In this document: positions 1 through 64,000 of the stretch, in pieces
Layout: each line of letters opens with the position of its first letter
How positions within the stretch are numbered: the first letter of the stretch is position 1
Assembly: GCA_000320545.1 (NCBI GenBank)
Contig: ADNK01000490.1
Location: forward strand, 62,001 to 126,000
Source: Bigelowiella natans CCMP2755
Taxonomy: Eukaryota > Protista > Cercozoa
Direction: 5' to 3'
Length of the DNA: 64,000 nucleotides
The notes under the pieces: generated by a model
What the model was told of the DNA's origin: nothing
The model's input: the letters and a program-made list of their open reading frames with translations, nothing else
The model's database searches: none
Translations under genes and position numbers: made by a program

Positions 1-133
1 CACTAGGATATACAAACTTAAGCCCCAGAACATCGTACCCATTGCGAGAGGAGGAGGAGGAGGAGGAGGAGGAGGAGGAGGTCACAATCAGAATCATCTG
101 TTATCACTGCAGCAGCAGGGACTTGGAAGAGCT

Positions 134-3100
134 GTGGCAGCAACATCAGTGAGTAAGATCGACGATGCGAAAAAATCCTCTCCACACACTAATATTCATA
201 CTAATATTCCTCCTCCTCTTAATACTACCACAACAAAAACTTCTACTTCCACCACCCCTACTACTACTGCTACAACTACCGCTACCACTACTAAGACTGC
301 TCCCCCAAACAAAGTCACCTCTTCTACGAATGAGAATGAGAAACGTCTCTCATCCCCGCCCTCAACATCAAACAACGAACGCCGTTATAGCCGCAGCGAT
401 CGAACATCATCCTCAAGGTTGCATGCACGTTCCTCCTCCACCTCGTCCTCTGACTCGGAGTCCTCTCGAAGTAGTAGAGGCAGCAGCAGGAGGAGGAGGA
501 GGAAAGGGGGGAGGGAAGGGAGCGAGGGGAGGAGTACCGAATGGCGCCGAGGTGATGATCGAAGAAGAGAGAAGGCGGCATTGCCCTCTTCCTCTTCCTC
601 CTCCTCTTTACAAACGTCAACAGCACAACGAGAGAGAGGAGAGAGGAAGCAGCCTAAGCAGCAAAAACGACCGCCTCCCTCTCCTTTGAATAATGGGCCG
701 CGCGAGAATGGAGGAGGAGGTGAGCGTGATGAAAACGAAGCTCCTACTACCGAAGAGAGGCAGCGCCTAAGGAATTGTCTTCTTCAGTGTTCTCAGACTG
801 GCAATGGGAAGAAAGCGCTTGCTGCTATCCGTAAATCGGTGGCCGATAGAAGAACCATTATAAAGGATGTTTCTCTGTACGATTTTGCACTGATTGCGCT
901 GGCGAAGAGTGGCGATGCCGACGGCGCCATAGAGGTCTTTCAACAGATGAAAATTGCAGGTGTTTCTCCCGGGGCTCAAAGCCACAACTATTACCTCAAC
1001 GCGCTGGATAAGGGGGGACGCAGTGCGGCGGCCATTGCACATTTTGAAGCTTTGCTGGAAAACCCTGCGAATAAGATCGATATCGACTCCGCTACTATTA
1101 ACATAGTGACAGGCATTTGTAGGCGACTGGGTGGTCGTCAATGGCAGGTGAGCCTCAAGGCCCTTCATGCGCTCGAAGTCAAGCATAAAGTCGGTCCCAA
1201 TTCCGACAGAGCTTACAACCACACCCTAGCTGCACTCAAAGAAGCAGGCGAAATACGCCCTCTCCTCATTCTCTTCGAGCGGATGAACCGGTTGAAGGCA
1301 CTACGGAAGACGAATGCAACGTACAACATCGTCGTGGAGGCTTGCAGCGAGGCTGCCGATTACTGGAAGCACGCAATGCTCACAGTGGAGAAGATGAAAT
1401 GCGACAGATTTGTTCCTGGTGCCTCGACATACGTTCACCTCATCTCCGCTCTATTTAAGGGAGATAAATTTGATCGAGGCCGTTGGTATCTGAGCCAAAT
1501 GGAGTCCCTTGGACTTTCCTCCGACAATAATGCCTTCAGCAAATTAGTGAGGGCTTGCGGAAAGCGCTCTGACGTCGCTATAAAGCTTTATCGGGAGCGA
1601 AAAGACGCGGGGGGGGGGAGGGGGAACGACATGCCGGTGTTCGAAGCTTTGTTGTGTTGCTGCTATGAGTCAGGCGACTGGCAGAAGGCTAAGGAGCTCT
1701 ACCGGGAGATGACCAGCACGCGCAACAACTTGCTTCCCACCACCGACGCATTCGAAAGCCTGTTCTCCGTGCTTGTCGCCTCCTCGCGGTTCCGCGATGC
1801 CATTACCATCTTCCAAGATGTCGAGTTGGAGTCCAAAAAGCGTACGCGACTCAGCCTTCGGGTGTATAACCTCATATTCCGCTGCTACATTGCGGCGGGA
1901 TGGCAAGCTGTGAAGGGGGAGACTGCCGTGAGAATATTCTTTCGCATGGCGAAGGAGAAGCACGTGAGGCCAGATTTTGGCACCTACGACGCTGTCCTGC
2001 GTATATGCAGAGCGTTCAGGTTACGCGACGAGGCCATCCGCGTCTTTGACCACCTCGATCATGACGTAGACGTTGCGTTGACGCCGGGACTCTTGCAAAT
2101 CGCTTTGGAAAGCCTAGCTCCGGGGAACCTGCTATTGAAACGGGGGGAAAAGGAACTCCCAGCGTGGAAAGTGGCCGTTGATATCGCTCGAGACGTGTCA
2201 AGGCGACCAGGGCTGCTGCTGCGTCGTACGACGGGTGTATTCAACGCCGTCCTCAGGGCGTGTGCCGACGCTGGGGAGCTGAGCACCTCAGCGAGTGTCT
2301 TTATGGAGATGCCTCGGGATAAGGCTCGGCCTGACCAGGACACATATCATGCGCTCATCTCATGTGCTGGATTGCGGGAAAAATGGAAATTGGCGCAGCA
2401 GCGTTTTCAGGAGATGGACCTGCTCAACCTGGCCAAGGGCCCTGTGACGTATCGGCTGCTTTTGGGAGCGTCGCTGCGGAGTCGTGAGTGGCTGCAGGTA
2501 TTCGAGGGATGGAATAGCATGTCGAGAGATAATGGAGCAGGAATCATCACAACACCACCAGGGGAAGGACCATCAATTAGTAGTAGTTGTAGGAGTCTCA
2601 TATTCTGTGGACTACTGGACGCCTGCGTGGCCTTGGGGTATTATAAGGAAGCGTTTACCATTTTCAATAGCGTGCTTTCCGTATGTAAGGAGACGGATAA
2701 GGCGACGGCGAAGAAGGTGCAGAAGCACCAGGAGCTGCAACAGCAGGATGATAAGACAACAAGCGGTAGAGTCGAGACGACCCACCACCAGCAGCAGCAG
2801 CAACAGCAGAGGCACAGCAACGTGATAATATCAAGGATGAAGTCCGTGCTACACTCACAACCATGGCCTCGCCGGAAGGTGGTGGAGTACGCCCTTGGAG
2901 CGGCCATGCACACGTGCACGCGACAGGCAATATACCAACCGTCTCTTGATCTGCTCCGGAAAACATGGAAGGAGGGCATCTGTGCGGAGGCAGAGAGAAA
3001 GGCGCATCAGCTAATTCGGCTTGCTGAAACAAAGGGGCCCAAAGAGGCCGTTACAGAAGCAGAGCGAATAACGAGCAAGTCGATGAAGAGAATCGTCATC

Positions 3101-3925
3101 TGTGCAGCCACCGCCTTTGTCCACACTCTGCCGAGGTACAGCAATAAAAACAGCAACAGTGGTGCTGGTGGTGGAGGGGGGGGGAAGCGAGCGCGCAACG
3201 CAACTGGTAGACAGCAGAAGCTGCTTCGGGAGTCGATAAATGTGCTCAGAGAAAAGCTCGATCAGTGGTGCGTCAATTCGACAGAACTGACAGCGAAGAT
3301 GCTCAACTTGTACACTGGCTCCGAAAAGCAGCACAACGACCAACTCCCTCGCCCCACAAATGATGATGATAATGATGATGATGGTAGTAGAGCTCCTGCT
3401 GCGAGCTGGTGGCAACTGAAGAAGAAAGCCACTGTGACGCCCACGAAAGCTATCACCACTAGTATGGAGACGAAGAAGAAGAAGAAGAAGAAGAAGAAGA
3501 AGAAGAAGGGATTCGAGTGCAAAGAAGAAGAAGAAGAAGAAGAAGAAGAAGAAGAAGCGAATTCCCCAAGTGGACACATGTGGACTCGCTCGGGTAGCAA
3601 GATCGTCTTAGTGGATGCTAAGCCATTCGGTATGTCGACGAAGGACAACATCGTATACTCTGTCAAAGCGGCGGCAAAGGAGGCCGGAGTGAGCATGGGA
3701 GACGAGATCGTAACCATTGCAGGAAATCCCGTGCAGGACAACGTAATCGCACACATGTTCTCGGCGCAAACGCTGCCCTTTGTCATAGAGCTTAAGCCGG
3801 GCCGTCATAGCACGAAGACTACACCGGCTGCTCGGAATGCGGGCAGCAGCGAGTTGACGACTAAGGAGCAACAAGAAGAAAAGGAAGCTATGACCGTGGT
3901 CGAGGCGGTGATGATGTCTCTGGGT

Positions 3926-3961
<36 letters not shown>

Positions 3962-6216
3962 CAACAACAACAACACAAAGCAGCGAGAAGAGGCGAATTG
4001 ACAGCGGAGGAAAGGCAAGAAAAGGACGTTGCAGCGGCGGTTCAGGCTGTGATAATGGCGACACCATCTGCTGCTACTACTAATAAAGCTACTACTGCTA
4101 CTGATACTACTACTGCTGATAGTGATGCTAACAACGGCCGCAACTCTACTACTGTCACTCAGAGTGGTGCTATCATCGGCATTCCTGGAACAACAAAAGT
4201 CGTAGCAGCTGCTGCCGCTGCTGGTGCTGGTGCTACTCCCTCTCCTGCCGCTACTAGTGGTAAGTCTGGTGTAAATCAACCATCCCAAGTCAGCCTACCC
4301 CCCCCTATTGCTGGACAAAAGAGGAGACGGAAGAGAAAGAGCAGATTCGATCAGGGAAAGCCAAACCAGCACCAGCACCAGCAGCATTCCAAATTCAAGG
4401 CGGCTACGCCAGCAGGGCCTTACAAATCACCAGTTGCGCCAGCGAGAGCAGGGACAGCAGTAGCAGCAGCAGCAGCAGGAGGAGGAGGAGGAGGAGGAGC
4501 AGCAGCAATACCTCCTCGAATAGCAGTCAGAGAGGAAAGCTTGAGAAATCATATTGCGGGGCCTGCTTTTCTTTCTCCTTCCCCGTTTTCCTCCTCATCT
4601 AAATCTATAGAGAAAGAGGGATTTATGCCGGTCAAGGCCCCGAAGATAGCAGCGCCAAGCGCAGCTCAGCCCCCACAGAAGAAGCCAGAAGAGAAGACGT
4701 CGAAGAATTATAACAAAAGTAGGAATTATAATGAAAAGCGTCTACAGCAGCAGCAGCAGCAGCAGCAGCAGCAAGAGCTGTCAATGAACAGTATGAAGGA
4801 GGCTCTAGGGAGGACACAGAGGGGGAAACATAGCGGAGGGAGGATAGATTCTATCAATTCTTCTCCTACCATCCGCCAAGCAAGCCGTAGAAATCGTCGG
4901 AGCCGCAGTCGTAGCCCCCCGACAAGACGCCAGGAATCAGCAGCAGCGTCACGGTCTTTGCCAGGTAATAAGAAAGGAGGATTGCAAACGACGAAAAGTG
5001 GACTGGGTGCGCGTAAAAGCAGTAGCAGCAACAACAACAATCGTCGCAGAAGCAATACAATAAGACCCCCCCCCCCCCACAAGCAGTCGGCGGCGAAGTT
5101 CATCTCGCACTCCCCCACGATCACGGCGTGGTAGTAGCCGCGGCAGCAGGGGCCAGAAAAGAGGCACAAGCAGGGGCTCATCGCCGACTAGTGGCGGCAA
5201 CAGAAACAACAAAAAGCGCCGTCGCAATATGTTCCGCGTTTCGCCATCTTCTTCACCAAAGACCACGAGGAGGGCGCAACGAGGAGGGGGCGACTCGTCA
5301 CGGTCTCCACCCAGTCGCGTTGTGAAGAGGGAGCAGGAGCTGAAGATGAAGAGAAACCGTGCACGGCAGCAACAGCAACTGGAGCAACAGCAGCATAAGC
5401 AGCATAAGCAGCAGCAGCAGCCACATCAAAGAGAGGTCGTCGCCGGCGTGAGTGGTGGGAATATACCTTATAATAATAATCGTCATCATCTTCGTCATAA
5501 TCATCGAAGTCATCACCATTACGATAATGATGGTGGACGTGGTGGTAATACTGCACGGCAAACTCGACGACGACGGCCTAATACGTCATCATCGCTGTTG
5601 CCTTCACCAACTTCCTCCCTGATCTCACAGTCCTCCCCTCCTTCCTATTCTCCTCATCGTCTTGGTTATCATCATCGAGGATCTAGTCAGTACCAGCACG
5701 ATGGTGATTCTGGTAATAATAACGACGAGCTGTCGTTTGACCGGGAATACGAAATCGCTCTACAAACAGAGAAGCGGCGGGAAGAGCGGCTGCTGCTCAG
5801 AGAAACACAGCAGCAGCGACAACAACAACAACACCACCTTCACCGCTTCGATGACGGCGTTGACTATAGGCAGCGAGGTCAGAGGAGGGGGGGATTCGCA
5901 TTGACATACGACGAGAAAATAGTTGTGGGAGAGGAAGAGAAGGAAAGTATCCGTCATCGTCGCGATCATCGTCGTCAAGTTAACCATGATCACTACCAGC
6001 AGCAGCAGCAGCAGCAACACGCGAAAGGAGGGTACGATGAAGAAGAAGATGAGGATGAGGATGAAGATGTGGATCTTATCGATGATCGTAAGGACGCACA
6101 AGAAGAAGAAGAAGATACACCGCCATAGAGGAATATTAGCAAGCACACGCTCCCCCCACGTTTTCTTTTTGTACAACGGCTTAATTTTCCATTTGTATTG
6201 CCATATACTATTTATA

Positions 6217-6270
<54 letters not shown>

Positions 6271-7707
6271 TTCTCATTTTGTGTGTCCTGGTTTAATTAT
6301 GGTTCTTCTGCGTCTCTTCTTCCTTTTTCTTCTTTGCTGCTGGTGGTGTTGTGACCGTAACGTAGCCGACCTACCAGAGGGATGGAGAGCTTGCAAGGAG
6401 AAGGCAAGCGGCGATGTAAGAAGAACCCTTGGAAGAAGAAGAAGGAGAATGCATGAACTAGTGTACAATCAATGCGGTAGATAGGAACAACCAGAGTCAT
6501 ATATGATGTGAGTAGTCTCAGTACATGGATATGTTGCTTGTTTTGTTGTCGGCGGCTTCCTCCTCCTCCTCCTCCTGCTCCTGCTGCTGCTACTACACAG
6601 ATATATTACTGGAATGTTAACGACGATAGGACGACGTGGGACCGCCCCACAACCACCACCACAAACACCACCCCCAAGAATTCATCCTCGATATATCGAA
6701 GTAGAGTTTTGTCAGAAGCGGCTCCTGCAACGTCGTCATCATCACCATCGGTAGCGAGGACACAGATCCCCTCCAGCTCTTCCTCCTCCTCAATCGGCGG
6801 AGGCCATCTTAAGCAAACGGATGAAGCGGCTAAAAATATACAAAGAGGTGCGTGTTTTGTATTATTCTTCGTGGCCTGAAGCAGTGCAGGACTTGCAGCT
6901 GTAAGCTAAACCCCCCTCCTTCTCTTTTCTTCTCTTTATTACCATCATCATCATCATCATCATCATCTCATCACCATAATATGCTATTCCCTTGCAGTCG
7001 CCAAGATGGCTGTCTACGAGGAGAAAATGATTGCGTTCTTGGCGAAGAGGCTCTCTAGTGCTTCGAAGAGGAGTGATCCTGAGGTATGACTTCCGCGAAA
7101 ATGTACTCACCTACACACACCCACATGAAGGGAGAGAGGGACGGGGGATGGAAAAAATACTTGAATCCATAAGTTTTATTGAATGGACATTCTTCCTCTA
7201 TCCTATTCTTCTCTCTTCTTTTGGTGATGATGATTTGTAGTCCGCCCTGAAGGCATTGAAGAACTTACGTAGCCTGGATGTGGATGCCTCGTTGTTGGCC
7301 AAAACAAAGGTAGGAATAGGTTTGAATGATGCCTCTCACACACACAAACACACTCTCTCCGCCTCTCCGCCTCTCTTACTCGTACACACACGCACGCACA
7401 CGCAATTCTTTGTGCCAACACGCCTTTTGAAGTGATTGTCCATAATCGTAAAGTATCGGTCATACGGCTATTCATCGTGAAATACTGAATCAGTAACTAG
7501 CACTTACTCGTGATTCTGTTTCAACTCAGCTAATCTCCTTCTTGCGGTTGCTGTGCTCCTCGATGGCAGAGTGCGTGGCGAGTTATTTTTCCACCTTGAA
7601 TACTATCAGAATTGATTTCGAACCAAAGAACTTCGATCTTCGATGCATATACGAACATATTGTCCATCATCAGCACTTTCCCCGTTTTTCTCACAGGAGT
7701 CCGCTTG

Positions 7708-7741
<34 letters not shown>

Positions 7742-8031
7742 ATGTGTGTACTATAAATCCTGTTGAAGGAGTGCAGATTCCTTTGACCTGATATTATATT
7801 CTTAGGTTTACTGATGTCGTAGTAAGGTGTGGGGAGCTGATTCGGCACTGGCAGCCTTTCACAATGCACCTGCAAACGAAGACTGGCGGCCCCGACATAC
7901 TCCACAACAGTAGCAGCATCAGTATGTCCAATCGAAAGAACGGTGACGGTAGTGCCAGTAGATCATCAGCAATCATGAATCAGGAATCGTTTAGTCCACC
8001 TCGAGATCCACGCATTCGATCCAAAAAATAA
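134..8031 (+). CDS. Very large PPR-repeat protein with a PDZ-like domain, RS/low-complexity region, WW domain and C-terminal TFIIS-N (Med26/IWS1-like) domain; 5' end probably outside the window; frameshift at C13 (5066-5078)
   Basis: Tandem PPR-like helical repeats at ~860-2680 (e.g. TYNIVVEACSEA, TYHALISCAG). PDZ-like segment at ~3580-3795 (KPFGM...AGVSMGDEIVTIAG). After the frameshift the RS-rich frame runs to a donor at 6088. Exons 6366-6415 and 6601-6847 give DLPEGWRACKEKASGD-IYYWNVNDDRTTWDRP (WW). Exons 6998-7083, 7241-~7320 and 7806-8031 give ALKALKNLRSLDVDASLLAKTKVG...VVVRCGELIRHW (TFIIS-N-like). One small exon near 7430 is unresolved. Confidence 0.75.
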
Positions 8032-9074
8032 CTAGTTAACATATCAAAGCGATTATTGATCTCATTTGATCACTTAGCTTCCTATGTGTGCATATCTATG
8101 TATTACAGCGATGCACGGAAACTAAGCGCCTGTTGCCTTGTTTCGCATTGTTGACAGCGACAGCCCGTACGATACGTCGAAATGTCCACCCCACGACACA
8201 GCTCTAAGCGTCGTTTATTTCGACAATGGTCATGCAATGCTTCTGGAAAAAATACGTAGCGTAGCTGCATACATGTACCTACATCTAGATGTAGGCTAGA
8301 TAGGCTCTTCGATGCATGCATGCTAGCATGTTCGTTCGACACATTGTGCATATTATTATGCATCATCACACATTGCATCGTAAATGCTTAATTGATAAAT
8401 TACACCCGTCTTGCATTGTCTCGTACTAGCGTAGGGTGCAATCGCTCAAAATTCACGTATGTCTAGATGTGCATCATGGCAACTTAGCACTGTGCACCTC
8501 CTACTAAACACCCAGCTGGCTAGCTAGCAGCTAGCTAGATGCCTGTCTGTGGCACACATCGATCTAGACGAGTGAGACGGATGCAACGAAGTGATTAAAT
8601 CTAGATGTGCGTCGATGGAATCTGATCTATTTCTGCGACACATTGCAGCTTGTTACATTTCTAGATTTGGGCATTTTAGTTCATTGTATGTGTTAGAGGT
8701 AGTGTAATGTAGCTAGCAAGGAAGCTGTGGGTGCTTGTACTTACGAAGTACGTTGCTGTGGCATTCTCTTTACAGTGAGACCAGACACTTTCAGGTTCCC
8801 CTACTTCCCATTCGGCGAATATACTCTTATTATAGCTTGTACGTACATAAATGTCAAAGTTTTCGAGACTACCAAGGATGTTCCAATATTGCATATTGCT
8901 GTTACATGCATCATGAACAAAGCCGGAAATACGAGCACATGAGACTTAGATTTTAATAATTCGATAAATGAGTTATATACAATGGTTATAACACATACAC
9001 ACAACTATCAATATAGCCTAAGATGAACAATCGCTCTTCGTCTGACTTCCACAGCCCCGCTATACATAGTCCCA

Positions 9075-10418
9075 CTACAGGGCCGTCCCTCTCTCCAAGT
9101 TTTGCCTGATTTCCACCGTGTATGGATCGTAGGCACGCTTGACTTTCTTGTTGAAAACACGGTTCCTCTCATTGATATAGTCTATATCAGCTTCATTGTA
9201 ATGTGCACGACGCCTGCTGAATTTTCTCCTTCGTTCCTGGGTGGCTTCAAGCTCAGCAACCATATGATCGATCATGTGTTCTGGAGGTTTATCGCTTCCC
9301 CACTTGAGTGAACCTTCGCCACGGACTTCATCGCCATTATGCCGGCCCTTTGGAACTTGGGCCAATCGCTTCTTGTATCCCTTGTATAACGCGTCCTGAT
9401 TGAAGACATTCCAGCCAAAAGATGCTTTGTTCTTCTCCTTCTTCTTCCGGACTTTCTCACTCGCTTCGTGCCCAGCTGCTGTATCAGTAAGGAATTTGAA
9501 CTGGTCCGGGTCTAGGCCTGCTGCTTCTAATTCCTTCTTCTTCTTCTCGTATTCCTTCCAACGCTCCAGATTCTTCTTCTTTGCCTTCCCCTTTTCTCCG
9601 CCTGTTAGCCGCTGCTTCTCCTCAACAGCTTGCTTTCTGTTGTCCTTGCGGCCTGCATTCATTTTAAGCCGCAGCGCTTGGAGTTTCTTCTGCCTCTCCG
9701 AAAGAGGTTTACCTCCTCCCCCGACTGAAGAGAATCCTATTTCGTCCTTTTTTTCGGTCTTTGCTGCTTCTTCCTGTTTTTTCTCCTCCTCACCTTCATC
9801 TTCGTCTGAATCGTCGAGTCCCAAGTCAATCTCCTCGTCTATTGGAAGCTTCTTTTTTTTCTTAACTGAGGTTTCCGTATCAGAAGAAACTTCGCCACAT
9901 TCTGCAATTATGACATCTGTGAGTGGGCGGTCGCCGCTCGAAGTTGGTACTTCTTCAATCCTGCGCAACAGTTCCATTCCCTCGGTGAGCCGCCCAAAGA
10001 CTACATGCTTGTCGTTCAGATGGGGGGTGGAGCGGAACGTTATGAAAAATTGTGATCCGTTTGAGTTAGGTCCACAATTAGCCATCGAGAGCATTCCAGC
10101 ACCGAAATGCCTGTGCAGGAAGTTCTCATCATTGAACGTCCCGCCATAGATAGACTCTCCACCCGTTCCGTCAGATCTCGAGAAGTCTCCTCCTTGTGCC
10201 ATAAAGCCCTTTATAACACGATGGAAAATAGTTTGGCGAAACTGGAGTTTTTTCCTGGTGGTTGCCCCGTAGCCCTTTTCTCCCGTGCAGAGACAACGGA
10301 AGTTCTCGGCAGTTTTTGGGCATGAATCTTTGAAGAGCTCGAACACGAGCCGTCCGGCATCCTTAGAACCGATACGAATGTCAAAGTAGACTTTCGGGTT
10401 CGTTGAAGAGGTCGCCAT
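9075..10418 (-). CDS. Cyclophilin-type peptidyl-prolyl isomerase fused to a C-terminal SYF2 splicing-factor domain (single exon)
   Basis: Cyclophilin motifs [31 protein letters not shown] and NGSQFFIT. The C-terminus RRRKFSRRR...[15 protein letters not shown]...[12 protein letters not shown] is the SYF2 signature. Likely start is MATSS at 10418. Confidence 0.93.
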
Positions 10419-11092
10419 TCTCCCCTGGCGCGTGTGTCTGTGCGATAGCAGAAAGAGATGCAAAAATTAATTTTACTGGAGAGGATTTTCGAGAACCTGG
10501 AACAACGCCAACGTGGCTTTCGGAGTTACTTGCGGTCGAGACTCTTCGAAATTGCCGAGATACGCGCAATCTCGAAAGCCTCTTGCAAGCTTACTCTCCT
10601 TTCAAGAGGCAGTGTTAGGCTGAAAATGAAGAAATAGGAGGAGGAGCGCACCAGGCGAGGAAGGTGCCAACTGTGTTTCTGTACAGACCGCGTCAATCGG
10701 AATCCATTCCTGCATATATTGTAGTACGATTATGTCATGCGACATCGGTTCACTACCCTGGTTTGAGATAAATACGATCCGATTCCCATGTGCATTGGGG
10801 AAAAAGAAGCGCGTCTAGTTCTTTCAGGTGCCCATGCGCCACCCGATATTTTAAAAAAAAGGCACTAAAAAATATCGGGGAAAAGTTCTTTTCCTTGTCG
10901 CACAATCGCGTACAGAAAGAAACTCTGCAAATTCCTGCATCACGTTCCCCCCAAAGAGGTTTTGGGGGCTCCAGTTCTCAAACACTGGGGCCGGAATAGG
11001 CTGCGACGAACGGTTATCCTGTGAGTATTTAAGGTAAACTGTAACTGCATGCGAACGTTCGCAAAATCCTAATGCCTTATCTTGTAGGAGCA

Positions 11093-12659
11093 ATGGAGGC
11101 GGCAGGATACCGTATTCTACCCGCGGTGTTGCTACTTATGGTTCTTTTAAGCTCCACAATCGACTACTACCTGGGGGAAAGCGACGCCACTCCAGATATC
11201 CTTGTGTACGTTAAGTTCAAATTAGTTCGAATCCTCTTCATTCTTCCTATGCAACCCTTCAAAACTATTCTATTAATCAAATTGTACAGGTGGGAAGATG
11301 AGATGGACGGCCCAATGGGATCAAGCAACTCCACAGTCCGAAAAAGCAACGATACAAAGAGCGATGCTTCGCTCTCGCCTCCACCTCCACCATCTCCAAC
11401 CAAAGAGCCAACCCCCAACCCTACAACTGGGAAGCCTACACCAGCACCTCCAACTGGAAAGCCCACAATGCCACCCTCACCAGGCCCCACCCCCCCCCCA
11501 TCCCCCAGACTCATTGCTCCCGTAGACCCAAAGAAAGGAAAACGGTATGTGTATGTATACCAAGGCGACTGGCCTAATCAAGCGCTCTTGTTCATGTACA
11601 AGGTTTGTAAAATGTCAACTTTGCCAACTCTTGTCAATTTAGTGATTTGTTTATGATTTTTTTTTCACGAACTACATGATCATCATCGTTGTCATTGTCA
11701 CAACCATTCATACAATTCGTCAGTATCACCTCACACCCACTTGAAACACTCAGATGCTGGTGCAGACTGTGGTTGACGGATTTGAGGGCCTCGGAGTGAC
11801 CCCTGTCTTCATGCATGTCGACTACACAATTCCGAATACCACAACAGCCGGGGATTTTGTGGTGTGGGTCGGCAGTGACATCAAGCGATCCGACCTAATG
11901 ATTCAGTTTCGACAACGCGGATGTTACACAATCCTCTATCAGACTGAGCTAGTAAATAAGCCGAATTACTGCACCGAGCCAACATGGTCTAAAGCTATAT
12001 ACAATGAAATTTGGGATTATGGTTGGGGTAATGTCGAGTTACTGAGACGATGTCCGGGCACTTTACCACCGGCGCGGTATGTGCCCGCAGGATACCTGAA
12101 GAACTGGCCTAAGCTACCACCGTACAAGGAGGGAAATGTCGAGAAGATTGTCTTCTTTGGTAGTCTCGATTACAACCGGATGCAATGTTGGAGCAGGATG
12201 TTGAAAGCGGCTAATCTACAACCAAAGCTCACCTCGGTGTATAATATCTGGAAGTTAGAGCAGTTTGTTGATTACATTGAGAAAAAGGAAGAAGGCGTGA
12301 ATCGGATTTGGGTCAATATCCACAAGTGGTGTAAGTACCCGCATCACGGCAACAATTCAGACGCCCTGGAGCCGCGCATGTCGGTGCTTCTCAGTACTAA
12401 GGGCCTCCTAATTTCTGACCGTAGCTTTTGGAAAGACGAATTCTCGTATCGGGATATTCTCGATTTTGCCGAAATTGACGATATGGAGAAGGTCTTCGCA
12501 CGGATATACCAGCTTAGCATTGCTGACCGGCAAAAGCTGCTTGACACGCGTTGGGAGCGATACAAGCAACGTTTCAACCCAGCACAACTTCTGAAAAATG
12601 CTAATGTCCACCTCCTGCTAGAAGAAAACCCGCGGGTTGTACTGGCTGATGTGAAGTAG
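11093..12659 (+). CDS. Signal-anchored glycosyltransferase-like protein with a Pro/Thr-rich stem (3 exons)
   Basis: Hydrophobic N-terminus and PT-rich linker. Exons ~11093-11205, 11290-11602 and 11754-12659 join in phase. C-terminal KIVFFGSL..NR and WVNIHK...LEPRMSVLLSTKGLLISD resemble GT-B (Glyco_trans_1_2-like) C-terminal motifs. Confidence 0.6.
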
Positions 12660-13370
12660 CACATTATCCAAATCATGCAATGTGTCAGTTCCTGAGTGGA
12701 CCATCCTAACGTGTAGCACATTTACCTTCGGTCGTATCTCAATGTCTAGATGTGGTGTTGGCATGAATGAGAACGAAAAAAATGGGTCTCTAGTAGCTCA
12801 TCAACAGAACAAAAATCGTTACGCACACAATTCACGGTATGAATATTTCCCGGACAGATGTCTTATCAAGACAGAAGTAGACAAATGATGTGAGGAGCAC
12901 CACTGACGTAGTATGTTGTAGTCTCTATAACACATAGCAATCTAGAGGACCGAGCTATGACATCTAGCATAGATATACGGCAAGCAATTAGATACGCTAT
13001 GTGAGACGGATCTAATGAAACGATTAAATTCTTTCAATGGTCATCCTAGTGTAGCTATGCAGAGCAGCGGCTACAGTGCTATATATGTACGTAATAACTG
13101 CACGATCTAGGCCATACTACGACGACAAGTCAACCACACGCGCAATTCTATACTAGCTATTCTCGCGAGTATGTAATATACGATTCGGCACGTTTGCATG
13201 TGGAAACTCTGCGGGGGACTGCTCATTTTGTGGCTAGATGTCTGCTAGCGCCGCTAGGCACATATTACGGGCTAGCGGGTGACGATGCAAGTTCTGACAA
13301 TGATATAACTTCCAATTGCGAGCATGAAGCGCACAAAGTGAACGGCGAGAGTCTAACAAATACAACATAA

Positions 13371-13516
13371 GCGCTGTGGCCGCCGGCTTTGCACAGCCAC
13401 GTACATCAAGATGACCATTGATGGAATGTTAGATGGACGTAATGAAGTGATCAAATGCATGTGTTCAATGGTCATCCTAATGCCTTGTAGCTGTGCAAAG
13501 CCGGCGGCTAAAGCGC
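13371..13516. repeat. Degenerate ~50-bp inverted repeat, member of a dispersed intergenic repeat family
   Basis: Arms 13371-13420 and 13466-13516 share GCCGCCGGCTTTGCACAGC and GATGACCATTG. Related copies lie at ~13007-13080, 13615-13657, 40182-40260 and 8578-8601. Confidence 0.8.
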
Positions 13517-13746
13517 TCATGTTGAATGCAGCATGCCTCAATTCATGTACATCCGTCTCACATGTTGTACGAACAAGCTAAGGCGGCGATCGAATAACAG
13601 CTGTCGTAGTAAGACGGATGTAATTAATCAATTAAATTTGTTCAATGGTCATCCTTATGATATGTGTAAAATTTGGTCTAAAATCTAGCTAAGGATTAGG
13701 GGCGGTCTAAATTTAACCGGTGCAGAAATATCCATCTATATGTAAT

Positions 13747-13793
<47 letters not shown>

Positions 13794-13808
13794 AGAGCTA
13801 TCGTCGAC

Positions 13809-14210
13809 TTAGAATTTGTAAACCGAGTTTTCCGAAGTACAATAACCAAGGTCTTTGAGAACACCCGTTATTATCTTTTCGCTGCGAGCCCCGCAGAGGG
13901 CTTTGTACATTGGTGGAGGCCCACACACTAAGACCTAAGGACAGCACCCAAGAACGAAAGCTGTTATCATGACGTTTCTTGCGCGTGGCACTTTTCCTAA
14001 GATGATGATGGTGACACTTACCTTCTGGGATTTTGAAGGTGGTGGACACAAGCGTCTGATCTTCTCCGCATCGATAAAGCCTTCCTCCGCGGATCCCTTT
14101 TCCTCGAGCTTAGACACAACGTAGACCGCCCTGAAAGCAGTGTGCAGAATTTGAGTCCATGACTCTAGCTTAGTGAAAACATCAAAAACATTATTGTCCT
14201 TTGTTCGCAT

Positions 14211-14245
<35 letters not shown>

Positions 14246-14822
14246 ATGCTCATTGTGGCCAAAGCTGCAGTATATCACCGAAAATTGGCACATCTTTGCT
14301 GCATCTCATCCAGCTGTTCTTTCAGGAGAATATCCTCCTCGGTATTGTTTCCGTAAAGTAGCACAATTTTAGGGCACTTCATGGTGGAACCGAGTCGATT
14401 GTCTAACAGCTCCATCAGTGCCTAGCGGATGATGCGAATCCCGTACAATAAGTCAAGCTTCTATCCAAGAAGAGGGGATTGAGGAATGATAGAAAGTAGA
14501 GTATATAGCAGCAGATCTTATTTTTGCCAACCTGATACATTGGTGTGATACCCGTGCCTCCCGCGAGCATAATTAGCGAGTTCAACTCTCGAAGTTCCTT
14601 CACAGGTATCTGATGCGGCCACAGTCGATTTTCATTAGCATTGAACACAAAGAAAAAAATATGATGCTATCGTACACAGTGCCTCCCCGTATATCTATTA
14701 CCTTGACATTGAATGGTATGTGTTTGAACGTCACTGCCTTGCCGACGGCGAGAGAACACATCCACTTTGATATCTTCCCCTCAGGGTAGCTCTGAAGAAT
14801 AGAAGTCCAAGACAAAATGGCA

Positions 14823-14885
<63 letters not shown>

Positions 14886-15905
14886 GATGTGAGACAGAAC
14901 GTGTTTTGACTGAAGAATTCAATGCTCATACTCACCTTCACAAGCAACTCTAAGTAACCTTTTTGACGGCCAGAGGATACTATGTGCACACGGTTAGATT
15001 AAGATTATTAGGGGCATTCAATAAGCCTCACAACACTGCGAACAATTGTGGATGTGTGCCTAAAATACACCAAAAATGCACGCCTTACTGGGGGTATATG
15101 GCCGCACTTCTTTCTTCAACTCCTTGTCTCCCTTAAAATGAGGTCATAGCAATAACGTCATGCACATGAACTCATCTGCACCGTGCACTATTGTTCTGCT
15201 TCCATATTTTGAGTACACTACCCTCATTCTATCGCTCCCCTACTAAGCACCCTTTATCCAGCATCACCTTGACAAGGATGCAAGCGCAAGTCGGCAGGTT
15301 TAACGGCTGTGTGGAATATGAATAAACACAAACACACACACTACTCATGTTTATATAATTTATACATAAATTTATTTTCATTCGCGTGCGTGATTAAAGA
15401 CAAATAGAGGTAATATATATGTTCAGTGCACAATCGAGTATCTTATTTACCAGAATCGGGCGTGGGAGCTCGAAGCGTAGGACCTTACAGTTGTGGTTGT
15501 ATTCCCGACTAGAGATTAACTTCAGAGGTATCCACTCCTCATTTAGCTGGCACTAAAAGAATAGATTGTCATTACTGCATGACTCACATAAATGGTTAAA
15601 TCGAAACAAACGTGAACATATGGAAAAATAACACATAATGTTTGAATGAGAGGGTCCTGTTCGTGCACCGAGAAAATGGATCGATGCGACAAAATATGAA
15701 GCGTGATTTAGAATTCCCCACCCCTCCCCCCCATGTTTGAATTCTCTGTACTTGAAAGCACCTTTTCTGTATATTTATCATCTGGAATGGATTCCAAGAA
15801 GTCTATTGTCGCTTGGATGGGATCTTCTGGCAACGCAAGAGCCAATTTCTTTCCAATTTCCTGATATAAGTAGTAGCTCATGCGGTTATGGACGATTCTT
15901 GACAT
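13809..15905 (-). CDS. NADH-cytochrome b5 reductase family flavoprotein with an extra N-terminal helical module (~9 exons)
   Basis: Spliced product has YNHNCKVLRFELP, VRPYTPIS (FAD RxY motif), LLVKSYPEGKISKW, MLAGGTGITPMYQ, LLYGNNTEEDILLKEQLD and VLVCGPPPM...VYKF*. Confidence 0.9.
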
Positions 15906-16397
15906 GGTAGCGACTAGGCCAAAATTCCGAACTATATGCTACTGTATTCCTAGAGTTTACATTAGGTACATACTTAATGAGCCCATCGATGTTGTTCGCC
16001 ATGAAGTAATCCTGCATGTCCTGCGGAAAGGACAGAAGAGACTTCAGCTCAAGCGACACTCGGGGTAGCGCAATTGAATTTGAGCTGTATTAGGGAGGGA
16101 GGGGGGAACCTGAATGCAAGCTCTTGCCCTCGTATGAAGTAGGCCCCCCCACCCTTCGTCAGTTACGAAATTGGCGATTGATTGGGTATTGATCAGTGTT
16201 GTAGTAGTTGTTGCGAGGAACGACAAACAGCTTTTTCATTTCAGGAAAATCCTGGGAAAGAAATCCAGTCTGGAAATCCTGTGGTTGGTGGCACTGTTAA
16301 TGCAAAACATCCCACATTTTTGTCCTAAAATCAGTGATAACCCATTGGAACATCCGCCCGAGACAACATCACACTGTATCAGTGCCTTTCCAATTTA

Positions 16398-17150
16398 GCT
16401 TCTTCAATCTCAATGCTGATCTTGCTTTCTTTTCTTGCTTTCATTGGCATTGCTTGATTTCATTGTTCAATTTGAGAAGATTTTTTGCATGCTTTTTGCA
16501 GTGGATGTGTTTGTTGTGACACTTCTTGATCACGTGTTTGTTGCAAAAGCAACAATGTGTTTTGTCGTGTTCATTTGCATTGTCGCAGTGACAATCCCTT
16601 GATCGAATGGGCATCAACATGATCTCTGTTGTCCGTTCTGTGTTGAGCTACCCCCACCTACATCAGGAGCAGAAGGGACATTTTTTTGGGTCAAATCCAC
16701 ACGTCCACTGCGGCACAAACAAGCACACATGCGCATTCGACCACACGTGCTTGAAGCGTGCCCGTGATGTGCAGATGCGATGGATCGACTGCATTTGCGC
16801 ACATGGCACACGTCGATCTGGGTGCACATGGACGATTGTCACGTGCTCCACAGTTGTCTAGCTGTGCACAATTGAACAACAATGTCGTGTGACTTCGCAA
16901 CACAAATCTAGAAATGACCAGTCTAGCAGTGACGAATGGACATCACATCCGCGACAGCGCATGCTAGCATGTGCACATCATGCAGGCTGTGCCCAACTAG
17001 CCAACTGTAGCTCAGTCATCCGGCTAGCCGGCCGCACCTGCTGCACAGCCAAGCTAGCAAACACTGCACAAGCGAACAAATGCCAATGCGTGCATGCAGC
17101 ACTTTGATGTAATGACATGCTAGCATGCGCAACATCGGCATTCAACATGT
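16398..17150. other. TpA-depleted / CTAG-enriched intergenic tract
   Basis: No TA in 16398-16648. About 10 TAs up to 17100, all in CTA or TAG context (manual count). Confidence 0.9.
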
Positions 17151-17225
17151 CATTGCTCCCCATCCAAGCTTAGTTTCTACTTTCACCTACATGCCCTTTC
17201 ATTGCTACGTCCTAATCGCATCTTG

Positions 17226-17922
17226 CTATTCAAGTTGCACCGGAGTAACTTTTGAGCTTTCCTTACTAAGTTCCGAGCGAATATGATTCCACAGCCGCTT
17301 TTGTCGATCGTTCTGAATGAGAAGAACGGACCACGACGTTGACGAAAAAGTATGAAGAGAACAATTGGAAACTAATGTTTGACCATATTTTCTATGTTTG
17401 ATTCATGAATACAATACGAACACGATAAGAGTACTTAGCTATTGGCACCGGCATCTACTCACCTTGTGCTGGAGGAGGAGGGACGGAGAAACCTCTACAA
17501 GTTCCCACACACCTTTCTCTACTTCATCACGCAATAAGCCCTGAGTTGTAATAAAATGATTCCACAAAGATGCAGAATGAAGAATTTGAAGGTTAGAGAG
17601 GAGCAGACATCGCCTTTTCACAAATTAGAACAACAGACTGTTATCATCAATCATCATCCCAAACATCGTCGTCGTCGTTATAATTGTTGTGATTTGTTCC
17701 TCGTATTGATCCATCAAACCCACCGGGAGCCATTCAACACGTTTAAAGAAGAAGTGAAACTTTCGTGGATCAAATTCCCTCTGATGCACCATATCATCTT
17801 CATCATCATCCTCACCACTACACAAATGTGTGATTAATGTTGCTGTTACAGTATTTTGGCATTTTTCACGATGACCCAGTGGTAAATTTTTGTAGCAGCG
17901 ATGAGAGGAAGACATACACACA

Positions 17923-17988
<66 letters not shown>

Positions 17989-19810
17989 TCACAACTAAAA
18001 ATCGGAGCGCTATACTGTGGTATGAGGATCAATAGTCGTCGTTGTGTCTAAGTTCTTTTCTTAAAGTACTGCTGCTGCTCCTACTACAACTCCTACATTC
18101 TCCGTAGCTTCAACAGCAGCACTAACTCCCCCAATGTACACGCCTGAGTCTCCAATAGCCTTGGCACCCTCCAACTGCACATCAAGTTGAACCAGCAGAA
18201 GCGTAGAAAGCAAAGAGGAAAAAGTACGTGTATCGTATTAGATGATGGGTAGTATCCCAATATTACACCAATAAACCATGCATAACCTCCCGTCCGACCG
18301 ACTTTTTTTTATGAAATGTAATAGCTACGATGATAGGATAAAGAAAATAGGATGCTAACTACACAACAAACTCGGTAGGAAATACTACAATATTACGTCT
18401 GCGACGGAATGCAGCATTAGCAGCTTATCTGGCCCGTCGCCCCCACCCATGCTTAGCGGTGTCTCAGAAAGTTTCGTATCCTCAAACACAGGGGCCTACA
18501 AAAAGTCGGGGCACAGTGATAGTCAGCGAGAGTGGTGGTAGTGGTAGTAGTAGTGGTAGGCCATTTCTGTAAGAAGATACTGTAATGAGATTATTATCAA
18601 AACATTGTTCTAAAAGAGCTAGCACAAACATCGATACATCTTGCCGCACCAAGGGAATATTTTCAGCGCAGCATTGCAAAGGATAAAAGGAAATAAGGAG
18701 AGTTGTATTGTAAACTAAGACGGCATGCATGCACGGACCATCTCCCCAACTTCCCAGGGCGTGTTCTTGTCAATTAGAAGACCCACCGTTCCCCTGATGA
18801 AAAAGTGGCGGAAGACATGTTAGAATGATTCCTCTTCCTACTACTACTCCACTATTTCTCTCTATTACAAATACATGCAAAGCTCAGTGTAGTCGCTACA
18901 TATCCTACACATTTTGTTCTAGATATGACGCGACAGCTCAATGTATCGACTTTATAATGTGCGCTGGTGAATTCTTGGCCGTGTATGATAAAATAACCTT
19001 TCCTCATGGTCTTCCAATATAAGTATTACAGAGTCGGTCAAAAAATGGTCAAAATGACCATATTTCTGGGTGACCAGAACGACACCTATGTATGTATGCA
19101 AGCAAGCATCATATACGTATTATTTTCGTCTAAGTATTTATCTATAAAGACTCGTGAAATTTTTTCTCCAGCACGTTCCCACCATTTTCACGCATAGAAG
19201 TACGACACAAGGATTATATCAGTTGTAATCAAACCTGGCTTAATCTTCTTGGCTCGCCTTACCCATTGATGCTCTTGCTCTCCAATTGAAGTGCCATCAC
19301 CTGTAGTATCCCTTGTAGCCCACTCCTTCTCATCACTATTGCTCTCTGTATTCTCCGATGTGAGTAGCTTGCCGTCCATAGAATATCCCCTTCATTACAA
19401 TAATTAGGGTTAGCTTCAATCAATGCTGTAAAAGCAGGATGACGATGCAAATTACATTTCCTGGACTGCCTTCTCAAGCTTCCCCGCTCCACGCATATAT
19501 TTGTTGAATTCCAAATCGTCGTCCATATCTGGGGGAGGACGGGACCGGGCTGCAGCCTAGGAAGTATATATTTAAACAAAAACATTTCACATCGAAAATC
19601 CGCTCGTATGCATCATCTTCGGGACGCAACCTTCCAGCTTCTCTGGCGGAATGAGATTATGGGTCTCCACATCTTGGAGACTTTTCTGGTGGAGGAGCAC
19701 TGTCTCGAGGCTTCAATGGTCTGGACCCCCCCCCAGCTAACAAGGAGCAGCAGCATCAGCATCGGGTGCGATAGGACCTTCCGGGTAATACGGAAGGAGG
19801 AGCTACCCAT
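17226..19810 (-). CDS. AlgH/YqgE (DUF179) family protein with a signal/transit-like N-terminus; 1-nt frameshift at 18440-18443
   Basis: Spliced motifs: PGVVLVTQKYGHFDHFLTDSVIL, GTVGLLIDKNTPWEVGEM, PLSMGG/GDGPDKLLMLHS, LEGAKAIGDSG, FDPRKFHFFFKRVEWLP, LRDEVEKGVWELV and RLWNHIRSEL. This motif order is typical of DUF179. Confidence 0.8.
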
Positions 19811-20337
19811 ACTTGCTCGAGGAGTGACCGACCGACCGACCGACCGACCGACCGACAGGAATCGTCCGATGAATTCCATGCATTTTTCACCTAAAAACAA
19901 GTCTTTTTCCAGTCGCAGATAAAGAAATACCACGTCTTTTCGCATGCAGGAAAACATTGATTTTTGATCTGCGACAATATTAGTTTGCATGTCGCAGAAA
20001 AAAATTGCCACACCGATCCTGAGTCACCTCGTCTCCTGCAACCACCCCCACAGACCAACAGCTGCCTCCTGAGGGTGGCAGAGGGAAATGGCATAAACTC
20101 CCGCTCTTGATCCCCCAGGCACACACGGAAAAAGATCACGTCTTTGTCGTCTACAGGTGGAAGCCACGAGAGATTGAAAAACTGAGAGGGGCAGGCTAGC
20201 AGGGAGAGATGGTTCCAGACCAGGATCTCAGTGATGTTCAATAGTCCAAATAGTTCTCCTCTTCTTCGTTTCTACATTTATTCAACTCTTAAACCCTCCT
20301 CGTTCTTCTTTATCTTCTTACCTTTTGATCAGGGAGA

Positions 20338-20486
20338 AAATGCCAAACAAAGTTACCGCAGCAACACGCCTCTACCCGGCCGTCACACCGGCGGTCGTTC
20401 TCAATGCGGGAGTCGGGATCTTATTCTCTGCTCTCTTCTTTTTTGTTTTTGTCCCGCAACACTTAGAGTGTTATCGACGGTATATT

Positions 20487-20558
<72 letters not shown>

Positions 20559-20828
20559 CCTCTCTCCCTCTCTCCCTCTCTCGCTCGCTTTCCTCTGGAA
20601 TCACCAATGCTGTACCTGTAATAATTTACCGTAATTTAAAGTTTGTCTCCCTCTACACAGGAAATCGACAGCAGGTCTGTCGCCTTGGCTGTTGCTGTTC
20701 GGTGGTATCTCGTTCATGTTTGCCTTCTACAATGTGCTCCTGCTAGACCTTGGTATTTGATGATTCATGAAGAGTCATTAAGTGAACTCTATAATTCCGC
20801 TTTCGAGTATTTACTGTGACAATGCTGT

Positions 20829-20904
<76 letters not shown>

Positions 20905-21192
20905 CCCACGAGATCGTTTGTCCTCTTATCGTCTGCAATGTTTGTCCAGACACGCTTGGTGTTTGTCATGGCGATGATAAGTACAAGCCAGAAGTCTATA
21001 ATTGCATAGCGGCGGCCTCTCCGATATTACAGCAGCTTCTACCCGCCATCACGGGGTGTGTGTAAATTTATTCATTTGTTCTGCGTGCAGTAACACTCGT
21101 TGGGGTCGTATGAATCGTGTTCTTGTAAGTACATAGAAGGAGATGCAGGTGCAATGCATGACCACTATGGCTATATTATTGCCGTCGTTGTT

Positions 21193-21228
<36 letters not shown>

Positions 21229-21606
21229 TCATGCAGCATTCACGTTACAGATATCCATCTTGGTATATCTGGTTTCACCTGTACTGTCCTCCGGAGATAC
21301 GAGAGCAACACATAATCTCGTTGTGCCTCTTTTTGACGACAGCTTTCATTGGGTGAATATGTAGAATATGTTCGTGGCGATGAAAAGATTTTGCAACATA
21401 GCACAATTTAGATATGATTGATTAGTATATTCGATTTTGCAAGTAGCACCACGAATATTTCATCCTGTGCATATGGGGCATGAATAATCTATTTTTCCTG
21501 TACCGCTGGGGAAATATAATATGAGAAATAGCTGACATTCATGTCGAGGGTTTGTGCGTTTTTGGTGTGGACATCGTTATCCTAAGTTATACCCACTTAC
21601 GTTCTC

Positions 21607-21656
<50 letters not shown>

Positions 21657-22108
21657 CGTGAATTTGGATCATAGCGCTGCAATATCAGTTTATGTCCTAT
21701 TTCTCCAAGATCGTGAGCTCACACTCTTTGTCGGGACGGTAAGGACGACTGTTGCCATGAATTATTATCAAAACTAAATGTATACGACGACGATTTGTTC
21801 TCCCAGTCGATACGAAAACACTAATTTTAAATGATTCGTAGTTCTCATAACGATAATACTCAATGCTTTGTGTTCTACGACCATAAAAACGACCATGGAA
21901 AAACAATGTGTGTGTCAGACAAATGCTTCTTTCTTTGATACCCAGTCTTACGCATCTATGCTTTTCCTATCCGCTCCTCTAGCCAATTTCGTTGCTAACC
22001 ACCGACAATTAAATGTAGACCTGGGGCGTGATTGCGACGATCATGAACTTCATTATGTGGTTTCCGCAGGTAAACAAGACGAAAACAAACAAACAAACAA
22101 ACAAGAAC

Positions 22109-22151
<43 letters not shown>

Positions 22152-23285
22152 CGCGCGCATGACATTATTATATATATGCTATAGTTCTGTAGTTGCTAAG
22201 GATATTAAATTCTCCACACGCATATTATGTAGTTGGTTCATTCTGAATTATCATGATTAGATTGAGACCACTATACGCCTCAAATCCCGCGGGGCGTTGT
22301 CCGTGTCGATGCTTATCTCCACGATTATTAGGTAGTACCTGCTCTGTTTGCACCCATGATGGCCATGTGGTGATCAATTATGCTCTTCATATTCTCTCTT
22401 CTTCAGCGCTTCTTGCCGCTGATGTTGTTGTTGTTGTGCTGCTGCTTAATTCTTTTGGTCGAGCGAGTAGTCCAACAGGCATCCATTTCTTCTTTGTTCT
22501 TTTCACTTTCCCTATTTCCATCTCAACATCTTGAGATCACCATCATCAACGCATTAGGATCCTTTCGTTCGTTATATCCCACCATCACCACTCATCACAT
22601 TCTACTTCTTCTTCTCCTTCTTCTCCTTGTTCTTCTTCCCCTTCACTAGTGACATCGTCTTCACGCTTTATCTCTGTGTCTTGGCTCGTCAACATTGGAG
22701 CGTTTGGCTTCCACAGGTGCTAAGCAAGGCGAAAGACAGGGAGGGGGGGGAGTTTAATCGGTTAGAAGTTTGTCAGTGTGCTCCGAATATAGAGAGATCA
22801 ATGGCGTTGCTCCGCGACGACGACAGTCAGTGGAACAAAATTCCACAACGATTAGTCTGGTTTTCAGCGAAACGATGCCATGAACGTCATTGCGCCGCTC
22901 TCCATCTCGCCATTGATTGAGGGCACTGATGCTGATTATATGTTGCTGCTGTTCAAAGGTGCCCGATGCATTCCAGCAGATGTTGCTCCTCGCTCTTCTC
23001 TGGCATTACGGCGACTTGGGCAAGGCAGAACCCAACTACATCTCACCTTCGCTTTTGAGTTCCTCCACGAGTATGATATCGATGAAGCCAGGCTACAGGG
23101 CATTGGCTTCTTCTGAGTTGGTGGTTCACCGCCATTCTCACGGAGCTGTTCGTGTTGATGTGTCCCCCTCATCAAAAGCAACGAACGGCGACAGCAGCAA
23201 CGTGGTAATTGCTGTACCGTCCTCTGCTGATGATGCTGGCAACGGCGGGAGGTATAGGCCGATGAAGCGTCTCGTTAAGTCTTAG
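20338..23285 (+). CDS. Multi-exon multipass membrane protein of unknown function (7TM-like)
   Basis: Short AG/GT-bounded exons encode hydrophobic segments (VGILFSALFFFVFVP, FVLLSSAMFVQTRLVFVMAM, RFLPLMLLLLCCCLILL, DIVFTLYLCVLARQHW, VPDAFQQMLLLALLWHY) and a Ser-rich tail. Phasing is only partly verified. Confidence 0.5.
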
Positions 23286-23392
23286 AAATCACCAATGATG
23301 AAAATGCATAGACGAGACGACGAATGTGTTAGACACGACCTTCCTGTCGCATGAGCATGGCAGTGCGTGCGTGCGTGCGTGCGTGCGTGCGT

Positions 23393-23434
<42 letters not shown>

Positions 23435-23997
23435 CACAAATACTACTGCTGTGTTCATCTAGTCATGCATGGATCAGTTTAAAAAAGCGAAGAGCATTGT
23501 CACATTATGCATCTGTGAGCACTACGCAAAGAAGTGTTCAAGATTTTGTTACTCTTAAATGAAATTGGACCCGCCCAAAATTTGAAAAATATGCATGTAA
23601 TGAATGTGTCGCCCCATGCGCCGCAGCATTGACTAGATTGAGCGGGTCGACACACACACACAACACATAAACAGCGCCCCCACACGAATGCATTGTTTAT
23701 TTCATGCAAAGCGCTGTGCTCATATGCTGGCATGCATTCAACTATTTTGTGTCGAAGCACCGCTTAAGCTTGCAAAAGCTCTCATAGCGTCTGCTTTCGA
23801 TAGTAATGCGATGTCGCTATTTGTATGTCGAAAGTCATGATTTTACAAGAGTACGTGGTGAACACTTTTATGTGCATGCCATTGTCGCCGACGCTCAATC
23901 AGCATAGACTATTACGCGTCAATAAATCATCGTAAGCGAGCTAGATGCTGCAAGATCGAGGTCTGTACGTCGATCTACTTGAACTTCAGTGTTTTGT

Positions 23998-24914
23998 CAA
24001 TTTTTTCGGGTAGTCCCCTGCTTGGCCGAGTCGAAGAAGCTCCTTTTCATTTTCCTAAGATGATTATCGCTGTTGTTAATCTCATAGAGCACCGACCTCC
24101 ATTTCAAGACTGCACTGACGCTTGATATCGAGAAGGCTCGAATTAACATTGGAAATTCCGAAATGATCTGCTGCTTTCTTAAGATCCTTAATGTTAGTTG
24201 CCTCTCACATTTATCCGCATCATTCTGAGACCTACTACATGTTAAAACGACCTATCATCAATATCACAACTGTCTTTCCAGTCTAGCATTTTCTCAAAGA
24301 CACCTCGCTAAAGATAGTCACTAGTTGTGGACGACTTTCATATAATGAGTATTTGTTGGACCCTCTTCGATGACTTTGCAATTCCTCGAGAACTTGCTTC
24401 GATGATCCGTGGACTGATCACAATAAAAAAGAGTCTGAATCATAAATGCGTGCTTGCTACCTGGCATCAAAACACTTGCTTCGACTCTGATGCACTAGTA
24501 GGCAGAAAGCCTGGAGAACATGGGAGGAGGAGAGGATGGCAAAGGTCATCGAGAGCAGCTGTGAGTACCGAAATGATGCAGAAGCAAGCCAACATTTACA
24601 GACACCTGTACGGTAATATAATACATAAAACGTCTAAGATTTATTCCTGCGACAGCTCTTTCCGTTTGTCGTTCGATCAGAATGTACCGTAACTGAAGCA
24701 CCAGCATGCCGTGAATCACGTTGGTATTTAGGCTTGTACGCATCCATTCGACCCTGCGGCACGTTTGTTGTCGCTGAATGAAACTCCCCAACGATGGCAC
24801 AAGAGGACAAAACATTGAGTAATTAAGAGCGAGACCAGACAACCCTCTCTTCGTTTGGGGAATAATATATCCCAGAATCACCTTATGTAGGCCGTGCCGC
24901 AAGCGGAAAGTCAC
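23998..24914 (-). CDS. Hypothetical protein (partial model)
   Basis: Open stretches bounded by splice sites: ~24606-24914 ending at GT, and a terminal exon ~23998-24231 (SQNDADKCERQLTLRILRKQQ...TRKN*). Middle exons are unresolved. Confidence 0.3.
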
Positions 24915-25261
24915 CCATATTTTCCAGAGGAGAATTTTACACCTACACGTAGCTCGAATTCAGAGAGAATTTGTCCATCTTGTTCGAGTAGGTGTAGAAA
25001 GATACCCTGAGATTACATGAGTGTGACATGAAGAATGGCTTGTCGCTTGCACACTATTTTGTATAGCTTGACCAAGCCACGTGAACAAATGTGAGGATTG
25101 AATGAAAACGCATTTAGTTCTAACATAACGTCACGTTTTTTATGTCGACGCAGGTGGTGAATGGATGGTGATTTGGTGTAGTCGTAAAATTTTACATGGC
25201 GATTTCGTTCGGATTTCAGGATTTTCAGAGGATTTCATCACAACAGATAGACTGGACGTGC

Positions 25262-26893
25262 ATGCGTGGAACCATGGCGACTCTTCCCGCTCCCAAGTCA
25301 AGGACTAACTCGCTCTCTAGGATACATCTCCCTGCGCTAGCTCTGGCTGTAGCCTCGGTAATCGGGATGGTTTTCATTGTGGGGAATCGACTTCGAACAG
25401 CATGTGGCACAGGGGATTAGTACCCACTCATCACATGCACATAAGCACATACCCTCCGGGCATCCTTGAGCATTTCGCTGTGATCTGCAATTAAGCTTTA
25501 TTCGAATATTTTCGGGGACACAATATAATAATTGAAGAATACGGCGTATCTTCCTGATCGTCATCGTCAGGAAAAATCTATGAGAATTTGAAACAATAGA
25601 TACATTGAAAAACTAATTCAAATGAGAACATATTTGGAGGTACGGGGGTATAACTTCAAATCTAAGATTATTGTAGCTGGAATTAGCAGACATGATAAAA
25701 AAGATAACCCTAGATCGAACCGACATGCGAAATTCGACCTTCAATGACAACCATCTGCATTTTCTTACAAAATTGGTCGTCGCTCCGCCAACCCCTGATT
25801 TTTCAGGTTTCACTTTACGTTGCCTTCAGCTCGCTGTCCTCCAGCTATGCCCCAACCCTTGAGCTCGGTAGCCCAGTTCATTAGGATCATGAAATACATT
25901 GTAAGGGTGATATGACTCGAATTCTTTAGGTTATGCGCCGTCTCGATCTATGACAGGGACGCGAATTGGCTTCAATCCAGTGGCACAAATTCCAGGTGAA
26001 TTAGAGAACATACCACAATCAATGAGAATACTCGATTTGTATTTGCGTTAAAAATTCGGCGTAAGCGGTTTCGAACCAATTCATTTAACAATCAGCAGTA
26101 CGAGTACCCCAGAGACAGCAGCGTTTTCGCAGCTATGCAAGGTTCCTGCCACTGACCATTCAATCAATAATGATAAAACACATAATATCCCGGTGATATC
26201 TAAACATAATCCTCCCACTAACGTGCAGGATAGAAAAGTGGATTCAGACCCCGAACGGCGAATACAAGGGAGAGATATTTGATAAGGTAAACTCTTGAGC
26301 GAGGTTATTAGCAACTGATGGTTTAGGGCTGATGATGTGCAGAGGGGAGGAATGGACGAGTGATTTAAGGATTGCATCCATCCATATCTCTTGCTTCATT
26401 CTTTTCATCATCCGTATTCAGCATATCATCTTTCCTCGATGGTCGCCCCATCATCCCTTAATTCTTCCCTCTTCCACACTCTCAAAACCCCCAACAGGCT
26501 GGAGTCCCTGATGGCTCATTAATCACAACCAGCAAAATCGTACGGAAGGTATTATCACTCAAGTGTGCGCAAATGCAGCAAACCACGCGCATACATAGCA
26601 GTCTCTGAATGCAGTTAACAATCGACGCACACCTAATACTCGCCGCACAAATACCGAATAATACCCATGCAATGACCACCTCCCATCCACCCACTCACCC
26701 ACTTCTATATTTTAGGCTGGAAACACTGTCTACACGGACTCTGGCTCCAGGTAGTAAGAAGAAGAGGCTGCTTGATGATTTTCAACCAATAGCAAGCAAA
26801 CAACGATGCGATACTGCTGATGAAGATAGATACGAATGAGGACGTGTGAATCAGAGCATAATAAGAGCAAGAGAGAACTGAACAATGTCAATA

Positions 26894-26937
<44 letters not shown>

Positions 26938-27305
26938 GCGCCAATTCGCAGTTACACCCTGGGAACCCCTAAGAACGCCCCAAAGCCAGCTGCTGCTGCA
27001 CCGAAAAAAACCGCTGTTGCGCCTGGTTGTGGTTTTTTGTAGTAGTGATGGTGGTGGGAAGGACAATGGGGTCATGGCGACATGTAATGATGTTGATGAT
27101 GATGACGATGATGATGATGCCTCACCTGAACAACTTCGAGTGACATCATGTGGACGATGATACCCATTGACATTGCTGTATCGGCATTGAGGCGTTGGCT
27201 TATCATCATCCTTTGAAAGCTTTGTTGACTGATGCTGTGTATGTCCGTCAGGCACAAAGAAAGTCCCTCTTGGCACACAGCGAGGCACCATCAAGAAGCC
27301 TCCTG

Positions 27306-27354
<49 letters not shown>

Positions 27355-27367
27355 ACACACACACACA

Positions 27368-27405
<38 letters not shown>

Positions 27406-28936
27406 GATTCGTACACAAAGGCAAACAGAGTTACTAGAAATTAATACTTTTCATCCTTACACCAATCAGCCCCTCCTGCGCCATCGTCGTCTGGGCCTTC
27501 ATTCGGGTCGTCGTATTTGAATATCAGTAGTAGTAGTAGTAGTAGTAGTAATAGTGGCAATAAAGTAGCATACACATACGCAGCTTCTCATCGATTGTCC
27601 CCCGCCATCACCATTTCAGCAGAAGAATTTCCTCTTACGAGTAGTAACGACGGTGTCATTGAATTTGTTCACGTTTTCCTATGCGTTTCTCCGTCTCCTC
27701 TCCTCCGTCGCCTCCATCGACCCTCTCCCTTCTTTTGTCCCATTATCTCTAACTGATCAGTGGTTTCTTCGGTGGTGGAGGAGGAGGAGAAAGTGCTAAG
27801 CCTGTTGCGCCAAGGGTAGTAAGTGCTGCACAGAACTCCGCTGTGTGTTCATATTTCACAACAACAAGAGGAAAGAGGGAGGAAGAGATATATGCACGAA
27901 TAAACCCATTCATACATGCACGCATACACTTACACACGCGCGCGCGCACACACATACCTTATATCATCATTTTAATTCATCTATGTGGGGGGGGGTTCTT
28001 GTATTTTCAGGGCACCGAGATTAGCAGAAAGGCAACGATAAAGAAACAGGTTGCAACCGTGAAGAAGCAGGCTCCCCCGCCCAAGGTAGAAGAAGAAGAG
28101 GAAGAGAATGAAGAGGATGATAGAAGGAGAACAAATGATGGGCGGGGATAGGTTTTATGCAGACACTGATCTATAAATTGTATGCTGGTGTATATCAGTT
28201 ATTATAATCATCATTGCTATCATCGTCATGATGGTTATCATGGTCTTTTTCTTTCTCTATCAGAAGGCTGCTCCTGCTGCAACTCCGAAAAAGTCACAAG
28301 GTGGTGGCGGCGGTGGTGGTCTTTTTGGCTTCTTTGGAAGCGCTCAAGAAGCTCCGCCAGGTTGCAGTTTCTACTGCCTTCCTCCAGCCCCCCCCCTCCC
28401 CAACCCCTAATCTCGTAATAGTCGTTGCCTCACATGGACTGTTGTGTATGTACCTTAGCTGCGGAACCTGCTGCACCAGCCAAGAAAGAGGTGAGAGGGG
28501 GAAGGAGGGGAGCAGAGGAGGATGATAACATATTGCAACTTCGCATGCGCGAGGGTCGTGATGATGCTGATTAATGCTTATAATAAATTCATTAGCAAAG
28601 CGGATTCTTCGGAAGAAAAAGTGTAGCAGCCCCTGCCAAGGTGGCGATTATAAATACATATGTGAGTGCGTGTGTGCGCGCGTGTGTGTGTTCTTTCGCT
28701 TGTCTGAACCACATAGCACCTGTACTTTCTTCTTTGAAATATGCATTGTGAGTGCGTAGGCGTGTATGTGTTGTTAACATGCAATGTATATATGGTCACG
28801 CCAATTGCAGAAAGCTGCTCCTGCACAGAGGGCAACTGTGAAGAAGACAGCACCCCCAACGCCAAGGTGATATTATTAGCGCTATAATTGAGTTGATACT
28901 GTGCTATATCATCTCATCTTCGTCATCCATCGTCGT

Positions 28937-28971
<35 letters not shown>

Positions 28972-30720
28972 ACACCAATCACCATCATCGTACATATATA
29001 GACCAACCCCAAGGCCAACCCCAAGGCCAACGCCGAAGCCTACCTTCAAGCCAGCCCCTAAACCGACTTCTCCACCGAAAAAGAAGGTATTATTTATTTA
29101 TTGTGGAATAATAGCAGGGTGATTACCCCATTGTGGCAACCAATGGCAGCAATGCCTACTCAGCTTGTTGTCATCATCATCATAGTGTGATGATGAAGTC
29201 CCCTTCCTTTGTCTCACACAGTCATCACCATCACCGTTACAACTATTTTCCCGCTTGTTTTTCAGTCATATTCACAATTATTTTGTCATCACAAGGCTGC
29301 GCCTCCAGCTGTGAAGCCTAAAGCTGTGGCCCCACCCCCCGCAGCTAAGAAACCCGAGAAGAAGGATCCTGCACCAAGTGAGTTGTGGTCAAGTGGGAGG
29401 GGTCATTTCCCGCTTGGGTTTTTGTCCATCTCCATCGTGCTACCCCCTCTCTTCCTCCTCCCCCCCCCCCGCGTCCCCCCCCTCCCTGCATAGCTCTTCT
29501 AATGAAATGCAACGACCTTACGACTCTACTTATATTTTCTGTGATGGCTATGTTGTGTATCATTATAGAAGGCCCTGATCTCTTCTCTCAGCTTTCTGGA
29601 ACGATTCGCATGTCGACAAAAGTGAGTGCCATCTGGCTAAAAATAACAACAACAACAACAACAACGATGATGATGATGATGATGATGGTGATGATGCACG
29701 GGTGGTCCTCTAAGCTACTTTGTGTTGTCATCGTCTACCTACTTCCTTGTACGTCGGCTAAGGGAGGGATCAATCATCTTTAACTTTTTTTCTGGCGAAT
29801 GTTTAGGCTTTGAACGAGCTCACACAGTCTTCGTCGCAGCCAGCTCCTACCTCTGCTCCAAAGCCAGTAATTTTGTTAAGTAGCAGTATGACGAAGATGA
29901 TGATGATGAAGAAGGAGGAAGAGAGGAAATAGAAGTCTCTTCTAGGTTTAGTGGTGGATATTGTAGAGTGGAAACTTGGGTGTTGATTATGGTCCGAGAT
30001 GGTATTGAGGCGTTGCTTAAAATCATCATCGCATCAGCCGTTTTGTTGGTTACAATTCTCGAATTTCGTCTCTTATTACCGGGGAAGGGAAGCTGTTAAC
30101 GAATGATACATCAATTTGACTCCTTGCTAATTTATCAATACTCAATTATGTCCGGTGATGACCACAGCTGCCTACACCAAAGCCAACGATGAAGCCGGTA
30201 AGCATTTATCGAATCTAACAGGAAAACAATCATTGTTTGCTGAACTGATCTTCCATCAATGAGTAGTGACAGATTAACACACACAAGCACACTGAATAAC
30301 CCACGTATATTTTCTTCTTCTTTTCCTCATTCCTCTCGTCCTGCACTATTGGTTGTCATTTCCCTTCCTCCGCATAGGTCGCACCACCTCCTCCTCCCCC
30401 AGCACAAGAGGTAGTAGTCGTTGCCGTCGTAGTAGCTCGCACAGTCCATTGCTGTCATCGTCATCATCACTAGCATGATCATCAACATTCAGCAGTAGTA
30501 AGTAAGGACCACAGCCATGAGAACCCTCATTTCACAACGACTCTCTTCCATCTACCCCCCCCCGCTCCCCATCCTGCTCCTCCTGTTCCTGCAGAGCGTC
30601 GCTTCTACTGGAGGCGGTTTCGGGTCCTTCCTGTCGGGAACCGTCAAGAAATTCGCTTCGCCACCTGCTGCTAGCGAAGCCCCTGTAGCGCCACCTTCAG
30701 GTAATTAATTGTCGTAGTAA

Positions 30721-30753
<33 letters not shown>

Positions 30754-31176
30754 CAGTAGTGCTAGTTATTCTGATGCATTCAAATCAACACTGCTTTTTT
30801 CAAGTAGTTGGTATCTCACAGTAAACAAGCAGTTGCTCCTCCAATGATATTGTGATTTCCAGGGCTTGATACCTACTATATCGTCGTCGTCGTCGTCGTC
30901 ATCATCAGTCATCATCAGCCTCATCATCATCATCATCATCATCATTATCTCCTCCTTTATTCTTTTTCTTCAGGCACTGCTCGCAAGGTCATCATTCCTA
31001 TCCCTGAACCAGAGGAGCTAGATACGCCTCTCTTCGATCCTGCGAAGGACTTCGGAAAGTTAGTTGCCGGCAGAGCAGCAGCAGCACCAGCACAGACATG
31101 CGAGAGAAAGAAGGGGGAGGGGAAAGAAGGGTGGGAAGAAGATGAAGATATTGGTTAATGGTCCATCCCCTATATC

Positions 31177-31208
<32 letters not shown>

Positions 31209-32536
31209 TATCGCCTTCATTGGTATTTGCCATTGTTGGACAGGTATAAGCTTGTTGACGTCGATCTGCTCAAGACCAAGGATGAGGATCTCAGGGTGGC
31301 TAAGATCAAAGCAACCCAAAAGGTGAGTGTGGGACTATGTACATGCAGCATGAGACATGAATGTTTCTTTGGATCTCTCTCTCTCTCTCCCCCCCCCCTT
31401 TCTTTCCCTCCCTCCCCCCCCCTTTTTTCCCCCACACATACGTACGTGTACACGAATACGCACAGGATGACCAACTGGCCTCGCTTCTTGCCCAAACGCG
31501 ATCTCAACAAGCCGAGCTAGAGAAGCTTCGCGAGCAGGTATGCTACGATCTTGAGGAGCATTCTGCCGTCCTTTTCCTCCTCTTCCTCCTCCTCCTCCTC
31601 CTTGCTTCTCCTAATCTTTTGGATGATACCAGGTTAAGCAATTGTCGCAGGGCGCCGCAGAAGCAGCAAAGGTAGGAGGTGTAGTTAGAAAATAGTGGCG
31701 ATCAAAGGAAACAAAATAACTACTATGTTCGTGGTAACACTGCGGCGACATGGTAGTAGTACCGTGTGCTGATGCTGATTGATTCTTTGTGACGATGATA
31801 ATTTGTCAAGGTCTCCGCAGAGCAAGCTGAGCTAGAGGAATACATTCTGCCTCCACAAGCGAAGGGTGAATCATTATAAAATAGTCACACACCATCGTTC
31901 GCCATTGGCATTGCTTGCACCGCACCCCCTCCCCCACCCCTTCGGCTGGTCCTTGTTATTCGTTTCTTCTTCTTCTTCTTCTTCATCTTCTTCTTTTGCT
32001 TTTTATCCCAATGGTAATTTTCCGATGACGACGATGAGAATGATGATGATGCCTTGACTTGCTCCAAGAATCCGTTCTTCTTGCTGCATAGCAACATTGC
32101 AGCCGTGCCCTTCTCTCACATATGAAAAGAACGGTTGTTCTTCCTTCAAGCCCGCTCTTGAATGACTCGACTGCTGCCAAATCAGGCGCTCTTTCTATCC
32201 TCCGTGACGCCGTGGAGGATCGTGATATCGACCCCGAGGAGGTCTACACTGCCATTCGCGCACTAGAGAAGCAGAAGTTGCAGGTTCCCGCCTTGGCTGT
32301 CAAGGTAACGAGCTAGATCTCCTTCTGCGTCACAATCGATCTATCATGATGACGACGATGATAATGATGATAAAGATGATGATGATGACGATGGTGATGT
32401 TGTTTCATCAGGGCTCATGGAGACTAGTGTTTACTAGCGGAACCGCGAATACACAGCAGGCAATGGGAGGGAAAATCAACTATGTTCCGGTATTATTCGA
32501 ATGGTTACTACTGTGCCCTCTTTCGCGAGACCTTCT

Positions 32537-32572
<36 letters not shown>

Positions 32573-33798
32573 ATTTCTCTTCCTCCCCCCGTTCTCTGTT
32601 TTTCTTTGGCTCCTTTGAGTGTCGCTCTGATCAAATGTAACCCGATATCATGCTGCTAACTATGCCGCTGCTGCTATCACTAACGATGGTGATAGAGAAA
32701 GAAATGCTTCGTCGTAGTAGTAGTAGTAGTAAGTAGTAGTAGTAGTAGTAGTAGTGGCAGGGATGTCAACTGTCGTTTTGGAGCAAGTTCGTTCACGAAG
32801 AGCCCTCCCCTCCATATTGTTTACTATTTTGAATCTGACACTTTCAACTCGTCATTCGTCCCCTGCTCTCGCCCCTTCCCTCATACAGGTGAAGGCGGTG
32901 CAAACGTTTGGGGAAGATGGCGAAATAACGAACGGGGTGTATCTTGGTCCTGTGCCACTTGTCAGATTCAAGGTGCGCTTCATGATGATGATGATGATGA
33001 TGATGACGACGATGATGATGCTGGGCAAATGTAGCTAGCGGTGATCATGGTCATTACCCACTTACCTTTATCTTGCAATTGTTATTCTTCCTTTCTTGGC
33101 GAATGGATGGACGTGCGTGTAAACAATCAATAATATCAGGGTCGATACAAGTGGCTCTCATACCGTTCCCGTCTGGAATTCGATTTTCAGGTGGTTGATG
33201 ATGATGATACAGAGTTTATAGCAGCACTAGCTAGCAGAAGTAGTGCGCAGTCCTAGCAGCAACGTCCTCCTCTCTATAGAAGCTGTTATGTTTTCCCTTG
33301 CAGTCGTCATTATCATCGTGTCTATTTGGGTCGACAGCAACCTACTTCCCGCCTTTCGAGTAGTGTCATTGATCTCTGTTTGCTGCTGTTGCTGCCTTTT
33401 GCGCCGTAGGATGTGGAAGCTTTTGGAGTGTACACCCCAGAGAACCTCCCAGATCCTGTACGCAATATTCTAGGACTTAAGACGGAGCAGGGCGAATACA
33501 AGAAACAACCCGCTTTTAACTTCATCGCGGTTGATGATAAGGTTGCTGCTCGAATTCGCCGCAACATGTGTTGTCGTTGAATGCTACCAACATTACCTCA
33601 TTTGTTCTGTGAATGGGTGGTTGATGCATACGTTTGCCATGAAATGAAAGGGAGATGCAGCAACGACAGTTGTGGTGCGGTTCGATCATAAGTTCTCTGA
33701 CAAATACCTCGCCCCCCCCCTTTTTTTTCAAATAGGTTCTCCTTGCACGAGGAGCTGGAGGTGGTGTCGGACTTTGGGTGAGAGAACAAGACGAATAG
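25262..33798 (+). CDS. PAP/fibrillin-like protein with a bipartite-type N-terminus, long Pro/Ala/Lys-rich linker encoded by micro-exons, and a coiled coil
   Basis: N-terminal LPALALAVASVIGMVFIV. Many 30-80 bp exons (TPKNAPKPAAAAPKK, PTPRPTPRPTPKP). C-terminal exons give AIRALEKQ...GSWRLVFTSG...VKAVQTF...NGVYLG...RLEFDF...FNFIAVDDKVLLARGAGGGVGLWVR, matching a PAP-fibrillin lipocalin-like fold. Confidence 0.75.
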
Positions 33799-33879
33799 AG
33801 CAAACAATCCTATTACCATAAACAATTGCTTTTCCTCCCGGTATGATAGACCGGTGTCCGTAGCTACTGCTTTCTCTCT

Positions 33880-35020
33880 CAGCTACCACATTCTAGCATT
33901 GTGCACGTCGCCATGACCATATAGGCACGCGGCATCATGTCGTTTGTAGCCATTCTTTTCTTGTGAATAACTTGCATCTAGTACGGCTCATGTATGCATG
34001 TGAAGTATTATCTACCACATGACATAGCTTGACGGTCAGATGTCATACCTACACCTCTAGAGCTATCATTTCCGCACATTCAAATGCCATTGATGTGCTG
34101 CACGTAGCACATCTACAAATGGGACATCAACCATCTGGACCATGCTAGCATGGACGCATGGACGCGCATTCACATCTCTAGATCTAGGTGTAGCTGCAGC
34201 GGCTAACAAATCTCTTTTTTGTTGCACGCGACACGTGCACCGCATGACGATCGATGCCGCGATTGTTCCATGTTGTTTGCGCGCGCAATTCCAGAATTGC
34301 TGATGTGGCAACATGTGCGTGGATGACCATCTAGCCATGCACGAACTAGATGAAGACGCTTTGGACGAGCACATCTGCTCAGACACGCCACCAGCTAGAC
34401 AGCTGTCCTCTCACGCTTGTCACGGTTGCCATGAGCCAGTCTAGCAGTGACCGGCCCTCTCTGGCCCTTGCTAGCTACGCTCACGCTGCGCACCAGCTAG
34501 CTAGCGGCTAGCCAGCTTGCAAGCTGGCTTGCTAGCTTGTTGTTAATTTCAGGCGAAGTTTTTCATTGGGTCAGCACTTGCGCAGACCATTCTGGCATTG
34601 CACAACGTGTTGATCGATGGAAGTGCAACAACACACAAACAAGCAGATCTGCTGTCCAATCAAAGCTAGCAAAGGTGCATGCATGCACAACGTTGCTGCA
34701 GTCTGGCAATGCCCACTTGGACCAACATTGGATCGTTCGATCCAAGTGAGATGCCACACCCAAAAATGTCTCAGAAGCGCAACTTCACATTGCAAACTTG
34801 TGAACAATGAACAATGACGAAAAACTACATCTCCGAAGTGTGACATGACAATTGCAGTGTGCGAAATGCAGTGCCTCGAACTGGCTTCAGTGAGGACTAA
34901 AACTGTGCCTCGAACTAACTTGTGACAAAGTGAATCACCTCACCATCTCGGCGAGTTGGATTTTGCCTGCGCACGAATGGACAACGACAAGGTCAGTTTC
35001 CAATTTCCATGGATTTCTGG
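33880..35020. other. CTAG-enriched then TpA-depleted intergenic tract
   Basis: Dense GCTAGC/TCTAGA up to ~34540. 34560-35020 has 4 TAs, all CTA (manual count). Confidence 0.9.
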
Positions 35021-35118
35021 TCAATAATTTGAAGAGATAATATCTAAGGATGTGCTAGAAAGAAACAGAATTTGTTTTTTTGACAAAGAAACGCCCATTT
35101 TCAGTGAGTCCCCTCAGC

Positions 35119-36103
35119 ATGGGGCACGTCGACGGCGGTACCCTACTACCATGGCCAGGCGTTGTAATGGCCTTATGCCTATTTCTTCTCGTCTCACCCG
35201 TGCAAGGGGGGCCAAGATGGTACCATGATGAAGCCAACGACTACGGGGGGCAACGTAGGAGAGGAGCAGACGGGATGCGCTCTCCTGGTTGGCAAAAAAT
35301 GCTGAGGCGAGTTCGAAAGATCGCCGTACGTGCCGCGTTCTTGTCCATCGGCCTGAGCCTGGCCCGGAAGAATCATCTCATTCAGGTTCATAGTTTTGAA
35401 TGTGAATGTTGACGAAGTTGTGCAATAACGGAGAATTTGACAATAGTCGTGTGGTTGCACACAGATTTACCTTCACAACTTTCCCTCTGCGTTACGCTCA
35501 CCACTTCGAGGGTATCTTGCCTTTGGGGACCAGGTAGATCAAACCAGTTCAAAGCACATAGTCAATATTAGATAGCTTGGTCTGTTTACTTTTATTTCAG
35601 TGATAATTTGTCTTTCTCATCACATCACATTTCACACCGAACACTATGAGAAAGAGAGGGTCGTTGGAGAAGAGATGATGGACTTCGTTCTCTTACTAGG
35701 TTATCGGGACAGGAGAAAGCATGATGGATGCGTTGAAAGCTGGTACAGTTCTACTCCAGACCATGATTTTTTTCCTTAATGCTTTCGCAGAGATCTAGAG
35801 ATAATATCACCCAAACTGGAAGAATGCTGCTTGTGCACACCTTACTACTAAGCACAAATGCATATATATGTACGAAAGCAAGGACAAACACTCGTATTAA
35901 TTACAATCGTTATTTTTATTGTATCATTCATTGAAAAGATGGCATCATAGTCGAGCGTAGTGGCCCTCGGCTACTTCCTCCATCGCAATATATTGATGCT
36001 GAAGGCTCATCTTCGTCTTCGACATCATCACGAGTGAAGACATTGGCAGGAAAAGCTGCAAATACTGTAGGGAACGCTGTGGATTCTCTCGACCAAGCTG
36101 CAG
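35119..36103 (+). CDS. Hypothetical secreted or plastid-targeted protein (3' end uncertain)
   Basis: Signal-like VVMALCLFLLVSPVQG. Exons 35119-35385, 35465-35533 and ~35700-35742 join in phase, and a further open exon lies at 35939-36103. Confidence 0.4.
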
Positions 36104-36239
36104 GTATTCATTAAGGATAATTCATTCAATGCCATAACAATTGCTCCATTTTTAAACGTACGTCCATGCAAATGCACAGCGCGGGCAGACAATATTACAT
36201 TATTATCATATATGACGTATGTGAGCAATGAATAATATG

Positions 36240-36240
<1 letters not shown>

Positions 36241-36289
<49 letters not shown>

Positions 36290-36331
36290 CTGGGTGTAGA
36301 GAGAACCTTCCACATTATTTAAATATCATAT

Positions 36332-36407
<76 letters not shown>
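36241..36407. repeat. (AT)n and (GT)n microsatellites; representative of many (AT)n, (CT)n, (CA)n, (CAT)n and (TAG)n tracts, mostly intronic
   Basis: Directly visible. Others occur at 6224-6268, 13751-13788, 14830-14877, 20491-20556, 26897-26930, 27307-27402 and 53471-53501. Confidence 0.95.
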
Positions 36408-36409
<2 letters not shown>

Positions 36410-37357
36410 CATATATTCATTATTTGTAACATTTGCATTCGCAAATATCTTCGAATTAGGCGAGGTAGTGGAAGGATTATATGACGTGTATAAAGAAATG
36501 AGAGCTGAGAAACGGTGATCATCTCTATTGGTTGGGATTCCATCTTAAAGTTGCATGCATTGTTTATCGGGAAAACAGCGATAAGTGTCGAAACATTCAA
36601 GTACGTTAACAGGCGGAAGAGTTGCAGCAGCTAGAGACATGCCCCCACTTCAACATTGTATAAATATAAATATGAATATTATGTGTATGTATGTGTGCGC
36701 TATATTAGTCTGTACTTTTTTTAATGAATGTTGCAATGCTATGTGCTGCACGAGACGGCATGCTTGCTACTAAGCTGAAAGCATAGCATAGCTAGTCAGA
36801 GCGCGCGATGCAAATATGAGCTGCAGCAGAGGTCCATCCGTTTTATAGCAAGCATTCTTATTTTGAGCTATTTACTTTAGTATATAAATGCATATATAGC
36901 TGGAGCCGTCGCAGCTATGAGCTCGGGCGTTGACGTAAATTACTATTCTTATCGCATGCAGCATGGTACATATGCGTGAATCGCAGCTGCTGACAAGGCG
37001 TGCGTAGATTACGTTCGTTTGACAGTATTCTACATAATAAAGACATTTGTAGATGTAAAGTTTTGTTGGCAAAGACTGTTATCTGTTATCCTTTCTACAA
37101 TGACTAGTAGAATCATTTAGCCTGTGTTTAGATTCTGAACGCTGCATCGCGAATTGCGAATAAAACCATCAGCATCTACATGGCTATGCTGCACTTCGCA
37201 TGGAACTTATAGTGAATGAGCTCTTACCAAAACAATGGCCCTACTGCTAGGATATTAAGTTGTAGTTAGGTTTTTGCTTACAGCTCGTCTCTGTATTCCA
37301 CAGCCTGGTAATTCGCAAAAGCATTTATTTAGAAAGTGCGTGTTTATTTCTTAGAAG

Positions 37358-38105
37358 CTATCTTACCTTATAATAATCTGAAGGTTCTCTAAATTCTGCG
37401 ACTTGAATATAATAGTTATCTTCGTGGTTTTCCGCACTTTGAACGTGAGATTCTTCAGCAGTGTCTTGAAAGATATTAGGGATCAAAACAACGTTGTTTG
37501 CTCCACCAGTTGCAGCAGAGCTTGTGCCAAGCGTGATCTTATCGCTTGATTTGAGTTCTTCATGTAAAGAATCTTGTGGATCATTACTTATGAACTCACT
37601 ACGGTCGTTAGAATTGTTATTTTGTGCGATGTCAAGTCCTTCAAGTGCGCCCCTCATCCCCTTTCGTAAGGTAGAAGAGCCACTAGCTACTGGGGCTGAG
37701 CTTGAGCTAAAGGGAACGGGTAAATTTCTTGAAAAAATCTGAAATTAAATACAGTATGAGTATCGTCTTGCCATACTTATGTTGAAGATACGATGCACAA
37801 GCGTATTGAACCTGAGGGTCGATCGCCACCGCTTCTGTCTCAATGACATGCCCGTCAAAAGTTGAGAGTTCTCCTTCTCCCTCTACGACCACTATAGTAC
37901 TTTGCGTTCGCGGAGATGTTGCGGGGATAGATGAATCCACTAATTTCGGTACTACTTTCTCGCTGAACCCTATTAGGTGGTGTTAAATTTCAAAATATTT
38001 TCAACACGCAGAAAAAATTGTGATTTAGACTACTGCTGACAGACCCTCAATGAAGACGAAGAGCAGGAGCAGCGTACAATGTAGAGCCAAAATTTGCCCA
38101 CGCAT
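37358..38105 (-). CDS. Hypothetical acidic secreted protein
   Basis: Signal-like MRGQILALHCTLLLLFVFIEGLSA, followed by exons matching ORFs 37707-37940 and 37358-37740. Confidence 0.45.
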
Positions 38106-38497
38106 GCCCCTACTTATCCTCTAGGTTGCACTTCCTTCGAGGTTGAATATAGGAGCTATGTCAAGGAAGGTTCCCCTATCCACGCTCGCATCCAAAGGAT
38201 GCAATTCAAAATTTCAAATGGCCACAATTTGCGTGGTTGTAGGTGCGGAGTGCAGACCATTTTACTCATGCGACAACGAATCATTTTACATATCCATTGG
38301 AATCCACGAGCGCTGACGCAAGGCTGAAAAACAGGTTATTTTTGACGTGATCCTGGGTGAGAATTATTTTGTGAAATACCGAACATTATGACTTGACGGC
38401 AAGCAGGTTTCGTTGTCGCAATTATGATGTAAAGAAAGAATATACAGATCCTAACCGAACATTCTCTCCTGCTTCCTCACAACCCAACAGAGTAGAT

Positions 38498-39834
38498 ATG
38501 AGCGATAAGACGACGGACAGCTTAGCGCAGCAACTGGCCAACGCCCGGGTCGGCCTAAAGCCTCGTAATACTGTGTTCACAGATGAAAGAGGCAACGTCC
38601 ACATGGAGAGGATTACAGGAGATCCGCTGGTTGACGAGCGCAAAACGGAAGAGAAGAAAGCGAGCCAGGAAAGGATGAAGGCTCCCTGGATTCATATGCA
38701 TGGCCGCCTGGGAGCGAAAAACTGGGCTGCCCCGATTATAACTAAGGTGTGTAACGAAGATGCTCGACCAGGCTACAACACGTGTAAAGCCCATGAATAT
38801 AACGAAGATCCAGAAACGTTCTCCGAAAAAATCAAGAAACTTGCAGAGATCATCCAAAAAAGCAAACGATGCATTGCTTATACGGGAGCTGGAATCTCTA
38901 CCGCATCCGGCATTGCTGACTATGCGTCAAGAGACTCTGGTCGACCTAAACTTATGTCTCCATTTGACGCACAACCAACTCTAGCCCACCGTGTTTTGGC
39001 AGCTCTCCATAAGGAGGGATTTCTCAAAAATTGGATACAACAAAACCACGATGGTTTGCCTCAAAAGGCAGGCTATCCCCAAAAGGATTTGAACGAGATC
39101 CATGGTTCGTGGTATGACCCGTCGAATCCAGTTGTCATGATGAGTGGCAACCTTCGTGAAGACCTTTTCTCCTGGCTTATCGAATGGGAAAAAAAATCAG
39201 ATTTATGCCTAACCCTCGGCACATCCCTCTGTGGAATGAATTCCGATCGAATGGCCTTAACTTGTTCGAAACAGAATCCTGAACTGGGAACAGTTATAAT
39301 AAGTTTACAGCAGACCCAACTGGATGAACATGCAAGCTTAAGATTTTTCAGTACCTGCGACAAGGTGATGGGCGCTCTCGCCAAAGAAATGAATCTCAAA
39401 CTACCCGAAGAAAAGGTTTATATTCCCAATATCCCAAAAGATACAATTGTAGAACAGGATGTATTTCTTGTGGGCTACGATGCAAAGACTGGCAAAAAGA
39501 ATGGAGACGAAAGATTTAAGCTGGATTTGAGAGTAGACTCGAAAGTTGTGATCCCTGTTGGACAATACAAGGGAGTTCAGGGCACAGTGCAAGGAAAAAA
39601 TCGGGAAGGCCATTACAAGATTTGCTTCTATCATCGATTGAAAAAGGGCTCAAAAATCAAGCGCCCACAGGTCAGGTTTCTATGCAAAATTTTTGTCGAG
39701 TAAATCAATGTGACAAAGCGTTAATTCTAGTATAAACTCAGGTTCGGGTACTCGGAAGATGGTGGATTGAGGCGGCAACGAATGGCACTATTGATCAGTT
39801 GCCATTGATTCCATTGACAATAAGCGCAGACTGA
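38498..39834 (+). CDS. Sir2/sirtuin family NAD-dependent deacylase (class IV-like) lacking the zinc-binding module, with a C-terminal KOW-like motif
   Basis: Motifs YTGAGISTASGIADY, PTLAHRVL, QQNHDGL, EIHGS and LGTSL. Intron 39670-39741, final exon VRVLGRWWIEAA...SAD*. Confidence 0.88.
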
Positions 39835-40959
39835 TTAGCGCTGCTAACATCCATCCCGGCATAAGATTTATTAATGAACGTAATCTTAGTACATATATCT
39901 GCCTTGCTCGAGGTTTGCAAACTCAGACGTCTTATCACTTGCGGGAGCTTTCATAACATTCTGTGCAAAAACTTTGAAATCGATCCGATCGAGCAGATGC
40001 TACATCGTGTCGCCGCGAAAACTCAAATTATGTGATAGATGTATACGATGGCTGCTTTGCAGCCATGCTAGCATGGCTCGTGCTGGTGCGTTCTTGCCTA
40101 GCTTGCACTGTTTTGACCGAATTGTCATCCTAAGCGTTAATGAAAGCGTGTGTGTGTGCACATGCTAGCATGTGAAATGCAGATGTAACAAATGTACAAA
40201 TTGCATGGAATCAACAGTCATCCCAATGTCTAGATGTAGCTGTGCAAAGCGGCGGCTGCAGAAGTCGGTGGCCATTAGTGCTCAGCTGACATGTTCCATG
40301 CTAGCATGTTTTGCCGAATGTAATGCCATTGTTGTTGTTGTTTCGCCCGGCGCGTGACACACATACATGTATGCATGCGATGCATGCTAGCATGCTAGCA
40401 TGCTATGGTCATGGCGCTTACTAGCTTAGCTAGCTAGTTACGATAAGTGGTCGAAATCTTAAACGTCGTCGCGCACATGGATGGATGCCTTTATTCTAAC
40501 GGATGTTTGATGTGCATTCGATGATCCAGTATGCGTACATACAGTGAGCGAGTGACATAGCAGGTCGGAGCGTAGGGGCAATACATCTAAATGTCTGAAG
40601 CTAAGCAAGTAGCGAGCGTAACATATCTAGACATGGTGCAGTTTGGAAAATCTAGGTTTCGAGGGCGAAACAGAATGATGATATGTACGTTCTGATTGCG
40701 ATACTACCGAGAAAACAGTATAAACAATTAGGATACATCATACTATTTGATGTCTTACTGTACGCACTTCAGATTCTAAAAGCATTAAGTCCAATACCTG
40801 GCGATTCTAATAGTTTCACTGTTCAAGCGTTTTAGTGGCAGCGTCTTAACTTCTCCATCCCACTAAATTAGTTAGCAATTTGTCGTTGATGATTGTTTTT
40901 TACTTCACGAATCATAAACGACGGCGTGTCGAAAATAAATTTCGAGGAGAAAATTGGGG

Positions 40960-42021
40960 TTAAACCTTATATTTGTGAAGGTTTTCAGTCGTCCAGTAGC
41001 CAGAAACCTTACTATTTGGAACGGAAGAACCTTTTTAAAGTTTTAGGTTAACTAACATCGTGCTGTAACTCATCTATCCAGAACTTATCAAGTTACCCAT
41101 TCCCACGGAACATGTTGGATTCTCACATGAGCCTGGGTTGAAGCAAAATGGACACACATGTTCCTCCATGCATCCTGGTTAAGCAATAAAACCATCTTTA
41201 TTTACAAAAAGTTTCGAATTGCTAATTCCCCCCTCTATGAGCAGCTGAGAGCAACAGGTCTTACTACCACATTTCATCATTCCTCCTGCACAGCCCTCGC
41301 ATAAACTCCCGAGACAGTCGGGGCAGAAATTCCATAACATGATGGAGGAATCCACGAATACTAAGACATATATCATTGAATGGGTAATCACAGGCAGATA
41401 TAGAAATATTGGTGTGTGCTTCTACATCTTGTTGGGGGTATCTCGTCCTGGCCTCGCTCCTGCAATTCCTCATTTGTGCAGTCGAAGCACAAGCTACTTT
41501 CGCATCTATAGCACACAACTTTCATCATGGAATTGTCAGTCAGGTGATGGGCTCTACATTCCATAGCCTACCGAGTATGGCATGCAATGCAGTCGACAGA
41601 GATGAACTCCTAATGCACACATAGGAACGAATGAGTTCGGGCAGATCAGGCGACACAACTTCGAGCAAATTCACCTCATACTCATCCACACGACTGCATT
41701 TATCACAAACGCCACCGGCTACGTAATCCAAGATCAGAGTCACTAAGCCTGAACATATCGTCATCGTTGGCGAGCAGGTACGTGAAGGAACAATGTACAA
41801 TGTGGAGCACCTTGATGAGCCACGTTATGACCTAGCGCATCTTGAATCGTCAACACAAGTTTTTTATGCACTACAGGTTCGAGGCTCATGATGACGATGA
41901 GCAAGTTTGGACCTATTCCTTCCCCTCTTCCACTTGTCACGACTCGCACGTACGTACTTCGGTTGCTTGCAGGAGAAGAACCTGTGCTCTCTTTGGACAA
42001 AACACAGTTGAATTTTGACAT
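40960..42021 (-). CDS. Small cysteine-rich (multiple CxxC) putative zinc-binding protein with short introns
   Basis: In-phase exons give LVTLILDYVAGGVCDKC, CIACHTRCESSLCFDC, FCPDCLGSLCEGC and KCGCMEEHVCPFCFNPGSCENPTC. The 5' exon is uncertain. Confidence 0.55.
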
Positions 42022-42053
42022 GCGACACGACCTCAGCTGCTGCAATTTTTATA

Positions 42054-43260
42054 GAATTTTTGCCTGTGTGACGTGATGGGTGAGCACACTCATGATCCTT
42101 CAAGATCCCCTCATTGGAATCACTTCATTCATTCATTCTTTCATTCAACCTGAATCGTTCGGCTGGCGGATGCGAAATTTGGTTGGTTGGCTTGTTCATT
42201 GCAAAGGAGGTGGAGCACGTTGAGCACCGAAAGAAAAAGAAGAAGAAAGAAAGAAAGAAACTTTGTAGTTCAACTGCGTTTCCAAAGTTTTGCATGAAAA
42301 AGAGTGAAACATTGAAACATCGAAACCTTGAAACGTTGATTGCAATGCGACACTCAACACGATGCACAGACAGCACGCTGCACTCCAGCACTCCCAGCGC
42401 GATGAAAGCACCTCGAACAATGGGTGAACGAGTGAATTGTGAACGAACGACTTCACGCGTGTTTCCAGTGATCAATCGCACGCCACTGGCACCAACATTG
42501 ATCGTCGCATCGCATCGTGCGTCACGGCTGCGCGCCGTCCACCATGCGCGTCTTGTCATTGTGCTTTGCTTGCATGGCTGGTTGGCATCGATTGCATCAA
42601 TGTGGTCCTGCGCCAGCTAGATCGACTCTGTCGACTCGTGGCCACGACTGCAGACACGATGTGCACAGTGCACACATCGCATGTGATCATTGTGTACATG
42701 CAGTGTGGCACACATCTACTAGTCTAGTAGCTAGCTACGTGCAGTGCAACTGTGCAACACACATTGCTAATTGCCATATTGCGCACGTGAGATCGACCGA
42801 TGTGATGTGATCAATGCAAGCTTTGCAATTTGATCAATGGTCATAGATGGTCATGTCATCTTGATTGACTGATGACGTACAGTTGAACAGTGCACAATGT
42901 GCACCTTGTCGATCCATTGTCACGCAGCATGCTAGCATGTATCGCATCATTGTGAGATGTGCAACCAGCTTGATAATCTTGGCTAGTGGAGCTGCAGCCA
43001 CGTGCTCGCTCACGCAGGTGAACTAGCTTGCAATGTATGTGCTCCCAGCGAATTGACGTATGAACACGAAGCATGAGCGAGGTGTATAACAGTGCATGCA
43101 TGATGGGTCAACACTGCGGGTCGTGGCATAGCAGGGGACTTGCATTGTACTGCACTGGCCGTTGTACATTCACAGGTAATGTTACGTGTCGCGCGTGTGG
43201 CATGTGCAAAGTCATGGCATTCATGCATGATCTTCGTTTGTTAAGCTAAGGATGAACTAA
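42054..43260. other. TpA-depleted then CTAG-enriched intergenic tract
   Basis: One TA (GTAG) in 42054-42617 with abundant CG, followed by CTAG/GCATGC-rich sequence. Confidence 0.92.
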
Positions 43261-43593
43261 CATAAAGAAATCATCTAGTAGCACAATAAGCATTAGGATA
43301 CATTGTGTGAGATATTAATCAATTGCAACTCGGCGTAGATCGTTGAGAGGTTTTTACTACAAAAAAACCGTCACGCCATATCTGCCGGCTATCGGTCATA
43401 AGCTAAGTGCACCAATCGACAACACTTAATTATTGAGCGAAGGGAAGTGAAAGATTGTTTCTGCTTCTTACTGGTGATAATCTATGACGATTTTCACTTG
43501 TGGTGAAATATCGAATGTCACAAAAGATTGAGATTTTGCAACGTAAATTAAGATTAAATAAAAAGCTGCAGCAAATAGAGCTAGCTTGGTGGA

Positions 43594-44211
43594 CTACCGT
43601 CTCTCGAAGTCGTACTCTCTTGATTTCTTATTTTGACTATAGTTATGCGGCGACGTTGATTCTAAATGACTCCACGACTCACTCTCGTTTTCTATGCTGG
43701 ATCGAGACTTTCGTCGTATCAAAAACTTATAGAATTTTGGTATTGGTAATTCAGATGACGCCCCCTCATCTTGAGGGGCTTCGTTTCTCTCACTTTCCGC
43801 TATGTTGACATTGAGAGTTTCTTCTCGTGATGGTACGGAACCCTTAGGAGATGATACTTTTCGATAGTGTTGATATTCCCTCAGTGTCTGGGACTTTTTC
43901 TGTAGTTGTCGCTGGAGCTTATGAATTTCAGTTGCGAGCTTGTTCTCCCGCAATACTTGCCGTCTAAAAAAATAGGGAAATGTGTTGTTTTAGCTAATCT
44001 GTTTTAACAGCTGTCTATACAAAAAACATTTGTTTTCCAAGATGAACACGTTAAAATTAATGTGATACCGAACATGGGCTTCTAATTTTAGTTTTTTGTC
44101 TGAGTCTCTATCCGCCGGAAGAGTTGGCCGTTGCCATATGGTGAGGGCACAGCACGTCACGATAAGACCCACCACGAATAGAATTGCTGCGACAACACGA
44201 GAATTGAGCAT
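43594..44211 (-). CDS. Small signal-anchored coiled-coil protein of unknown function
   Basis: MLNSRVVAAILFVVGLIVTCCALTIW (transmembrane-like), one intron, then RENKLATEIHKLQRQLQKK. Confidence 0.5.
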
Positions 44212-45358
44212 CGCTATCAAGAATCTATGACATTGGTTGGATAAGCTCGTACCAGTCAGCAGGTGCATGGCCATGCCTTGATGTCGAAGCCAGCTCACTA
44301 TCCCAAAGGAGGATAGAGTACCTAGGATTCGGCACCGACTGACTGCCCCTCTTTCTCAAACAATGCCTCGTTCTCTCTTTCGGTGCTGCTCCTAAGTACT
44401 CCTAAACAGCTCACGGGGGGGAATCCATGGAGGACGACATAGACTCTACGATTGGCGGCGTTATTAGCAGTTACAACTCGTAGTTTACAATGTCAGTGAC
44501 GGACAACAATAAATAACAGACCATTTCTTGCATTAATTTACTGTTTTTTAGTACCTGTGGATCCACGTGATTGTTGTCAGTGCAAATAGATCTAGATCTA
44601 GTTAAAAATACATCGTAGTTTCCCCCCTGAAATCTTTTAAAAATCACTCTTCAGAAATCATATCTAATGGATGATATCCGGATTACCAGAAATATTTCTT
44701 CACAAAAAATAAGGTATTTTCCGGAAGAACATCTGGCCAAATAATACATGTACATTTAGTCTACGCTCATACCTGGACTACGAGCTCATTAAAATTTGAA
44801 CCTTCTCGGCAATAACCTGGGTTTGGGTTCCGAACTTGTGGGATAAAATGAAGCGAACAGCGAACTGCCAACTGGTCCCAATTTTTCCCATGTTTCTACA
44901 ACAAGGTCTGCAGATCTACGAGCTTAGAGAAGATGAATTGTAACTACTTATTCCGTCCATTCAAAAAAGTTGCATCCTCGCTTATTGCATAGAAATAAGA
45001 TGAAAATTTTATGTGCGACAAAGGAATAGAGCTTAATTTGTTAGGAAACCCAGAGAAACCACAGACGAACAGTCAAACGGAATGGCGTCGATCACGTAGG
45101 AGGTTGGCCTAGAGTCGGTTTACATCGATGTTGGGGATGGTTTTTTGAGTGTGGGAATCTAATAGTTAAGATAGAATTTCTGCTCTCCTATTCATACGCC
45201 ATGAAGAAGGGGAGGATTGGATATCTTTTGTTGCAGCCGTAGTGGAGTCACGTGCTCATTCATAGTTTTCCAATTACTTATTTGGACCACAGACGCGTCT
45301 TGGGCTGACGCGTTGATTCCTGGCATAGAGATAACTGGCTTACGGAAGGAAGATTTCA

Positions 45359-48300
45359 ATGCCATTCTTCTCCCCATCTTCCTCCATGGAGGGACCCCTA
45401 CCGAGGGAAGGCGGGGAATTCCAATCGAATGAGGACCTTTTGCCCTTAGCCCTTCAACATCGACCACCTCCTATCGGGCAATCTGAACTTGAAGGAAGTG
45501 ATTCTGAATCAGACAGTGAAGCTCTTGAAAGGGGATGGGAAATAGAAAAGAATGACATTTTTCGAAGAAATGATAAGCCGTTGGGGGATGAGATGCTCGC
45601 GTTGATGTGTTCGGGAAGAATACAAGGATGGGGTAACGCATCTTCCTTCTATCTTCTAAGTCGTATTTTCAATGATATTATCTACTTCTTTAAATATTGC
45701 GACACAGAGCCTGATGATGACGATTTCGCCGGTCATTTCCCCGGTGAAACGGAAGAGGATTTTGACGAACGTCAGGATATCAAAGCTTTCAAGCCTGTTT
45801 TGTGTGCCTATACAATTAAGGAAATGCTGCTGAAAGCTGGAGCGGTACCCTAGAAACGAGACGCTAGAACTGATACAATAAAACAATGAAGGCTTATCCA
45901 ATTGACAAAATGAATTGTTGTTATATCTAGCCTCGAAAGAGAAGTGTGGGGAATACGACGGGGCGCAATGCATCCCCGGCATTTGGCTTCGGGAGATATA
46001 ACTCAGCACACAACAACAACATTCAATCGAAATCCACCCCAGAGGACGAGGGTCTCTCTGAGGATCTGAAGGAAGCAGTGGAGCGGCTGCATTGCGTAGA
46101 TCTTGATTTTAGAATACGAGGAAAAGACCAGGTTGGAATATTTTTTTTTATGCGTGTTGTCGGTGGTTTTTAGTAGCTACAGCAGTGGACTTGTAGGGAA
46201 CTTCTGAAATCTCTGATAAATAACTTGTTGCAGGCAATGCGTTTTGGAAACGTTGTTCCGACATCCATCTTTAGTTTTAAAAACATGAAAGCTTTCCCCA
46301 ATGCCTCAAGTTCTCTCGCGGGCACTTACTTTGGGTGGTCGTATTGGTTGAACTAGCTAAATTTCATCCTTCTAATAGACGTATTGTCTCACAAGCAACA
46401 ACGCCGACACTTTTTTGATCTTCTCCCTGCTGCTTCCAGGTTCAAGATAAAGGGGGTATTCAAGAGCGACTCTGATGGGCGAAAGCATCTAGATATAAAT
46501 TTTCTCTTTCCGAAGCCAACAAACCTCGACGCCGCTGGTCTGCTATGTGCATTGTATAATGATAAAAAAAAAATGTTTCTCGTGGCAAACAAAAAGACAA
46601 AGTTGTCTCCAGTGAGTCTTTATCATTTAATTCGCATTCTGTCGCTTGTTGTCATCTTTTCTTTGCACGTATGGATCGATCGACCGTAAGAGAGAAGGGT
46701 TCTCCACCTAACCTTTCCTGGCATTTGCTAAATTTATGTGATCGGTTCCTGAAGTAGGTATGGTTTTCAGGTTTTACTAGAAAAGCCCTGCTAAGCGGAC
46801 GACTTCCAGCCAGGGAGAGGACGCGCAGGAGACCACCCCCTCAGCAAGGGGGGGGCGCTAGCGCTACTACTACCGCGCAAAGGCGAAGATCTAAATCGAG
46901 GGCAAGATCAAAGTCGAGGAACCGAAATGCAGACTTGAGAAAGAAGGTAGTCAGTAGCAGTTTCGAGGAGTGATAAAGTGATGTCATGATATTCCGAAAT
47001 TGTCCTCGAAATGTGGAACGAACTCGCCGATGGTATTTATTTTCTTGGAAGTCGATCCTTGGCTATGTTGTAATGGCAGTATTAGTAGTAGGAAAGATGA
47101 CATTTCGAACTAGAACCGTTATAGCGAAGAAGGCGATGGTGAAAAGCATACTTCAACTTCCTACCAATCTGCCGTTAGTGACACATTTGTAAAACTGCGG
47201 AGGAGGAAGGGAGGAGCCCTTTCCTCCTCCGCCATCGTTTCGTTGAAGTTTGATTGATTTACAAGCCTTATTACGTGCTGCTTCTCCCATAGGTTGCTGC
47301 TGTTGATTCCGTCGATCTAGCTAAGAAGGGAGAATCACAAATGCGGTATTAGCAAACTACTTAGAGAGAGAGGAGAAGAAGAAGAAGAAGAATAAGAAGT
47401 GTCAGAGCATTGATGTCACAACGATGATGGGGCTGATAATGTTGATGATGATGTACTCTTTGTACCCTCTCCCTCGTAATCTCTTCTCATTTGCCTTACT
47501 ACTACCGCAACAACTACCTCAACAACAACAACGACGACGACGACGACAACAAAATGGATAGAAATCGGAAAGCAAGATTTGAAATTCTAAAATAATTTGT
47601 CCCGATTGTTCGACTTAAAATACTCTTTCCCCTTGAACCAGGGAATGGCTTGAGCGAAAGAATGCCAGGAAGATGAAAAGGTCTTATTATCCCTACGATC
47701 ATTTCTCTGTACTACTACCGCAACGCATTGTTTGCAATCTCCTACGTACATTAAGACCTTGGTGATGTTTTCTTTCCTGCGACACGGCATTGTAAGACAG
47801 AAGTCAGCCGTCTTTGCAGTACCGTTTTAGAAGACGTCGTAAATATCTTTGTTCTGAATGTTTTGAAGCCGAAATTCAACTAGTATCTTGCTCGTCTTAA
47901 CGCTTCTCGTTCGTACGAATTATTTGTGCTACTGCAAAGATGGGGACGACCTTCGGCCTACAAGACGTTACCGGCACACGAAGTATCTCAAGATCAAGTA
48001 AGCAGTACTAGTTGTTGTGTTGTTGTTCAACAACTTGGCCATGCTATGGATAGATGGACTGCTTTTTTTGGTTTTGATAAATAATACATCTACAGTCTCT
48101 TTTATCCCTCGTTTCCTCTTTTCCTCCTCCTCCTCCTCCTCCTCCTCCTCCTTCTCATGGTATGATTTGAGTGACATCACCCACCATCGTGTACTGCTGC
48201 TACGTAGGATACTCAAATAGAAGCTGACCGGTTGATAACGAGAATCGTGAAGAATCAAAACACCACTAGAGGCACGCCCAGAGGAGGTAAGAAAATCATT

Positions 48301-49618
48301 GCTCATCATCGCAAACCATGTCAAATGCGTGCAGCACATACCTTTCACGAATTGATAATGCGAACACATTGGATCTTTTCCGGTGGCAAAAAATATGTAT
48401 ATCTTATGTAGAGACTGCCATCGGTCCTACCTGCATATGCAATACATTGATTCAATCCGAAAGGAGGGGATTTGTTTTACTCTGTTTCATTTTCAAAATT
48501 AAAAAATTTCTGTAAGCATGCATGGCGTGCATTTTCTCATCATCCCGAAGAACTAACTCTAATCGTTTAATATTGGTCTCGCGTTCGTCGTTGTGACCAC
48601 CATCACAATCGCAGCGACTGGTAGGGGCTATACTCATAACTACCTCAACTACGTCAATGCACAGCAGCAGCAGCAGCAGCAGCAAAAACAACTCTCAGAT
48701 AGCCGAGCTGGGGGAGCAGACAAAAAGCCGAAGCGAACCCTCGGCAAATCCCCGAGAAGAGACCAAAATCATCAAAACCAAAATGCTGCTGGCAAAAATA
48801 GAAGCAGCCATCACCAAGCTACCACTTCAACAACAACTACACCTACTACTACAACCACTACTACTAGTACTACTACTGCTAAAAGTGGTGACCAACAGCA
48901 GCAGCATCCACGTCCCCCCAAGGAGAAAAGGAAGAATCGATTCACAACGGGGGCACGGGTAAGATCAGGTAGTATGGTCAGAGGCCAGAGGAGAAAGCAT
49001 AGAAGCAATACCAGCAGTAGCAATCGGTCAAGCAGTAGCAACGGTAGTAGTAACGGTGGTGGTGGTGGTAGCGGTCGTAGTAGTAGCAGGAGAGCTGCTG
49101 ACACGCAAGGCGATGTTTACTACAAAGCTATAATACCAAGAGCCATATCGATGGGCGTTGGGCACAACGAAAATAGCAGCTACAACAACAGCAATTGCCT
49201 TGCAGGGGGGGAGGGTGGCCCTGCCGCTGCCGCTGCTAGGGGATGCAATGTGGAGGCCAAGGGAAGAAGCTCTACCCCCCCTTACAACCACCCTTTCCAC
49301 CTGAAAACGGATAGTACTGCAACTAATAGTGACACGAATGGCATTACCACGGAGGCAGCAGCAGCAGCAGCAGCATCAGAAATGCCTAAAAGTGGGAGGG
49401 TCGCTAGCTTGAATTTCAATTCGATCCCCAAATGGGACAACTACAATTTTGTGGCTGGAGGAGGAGGAAGTGCTTCTCAGAAGCATCTTCACGAGCAAAA
49501 TACGCCTTCTAGTGGTGGGAGGGTCAAACAAAAATATCAGCAACACCAACAACATCGCTCTGCCACTCTTGCCGCCGCTCGAAAGCCATACACCCGCCTC
49601 AAAGGTTTGATGTGGAAG

Positions 49619-49659
<41 letters not shown>

Positions 49660-50228
49660 TGTAGAGAGAGAGAGAGAAAGAGGAAGAGAGAGATTGATTG
49701 ATCCACAGCTTCGTTATCCTTCCTTTCAATATCGTGGCCAGATCAACCCGCAGGAGGCAAATCAGCCGCCACAGCAACAGCAACTGCCACAGGGTATTGC
49801 AGTGTATTGTATTGTACTGAATAGCCATTATTAGGCTACTCAGTTTGATGATGATGATGATGACGATGATGGACGATGACTGCCACAAAGAAACAATATC
49901 GAGATAGATGCGAGACGACAGCATGTCTTTGCTTTTGCTTACATATCTGTTTGTGCTAGTACTTGTACTCCACGGGGCAGGCCATCATCGTTATCGTCAT
50001 CATCCTCCGAGATGTACGCTTACGCCTCAAAAGGGGGGGGACCACCATCTGGGCGGAAGCATCAGCAGCAACAGGCTCCTATAAATCACCACTACAACCA
50101 TCGACAATATCTCCATCATCATCATTCTCCCGTATGTAACCTAACTTGTTTAATTTTCTCAAAGGGATCATGAGCACACACATATCTTTGTTTCTCACCT
50201 TGAATATGTGTCTCCTCTCCGTCATTGA

Positions 50229-50271
<43 letters not shown>

Positions 50272-50379
50272 CTCTCTCTCTCCTCTTCTTCTCTATTCTG
50301 TACGCCTCTCACCCGATAGATGAAGACGAAATACCAGCAGCATTCGGGCAAGTTTCCATCGCTCACAGGAGGCCACTCG

Positions 50380-50410
<31 letters not shown>

Positions 50411-50925
50411 CCTGCTACTGCTGCTCCTGCTGCTACCACTACTACTGCCAGTATTAGAAGCATCATCACAACTTGTTCGCAGTTATTCACTTACCAGGGA
50501 CTAAATATTCTTCATCATTATTTTAAGCAGCGCTAAATCCTCCATCGCCCATGTCTTGATCGGAAGGCAGCTTACCTCCGCGGTCTCGCTAGTAGTAATT
50601 AGTAGTTACTTCATGTGGAAATCTAAAAAAACAACCTCATCATCGGTTTACGAAGCTACATATTTTTGCCTAAAAATACAGAGAAAGGGTGCGCTCATTC
50701 GTCGCAAGAAGTGATGATTAACGTATTCTTCCTCATCCTCCTCCCATTGCTCAGGTGGATCGGATGGGACAATCGTCTATGGGGCTATCATCAAAGAAGC
50801 TTGCATCGAGGTTGTGCCTCCTGCTGCTCCTGCTGCTGCTACTAATGCCATTTGTTAGTTGATTAGGGACCGTTTGATTGATGTACTTCATTAAGTTCCC
50901 TTCGTTTCCTCATACCAATTTACCA

Positions 50926-50979
<54 letters not shown>

Positions 50980-51345
50980 ATATGTAAACACAAATCATCA
51001 TGCCGATTCCTCAGCGACAATGGCCACTCTGCCTCAACTTCTAGACTATTTAGGGGTAAGTATATTTCATCCAAATTTGATATGATCTTCGTTGGTGTGC
51101 CTCACCTCAATGACCGTAACAGCGCTACAAAATGACGTCAAATTACTTTCAGGTGCGAAATCCATTTCGACTGCAAAGCTACGATTTCTACCGAAAAGCC
51201 GTACAGACAGCACAGGAGGTAGTTCCTTCTCTGCAGATGCATTACCAGTAGTTGAACACATTTTCTTTTCATAGGCCGCTCAAAGGCTCGTTTGGAAAAG
51301 CGACAGCAAGAACTTTACAATGCTTTATTTAGAGACAAGACTTGA
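45359..51345 (+). CDS. Large multi-exon hypothetical protein with low-complexity Q/T/S/G regions (start uncertain; may be two genes)
   Basis: Chain of AG/GT-bounded open exons (45359-45631, ~45708-45845, 45930-46131, 46440-46611, 46772-46946, ~48612-49603). The last four exons join in phase and end at TGA 51343-51345. Confidence 0.4.
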
Positions 51346-51972
51346 CTTGATGCGCCACGAACTCGCCTGTCTCTGTTTACATAACAATGTATAAACCTGC
51401 AACCAAGTTCTCAATGAATTTGTTATAGTTCGCACATATGATATGCTTTACGTATGCTAGCATGGTGGTAAACCCAACTTACTCAAAGTCTTTAGCAATA
51501 TGATACACGCATACTAGCATAATGCTATGTCATTCTCGCAGGGAAATCTGCCTGGTTGCTTTGTTATGTTGGTTGAATTCCATTCGCTTGCATGGGCGAT
51601 GGTTGCGCAAAACGTACCGCTAGGCGTATAGCAACAGAATCTATTGCAATATCTAATTATAATGTGGATCGGATGTGCAACGCATGACCTAACTAAGCGA
51701 GGCGTTGCTTGCCAGCCCCTAGCCAGCCACCATGCACGTAGCACAGCAACTTAAACTTAGTTTGGATCGTCCCGCGCGTGAATGACACGATGCGCGCATT
51801 TACACATACATGTGATGCATATCCATAACTAGATAATGCAATCAGTCGCATTATTGATTAAATACTGCTCCGCATTGATTAAATCTACGCAATGCCACGC
51901 ACACGCGTGTTTAGTCCACGTCGCTGTCGTCAGATTTTAAAAATTATCGTGAATGCTAACGCAGCCCAAATT

Positions 51973-57079
<5,107 letters not shown>

Positions 57080-57359
57080 TTAAAGTGAAAAGCATTCTCA
57101 TTGTGGGTGTTCGTTGCTTCCAAATCCTGAGTCAAAATCTCGAACTACCATGCTCACCACTTCCCCATTCTACCATCCCATCACTAGCTAAACTCGGTCC
57201 ATATACCCATCAAGGTAGAGGGTGTGCGGACAACAGTGCTTTGTTATCAGCGTGGCAGGCAGATCTGTCGTTGGTCGCTATGCTGTTCCCGATTCTTCTT
57301 TTCTTCTCGATTTTTTACCTGTGACAAACGTAAATTGTTGTCGTTTCATTGCCTTAAAG

Positions 57360-58650
57360 AATCGAAACAATTCCAGATTTTCGTTCTGCGACACTGGATT
57401 GATTCCTCCTTCTCTCACCTCCTCGTTGCCGACGTGTGTTTGACGGAATCACTTCTTGCTGCGTCCTCGCAGCCATGCGCGTCAATTTTGCCCATGCTGG
57501 TTTTCACACCAGAGAGTCCTCATTGTTTTCAGCTCGAGGCACTACATTTCGCACTTTGCTAGTGTCATGCAATGGTTGGAAATGTGGTCGATCAACAAAG
57601 TTTCTTTCTTTCACGATCGACAGAGCTTCCACATCGACCTTTTGTCAAGTCCCCACGTCCGGTCTACGTTGAGTGCATGGCTGCTCCGCTTTCCCAGCTG
57701 CTTGAGGCGCGACCACTTTGTCAGAAGTGCGTTTGTGCACGTCTTGTTGGAGTGTCGAAGTGAACACGAATTGACGACCTTGAACCTTTCAGCCTTGGAT
57801 CTTGACTTTGACACTTTGGCACGTTGCACCGCGCTGGGCCATTTGGAATCACTTCACTCATTCATTGATTTACCTGTTCATGGTTGCCGCTTCTTCTCCT
57901 TCTTCTTCTTCTTCTTCTTCTTCTTCTTCTTCTGCTTCTTCATCATCTTCTTGATTGCAAAGCGCAAGGTGGAACTTGGTGCACTACTTTTTGTGGTTCT
58001 GTGAACGCAACAAACTGCAACATTCGAACCACTTGATTCGCGCACTCATCAATGGGATTCATCAGTCTCCAATCATTTGTTGTGTGAGTGATCGAATGGG
58101 TGATTTCCAACAGGATGCAGCACACACACATGCACAGTGCAGGCGAGCAGCAGGGGAATCATCAAACCCCAACGGGCTAGCGGGTGTGAGATGTGAGACC
58201 AAGTTGCCTGGGAGGGGACCGTTCACGTCTGAGTCGCCACAGCAACATCTAGAACATAACCATGCACAGGCAGGAAACAAACTTGCGGCACTCCATCTCT
58301 CTTGTCAATGCTTTTGAACATGCACGCACGATCTGGATCATGCTAGCATGCATGGCTGGCTCGGATGAGTCGTATTTTGATCGAATGAGCATCGCAAGAT
58401 GCGAGCCCGTGCTAGTTTCAGTAGATCACAACATGCGATGTAGCTAGGAAAAACTATGCCTAGATGTAAACATCACTTTGGATTGATGAGACTAACTTTC
58501 TTCTGTAACCATGCAAAAAATACATGAAAAACATCAATGACAATGGTTTATGCCGCGTGTCTAGTTCGACTCTTGCTGCAGCATGCTACCCCATGAAGTG
58601 GATGCTCGAATGCGAGTTGCTCGAAACCTAGTTTGTCCATGAAATTGGTC
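57360..58650. other. TpA-depleted then CTAG-enriched intergenic tract
   Basis: About 8 TAs in 57360-58340, 6 of them CTA/CTAG (manual count). Confidence 0.9.
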
Positions 58651-58700
58651 TTTGGTGTCAGTGTCATAGATGATTAACTATTAGCACAAGTAGCGAGCTG

Positions 58701-59641
58701 CTATTCGAAGACTGCAGCGTATACCGGTCCCTGGACATACTTCGTTGGATCTCCAGAGCGATTCTGAATCAGTCCATACATTTGGCCATCAAATCCTCTG
58801 AAGTTTACCTGCAATCTCCGGTCGGGCCGCATTAGTACCGATGCAGCGCTTGTTGGAAAGGGGGCGTGATTGCTGAAATATTGCTTGTCACAGTCCGGGT
58901 CGGCGACGCAGCTGATGCACCACGGGCAGTCCTCTGGCGAGACTGCCGGACACATGCACGTACCCTCGCGCGCCTTGGAGAAGGAGAGAGGATCTTTCGG
59001 GTCTTGCTGATAGATTTGCCATAAGTCAATAAATTCCGACATTCGTGCGAATACTTCGATCTGCCCATTCGCATTCACGGCTGCCGCAGGGTCAGTGTCA
59101 AATGTTAGGGAAGCATTGGGAGTAAGACAATGCCATTTGCTGAACGGTACCGAGTCCGTTATCTGCACAGTTGAAGTGGAACGAATGAGATCGATGACAG
59201 CATCAATATCATGATTTTTATTGTAATTGTAAAATTTTAATCGTGTAATTTATACACATATACATGTGTGCATACGGCATTATACACGTACACCGCGATG
59301 TTCCGCACGAAAAATACAAGTGAAGTTTTGAATTTGCGCAGTTGTTACAAAAATATTCTGGAAGGAAACAAATAATATAAACTCAGTCGCTTATACTCGA
59401 AAACCACGAAGTAAGGAAGTTAGCTCACCTTTGAAGCGTTGCCTATCTGAAACTTGTGGAAGAGAGATTGGTTCTTTCCGAGCGCGAAAACGTGCAGGCC
59501 GTAATGCGGGTTAAATACTTGAGCCCATACTTGGTTCTCGATGTGAGATGGATCGAGAACAGAGTTGTTGTAAGCACTTTTATTTGCCCTCCCGACAGCG
59601 GCGAGGAAAGCGAAGAGGGTAGGCACTAGTCGCAGCGGCAT
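58701..59641 (-). CDS. Secreted protein with lectin-like beta-propeller blades (PLL/fucose-lectin-like repeats)
   Basis: Signal peptide MPLRLVPTLFAFLAAVGRA and intron 59163-59428. Three repeats: GLHVFALGKNQSLFHKFQ, GQIEVFARMSEFIDLWQIYQ and RRLQVNFRGFDGQMYGLIQ. Confidence 0.65.
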
Positions 59642-59685
59642 TGAACGGATGGATATTTTGGGAGATTATCCGAAGATCTCGATAA

Positions 59686-60194
59686 TAGGGTGTGATCCAC
59701 GGATTGATTTTGGATGGATATCGTCGATTTCCGACCCCATAAAAATTCGGTAAGTACTTTTAAAATTTCGCGCGGTCGAATTTCGTGAGCAAGAACTTGC
59801 CTTACTCAGGAATTCCGTACGGGTTTGCTCGACGATTTCCGTCCATGAGGAAAAAGACATGAGTTTCAGATATGCGACAACTACATTGACATTCTTTTTT
59901 TTTTTAATAAAAATGATTAGATCTCGTCTGTATGACACGATACTAACGATATCGTACATATAAAATCGAGTATTGGGTTCTCATCTTTCGTAGGATGGCG
60001 AACAGGGTCGTAATGGATGAATTTAAAATGTGTTGTCGCACTGTGCAAAATCAATGCGAAATGACTGTGTTTAGTTTTCAACAATTTCCGTCCGTGGAAG
60101 ACCATTATAAGCTCACGAAGGTGCACCGGAAATCATCGAAATCCATCCTGGACGGATTTCGTCGATGGATTTCCAAACGGTGGATCACACCCTA
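59686..60194. mobile_element. MITE-like non-autonomous element (~510 bp)
   Basis: Perfect 15-bp inverted ends TAGGGTGTGATCCAC...GTGGATCACACCCTA, inverted subterminal GGATGGATWTCG..GATTTCCG motifs, no credible ORF. Target-site duplication ambiguous. Confidence 0.6.
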
Positions 60195-60512
60195 AATTGT
60201 CGAGGGGCCGTAGGATAGGGGAAAAAAAAATTCGGAGAATTGTTTTCGGCCATGCAGTGTGACAGGCCTTGTCGCGAAAATCGTTTTCTACTGTAGCCCA
60301 GTGCGACGAGATGTCACTTTTTTGGCCATCCACATTCCTATCTACAGGCTGTACCGAGGAACAGTCCATGCAGTTCACATAAGGAGATGATGGTAATTTC
60401 CGAGAGTGTCCGATAGTGTCCGATAGTGTCCGAAGTTTGTTTGTGTCTCGTTTTATTAAAGATTCGAATTCCAATCCAATTGGATGCGACATGGCAAATT
60501 TGTAATTGATTA

Positions 60513-60870
60513 CCCCCGTTTTCAGGTTTGGCATATTCGTCAGATTTTTATGCCGGCATAATTTCTGCCGAACTCCGTTCATTTTCAGGTTGTGATTTTG
60601 ATTACGAAAAGAAAAAAAATCACGGAATATTTTAATGATAGCAATAAAAATTCATGACTATTCGAGCCAGATCGATGAATCCCGGTAGGCTCCCGGGCAG
60701 AGTCCGATTTTCACCTTTCTGGCATGGGAAAACACACCCAACTTCTGACGGCATAATCCCGGGGATTATGCCGGTAAATAACGGGAATGCCGGAAGCCCC
60801 GATGGCATTTTAGGTGATATCATTTTTCGGCATAAAATCTGACGATCTTTTGCAAACCTGAAAAAGGGGG
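60513..60870. mobile_element. MITE-like element (~358 bp) with ~44-bp imperfect TIRs flanked by TA
   Basis: Left TA-CCCCCGTTTTCAGGTTTGGCATATTCGTCAGATTTTTATGCCG and right CGGCATAAAATCTGACGATCTTTTGCAAACCTGAAAAAGGGGG-TA. Internal near-palindrome CGGCATAATCCCGGGGATTATGCCG at ~60749-60773. Confidence 0.72.
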
Positions 60871-61632
60871 TAACGTGAATTCTCGCGTTCAAGGTGTTCT
60901 GATCTGTGAAATCTCTGATGAGTACAATTGATCTGTGATGAGAATCACGTGCAGCAACTACGTCCGAACTCTGCTATTTCATGTCGTAAGCGTGAAATAT
61001 TCCATATCGTATCTATGAAACATATCCCATTTGCAAAATAGCGAGGAGGGTAGTTCCACGCCAGCCTCTTGCACACGTTGCGAAACCCAATGGATGGTTC
61101 ACCAGTACGAAACGATTCATCCCCACCCAACCAAATCTCTCAGTATCTTCATCCTTGGTCGATAGGAAGGATGCAAAGAAGAAGAAAACTACCCCAATCT
61201 GCTTGCAGTGTGTCGGATATCTGTCCGCCTGACAACACAAAACACAAGAAGAGTAAGATTTTATTTTGATGCATGTATCTTTGTGATGTATCATGTTGTG
61301 ATGGGGGGAAAATGAAATACTTCAACTCCATGAAGGCTTCACATGAACGCTAACATAAAGATATTGAACATGCCAGGATATCTTGTATCCACGGAGACTG
61401 GTACACCCTCTGTATCTCTGAAAGTCAATTTAACGTCCAATGAACTAGCTTCGTGCGATAGTCCTCACAGTAGGCTAAGAAAAAGGAGGAGGATGTACGA
61501 AAAATCTGCAACAAATCTTGATTGGCTAATCTGTAATATCTCTCCCCTTAAATGCCCTCAGAAACGCCACCATAAAACACGAGCGTGTTGATATAGGAAC
61601 TTCTCAGAGGCAGAGACAGAAGATACACGCAG

Positions 61633-62904
61633 ATGAGAGGGGGTAAATTCACAATGGTAGCACTCAATCAAAACTTTTTCACCGATTTATGTAACCTTTT
61701 ACGCAGAAACGAAGAGCAGAAAAGGGAAATGCTTGCGCAATTTAGTGAGATGAGCTCGCATTACAATAGAAGGCATCACTCAACCTATGTCCGCCAGGAT
61801 TCTGTTTTTCCATTGCAACTTTCTGCGCCATATCTTGCTCCTCGAATGCGAATGCCTATAGTTTATCCACTGCGTCACATACCCTATTTTGGTATGCATA
61901 CACTTGGAGAAGTACACGTTGATCATCCAGCTCTCCCCCCTCAAAATTTTTATTTCATTTCCCCACATCAACAATCATACGTTTCGATACCACCAGTTCT
62001 CCTTAAAACTCACCCAAATCCTGCGACTTGGTCGCAAGAAAGAAGCCTACCCCAAGATTTTCAGATTAAGCATGCTCCAAATCATTACTGCTCCTCAAGC
62101 AGTCACGAAATTTATCCGCCACCCCATATCCCCCACTCTATCCATGCTCGTGTCGCCCACACCCCAGCCACGGCCCCACCCACCTCTTACCTTCCCACCT
62201 CTTCAGTATCAAGGCAATATTCGGAAGGAAGAGAGAAACAGGCCTCAATGGCAAATTCTGGCAGTAGTAATGGCGGCCATAGCCAATATTCTCATCTGTC
62301 GTTACCAGATGGCGAAGGGAATGTTGTCGGTCCGAAAAATTTCGCTGTGAAGACTATTCCCCCTGTTACTATGCCTTCGCAAACAGTCAAGAATTTACCG
62401 AACGTACTGCTTGGAATGTGTGACAGATTCACCGAAAAAAAGGGGGGTTACGCCGACGTAGCGGAGGATTCACAGGGTGGACTTTTCATCGTAAATCATC
62501 ATTCGAAGGAAGTGCAATCAATCCGTCCACAAGCAGAAGAAACTCCATCATCTTCCGGTCGTAGTGCAAACAGCTTTGGAGTGCCTGATCAAATTCGAAC
62601 AGTTCAAATTTTCAATAAGCATTCCGGTAAAATGCACAATGAACCTTCCTAATAATCTGGCATCCATTGTTACTGACAAGCGATCACTCGCATATGTTCT
62701 GTGAAAGGTCGTTACAACTTGCGGTATGTTTGTTCGGTATGTGGATCTATGAAAGCTGGCAAATGTCACATTCTGTCGCATCTGCGATCTCACACAGGAG
62801 AGCAACCATTCAAATGCACGATTTGCAGTCGAAGGTTTGCGCACAAATCGAATTGTGTTAGGCACCTCTTGCATATGCATGGTGTGAAAATCCCATCATG
62901 TTAG
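61633..62904 (+). CDS. C2H2 zinc-finger transcription factor (two C-terminal fingers)
   Basis: Exon 61633-62626, 54-bp intron (GTAAAA...TACTGACAAG), exon 62681-62904 encoding YVCSVC...HLRSH-TGEQPF-KCTIC...HLLHMH. Confidence 0.85.
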
Positions 62905-63099
62905 ACAAGTAGCAGAGCTTGTCTGGACTAAATGAAATTGATAGACTTGACAAAGAAGTGTGAAAATTCATTTTAGAAAATCTCTGGTTTACAAAATAAT
63001 GATAGAATTTAGACATGACGATGAAAACTTAAACATTGTTTCTTTTCTTGATCCTTCGTCGCACCTAAACACCAAGGTCTTAAAACCTTAACTTACACC

Positions 63100-63910
63100 A
63101 ACTTTGAACATGTGGAAAGAAGCTAAATGTGCTTGCCATCATTTCTTCATGAAAACTATCGTGTGGTCTACAACGATGCAATTGCACATCGTGTGGTGCG
63201 ATCAAAGATTGAAAAATCATGTGGAATCTTTGCAGTGAAAAAATGCAGAAAAATAGATGATGCTGCTATGCCACTTTGACTGACATGATGTTTGAGTTCG
63301 ATGATCATGGCTAGATGGGCATCTCAATGTGCGGGCTTAGGAACAACTATCTAACTAGACAACCGTCTGTGCGTTGTCTCTGCTAGTCCTGCTAGCCTGT
63401 GCGTTCTAGCGTTGCCCACATTTAACAGCGCCGCGCTAGCTAGCGCGCATGGCATGCATGTGCAACTAGCTAGGTTGTAGTAGGGCCAAAAACTAAACTA
63501 AGTTTTGCTCACAACCATCTCCATGCGCCATCTGCTGTAGCTAGTAGCTAACTAGCTAATGCATGTCCACTGCTAAATCCATGCTGCACGTCTAGCTGTC
63601 TAGCTGTGTTAGCCATGCTATGCTAGCATGCTAGCATGTCCGTGGCAACTAGTCTAGCTAGCTAGTAGTGTTCAGCTAGCTAGTTCCACATCTAAGCATG
63701 CACACAACAAAGCTAGAAAGTGACGCAAATTGACAACATGCGTGCTTCTGCAGGTCGGCATTAGTAGCTTTGTACGAGAACGCCATGCACAGCACGTGCA
63801 GCAGTGTTTCTTAATCTAGTAATCTTAGCAAGTACCATGTAAATTGCAACATGAATCACGGACACAATCATGTCTTGTCTATACCTAGATCTTTTCTAGA
63901 TTCAACGCAA
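63100..63910. other. TpA-restricted / CTAG-rich tract downstream of the zinc-finger gene
   Basis: Residual TAs in 63100-63340 are CTA or TAG. Runs such as GCTAGCTAGC and CTAGTCTAGCTAGCTAG follow. Confidence 0.85.
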
Positions 63911-64000
63911 CGGAGATGAAGGGACACAGCACATATGAATACACACACACCAATGATGGGAATAACCAACAAGTCATTGTCAAAAACAACTAACTACTAA

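Follow-up and report, generated by a model that had tools for sequence, protein, structure and literature searches.

CTAG insertion scars behind gene 3' ends and TA-poor, repeat-bearing DNA before the next gene in intergenic spacers of Bigelowiella natans

The window analysed here is a stretch of 64,000 nt from contig ADNK01000490.1 of Bigelowiella natans CCMP2755 (the whole contig is 142 kb), and all coordinates below are given in window positions. It contains 208 CTAG tetramers, 44 of which are enclosed by identical 4-mers on both sides (N4-CTAG-N4, hereinafter the scar), against 6 of 343 for CATG and 4 of 434 for TGCA. The initial annotation had listed eleven CTAG/CATG-rich tracts, which together make up 8,851 bp (13.8% of the window) and hold 40 of the 44 scars (binomial p 3e-30) as well as 108 of the 208 CTAG. 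Nine of these tracts are clearly of the described kind, while 23450-23950 scarcely exceeds the background (3 CTAG, 1 scar, TA o/e 0.69; the strands of its flanking genes are ambiguous) and 36700-37250 is a convergent spacer but not a tract of this kind (3 CTAG, no scars, TA o/e 1.13).

The gene arrangement between 40 and 45 kb is verified by RNA. The transcript of a plus-strand SIR2 gene ends at 39958-40135, and gene X (40473-42035, minus strand; transcript contigs from three runs, seven CT..AC introns, 3'-biased minus-strand reads) ends at 40473-40595; the scars of the convergent spacer 40000-40620 (10 CTAG, 7 scars, TA o/e 0.97) are located between these poly(A) ends. Gene X is also the downstream member of a tandem pair, the upstream one being gene Y (43241-44450, minus strand), which is supported by two CT..AC introns in transcript contigs and by minus reads and whose transcripts end at 43241-43351. 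The scars behind gene Y lie at 42.6-43.2 kb, in a CTAG-scar half (42600-43240, scars 42719 and 42932) adjoining its 3' end, and a TA-poor tract (41876-42725; 10 TA versus 42 expected, CA o/e 1.51, TG o/e 1.61) extends over and upstream of the start of gene X. The transcript data examined gave no RNA coverage at 42100-43100. Between the 5' end of gene Y (about 44450) and the start of gene Z (about 45049, GT..AG intron 45100-45291), the divergent spacer 44450-45049 carries no tract (TA o/e 0.80, CA and TG about 1.0) and is unique in the genome.

Other scar-bearing tracts are found in convergent or probably convergent spacers, the strands of several flanking genes being assigned by weak evidence such as exon-chain scores and weak domain matches. 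Tract 8050-8700 (12 CTAG, 4 scars, TA o/e 1.02) separates a plus-strand PPR-type gene from a minus-strand cyclophilin-SYF2 gene (both Pfam matches on minus ORF 9075-10463) and is unique in the genome except for one 49-bp match. The densest tract, 63100-63910 (25 CTAG, 9 scars), for which the rest of the genome gives a single short match, lies between a plus ORF with its stop at 62652 and a minus ORF at 64739-65389, past the window end on the same contig. Tract 12700-13700 (12 CTAG, 2 scars) is probably convergent, with a plus ORF stop at 12659 on its left and collinear weak FAD_binding_6 and NAD_binding_1 matches in minus ORFs 13938-14998 on its right. The same is probable for 51450-51950 (5 CTAG, 2 scars), where exon-chain scores point to plus on the left flank (68 vs 20) and, by a small margin, to minus on the right (22.8 vs 18.4 beside the tract, 39 vs 15.5 further along the same putative gene).

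Three more tandem spacers resemble that between genes Y and X. At 34 kb, the CTAG-scar half 33880-34540 (scars 33893, 34145, 34178, 34331, 34441, and 34532) faces the 3' end of a plus gene, whose ORF 32226-32615 matches protein P0001 (E 3.4e-4), the match running on into the next plus ORF, and is followed by TA-poor tract 34501-35050 (12 TA versus 30 expected). At 16-17 kb, TA-poor tract 16176-16975 (14 TA versus 45 expected; CA o/e 1.89, TG o/e 1.65) is paired with scar half 16700-17150 (scars 16908, 16923, 16964, 16997, 17024, and 17120). At 57-58 kb, TA-poor tract 57226-58400 (15 TA versus 57 expected) lies next to the first coding exon of the downstream gene (56543-57079, minus ORF matching the Pyr_redox_2 N-terminus, E 1.4e-10), and the CTAG-bearing half 58100-58650 (scars 58177 and 58343) adjoins the stop of minus ORF 58704-59249, for which the exon chain favours minus (39 vs 14.5).

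The position of the scars relative to genes is strongly asymmetric. Of the scars up to 1 kb away from 17 strand-anchored genes of the 142-kb contig, 39 belong to the 3' side and 2 to the 5' side; counted by independent spacers, scars occur in 10 of 11 on the 3' side versus 1 of 15 on the 5' side (Fisher p 2e-5), which bears out the proposal that the tracts sit at gene 3' ends. The companion proposal, that divergent spacers lack such tracts, is true for the scars, with only one in the five listed spacers, and less so for TA depletion: spacer 19810-20330, which contains that scar, has a TA o/e of 0.44, and locus L018 on another contig may be a divergent spacer with a TA-poor tract. One listed spacer, 59641-61633, looks mostly like the body of a minus-strand gene.

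A constant CTAG stands between perfect 4-bp duplications in 21% of its occurrences, versus about 1-2% for other palindromic tetramers, and no other non-microsatellite tetramer of the window exceeds about 5% with identical 4-bp flanks. In a set of 56 scars, 37 duplicated targets begin with C, 48 end in G or T, and 14 read CATG; genome-wide, CATG-CTAG-CATG occurs 3,828 times against 7 for the reversed control. The scar thus appears to be a stereotyped 8-bp insertion composed of CTAG and a 4-bp target duplication, with a preference for C-W-W-G targets and especially CATG. It combines a constant remnant with a fixed-length duplication far over chance, as transposon excision footprints do, and may be of the kind left by a cut-and-paste element or a staggered-cut enzyme. 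Like the TA-flanked Tc1/mariner footprints, the scars are numerous and clustered, with a fixed-length target duplication around a short constant remnant; unlike them, they have a palindromic C-W-W-G target, and no source element was found whose ends (CT...AG) and 4-bp duplication would match. Our literature search found no described excision footprint of the N4-CTAG-N4 form. Perfect scars account for only about 40% of the CTAG inside the tracts and leave over their high CATG and GpC content. The 3' tracts show a GpC o/e of 1.4-2.2 and many palindromic words, beyond what scars alone give, the fraction of palindromic hexamers reaching 0.038-0.046 in three CTAG halves (0.045 at 16700-17150, 0.046 at 42600-43240) but 0.015 in the fourth, 58100-58650, compared to 0.009-0.026 in the TA-free halves and 0.019 window-wide.

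The second signature is represented by the four nearly TA-free tracts of the tandem spacers, each with 10-15 TA against an expectation of 30-57 (Poisson p 2e-4 to 4e-11), a TA o/e of 0.18-0.30, and CA and TG o/e of 1.3-1.9. The loss is strand-symmetric: CA/TG counts are 85/89, 58/54, 81/84, and 106/105 (the last pair in 57226-58400), and since both gains are equal, there is nothing to link the decay with one transcribed strand. Depletion of TpA with reciprocal gain of CpA and TpG on both strands alike is what characterises the hypermutation of B. natans. Mettrop et al. (bioRxiv 10.64898/2026.01.13.699255) experimentally showed TpA-to-TpG/CpA hypermutation of integrated viral DNA in this alga, with a TpA-only spectrum of A-to-G and T-to-C changes in mutation-accumulation lines, and proposed that it is a RIP-like defence. 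Using cut-offs of Rho TpA <=0.43 and CpA+TpG >=1.52 and clusters of three 1-kb windows, they listed 124 TpA-depleted clusters enriched in transposon-type domains (bioRxiv 10.64898/2026.01.13.699255). Our tracts share the loss of TA and the gain of CA and TG on both strands with the viral case. They differ in being 0.55-1.2 kb long, below the three-window definition, in occupying spacers of the host genome immediately before host genes, and in carrying short non-coding repeats instead of viral or transposon genes; in no ORF of the TA-free tracts was a viral or transposon protein domain found.

The scars are also subject to this process. TpA-decayed forms of the CATG scar, CATG-C(C/T)(A/G)G-CATG, number 1,013 genome-wide against 127 for a control with C-to-T in the flanks. 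Of five decayed scars on the 142-kb contig, three lie inside or border on TA-poor tracts, which make up 2.4% of the contig: 34291 just left of tract 34501-35050, 34592 inside it, and 42385 in tract 41876-42725.

The initial annotation had also noted that tracts between convergent genes retain more TA, and this is supported by counts outside CTAG, with a TA o/e of 0.51-0.95 in the five scar-bearing convergent tracts versus 0.08-0.31 in the four tandem ones. This difference bears on its interpretation that termination or insulator zones bear a DNA mark or chromatin state which renders them mutable, with CTAG richness and TA loss as its common footprint. Both signatures are indeed confined to untranscribed spacers behind gene ends and scarce in divergent promoters, the 3' tracts share their GpC excess and palindromic words, and the large hypermutable viral region is transcriptionally silent (bioRxiv 10.64898/2026.01.13.699255). 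The convergent spacers, which are the purest termination zones, nevertheless keep their TA when they bear scars, and spacer 36700-37250 has neither signature. Moreover, the TA-free zone extends across the start of an active transcript (gene X), the TA-free halves are a different, repeat-bearing (four of four) and non-palindromic class of DNA, and L018, which has a TA-poor tract, may be a divergent spacer. With two unrelated signatures, we consider a single mark unlikely. Most of the initially described pattern holds, including a mutational footprint at the terminator side of genes, while its attribution to one mark is not supported, though a mark might steer either process. The likeness to base J of kinetoplastids, which marks RNA polymerase II termination regions, is one of position only, both features being found where transcription units end, also at convergent junctions; base J is a chemically detected modified thymine, whereas we recognise the tracts by their letters only, and their TA-free part lies at promoters, not at terminators.

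The described polarity of tandem spacers, with the CTAG-rich part facing the 3' end of the upstream gene and the TA-free part facing the next promoter, is confirmed by RNA at 42.0-43.3 kb and supported on at least one flank in the other three spacers. On other contigs, the PP2C gene of L014 and the HSP20 gene of L019 start just past a TA-free zone, with the CTAG zone on its far side, so that the orientation is the same in every case and all eight oriented neighbours agree with it (p 0.004). The halves are not adjoining but overlapping, the TA-poor zone extending over most of the CTAG half. The constant orientation might also be expected if transcription itself exposed the DNA, with negative supercoiling or R-loops upstream of a promoter offering single strands to an adenine deaminase, and positive supercoiling behind gene ends causing topoisomerase-type breaks with a 4-bp stagger, which would match the 4-bp duplication. 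Trapped topoisomerase II is a source of short duplications in yeast. We regard this explanation as quite improbable: divergent promoters should experience the strongest negative supercoiling and yet are not devoid of TA, the equal CA and TG gains indicate no preferentially exposed strand, and fill-in of a staggered break leaves the constant CTAG unaccounted for.

What distinguishes the TA-free halves is the presence of dispersed repeats, found in all four of them (from 6 to more than 60 scored copies), while three control spacers (8050-8700, 44450-45049, and 63100-63910) are unique or nearly so. The repeat modules are 70-190 bp long, with copy numbers ranging from a few into the hundreds; their order varies, some copies are partial, and on the 142-kb contig they are confined to the TA-free tracts. 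Tract 16176-16975 contains module E (16382-16571; six other copies, 75-84% identity). For the repeat 34799-34921 in tract 34501-35050, which is oriented minus relative to module A, at least 62 copies were scored, with 481 candidates and up to 96% identity. Tract 41876-42725 carries modules B (42075-42146) and C (42196-42232), a partial A (42229-42297), and F (42302-42390), each matching 6-10 other loci, and in tract 57226-58400 a (CTT)n run accompanies module B (57843-57866) and module A (57475-57612, plus). For module A, at least 44 copies were scored, with 112 candidates (70-89% identity), and its loci elsewhere are TA-free over 0.5-1 kb with CTAG on one side. An isolated fifth TA-poor tract is associated with an inverted repeat and one other genomic locus. 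The link of repeats to TA loss is based on four tracts, this isolated one, and three control spacers. On the same contig, a tandem repeat that is young, TA-rich, and 95% identical is not hypermutated, and therefore repetition alone is no trigger. Among five copies of module A, 17 differences are transitions and 14 are transversions, and only two sites clearly contrast CA with TG; therefore, the TA poverty of the module is probably inherited for the most part and not acquired in place. The non-homologous flanks of the modules are TA-free as well.

As in RIP, the transitions are dinucleotide-specific, fall mainly on repeated DNA, and apparently reach into adjacent unique sequence; unlike RIP, they change A to G at TpA and not C to T at CpA, and the young tandem repeat was left untouched. 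RIP needs repeats much longer than our modules, and we know of no link between B. natans hypermutation and a sexual cycle. The modules themselves resemble MITE-like and short interspersed elements, which settle in the 5' flanks of genes (e.g., mPing in rice), in being short, non-coding, many-copy repeats that precede unrelated genes by at most a few hundred bases. They differ from such elements in their mixed order and partial copies and in lacking terminal inverted repeats, target duplications, and tRNA-like parts, none of which were found at the modules; the TA-free tracts also yielded no transposase or reverse transcriptase. Perhaps the modules are a shared promoter cassette, with the palindromic words acting as termination or poly(A) signals in either direction and thereby able to serve both strands of a convergent spacer, all kept in composition by selection. 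Module A does occur 90-410 bp upstream of four different genes, and in five of six composites its CT-rich tail faces the CTAG zone or is directed opposite to the downstream gene. Selection of this type is very doubtful as a general explanation, since a constant CTAG between perfect 4-bp duplications is the signature of insertion and not a selected motif, the scars decay by the known TpA process, and TA is missing from the non-homologous module flanks too.

On balance, we lean towards two independent mutational processes acting over two kinds of spacer DNA. The palindrome-rich, untranscribed DNA behind poly(A) sites would collect the 8-bp CTAG insertion, which selection may keep out of promoters. 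In head-to-tail gene pairs, the DNA before the next gene would carry short interspersed repeats, which may attract TpA-to-CpA/TpG hypermutation in a RIP-like manner and let it spread over a few hundred bases on each side. This explanation offers no reason why, within tandem spacers, the repeats are restricted to the side of the promoter. Spread into the scar zone would turn CTAG into CCAG or CTGG, and the polarity would arise because intact CTAG survives only away from the repeats, that is, on the side of the upstream gene 3' end. Both signatures and the places where they lie, the presence of repeats, and the decay of scars are direct observations. TpA-to-CpA/TpG hypermutation was already known in B. 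natans (bioRxiv 10.64898/2026.01.13.699255); what our analysis adds for this organism is the presence of repeats in all TA-free halves, the strand symmetry of the loss, the retention of TA in convergent spacers, and the decay of the scars.

RNA reads over 39700–45699 ground the gene models in the central part of the window, which corresponds to bases 62001–126000 of a 142,428-bp contig within the 91.4-Mb assembly. They place the 3' end of a SIR2 gene at 39958–40135 on the plus strand, gene X at 40473–42035 on the minus strand (with seven introns), gene Y at 43241–44450 on the minus strand, and the start of gene Z at about 45049 on the plus strand. One spacer of each kind is thereby defined by RNA: convergent (40000–40620), head-to-tail (42035–43241), and divergent (44450–45049). 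The genes contain many short introns with weak splice signals (62–190 nt, mostly about 65, in the ten RNA-verified cases). One raw-read RNA run, X21, consists over this region mostly of first mates in the mRNA sense piled near the 3' ends; this is the behaviour of a 3'-tag library, and the run could be used to map poly(A) sites genome-wide.

Elsewhere, strands were anchored by Pfam matches, long ORFs, and one homologue. Since a custom exon-chain gene finder applied to the whole contig fused everything into one gene per strand, region-limited runs were used; these recovered 7/7 known genes correctly and left many regions ambiguous. A trinucleotide strand score was dropped because it was dominated by a purine-rich PPR gene. 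Pfam searches with about 60 exon-size ORFs gave few matches, and an exact-protein look-up for the gene calls matched no record. The intron-free PPR ORF (134–5134, plus strand) extends upstream of the window, reaching 2,234 aa on the contig, and carries many PPR repeats; a weak WW-domain match lies downstream on the same strand (6508–6876). In a single minus-strand ORF of 462 aa (9075–10463), a cyclophilin-type peptidyl-prolyl isomerase domain is fused with an SYF2 splicing-factor domain. CpG o/e rises to 1.2–1.66 at 59500–60500, within a stretch that the initial annotation had taken for a divergent spacer; the minus-strand ORFs and exon chains found there suggest a gene body.

The initial annotation had listed eleven TA-depleted, CTAG-rich tracts between 8050 and 63910. 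A 500-bp profile placed CTAG/CATG-rich stretches where they had been listed, plus four nearly TA-free stretches; the description does not suit 23450–23950, with one scar, or 36700–37250, with no scars and normal TA. By “scar” we mean a CTAG bearing identical 4-mers on either side, an arrangement found for 44 of the 208 CTAG sites in the window. The same flank test gave 6/343 for CATG and 4/434 for TGCA, and equally high values only in microsatellite cores. The eleven tracts make up 13.8% of the window, yet 40 of its 44 scars fall within them, as do 108 of its 208 CTAG sites (p 3e-30).

The duplicated 4-mer preferentially begins with C and ends in G or T, CATG representing one quarter of cases, and CATG-CTAG-CATG occurs 3,828 times genome-wide versus 7 for the reversed control. 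From this flank preference and excess we conclude that a scar is an insertion of 8 bp, made at a staggered cut and centred on an invariant CTAG. We found no description of such a form in the literature, and the insertion seems not to have been reported before; about 10,000 sites or more probably carry it. Recognisable scars account for about 40% of the tract CTAG, and they leave unexplained the high CATG content, the GpC o/e of 1.4–2.2, and the excess of palindromic words, so the terminator-side DNA forms a class of its own. The idea that CATG richness arises from scars duplicating their own target was rejected, as CATG remains high once the scars are removed. An imperfect palindrome of 170 bp (13360–13527, 74% complementary) lies within the tract at 12.7–13.7 kb.

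Attachment of the tracts to gene 3' ends, as proposed in the initial annotation, mostly holds. Strands were anchored for 17 genes across the contig, 6 of which lie beyond the window; within 1 kb of these genes there are 39 scars on the 3' side and 2 on the 5' side, both of the latter in the spacer between genes X and Y. Counted per independent spacer, our tally is 10/11 for 3' sides versus 1/15 for 5' sides (p 2e-5). The RNA-verified divergent spacer 44450–45049 is likewise without a tract, as the annotation had claimed for divergent spacers, and its sequence is unique in the genome. A TA-poor tract with one perfect scar and a copy of module B (a repeat present at 42 and 57 kb) occurs on another contig, at L018:746–1826, between a minus-strand glycosyltransferase exon on the left and a candidate plus-strand ORF with an RRM-like motif on the right; this is possibly a divergent spacer with a TA-poor tract. 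A homologue search with the plus ORF gave no match.

Four head-to-tail spacers were oriented from the end of the upstream gene to the start of the next one. In all four, CTAG occupies the first half, while TA outside CTAG is nearly nil from about the second to the ninth tenth, so the two parts overlap. The polarity proposed earlier thus survives in that CTAG faces the upstream 3' end in 4/4 spacers; the picture of two adjoining parts does not, as most of the spacer is TA-poor and CTAG remains intact only at the 3'-end side. Evidence for orientation is strong at 42 kb (RNA on both flanks), good at 57 kb (a Pyr_redox_2 N-terminus on the minus ORF 56543–57079 and, upstream, a minus ORF of 182 aa), and moderate at 16 kb (weak collinear FNR-type domain matches on the minus strand) and at 34 kb (a plus ORF matching protein P0001, the match running into the next plus exon). 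The same layout recurs at two loci of other contigs, chosen for sharing a repeat with the 57-kb tract. One carries a PP2C gene (E 3e-64), the other an HSP20 gene (E 2e-14), and both genes begin just past a TA-free zone, with the CTAG zone opposite. By our tally, 8/8 neighbours of known strand agree with the polarity (p 0.004).

The four TA-poor tracts (16176–16975, 34501–35050, 41876–42725, and 57226–58400) contain 10–15 TA each versus 30–57 expected, and CA and TG are enriched 1.3–1.9-fold over expectation in nearly equal numbers. In B. natans mutation-accumulation lines, Mettrop et al. (bioRxiv 10.64898/2026.01.13.699255) described hypermutation confined to TpA, with A-to-G and T-to-C changes; they likened it to fungal RIP and associated it with two viral inserts as well as 124 large clusters. 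In dinucleotide signature, the TA-poor tracts match what such a process would leave. Equality of the CA and TG counts led us to reject strand-biased, transcription-coupled deamination. It also speaks against exposure of DNA by supercoiling or R-loops, since the TA loss is strand-symmetric; this explanation fails on divergent promoters as well, and we hold it to be quite improbable. The initial annotation had suggested a mark of termination zones. That is doubtful too, if a shade less so, because TA is kept in convergent spacers and the TA-free zone extends to an active transcription start.

Searches of the TA-free tracts revealed no credible match in Rfam and tRNA scans (tRNA-like parts being absent), no terminal inverted repeats, and no protein domains of transposon or viral type. 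Most CTAG halves are rich in palindromes; the TA-free halves are not. An isolated fifth TA-poor tract of 500 bp lies at contig positions 47026–47525 (L007:7026–7525), with CA o/e 1.74 and TG 1.71; it has no scars nearby, includes an inverted repeat of 48 bp, and has a match at one other locus.

All four TA-free tracts carry short repeats with genomic copies elsewhere. At 57 kb, module A (57475–57612) has at least 44 scored copies elsewhere among 112 candidates; at 34 kb, the repeat 34799–34921 has at least 62 among 481 candidates, at up to 96% identity; the 42-kb tract holds three modules with 6–10 loci elsewhere each; and the repeat 16382–16571 has 6 copies elsewhere. Control spacers (two CTAG tracts and one divergent spacer) were unique or almost so, and on the contig the modules are confined to these TA-free tracts. 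About 130 conserved bp make up module A, with a run of (CTTT)n or (CTT)n behind them, as seen in the window copy and at L013:1501–1614, L014:1501–1622, L015:1501–1617, and L019:1515–1677 on other contigs. In 5/6 composites of module A and its CT-rich simple repeat, the tail is directed at the CTAG zone or leads away from the gene downstream. At some other loci the module forms tandem pairs, or inverted pairs with the tail ends facing about 100 bp apart. Its TA poverty is mostly inherited and less acquired in place.

Tandem arrays were also seen. A repeat of about 92 bp (95% identity) at contig positions 2274–2557, window scale −59726 to −59443, is not hypermutated, its TA o/e being about 1.8. 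Another array, at L013:2531–3114, is TA-rich (TA o/e about 2.2) and immediately adjoins both a CTAG zone and a TA-free one. The sparing of the 92-bp repeat, which is young and TA-rich, despite its repetition is a weak point for repeat targeting.

Immunity of CTAG to hypermutation is refuted by decayed scars, in which CTAG has turned into CCAG or CTGG: CATG-CCAG-CATG and CATG-CTGG-CATG together occur at 1,013 sites genome-wide, versus 127 for the neighbouring C-to-T or G-to-A control and fewer than 10 expected at random. Of the contig's five decayed scars whose flanks are perfect, three fall inside TA-poor tracts or at their margins, and seven outside loci yielded seven more, in or beside TA-free zones. 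Therefore, scars formerly extended promoter-ward and were then erased there. Selection alone is the least probable explanation, as it accounts for neither the perfect duplications around CTAG nor their decay.

The reading that we moderately favour is that terminator-side DNA gathers insertion scars, while repeat-bearing DNA before the next gene would draw TpA hypermutation, which may spread over a few hundred bases and wipe out nearby scars; the polarity would result from this erasure near repeats. Its weak points are the small sample, the largely inherited TA poverty of module A, and the unexplained presence of repeats on the promoter side of head-to-tail spacers only. More speculatively, and in our opinion unlikely, module A and its relatives could be mobile promoter or boundary cassettes, sitting between head-to-tail genes at hundreds of places, mostly in one orientation, and recognised and rewritten with their surroundings by a TpA hypermutation defence. 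If so, hypermutated mobile DNA would make up many host promoters, and thousands of host loci, not a handful of viral inserts, would be subject to the defence.

TpA hypermutation itself was already known (bioRxiv 10.64898/2026.01.13.699255); what is added here is the verification of polarity by RNA, the finding of repeats in the TA-free halves together with controls, the genome-wide count of scar decay, and the two matching loci on other contigs. Four sub-kb TA-free tracts occur in one 64-kb window; if this density is typical, thousands would exist genome-wide directly before ordinary host genes, which would alter the view of the extent and targets of hypermutation. Their association with short dispersed repeats offers a concrete hypothesis for target choice, and the decay of scars by hypermutation provides a built-in relative clock for both processes. 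The layout is also of practical use, since it shows where genes end and which way the following one runs, and ab initio gene prediction is difficult in this genome.

Follow-up and report, generated by a model that had tools for sequence, protein, structure and literature searches.

A TpA-erased spacer between host genes of Bigelowiella natans as a probable further footprint of its TpA hypermutator

Within a window of 64,000 nucleotides from Bigelowiella natans CCMP2755 (contig ADNK01000490.1, positions 62,001 to 126,000, numbered here from 1), a segment of 564 bases at 42054–42617 has lost nearly all of its TA dinucleotides, and it is very probably a footprint, old and close to saturation, that the TpA hypermutator of this species has left on a small nest of short retroposon-like repeat ends in a host spacer. 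This mutator was described by Mettrop et al., who found by mutation accumulation that two virus-derived regions, a 186-kb giant-virus insert and a 25-kb virophage region, mutate about 1000-fold faster, and that the changes in both are almost only TpA to TpG or CpA, on both strands; TpA-poor, CpA/TpG-rich windows were reported genome-wide, with clusters counted if at least 3 kb long, and an ADAT2-like deaminase was proposed as the enzyme (bioRxiv 10.64898/2026.01.13.699255). The process, which can be regarded as an A:T to G:C counterpart of RIP, is therefore already on record. The mechanism class is thus known, and the focal tract is one further footprint of it. The two share the species and assembly, the direction of change on both strands, the regional character and the retention of CG, whereas the published targets are large viral inserts and the tract described here measures 0.6 kb, consists of short repeat ends in a host spacer and overlaps a 5′ UTR. 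A sequence-only reading of the window had proposed a regional, context-specific T:A to C:G process at TpA, which was right, but which had already been published for B. natans. What we add to the known process is modest, and consists of a four-base context rule and of a clock provided by insertion scars.

The focal tract occupies a tandem spacer with minus-strand host genes on either side, and its features are as follows.

40500–42116, minus strand: gene B, a spliced host gene with Cys-rich exons and 7 introns in an RNA contig
42054–42617, no strand: TA-erased core of the focal tract, non-coding, from base counts and the RNA layout
42075–42146, plus strand: R1, a short dispersed repeat end with a (TTCA)n tail, in the gene B 5′ UTR region, with about 9 homologues elsewhere
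42229–42297, minus strand: R2, the short end of a dispersed repeat, tailed by (TTTC)n and akin to the SINE-like family found in tracts 2 and 4
42306–42390, minus strand: R3, the short end of a dispersed repeat, tailed by a simple repeat
42381–42392, no strand: 8-bp insertion scar with a converted centre, CACT-CCAG-CACT, the only clear scar in the core
42618–43232, no strand: partly erased CTAG-rich flank (observed/expected ratio of non-CTAG TA 0.53), in which the scars centred at 42719 and 42932 are intact
43232–44443, minus strand: gene C, a spliced host gene whose 3′ end borders the CTAG-rich flank, from RNA contigs

By dinucleotide counting the core contains one TA where 37.2 are expected, the observed/expected ratio of TA in the whole window being 0.75, and the core ratios are 1.08 for CG, 1.63 for TG and 1.47 for CA; the first estimate of one TA against roughly 30–40, with plentiful CG, is therefore borne out. 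The surviving TA, at 42266, stands in GTAG within R2, and most other R2 copies are without it. The longest span in the window with no more than one TA is 566 bases, as compared with a maximum of 285 (mean 186) among 200 simulated first-order Markov sequences modelled on the window. The tracts lie far outside the range of ordinary composition, which leaves the sequence-only reading standing on this point. Conversion of TA to TG or CA in silico brings the GC content and dinucleotide profile of unerased spacers towards those of the erased cores (rms distance to the cores 0.12 vs 0.32). The CpG depletion expected of 5mC decay is absent, as seen both from the CG ratio of the tract and from the stability of CG sites among repeat copies.

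A similar loss had been noted at four more places in the window, and it is clear at the first three of these and weak at the last. These tracts, together with a control zone, are as follows.

16398–17200, no strand: tract 1, a TA-erased core (to 16850) and a scar-rich flank
33860–35020, no strand: tract 2, a scar-rich flank, then a TA-erased core with a SINE-like copy (34799–34921, minus strand)
39960–40500, no strand: control zone with TA not erased, holding a CTAG-scar cluster and a LINE 3′ fragment (40180–40261), between convergent 3′ ends
57360–58700, no strand: tract 4, a TA-erased core and a scar-rich flank, with an R2/SINE-like piece at 57514–57612 and an R1 piece at 57842–57870
63100–64000, no strand: tract 5, a weakly TA-poor segment and a very scar-rich flank, behind the end of a C2H2 zinc-finger gene as read from the sequence

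The observed and expected TA counts in tracts 1, 2, 4 and 5 are 2/31, 4/32, 8/62 and, more weakly, 7/21 (63100–63340), and an objective scan recovered the first four tracts of the window, the focal one included, and missed 63100–63340. Every tract is polar, with a TA-free core adjoining a flank rich in CTAG, CATG and GCTAGC. Context counts bear out that the surviving TAs are mostly CTA or TAG. The pile-up of CTAG near the tracts is likewise real, but there are CTAG-rich zones with no TA loss at 8.0–9.0, 12.7–13.7 and 40.0–40.5 kb. As for the claim that CTAG is spared, nothing of this can be seen in the focal 564 bases, which contain no CTAG (the nearest is at 42617–42620) and whose one clear scar has been converted to CCAG; elsewhere CTAG is indeed lost more slowly. 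Tract 4 lies upstream of a minus-strand pyridine nucleotide-disulphide oxidoreductase ORF, in the same tandem layout as the focal tract, and an exon of this gene is at 56540–57061. Other genes of the window include a PPR/TPR-repeat open frame of 1666 codons (134–5134), a Sir2-family gene with one intron (38393–39877) and poly(A) near 39957, the end of the C2H2 zinc-finger gene (61633–62905), and a cyclophilin-SYF2 fusion (9075–10463), the nearest relatives of which are chlorarachniophyte, in agreement with a B. natans host.

The three repeat ends R1, R2 and R3 together make up about 40% of the focal core, and the remaining part is equally TA-free. Homologies of the tract extend over only 50–85 bases, which speaks against one long repeat family or a virus as its source; a search of the tract gave no viral signal and no Pfam match. 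The SINE-like repeat is about 200 bases long with more than 100 copies, and is found in tracts 2 and 4. At all loci fetched (by similarity, from the 91.4-Mb assembly of 3736 contigs), the sites homologous to R1–R3 and to the SINE-like repeat are TA-poor. In the repeat alignments a single site may read TA, TG or CA according to the copy, and the CG sites are kept (18/20, 33/34 and 30/34), although copies share ancestry and these counts are not of independent events. The sequence-only reading is not refuted by this comparison of repeat copies, and the repeat alignments and scar centres alike give a polarity of TA to TG or CA on both strands.

An extremely unlikely alternative is that the TA poverty was inherited, the tract having been assembled from repeats with already TA-free masters and little mutated in place. 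Two repeat families do lend themselves to this idea. In the SINE-like repeat, numerous YR positions are fixed for TG or CA across all copies, and in a young LINE family (APE and RT, 1164 aa) the final 780 bp of the ORF are TA-poor, with an observed/expected ratio of 0.13 against 0.68 upstream, the TA-poor part being sharply bounded (L074 1219–2000) and a 35-base probe from it being TA-free in 20 of the 20 copies found. However, the part of the core beyond the recognisable repeats is TA-free too, TG and CA alternate at single sites between copies, and the scars described below are unique to each locus and converted only in erased zones, so that inheritance is largely refuted as a sole cause. 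Moreover, comparison with unerased fragments indicates that the LINE end itself was derived by TA to TG or CA change (50 vs 8 polarised differences), and the mutator would still be required. Inheritance can therefore account for some TA poverty, although the source element had then already been exposed to the mutator.

Repeats alone do not appear sufficient to trigger erasure in the manner of RIP. The erased tracts do hold repeats, but LINE 3′ fragments at 13.0–13.7 kb keep their TAs, and no mutation is seen in a young Ty3/gypsy copy that adjoins an erased tract and whose two LTRs are identical, with 21 TAs each. Either the erasure of spacers is old or episodic, or it depends on a chromatin state still lacking in young inserts. 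The LINE-derived segment of the window at 12999–13661 comprises at least four decayed 3′ fragments in both orientations, which form an imperfect inverted repeat with TA not erased.

The context rule comes from the de novo mutations themselves. Positions were taken from Table S2 of the preprint and their context was read in 159 kb of the giant-virus region, with per-line counts that agree with the preprint table; scaffold_10 positions were carried to contig C3187 of the assembly (G000) by a single offset, with 44 of 45 falling on TA, which shows the assembly to be the one used in the preprint. Among 195 TpA events none is in CTAG, where 6.8 are expected from its 374 adenines, or 7.2 with local rates (P ~0.001), and the upper 95% bound on the relative rate of CTAG is 0.44. 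Three aspects of this pattern can be distinguished. First, a G 3′ of the mutated A lowers the rate to a ratio of 0.44 (P = 7e-6), with ratios of 0.14 for GTAG, 0.56 for TTAG and 0 for CTAG. Secondly, a 5′ C that is not accompanied by a 3′ G (CTAH) has a ratio of 0.79, which is not significant, and that for CTAT is 1.79; protection thus comes mainly from the G 3′ of the mutated A. Thirdly, since TAG is disfavoured on the strand of the A, a CTA/TAG duplex is protected once and CTAG twice. The suggestion made from sequence that CTA/TAG would be guarded on one strand and CTAG on both was therefore essentially right, with TAG as the protected reading and with the protection being partial. The de novo events have no bias with respect to viral ORF strand (71:64). 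Neither CTAG nor four-base context is mentioned in the main text of the preprint or in the text of its supplement (bioRxiv 10.64898/2026.01.13.699255).

In 46 kb of TA-poor host DNA the retention of the ten duplex NTAN classes follows the inverse of their de novo ranking (rho -0.93, P = 1e-4), the loci having been fetched by similarity to the tracts rather than at random and the background including microsatellites. This correspondence ties the short host tracts to the process measured in the virus-derived DNA.

Four giant-virus T to C events in Table S2 of the preprint fall on ApT rather than TpA (scaffold_10 402688, 416158, 431449 and 450385), whereas the text of the preprint places all events on TpA (bioRxiv 10.64898/2026.01.13.699255). 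Repeat copies likewise vary from AT to GT or AC, and ApT may be hit as a lesser target, at roughly 1% of the per-site rate for TpA. We also note that mutation pairs within a line in the giant-virus region, in bins chosen post hoc, comprise 11 opposite-strand and no same-strand pairs at distances of 16–150 bp (expected 5.5 and 4.0), and three same-strand and no opposite-strand pairs at 15 bp or less.

Sparing cannot enrich a word, and the excess of CTAG thus needs a second process, for which there is evidence in the form of 8-bp insertions. These scars, first indicated by insertions in repeat copies, have the form NNNN-CTAG-NNNN, in which CTAG stands between the two copies of a duplicated 4-mer. 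Exact direct repeats of 4 bp flank 43 of the 207 CTAGs in the window (21%) and 157 of 576 in other host loci, as compared with about 1% for other 4-mers and 1 of 187 in the viral region; the duplication is of length 4 only, with 3, 5 and 6 giving little or nothing. Scars cluster at 8000–9000, 12660–13700, 39960–40500 and 63341–64000 of the window, CATG being the commonest duplicated 4-mer, and clusters occur also where TA is not lost, for example between the convergent 3′ ends at 40.0–40.5 kb. The scar resembles a cut-and-paste transposon footprint, having a duplication of fixed length around a constant core. In Tc1/mariner-type excision footprints the target duplication flanks two bases from each element end, and NNNN-CT+AG-NNNN would follow the same logic, with the difference that the duplication is a variable 4 bp and not TA. 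A literature search for CTAG scars returned no matching paper.

The scars also record the action of the mutator. Scar centres that are now CCAG or CTGG make up 63 of 127 in erased zones and 2 of 66 in normal zones (P = 2e-12), and the duplicated 4-mers contain TA in 0 of 64 and 14 of 64 cases, respectively. Conversion has thus reached half of the scars in erased tracts, and the protection of CTAG is partial: CTAG is eroded slowly and is not immune, and its scars are usable as an internal clock for erasure. The original explanation of the CTAG pile-up by protection is correct to the extent that a partial protection is real, but the excess itself is supplied by the 8-bp scars.

Two other accounts of CTAG survival bear on these data. 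One, very unlikely in our view, is that CTAG persists merely as a consequence of scars that postdate erasure, with no real protection. Exact scars do account for 21–27% of CTAGs and are concentrated in the flanks, but the viral region is nearly scar-free and nonetheless has no CTAG events where about 7 are expected, so that protection there is not an effect of age; in addition, CTAG sites of the SINE-like repeat that are not scars are kept in 40 of 62 copies, as against 22 of 101 for its other variable TA sites. The other, somewhat less improbable but still unlikely, is that the CTAG palindrome is shielded beyond flank preference by a specific mark or binder, such as restriction-modification-type methylation. 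CTAG is alone among the classes in combining zero de novo events with full retention in old tracts, as such a shield would predict. A multiplicative model of 5′ and 3′ flanks fitted without CTAG, however, already predicts no more than 2.4 CTAG events (P of zero 0.09), which makes a palindrome-specific shield unnecessary, and the conversion of half of the scars in erased tracts is contrary to it.

In the explanation that we prefer, the mutator turns TA into TG or CA on both strands and leaves CG intact, at a rate that in the de novo data depends on context, with a 3′ G, especially in S-TAG, disfavoured. An independent process inserts the 8-bp scars in spacers near gene 3′ ends and supplies the CTAG excess, and the mutator wears these CTAGs down more slowly than other TAs. 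The targets would be silenced, repeat-derived patches rather than viral DNA as such. Activity on short host spacers is read from footprints, since outside its two hot regions the preprint has only a small number of TpA events, most of them close to viral ORFs (bioRxiv 10.64898/2026.01.13.699255).

Fungal RIP is a C to T process (CpA to TpA) that creates TA and acts in the sexual cycle. The B. natans process is like it in being regional, strand-symmetric, dinucleotide-specific and associated with repeats or foreign DNA, but it runs from T:A to C:G, destroys TA, and is seen in clonal lines. C to T change creating TpA is not what is found here, and the sequence-only reading was correct that a loss of TA with CG kept is the opposite of the RIP signature. 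Both ADAR and TadA/ADAT2-3 share with it the A to G outcome and the preference for a 5′ T or U. ADAR prefers a 3′ G (UAG), whereas here an A followed by a 3′ G mutates least, and the four-base rate table, with the order TAT > TAA > TAC > TAG and rates near zero for CTAG and GTAG, thereby constrains the enzyme, speaks against an ADAR-like reading, and provides a fingerprint for candidate enzymes. The 5′ T requirement and the pure A to G outcome fit a TadA/ADAT-type deaminase, and A to I deamination of DNA by a candidate enzyme of this type has, if the preferred explanation holds, a slightly better than even chance of being the chemistry; the other candidates are a modified T or A that mispairs and a polymerase that is error-prone. 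Profile searches for deaminase families found six dCMP_cyt_deam_1 loci and one A_deamin locus, and these families do not discriminate between the possibilities; for Tet_JBP there was one weak, stop-containing match below the cut-off, in a search whose sensitivity is limited by introns.

A more far-reaching and doubtful proposal is that the mutator is a chromatin- or small-RNA-guided DNA editor, rather than a virus-specific defence, which has swept many sub-kilobase repeat nests in ordinary host spacers, as far as the 5′ UTRs of genes that are expressed, and that the enzyme belongs to a class other than ADAT2, such as a DNA adenine deaminase of a new kind or one that acts by modifying thymine. 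The context rule behind such a non-ADAT2 reading would combine a required 5′ T, avoidance of 3′ G, minor ApT activity and opposite-strand pairs within about 150 bp.

The position of the tract relative to gene B is also informative. RNA contigs carry the gene B transcript to 42116 at least and probably to about 42280, and its ATG is likely near 42021, such that the core overlaps the 5′ UTR and the upstream region and the erasure ends about 30 bases short of the coding region. The tract would thus show the mutator reaching short non-viral repeat nests that touch host 5′ UTRs. It is highly improbable that the tracts are instead functional promoter or boundary elements selected against TA. The cores of the focal tract and tract 4 do lie just upstream of, or overlap, a gene 5′ end, and the erasure does halt ahead of the gene B ATG, but each tract is a mosaic of repeat ends unrelated to the others, the spectrum of surviving TAs matches the measured mutation spectrum, and a sharp edge at the coding region is expected from purifying selection on the gene.

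An exon-by-exon search with gene B gave no identified function. The tract yields two overlapping ORFs that contain no Tyr, in line with the nearly Tyr-free ORFs first described there. A Pfam search with the ORFs of the tract gave no match and RNA reads are nearly absent outside the 5′ UTR part; a coding function was rejected, and these ORFs are by-products without a family match. One DNA run has no difference at the focal locus, a comparison with no power as one TA is left. Two metagenome scans yielded no usable orthologue of the spacer in other strains, and the metatranscriptome contigs leave the tract uncovered; a sample of Amorphochlora amoebiformis (L075, 32 kb) is TA-rich, with an observed/expected ratio of 1.63, and has no TA-erased tract.

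Lastly, the de novo 'insertion' listed in the preprint at scaffold_8:334281 corresponds to the final 12 bases of a Ty3/gypsy LTR. LTRs of this type are at L073 241–531 and 5631–5921, in a family whose numerous copies appear nearly identical (about 100 matches of equal RT score). Many other indels listed in the preprint terminate in ACA, and these may be new retrotransposon insertions that were called as small indels.
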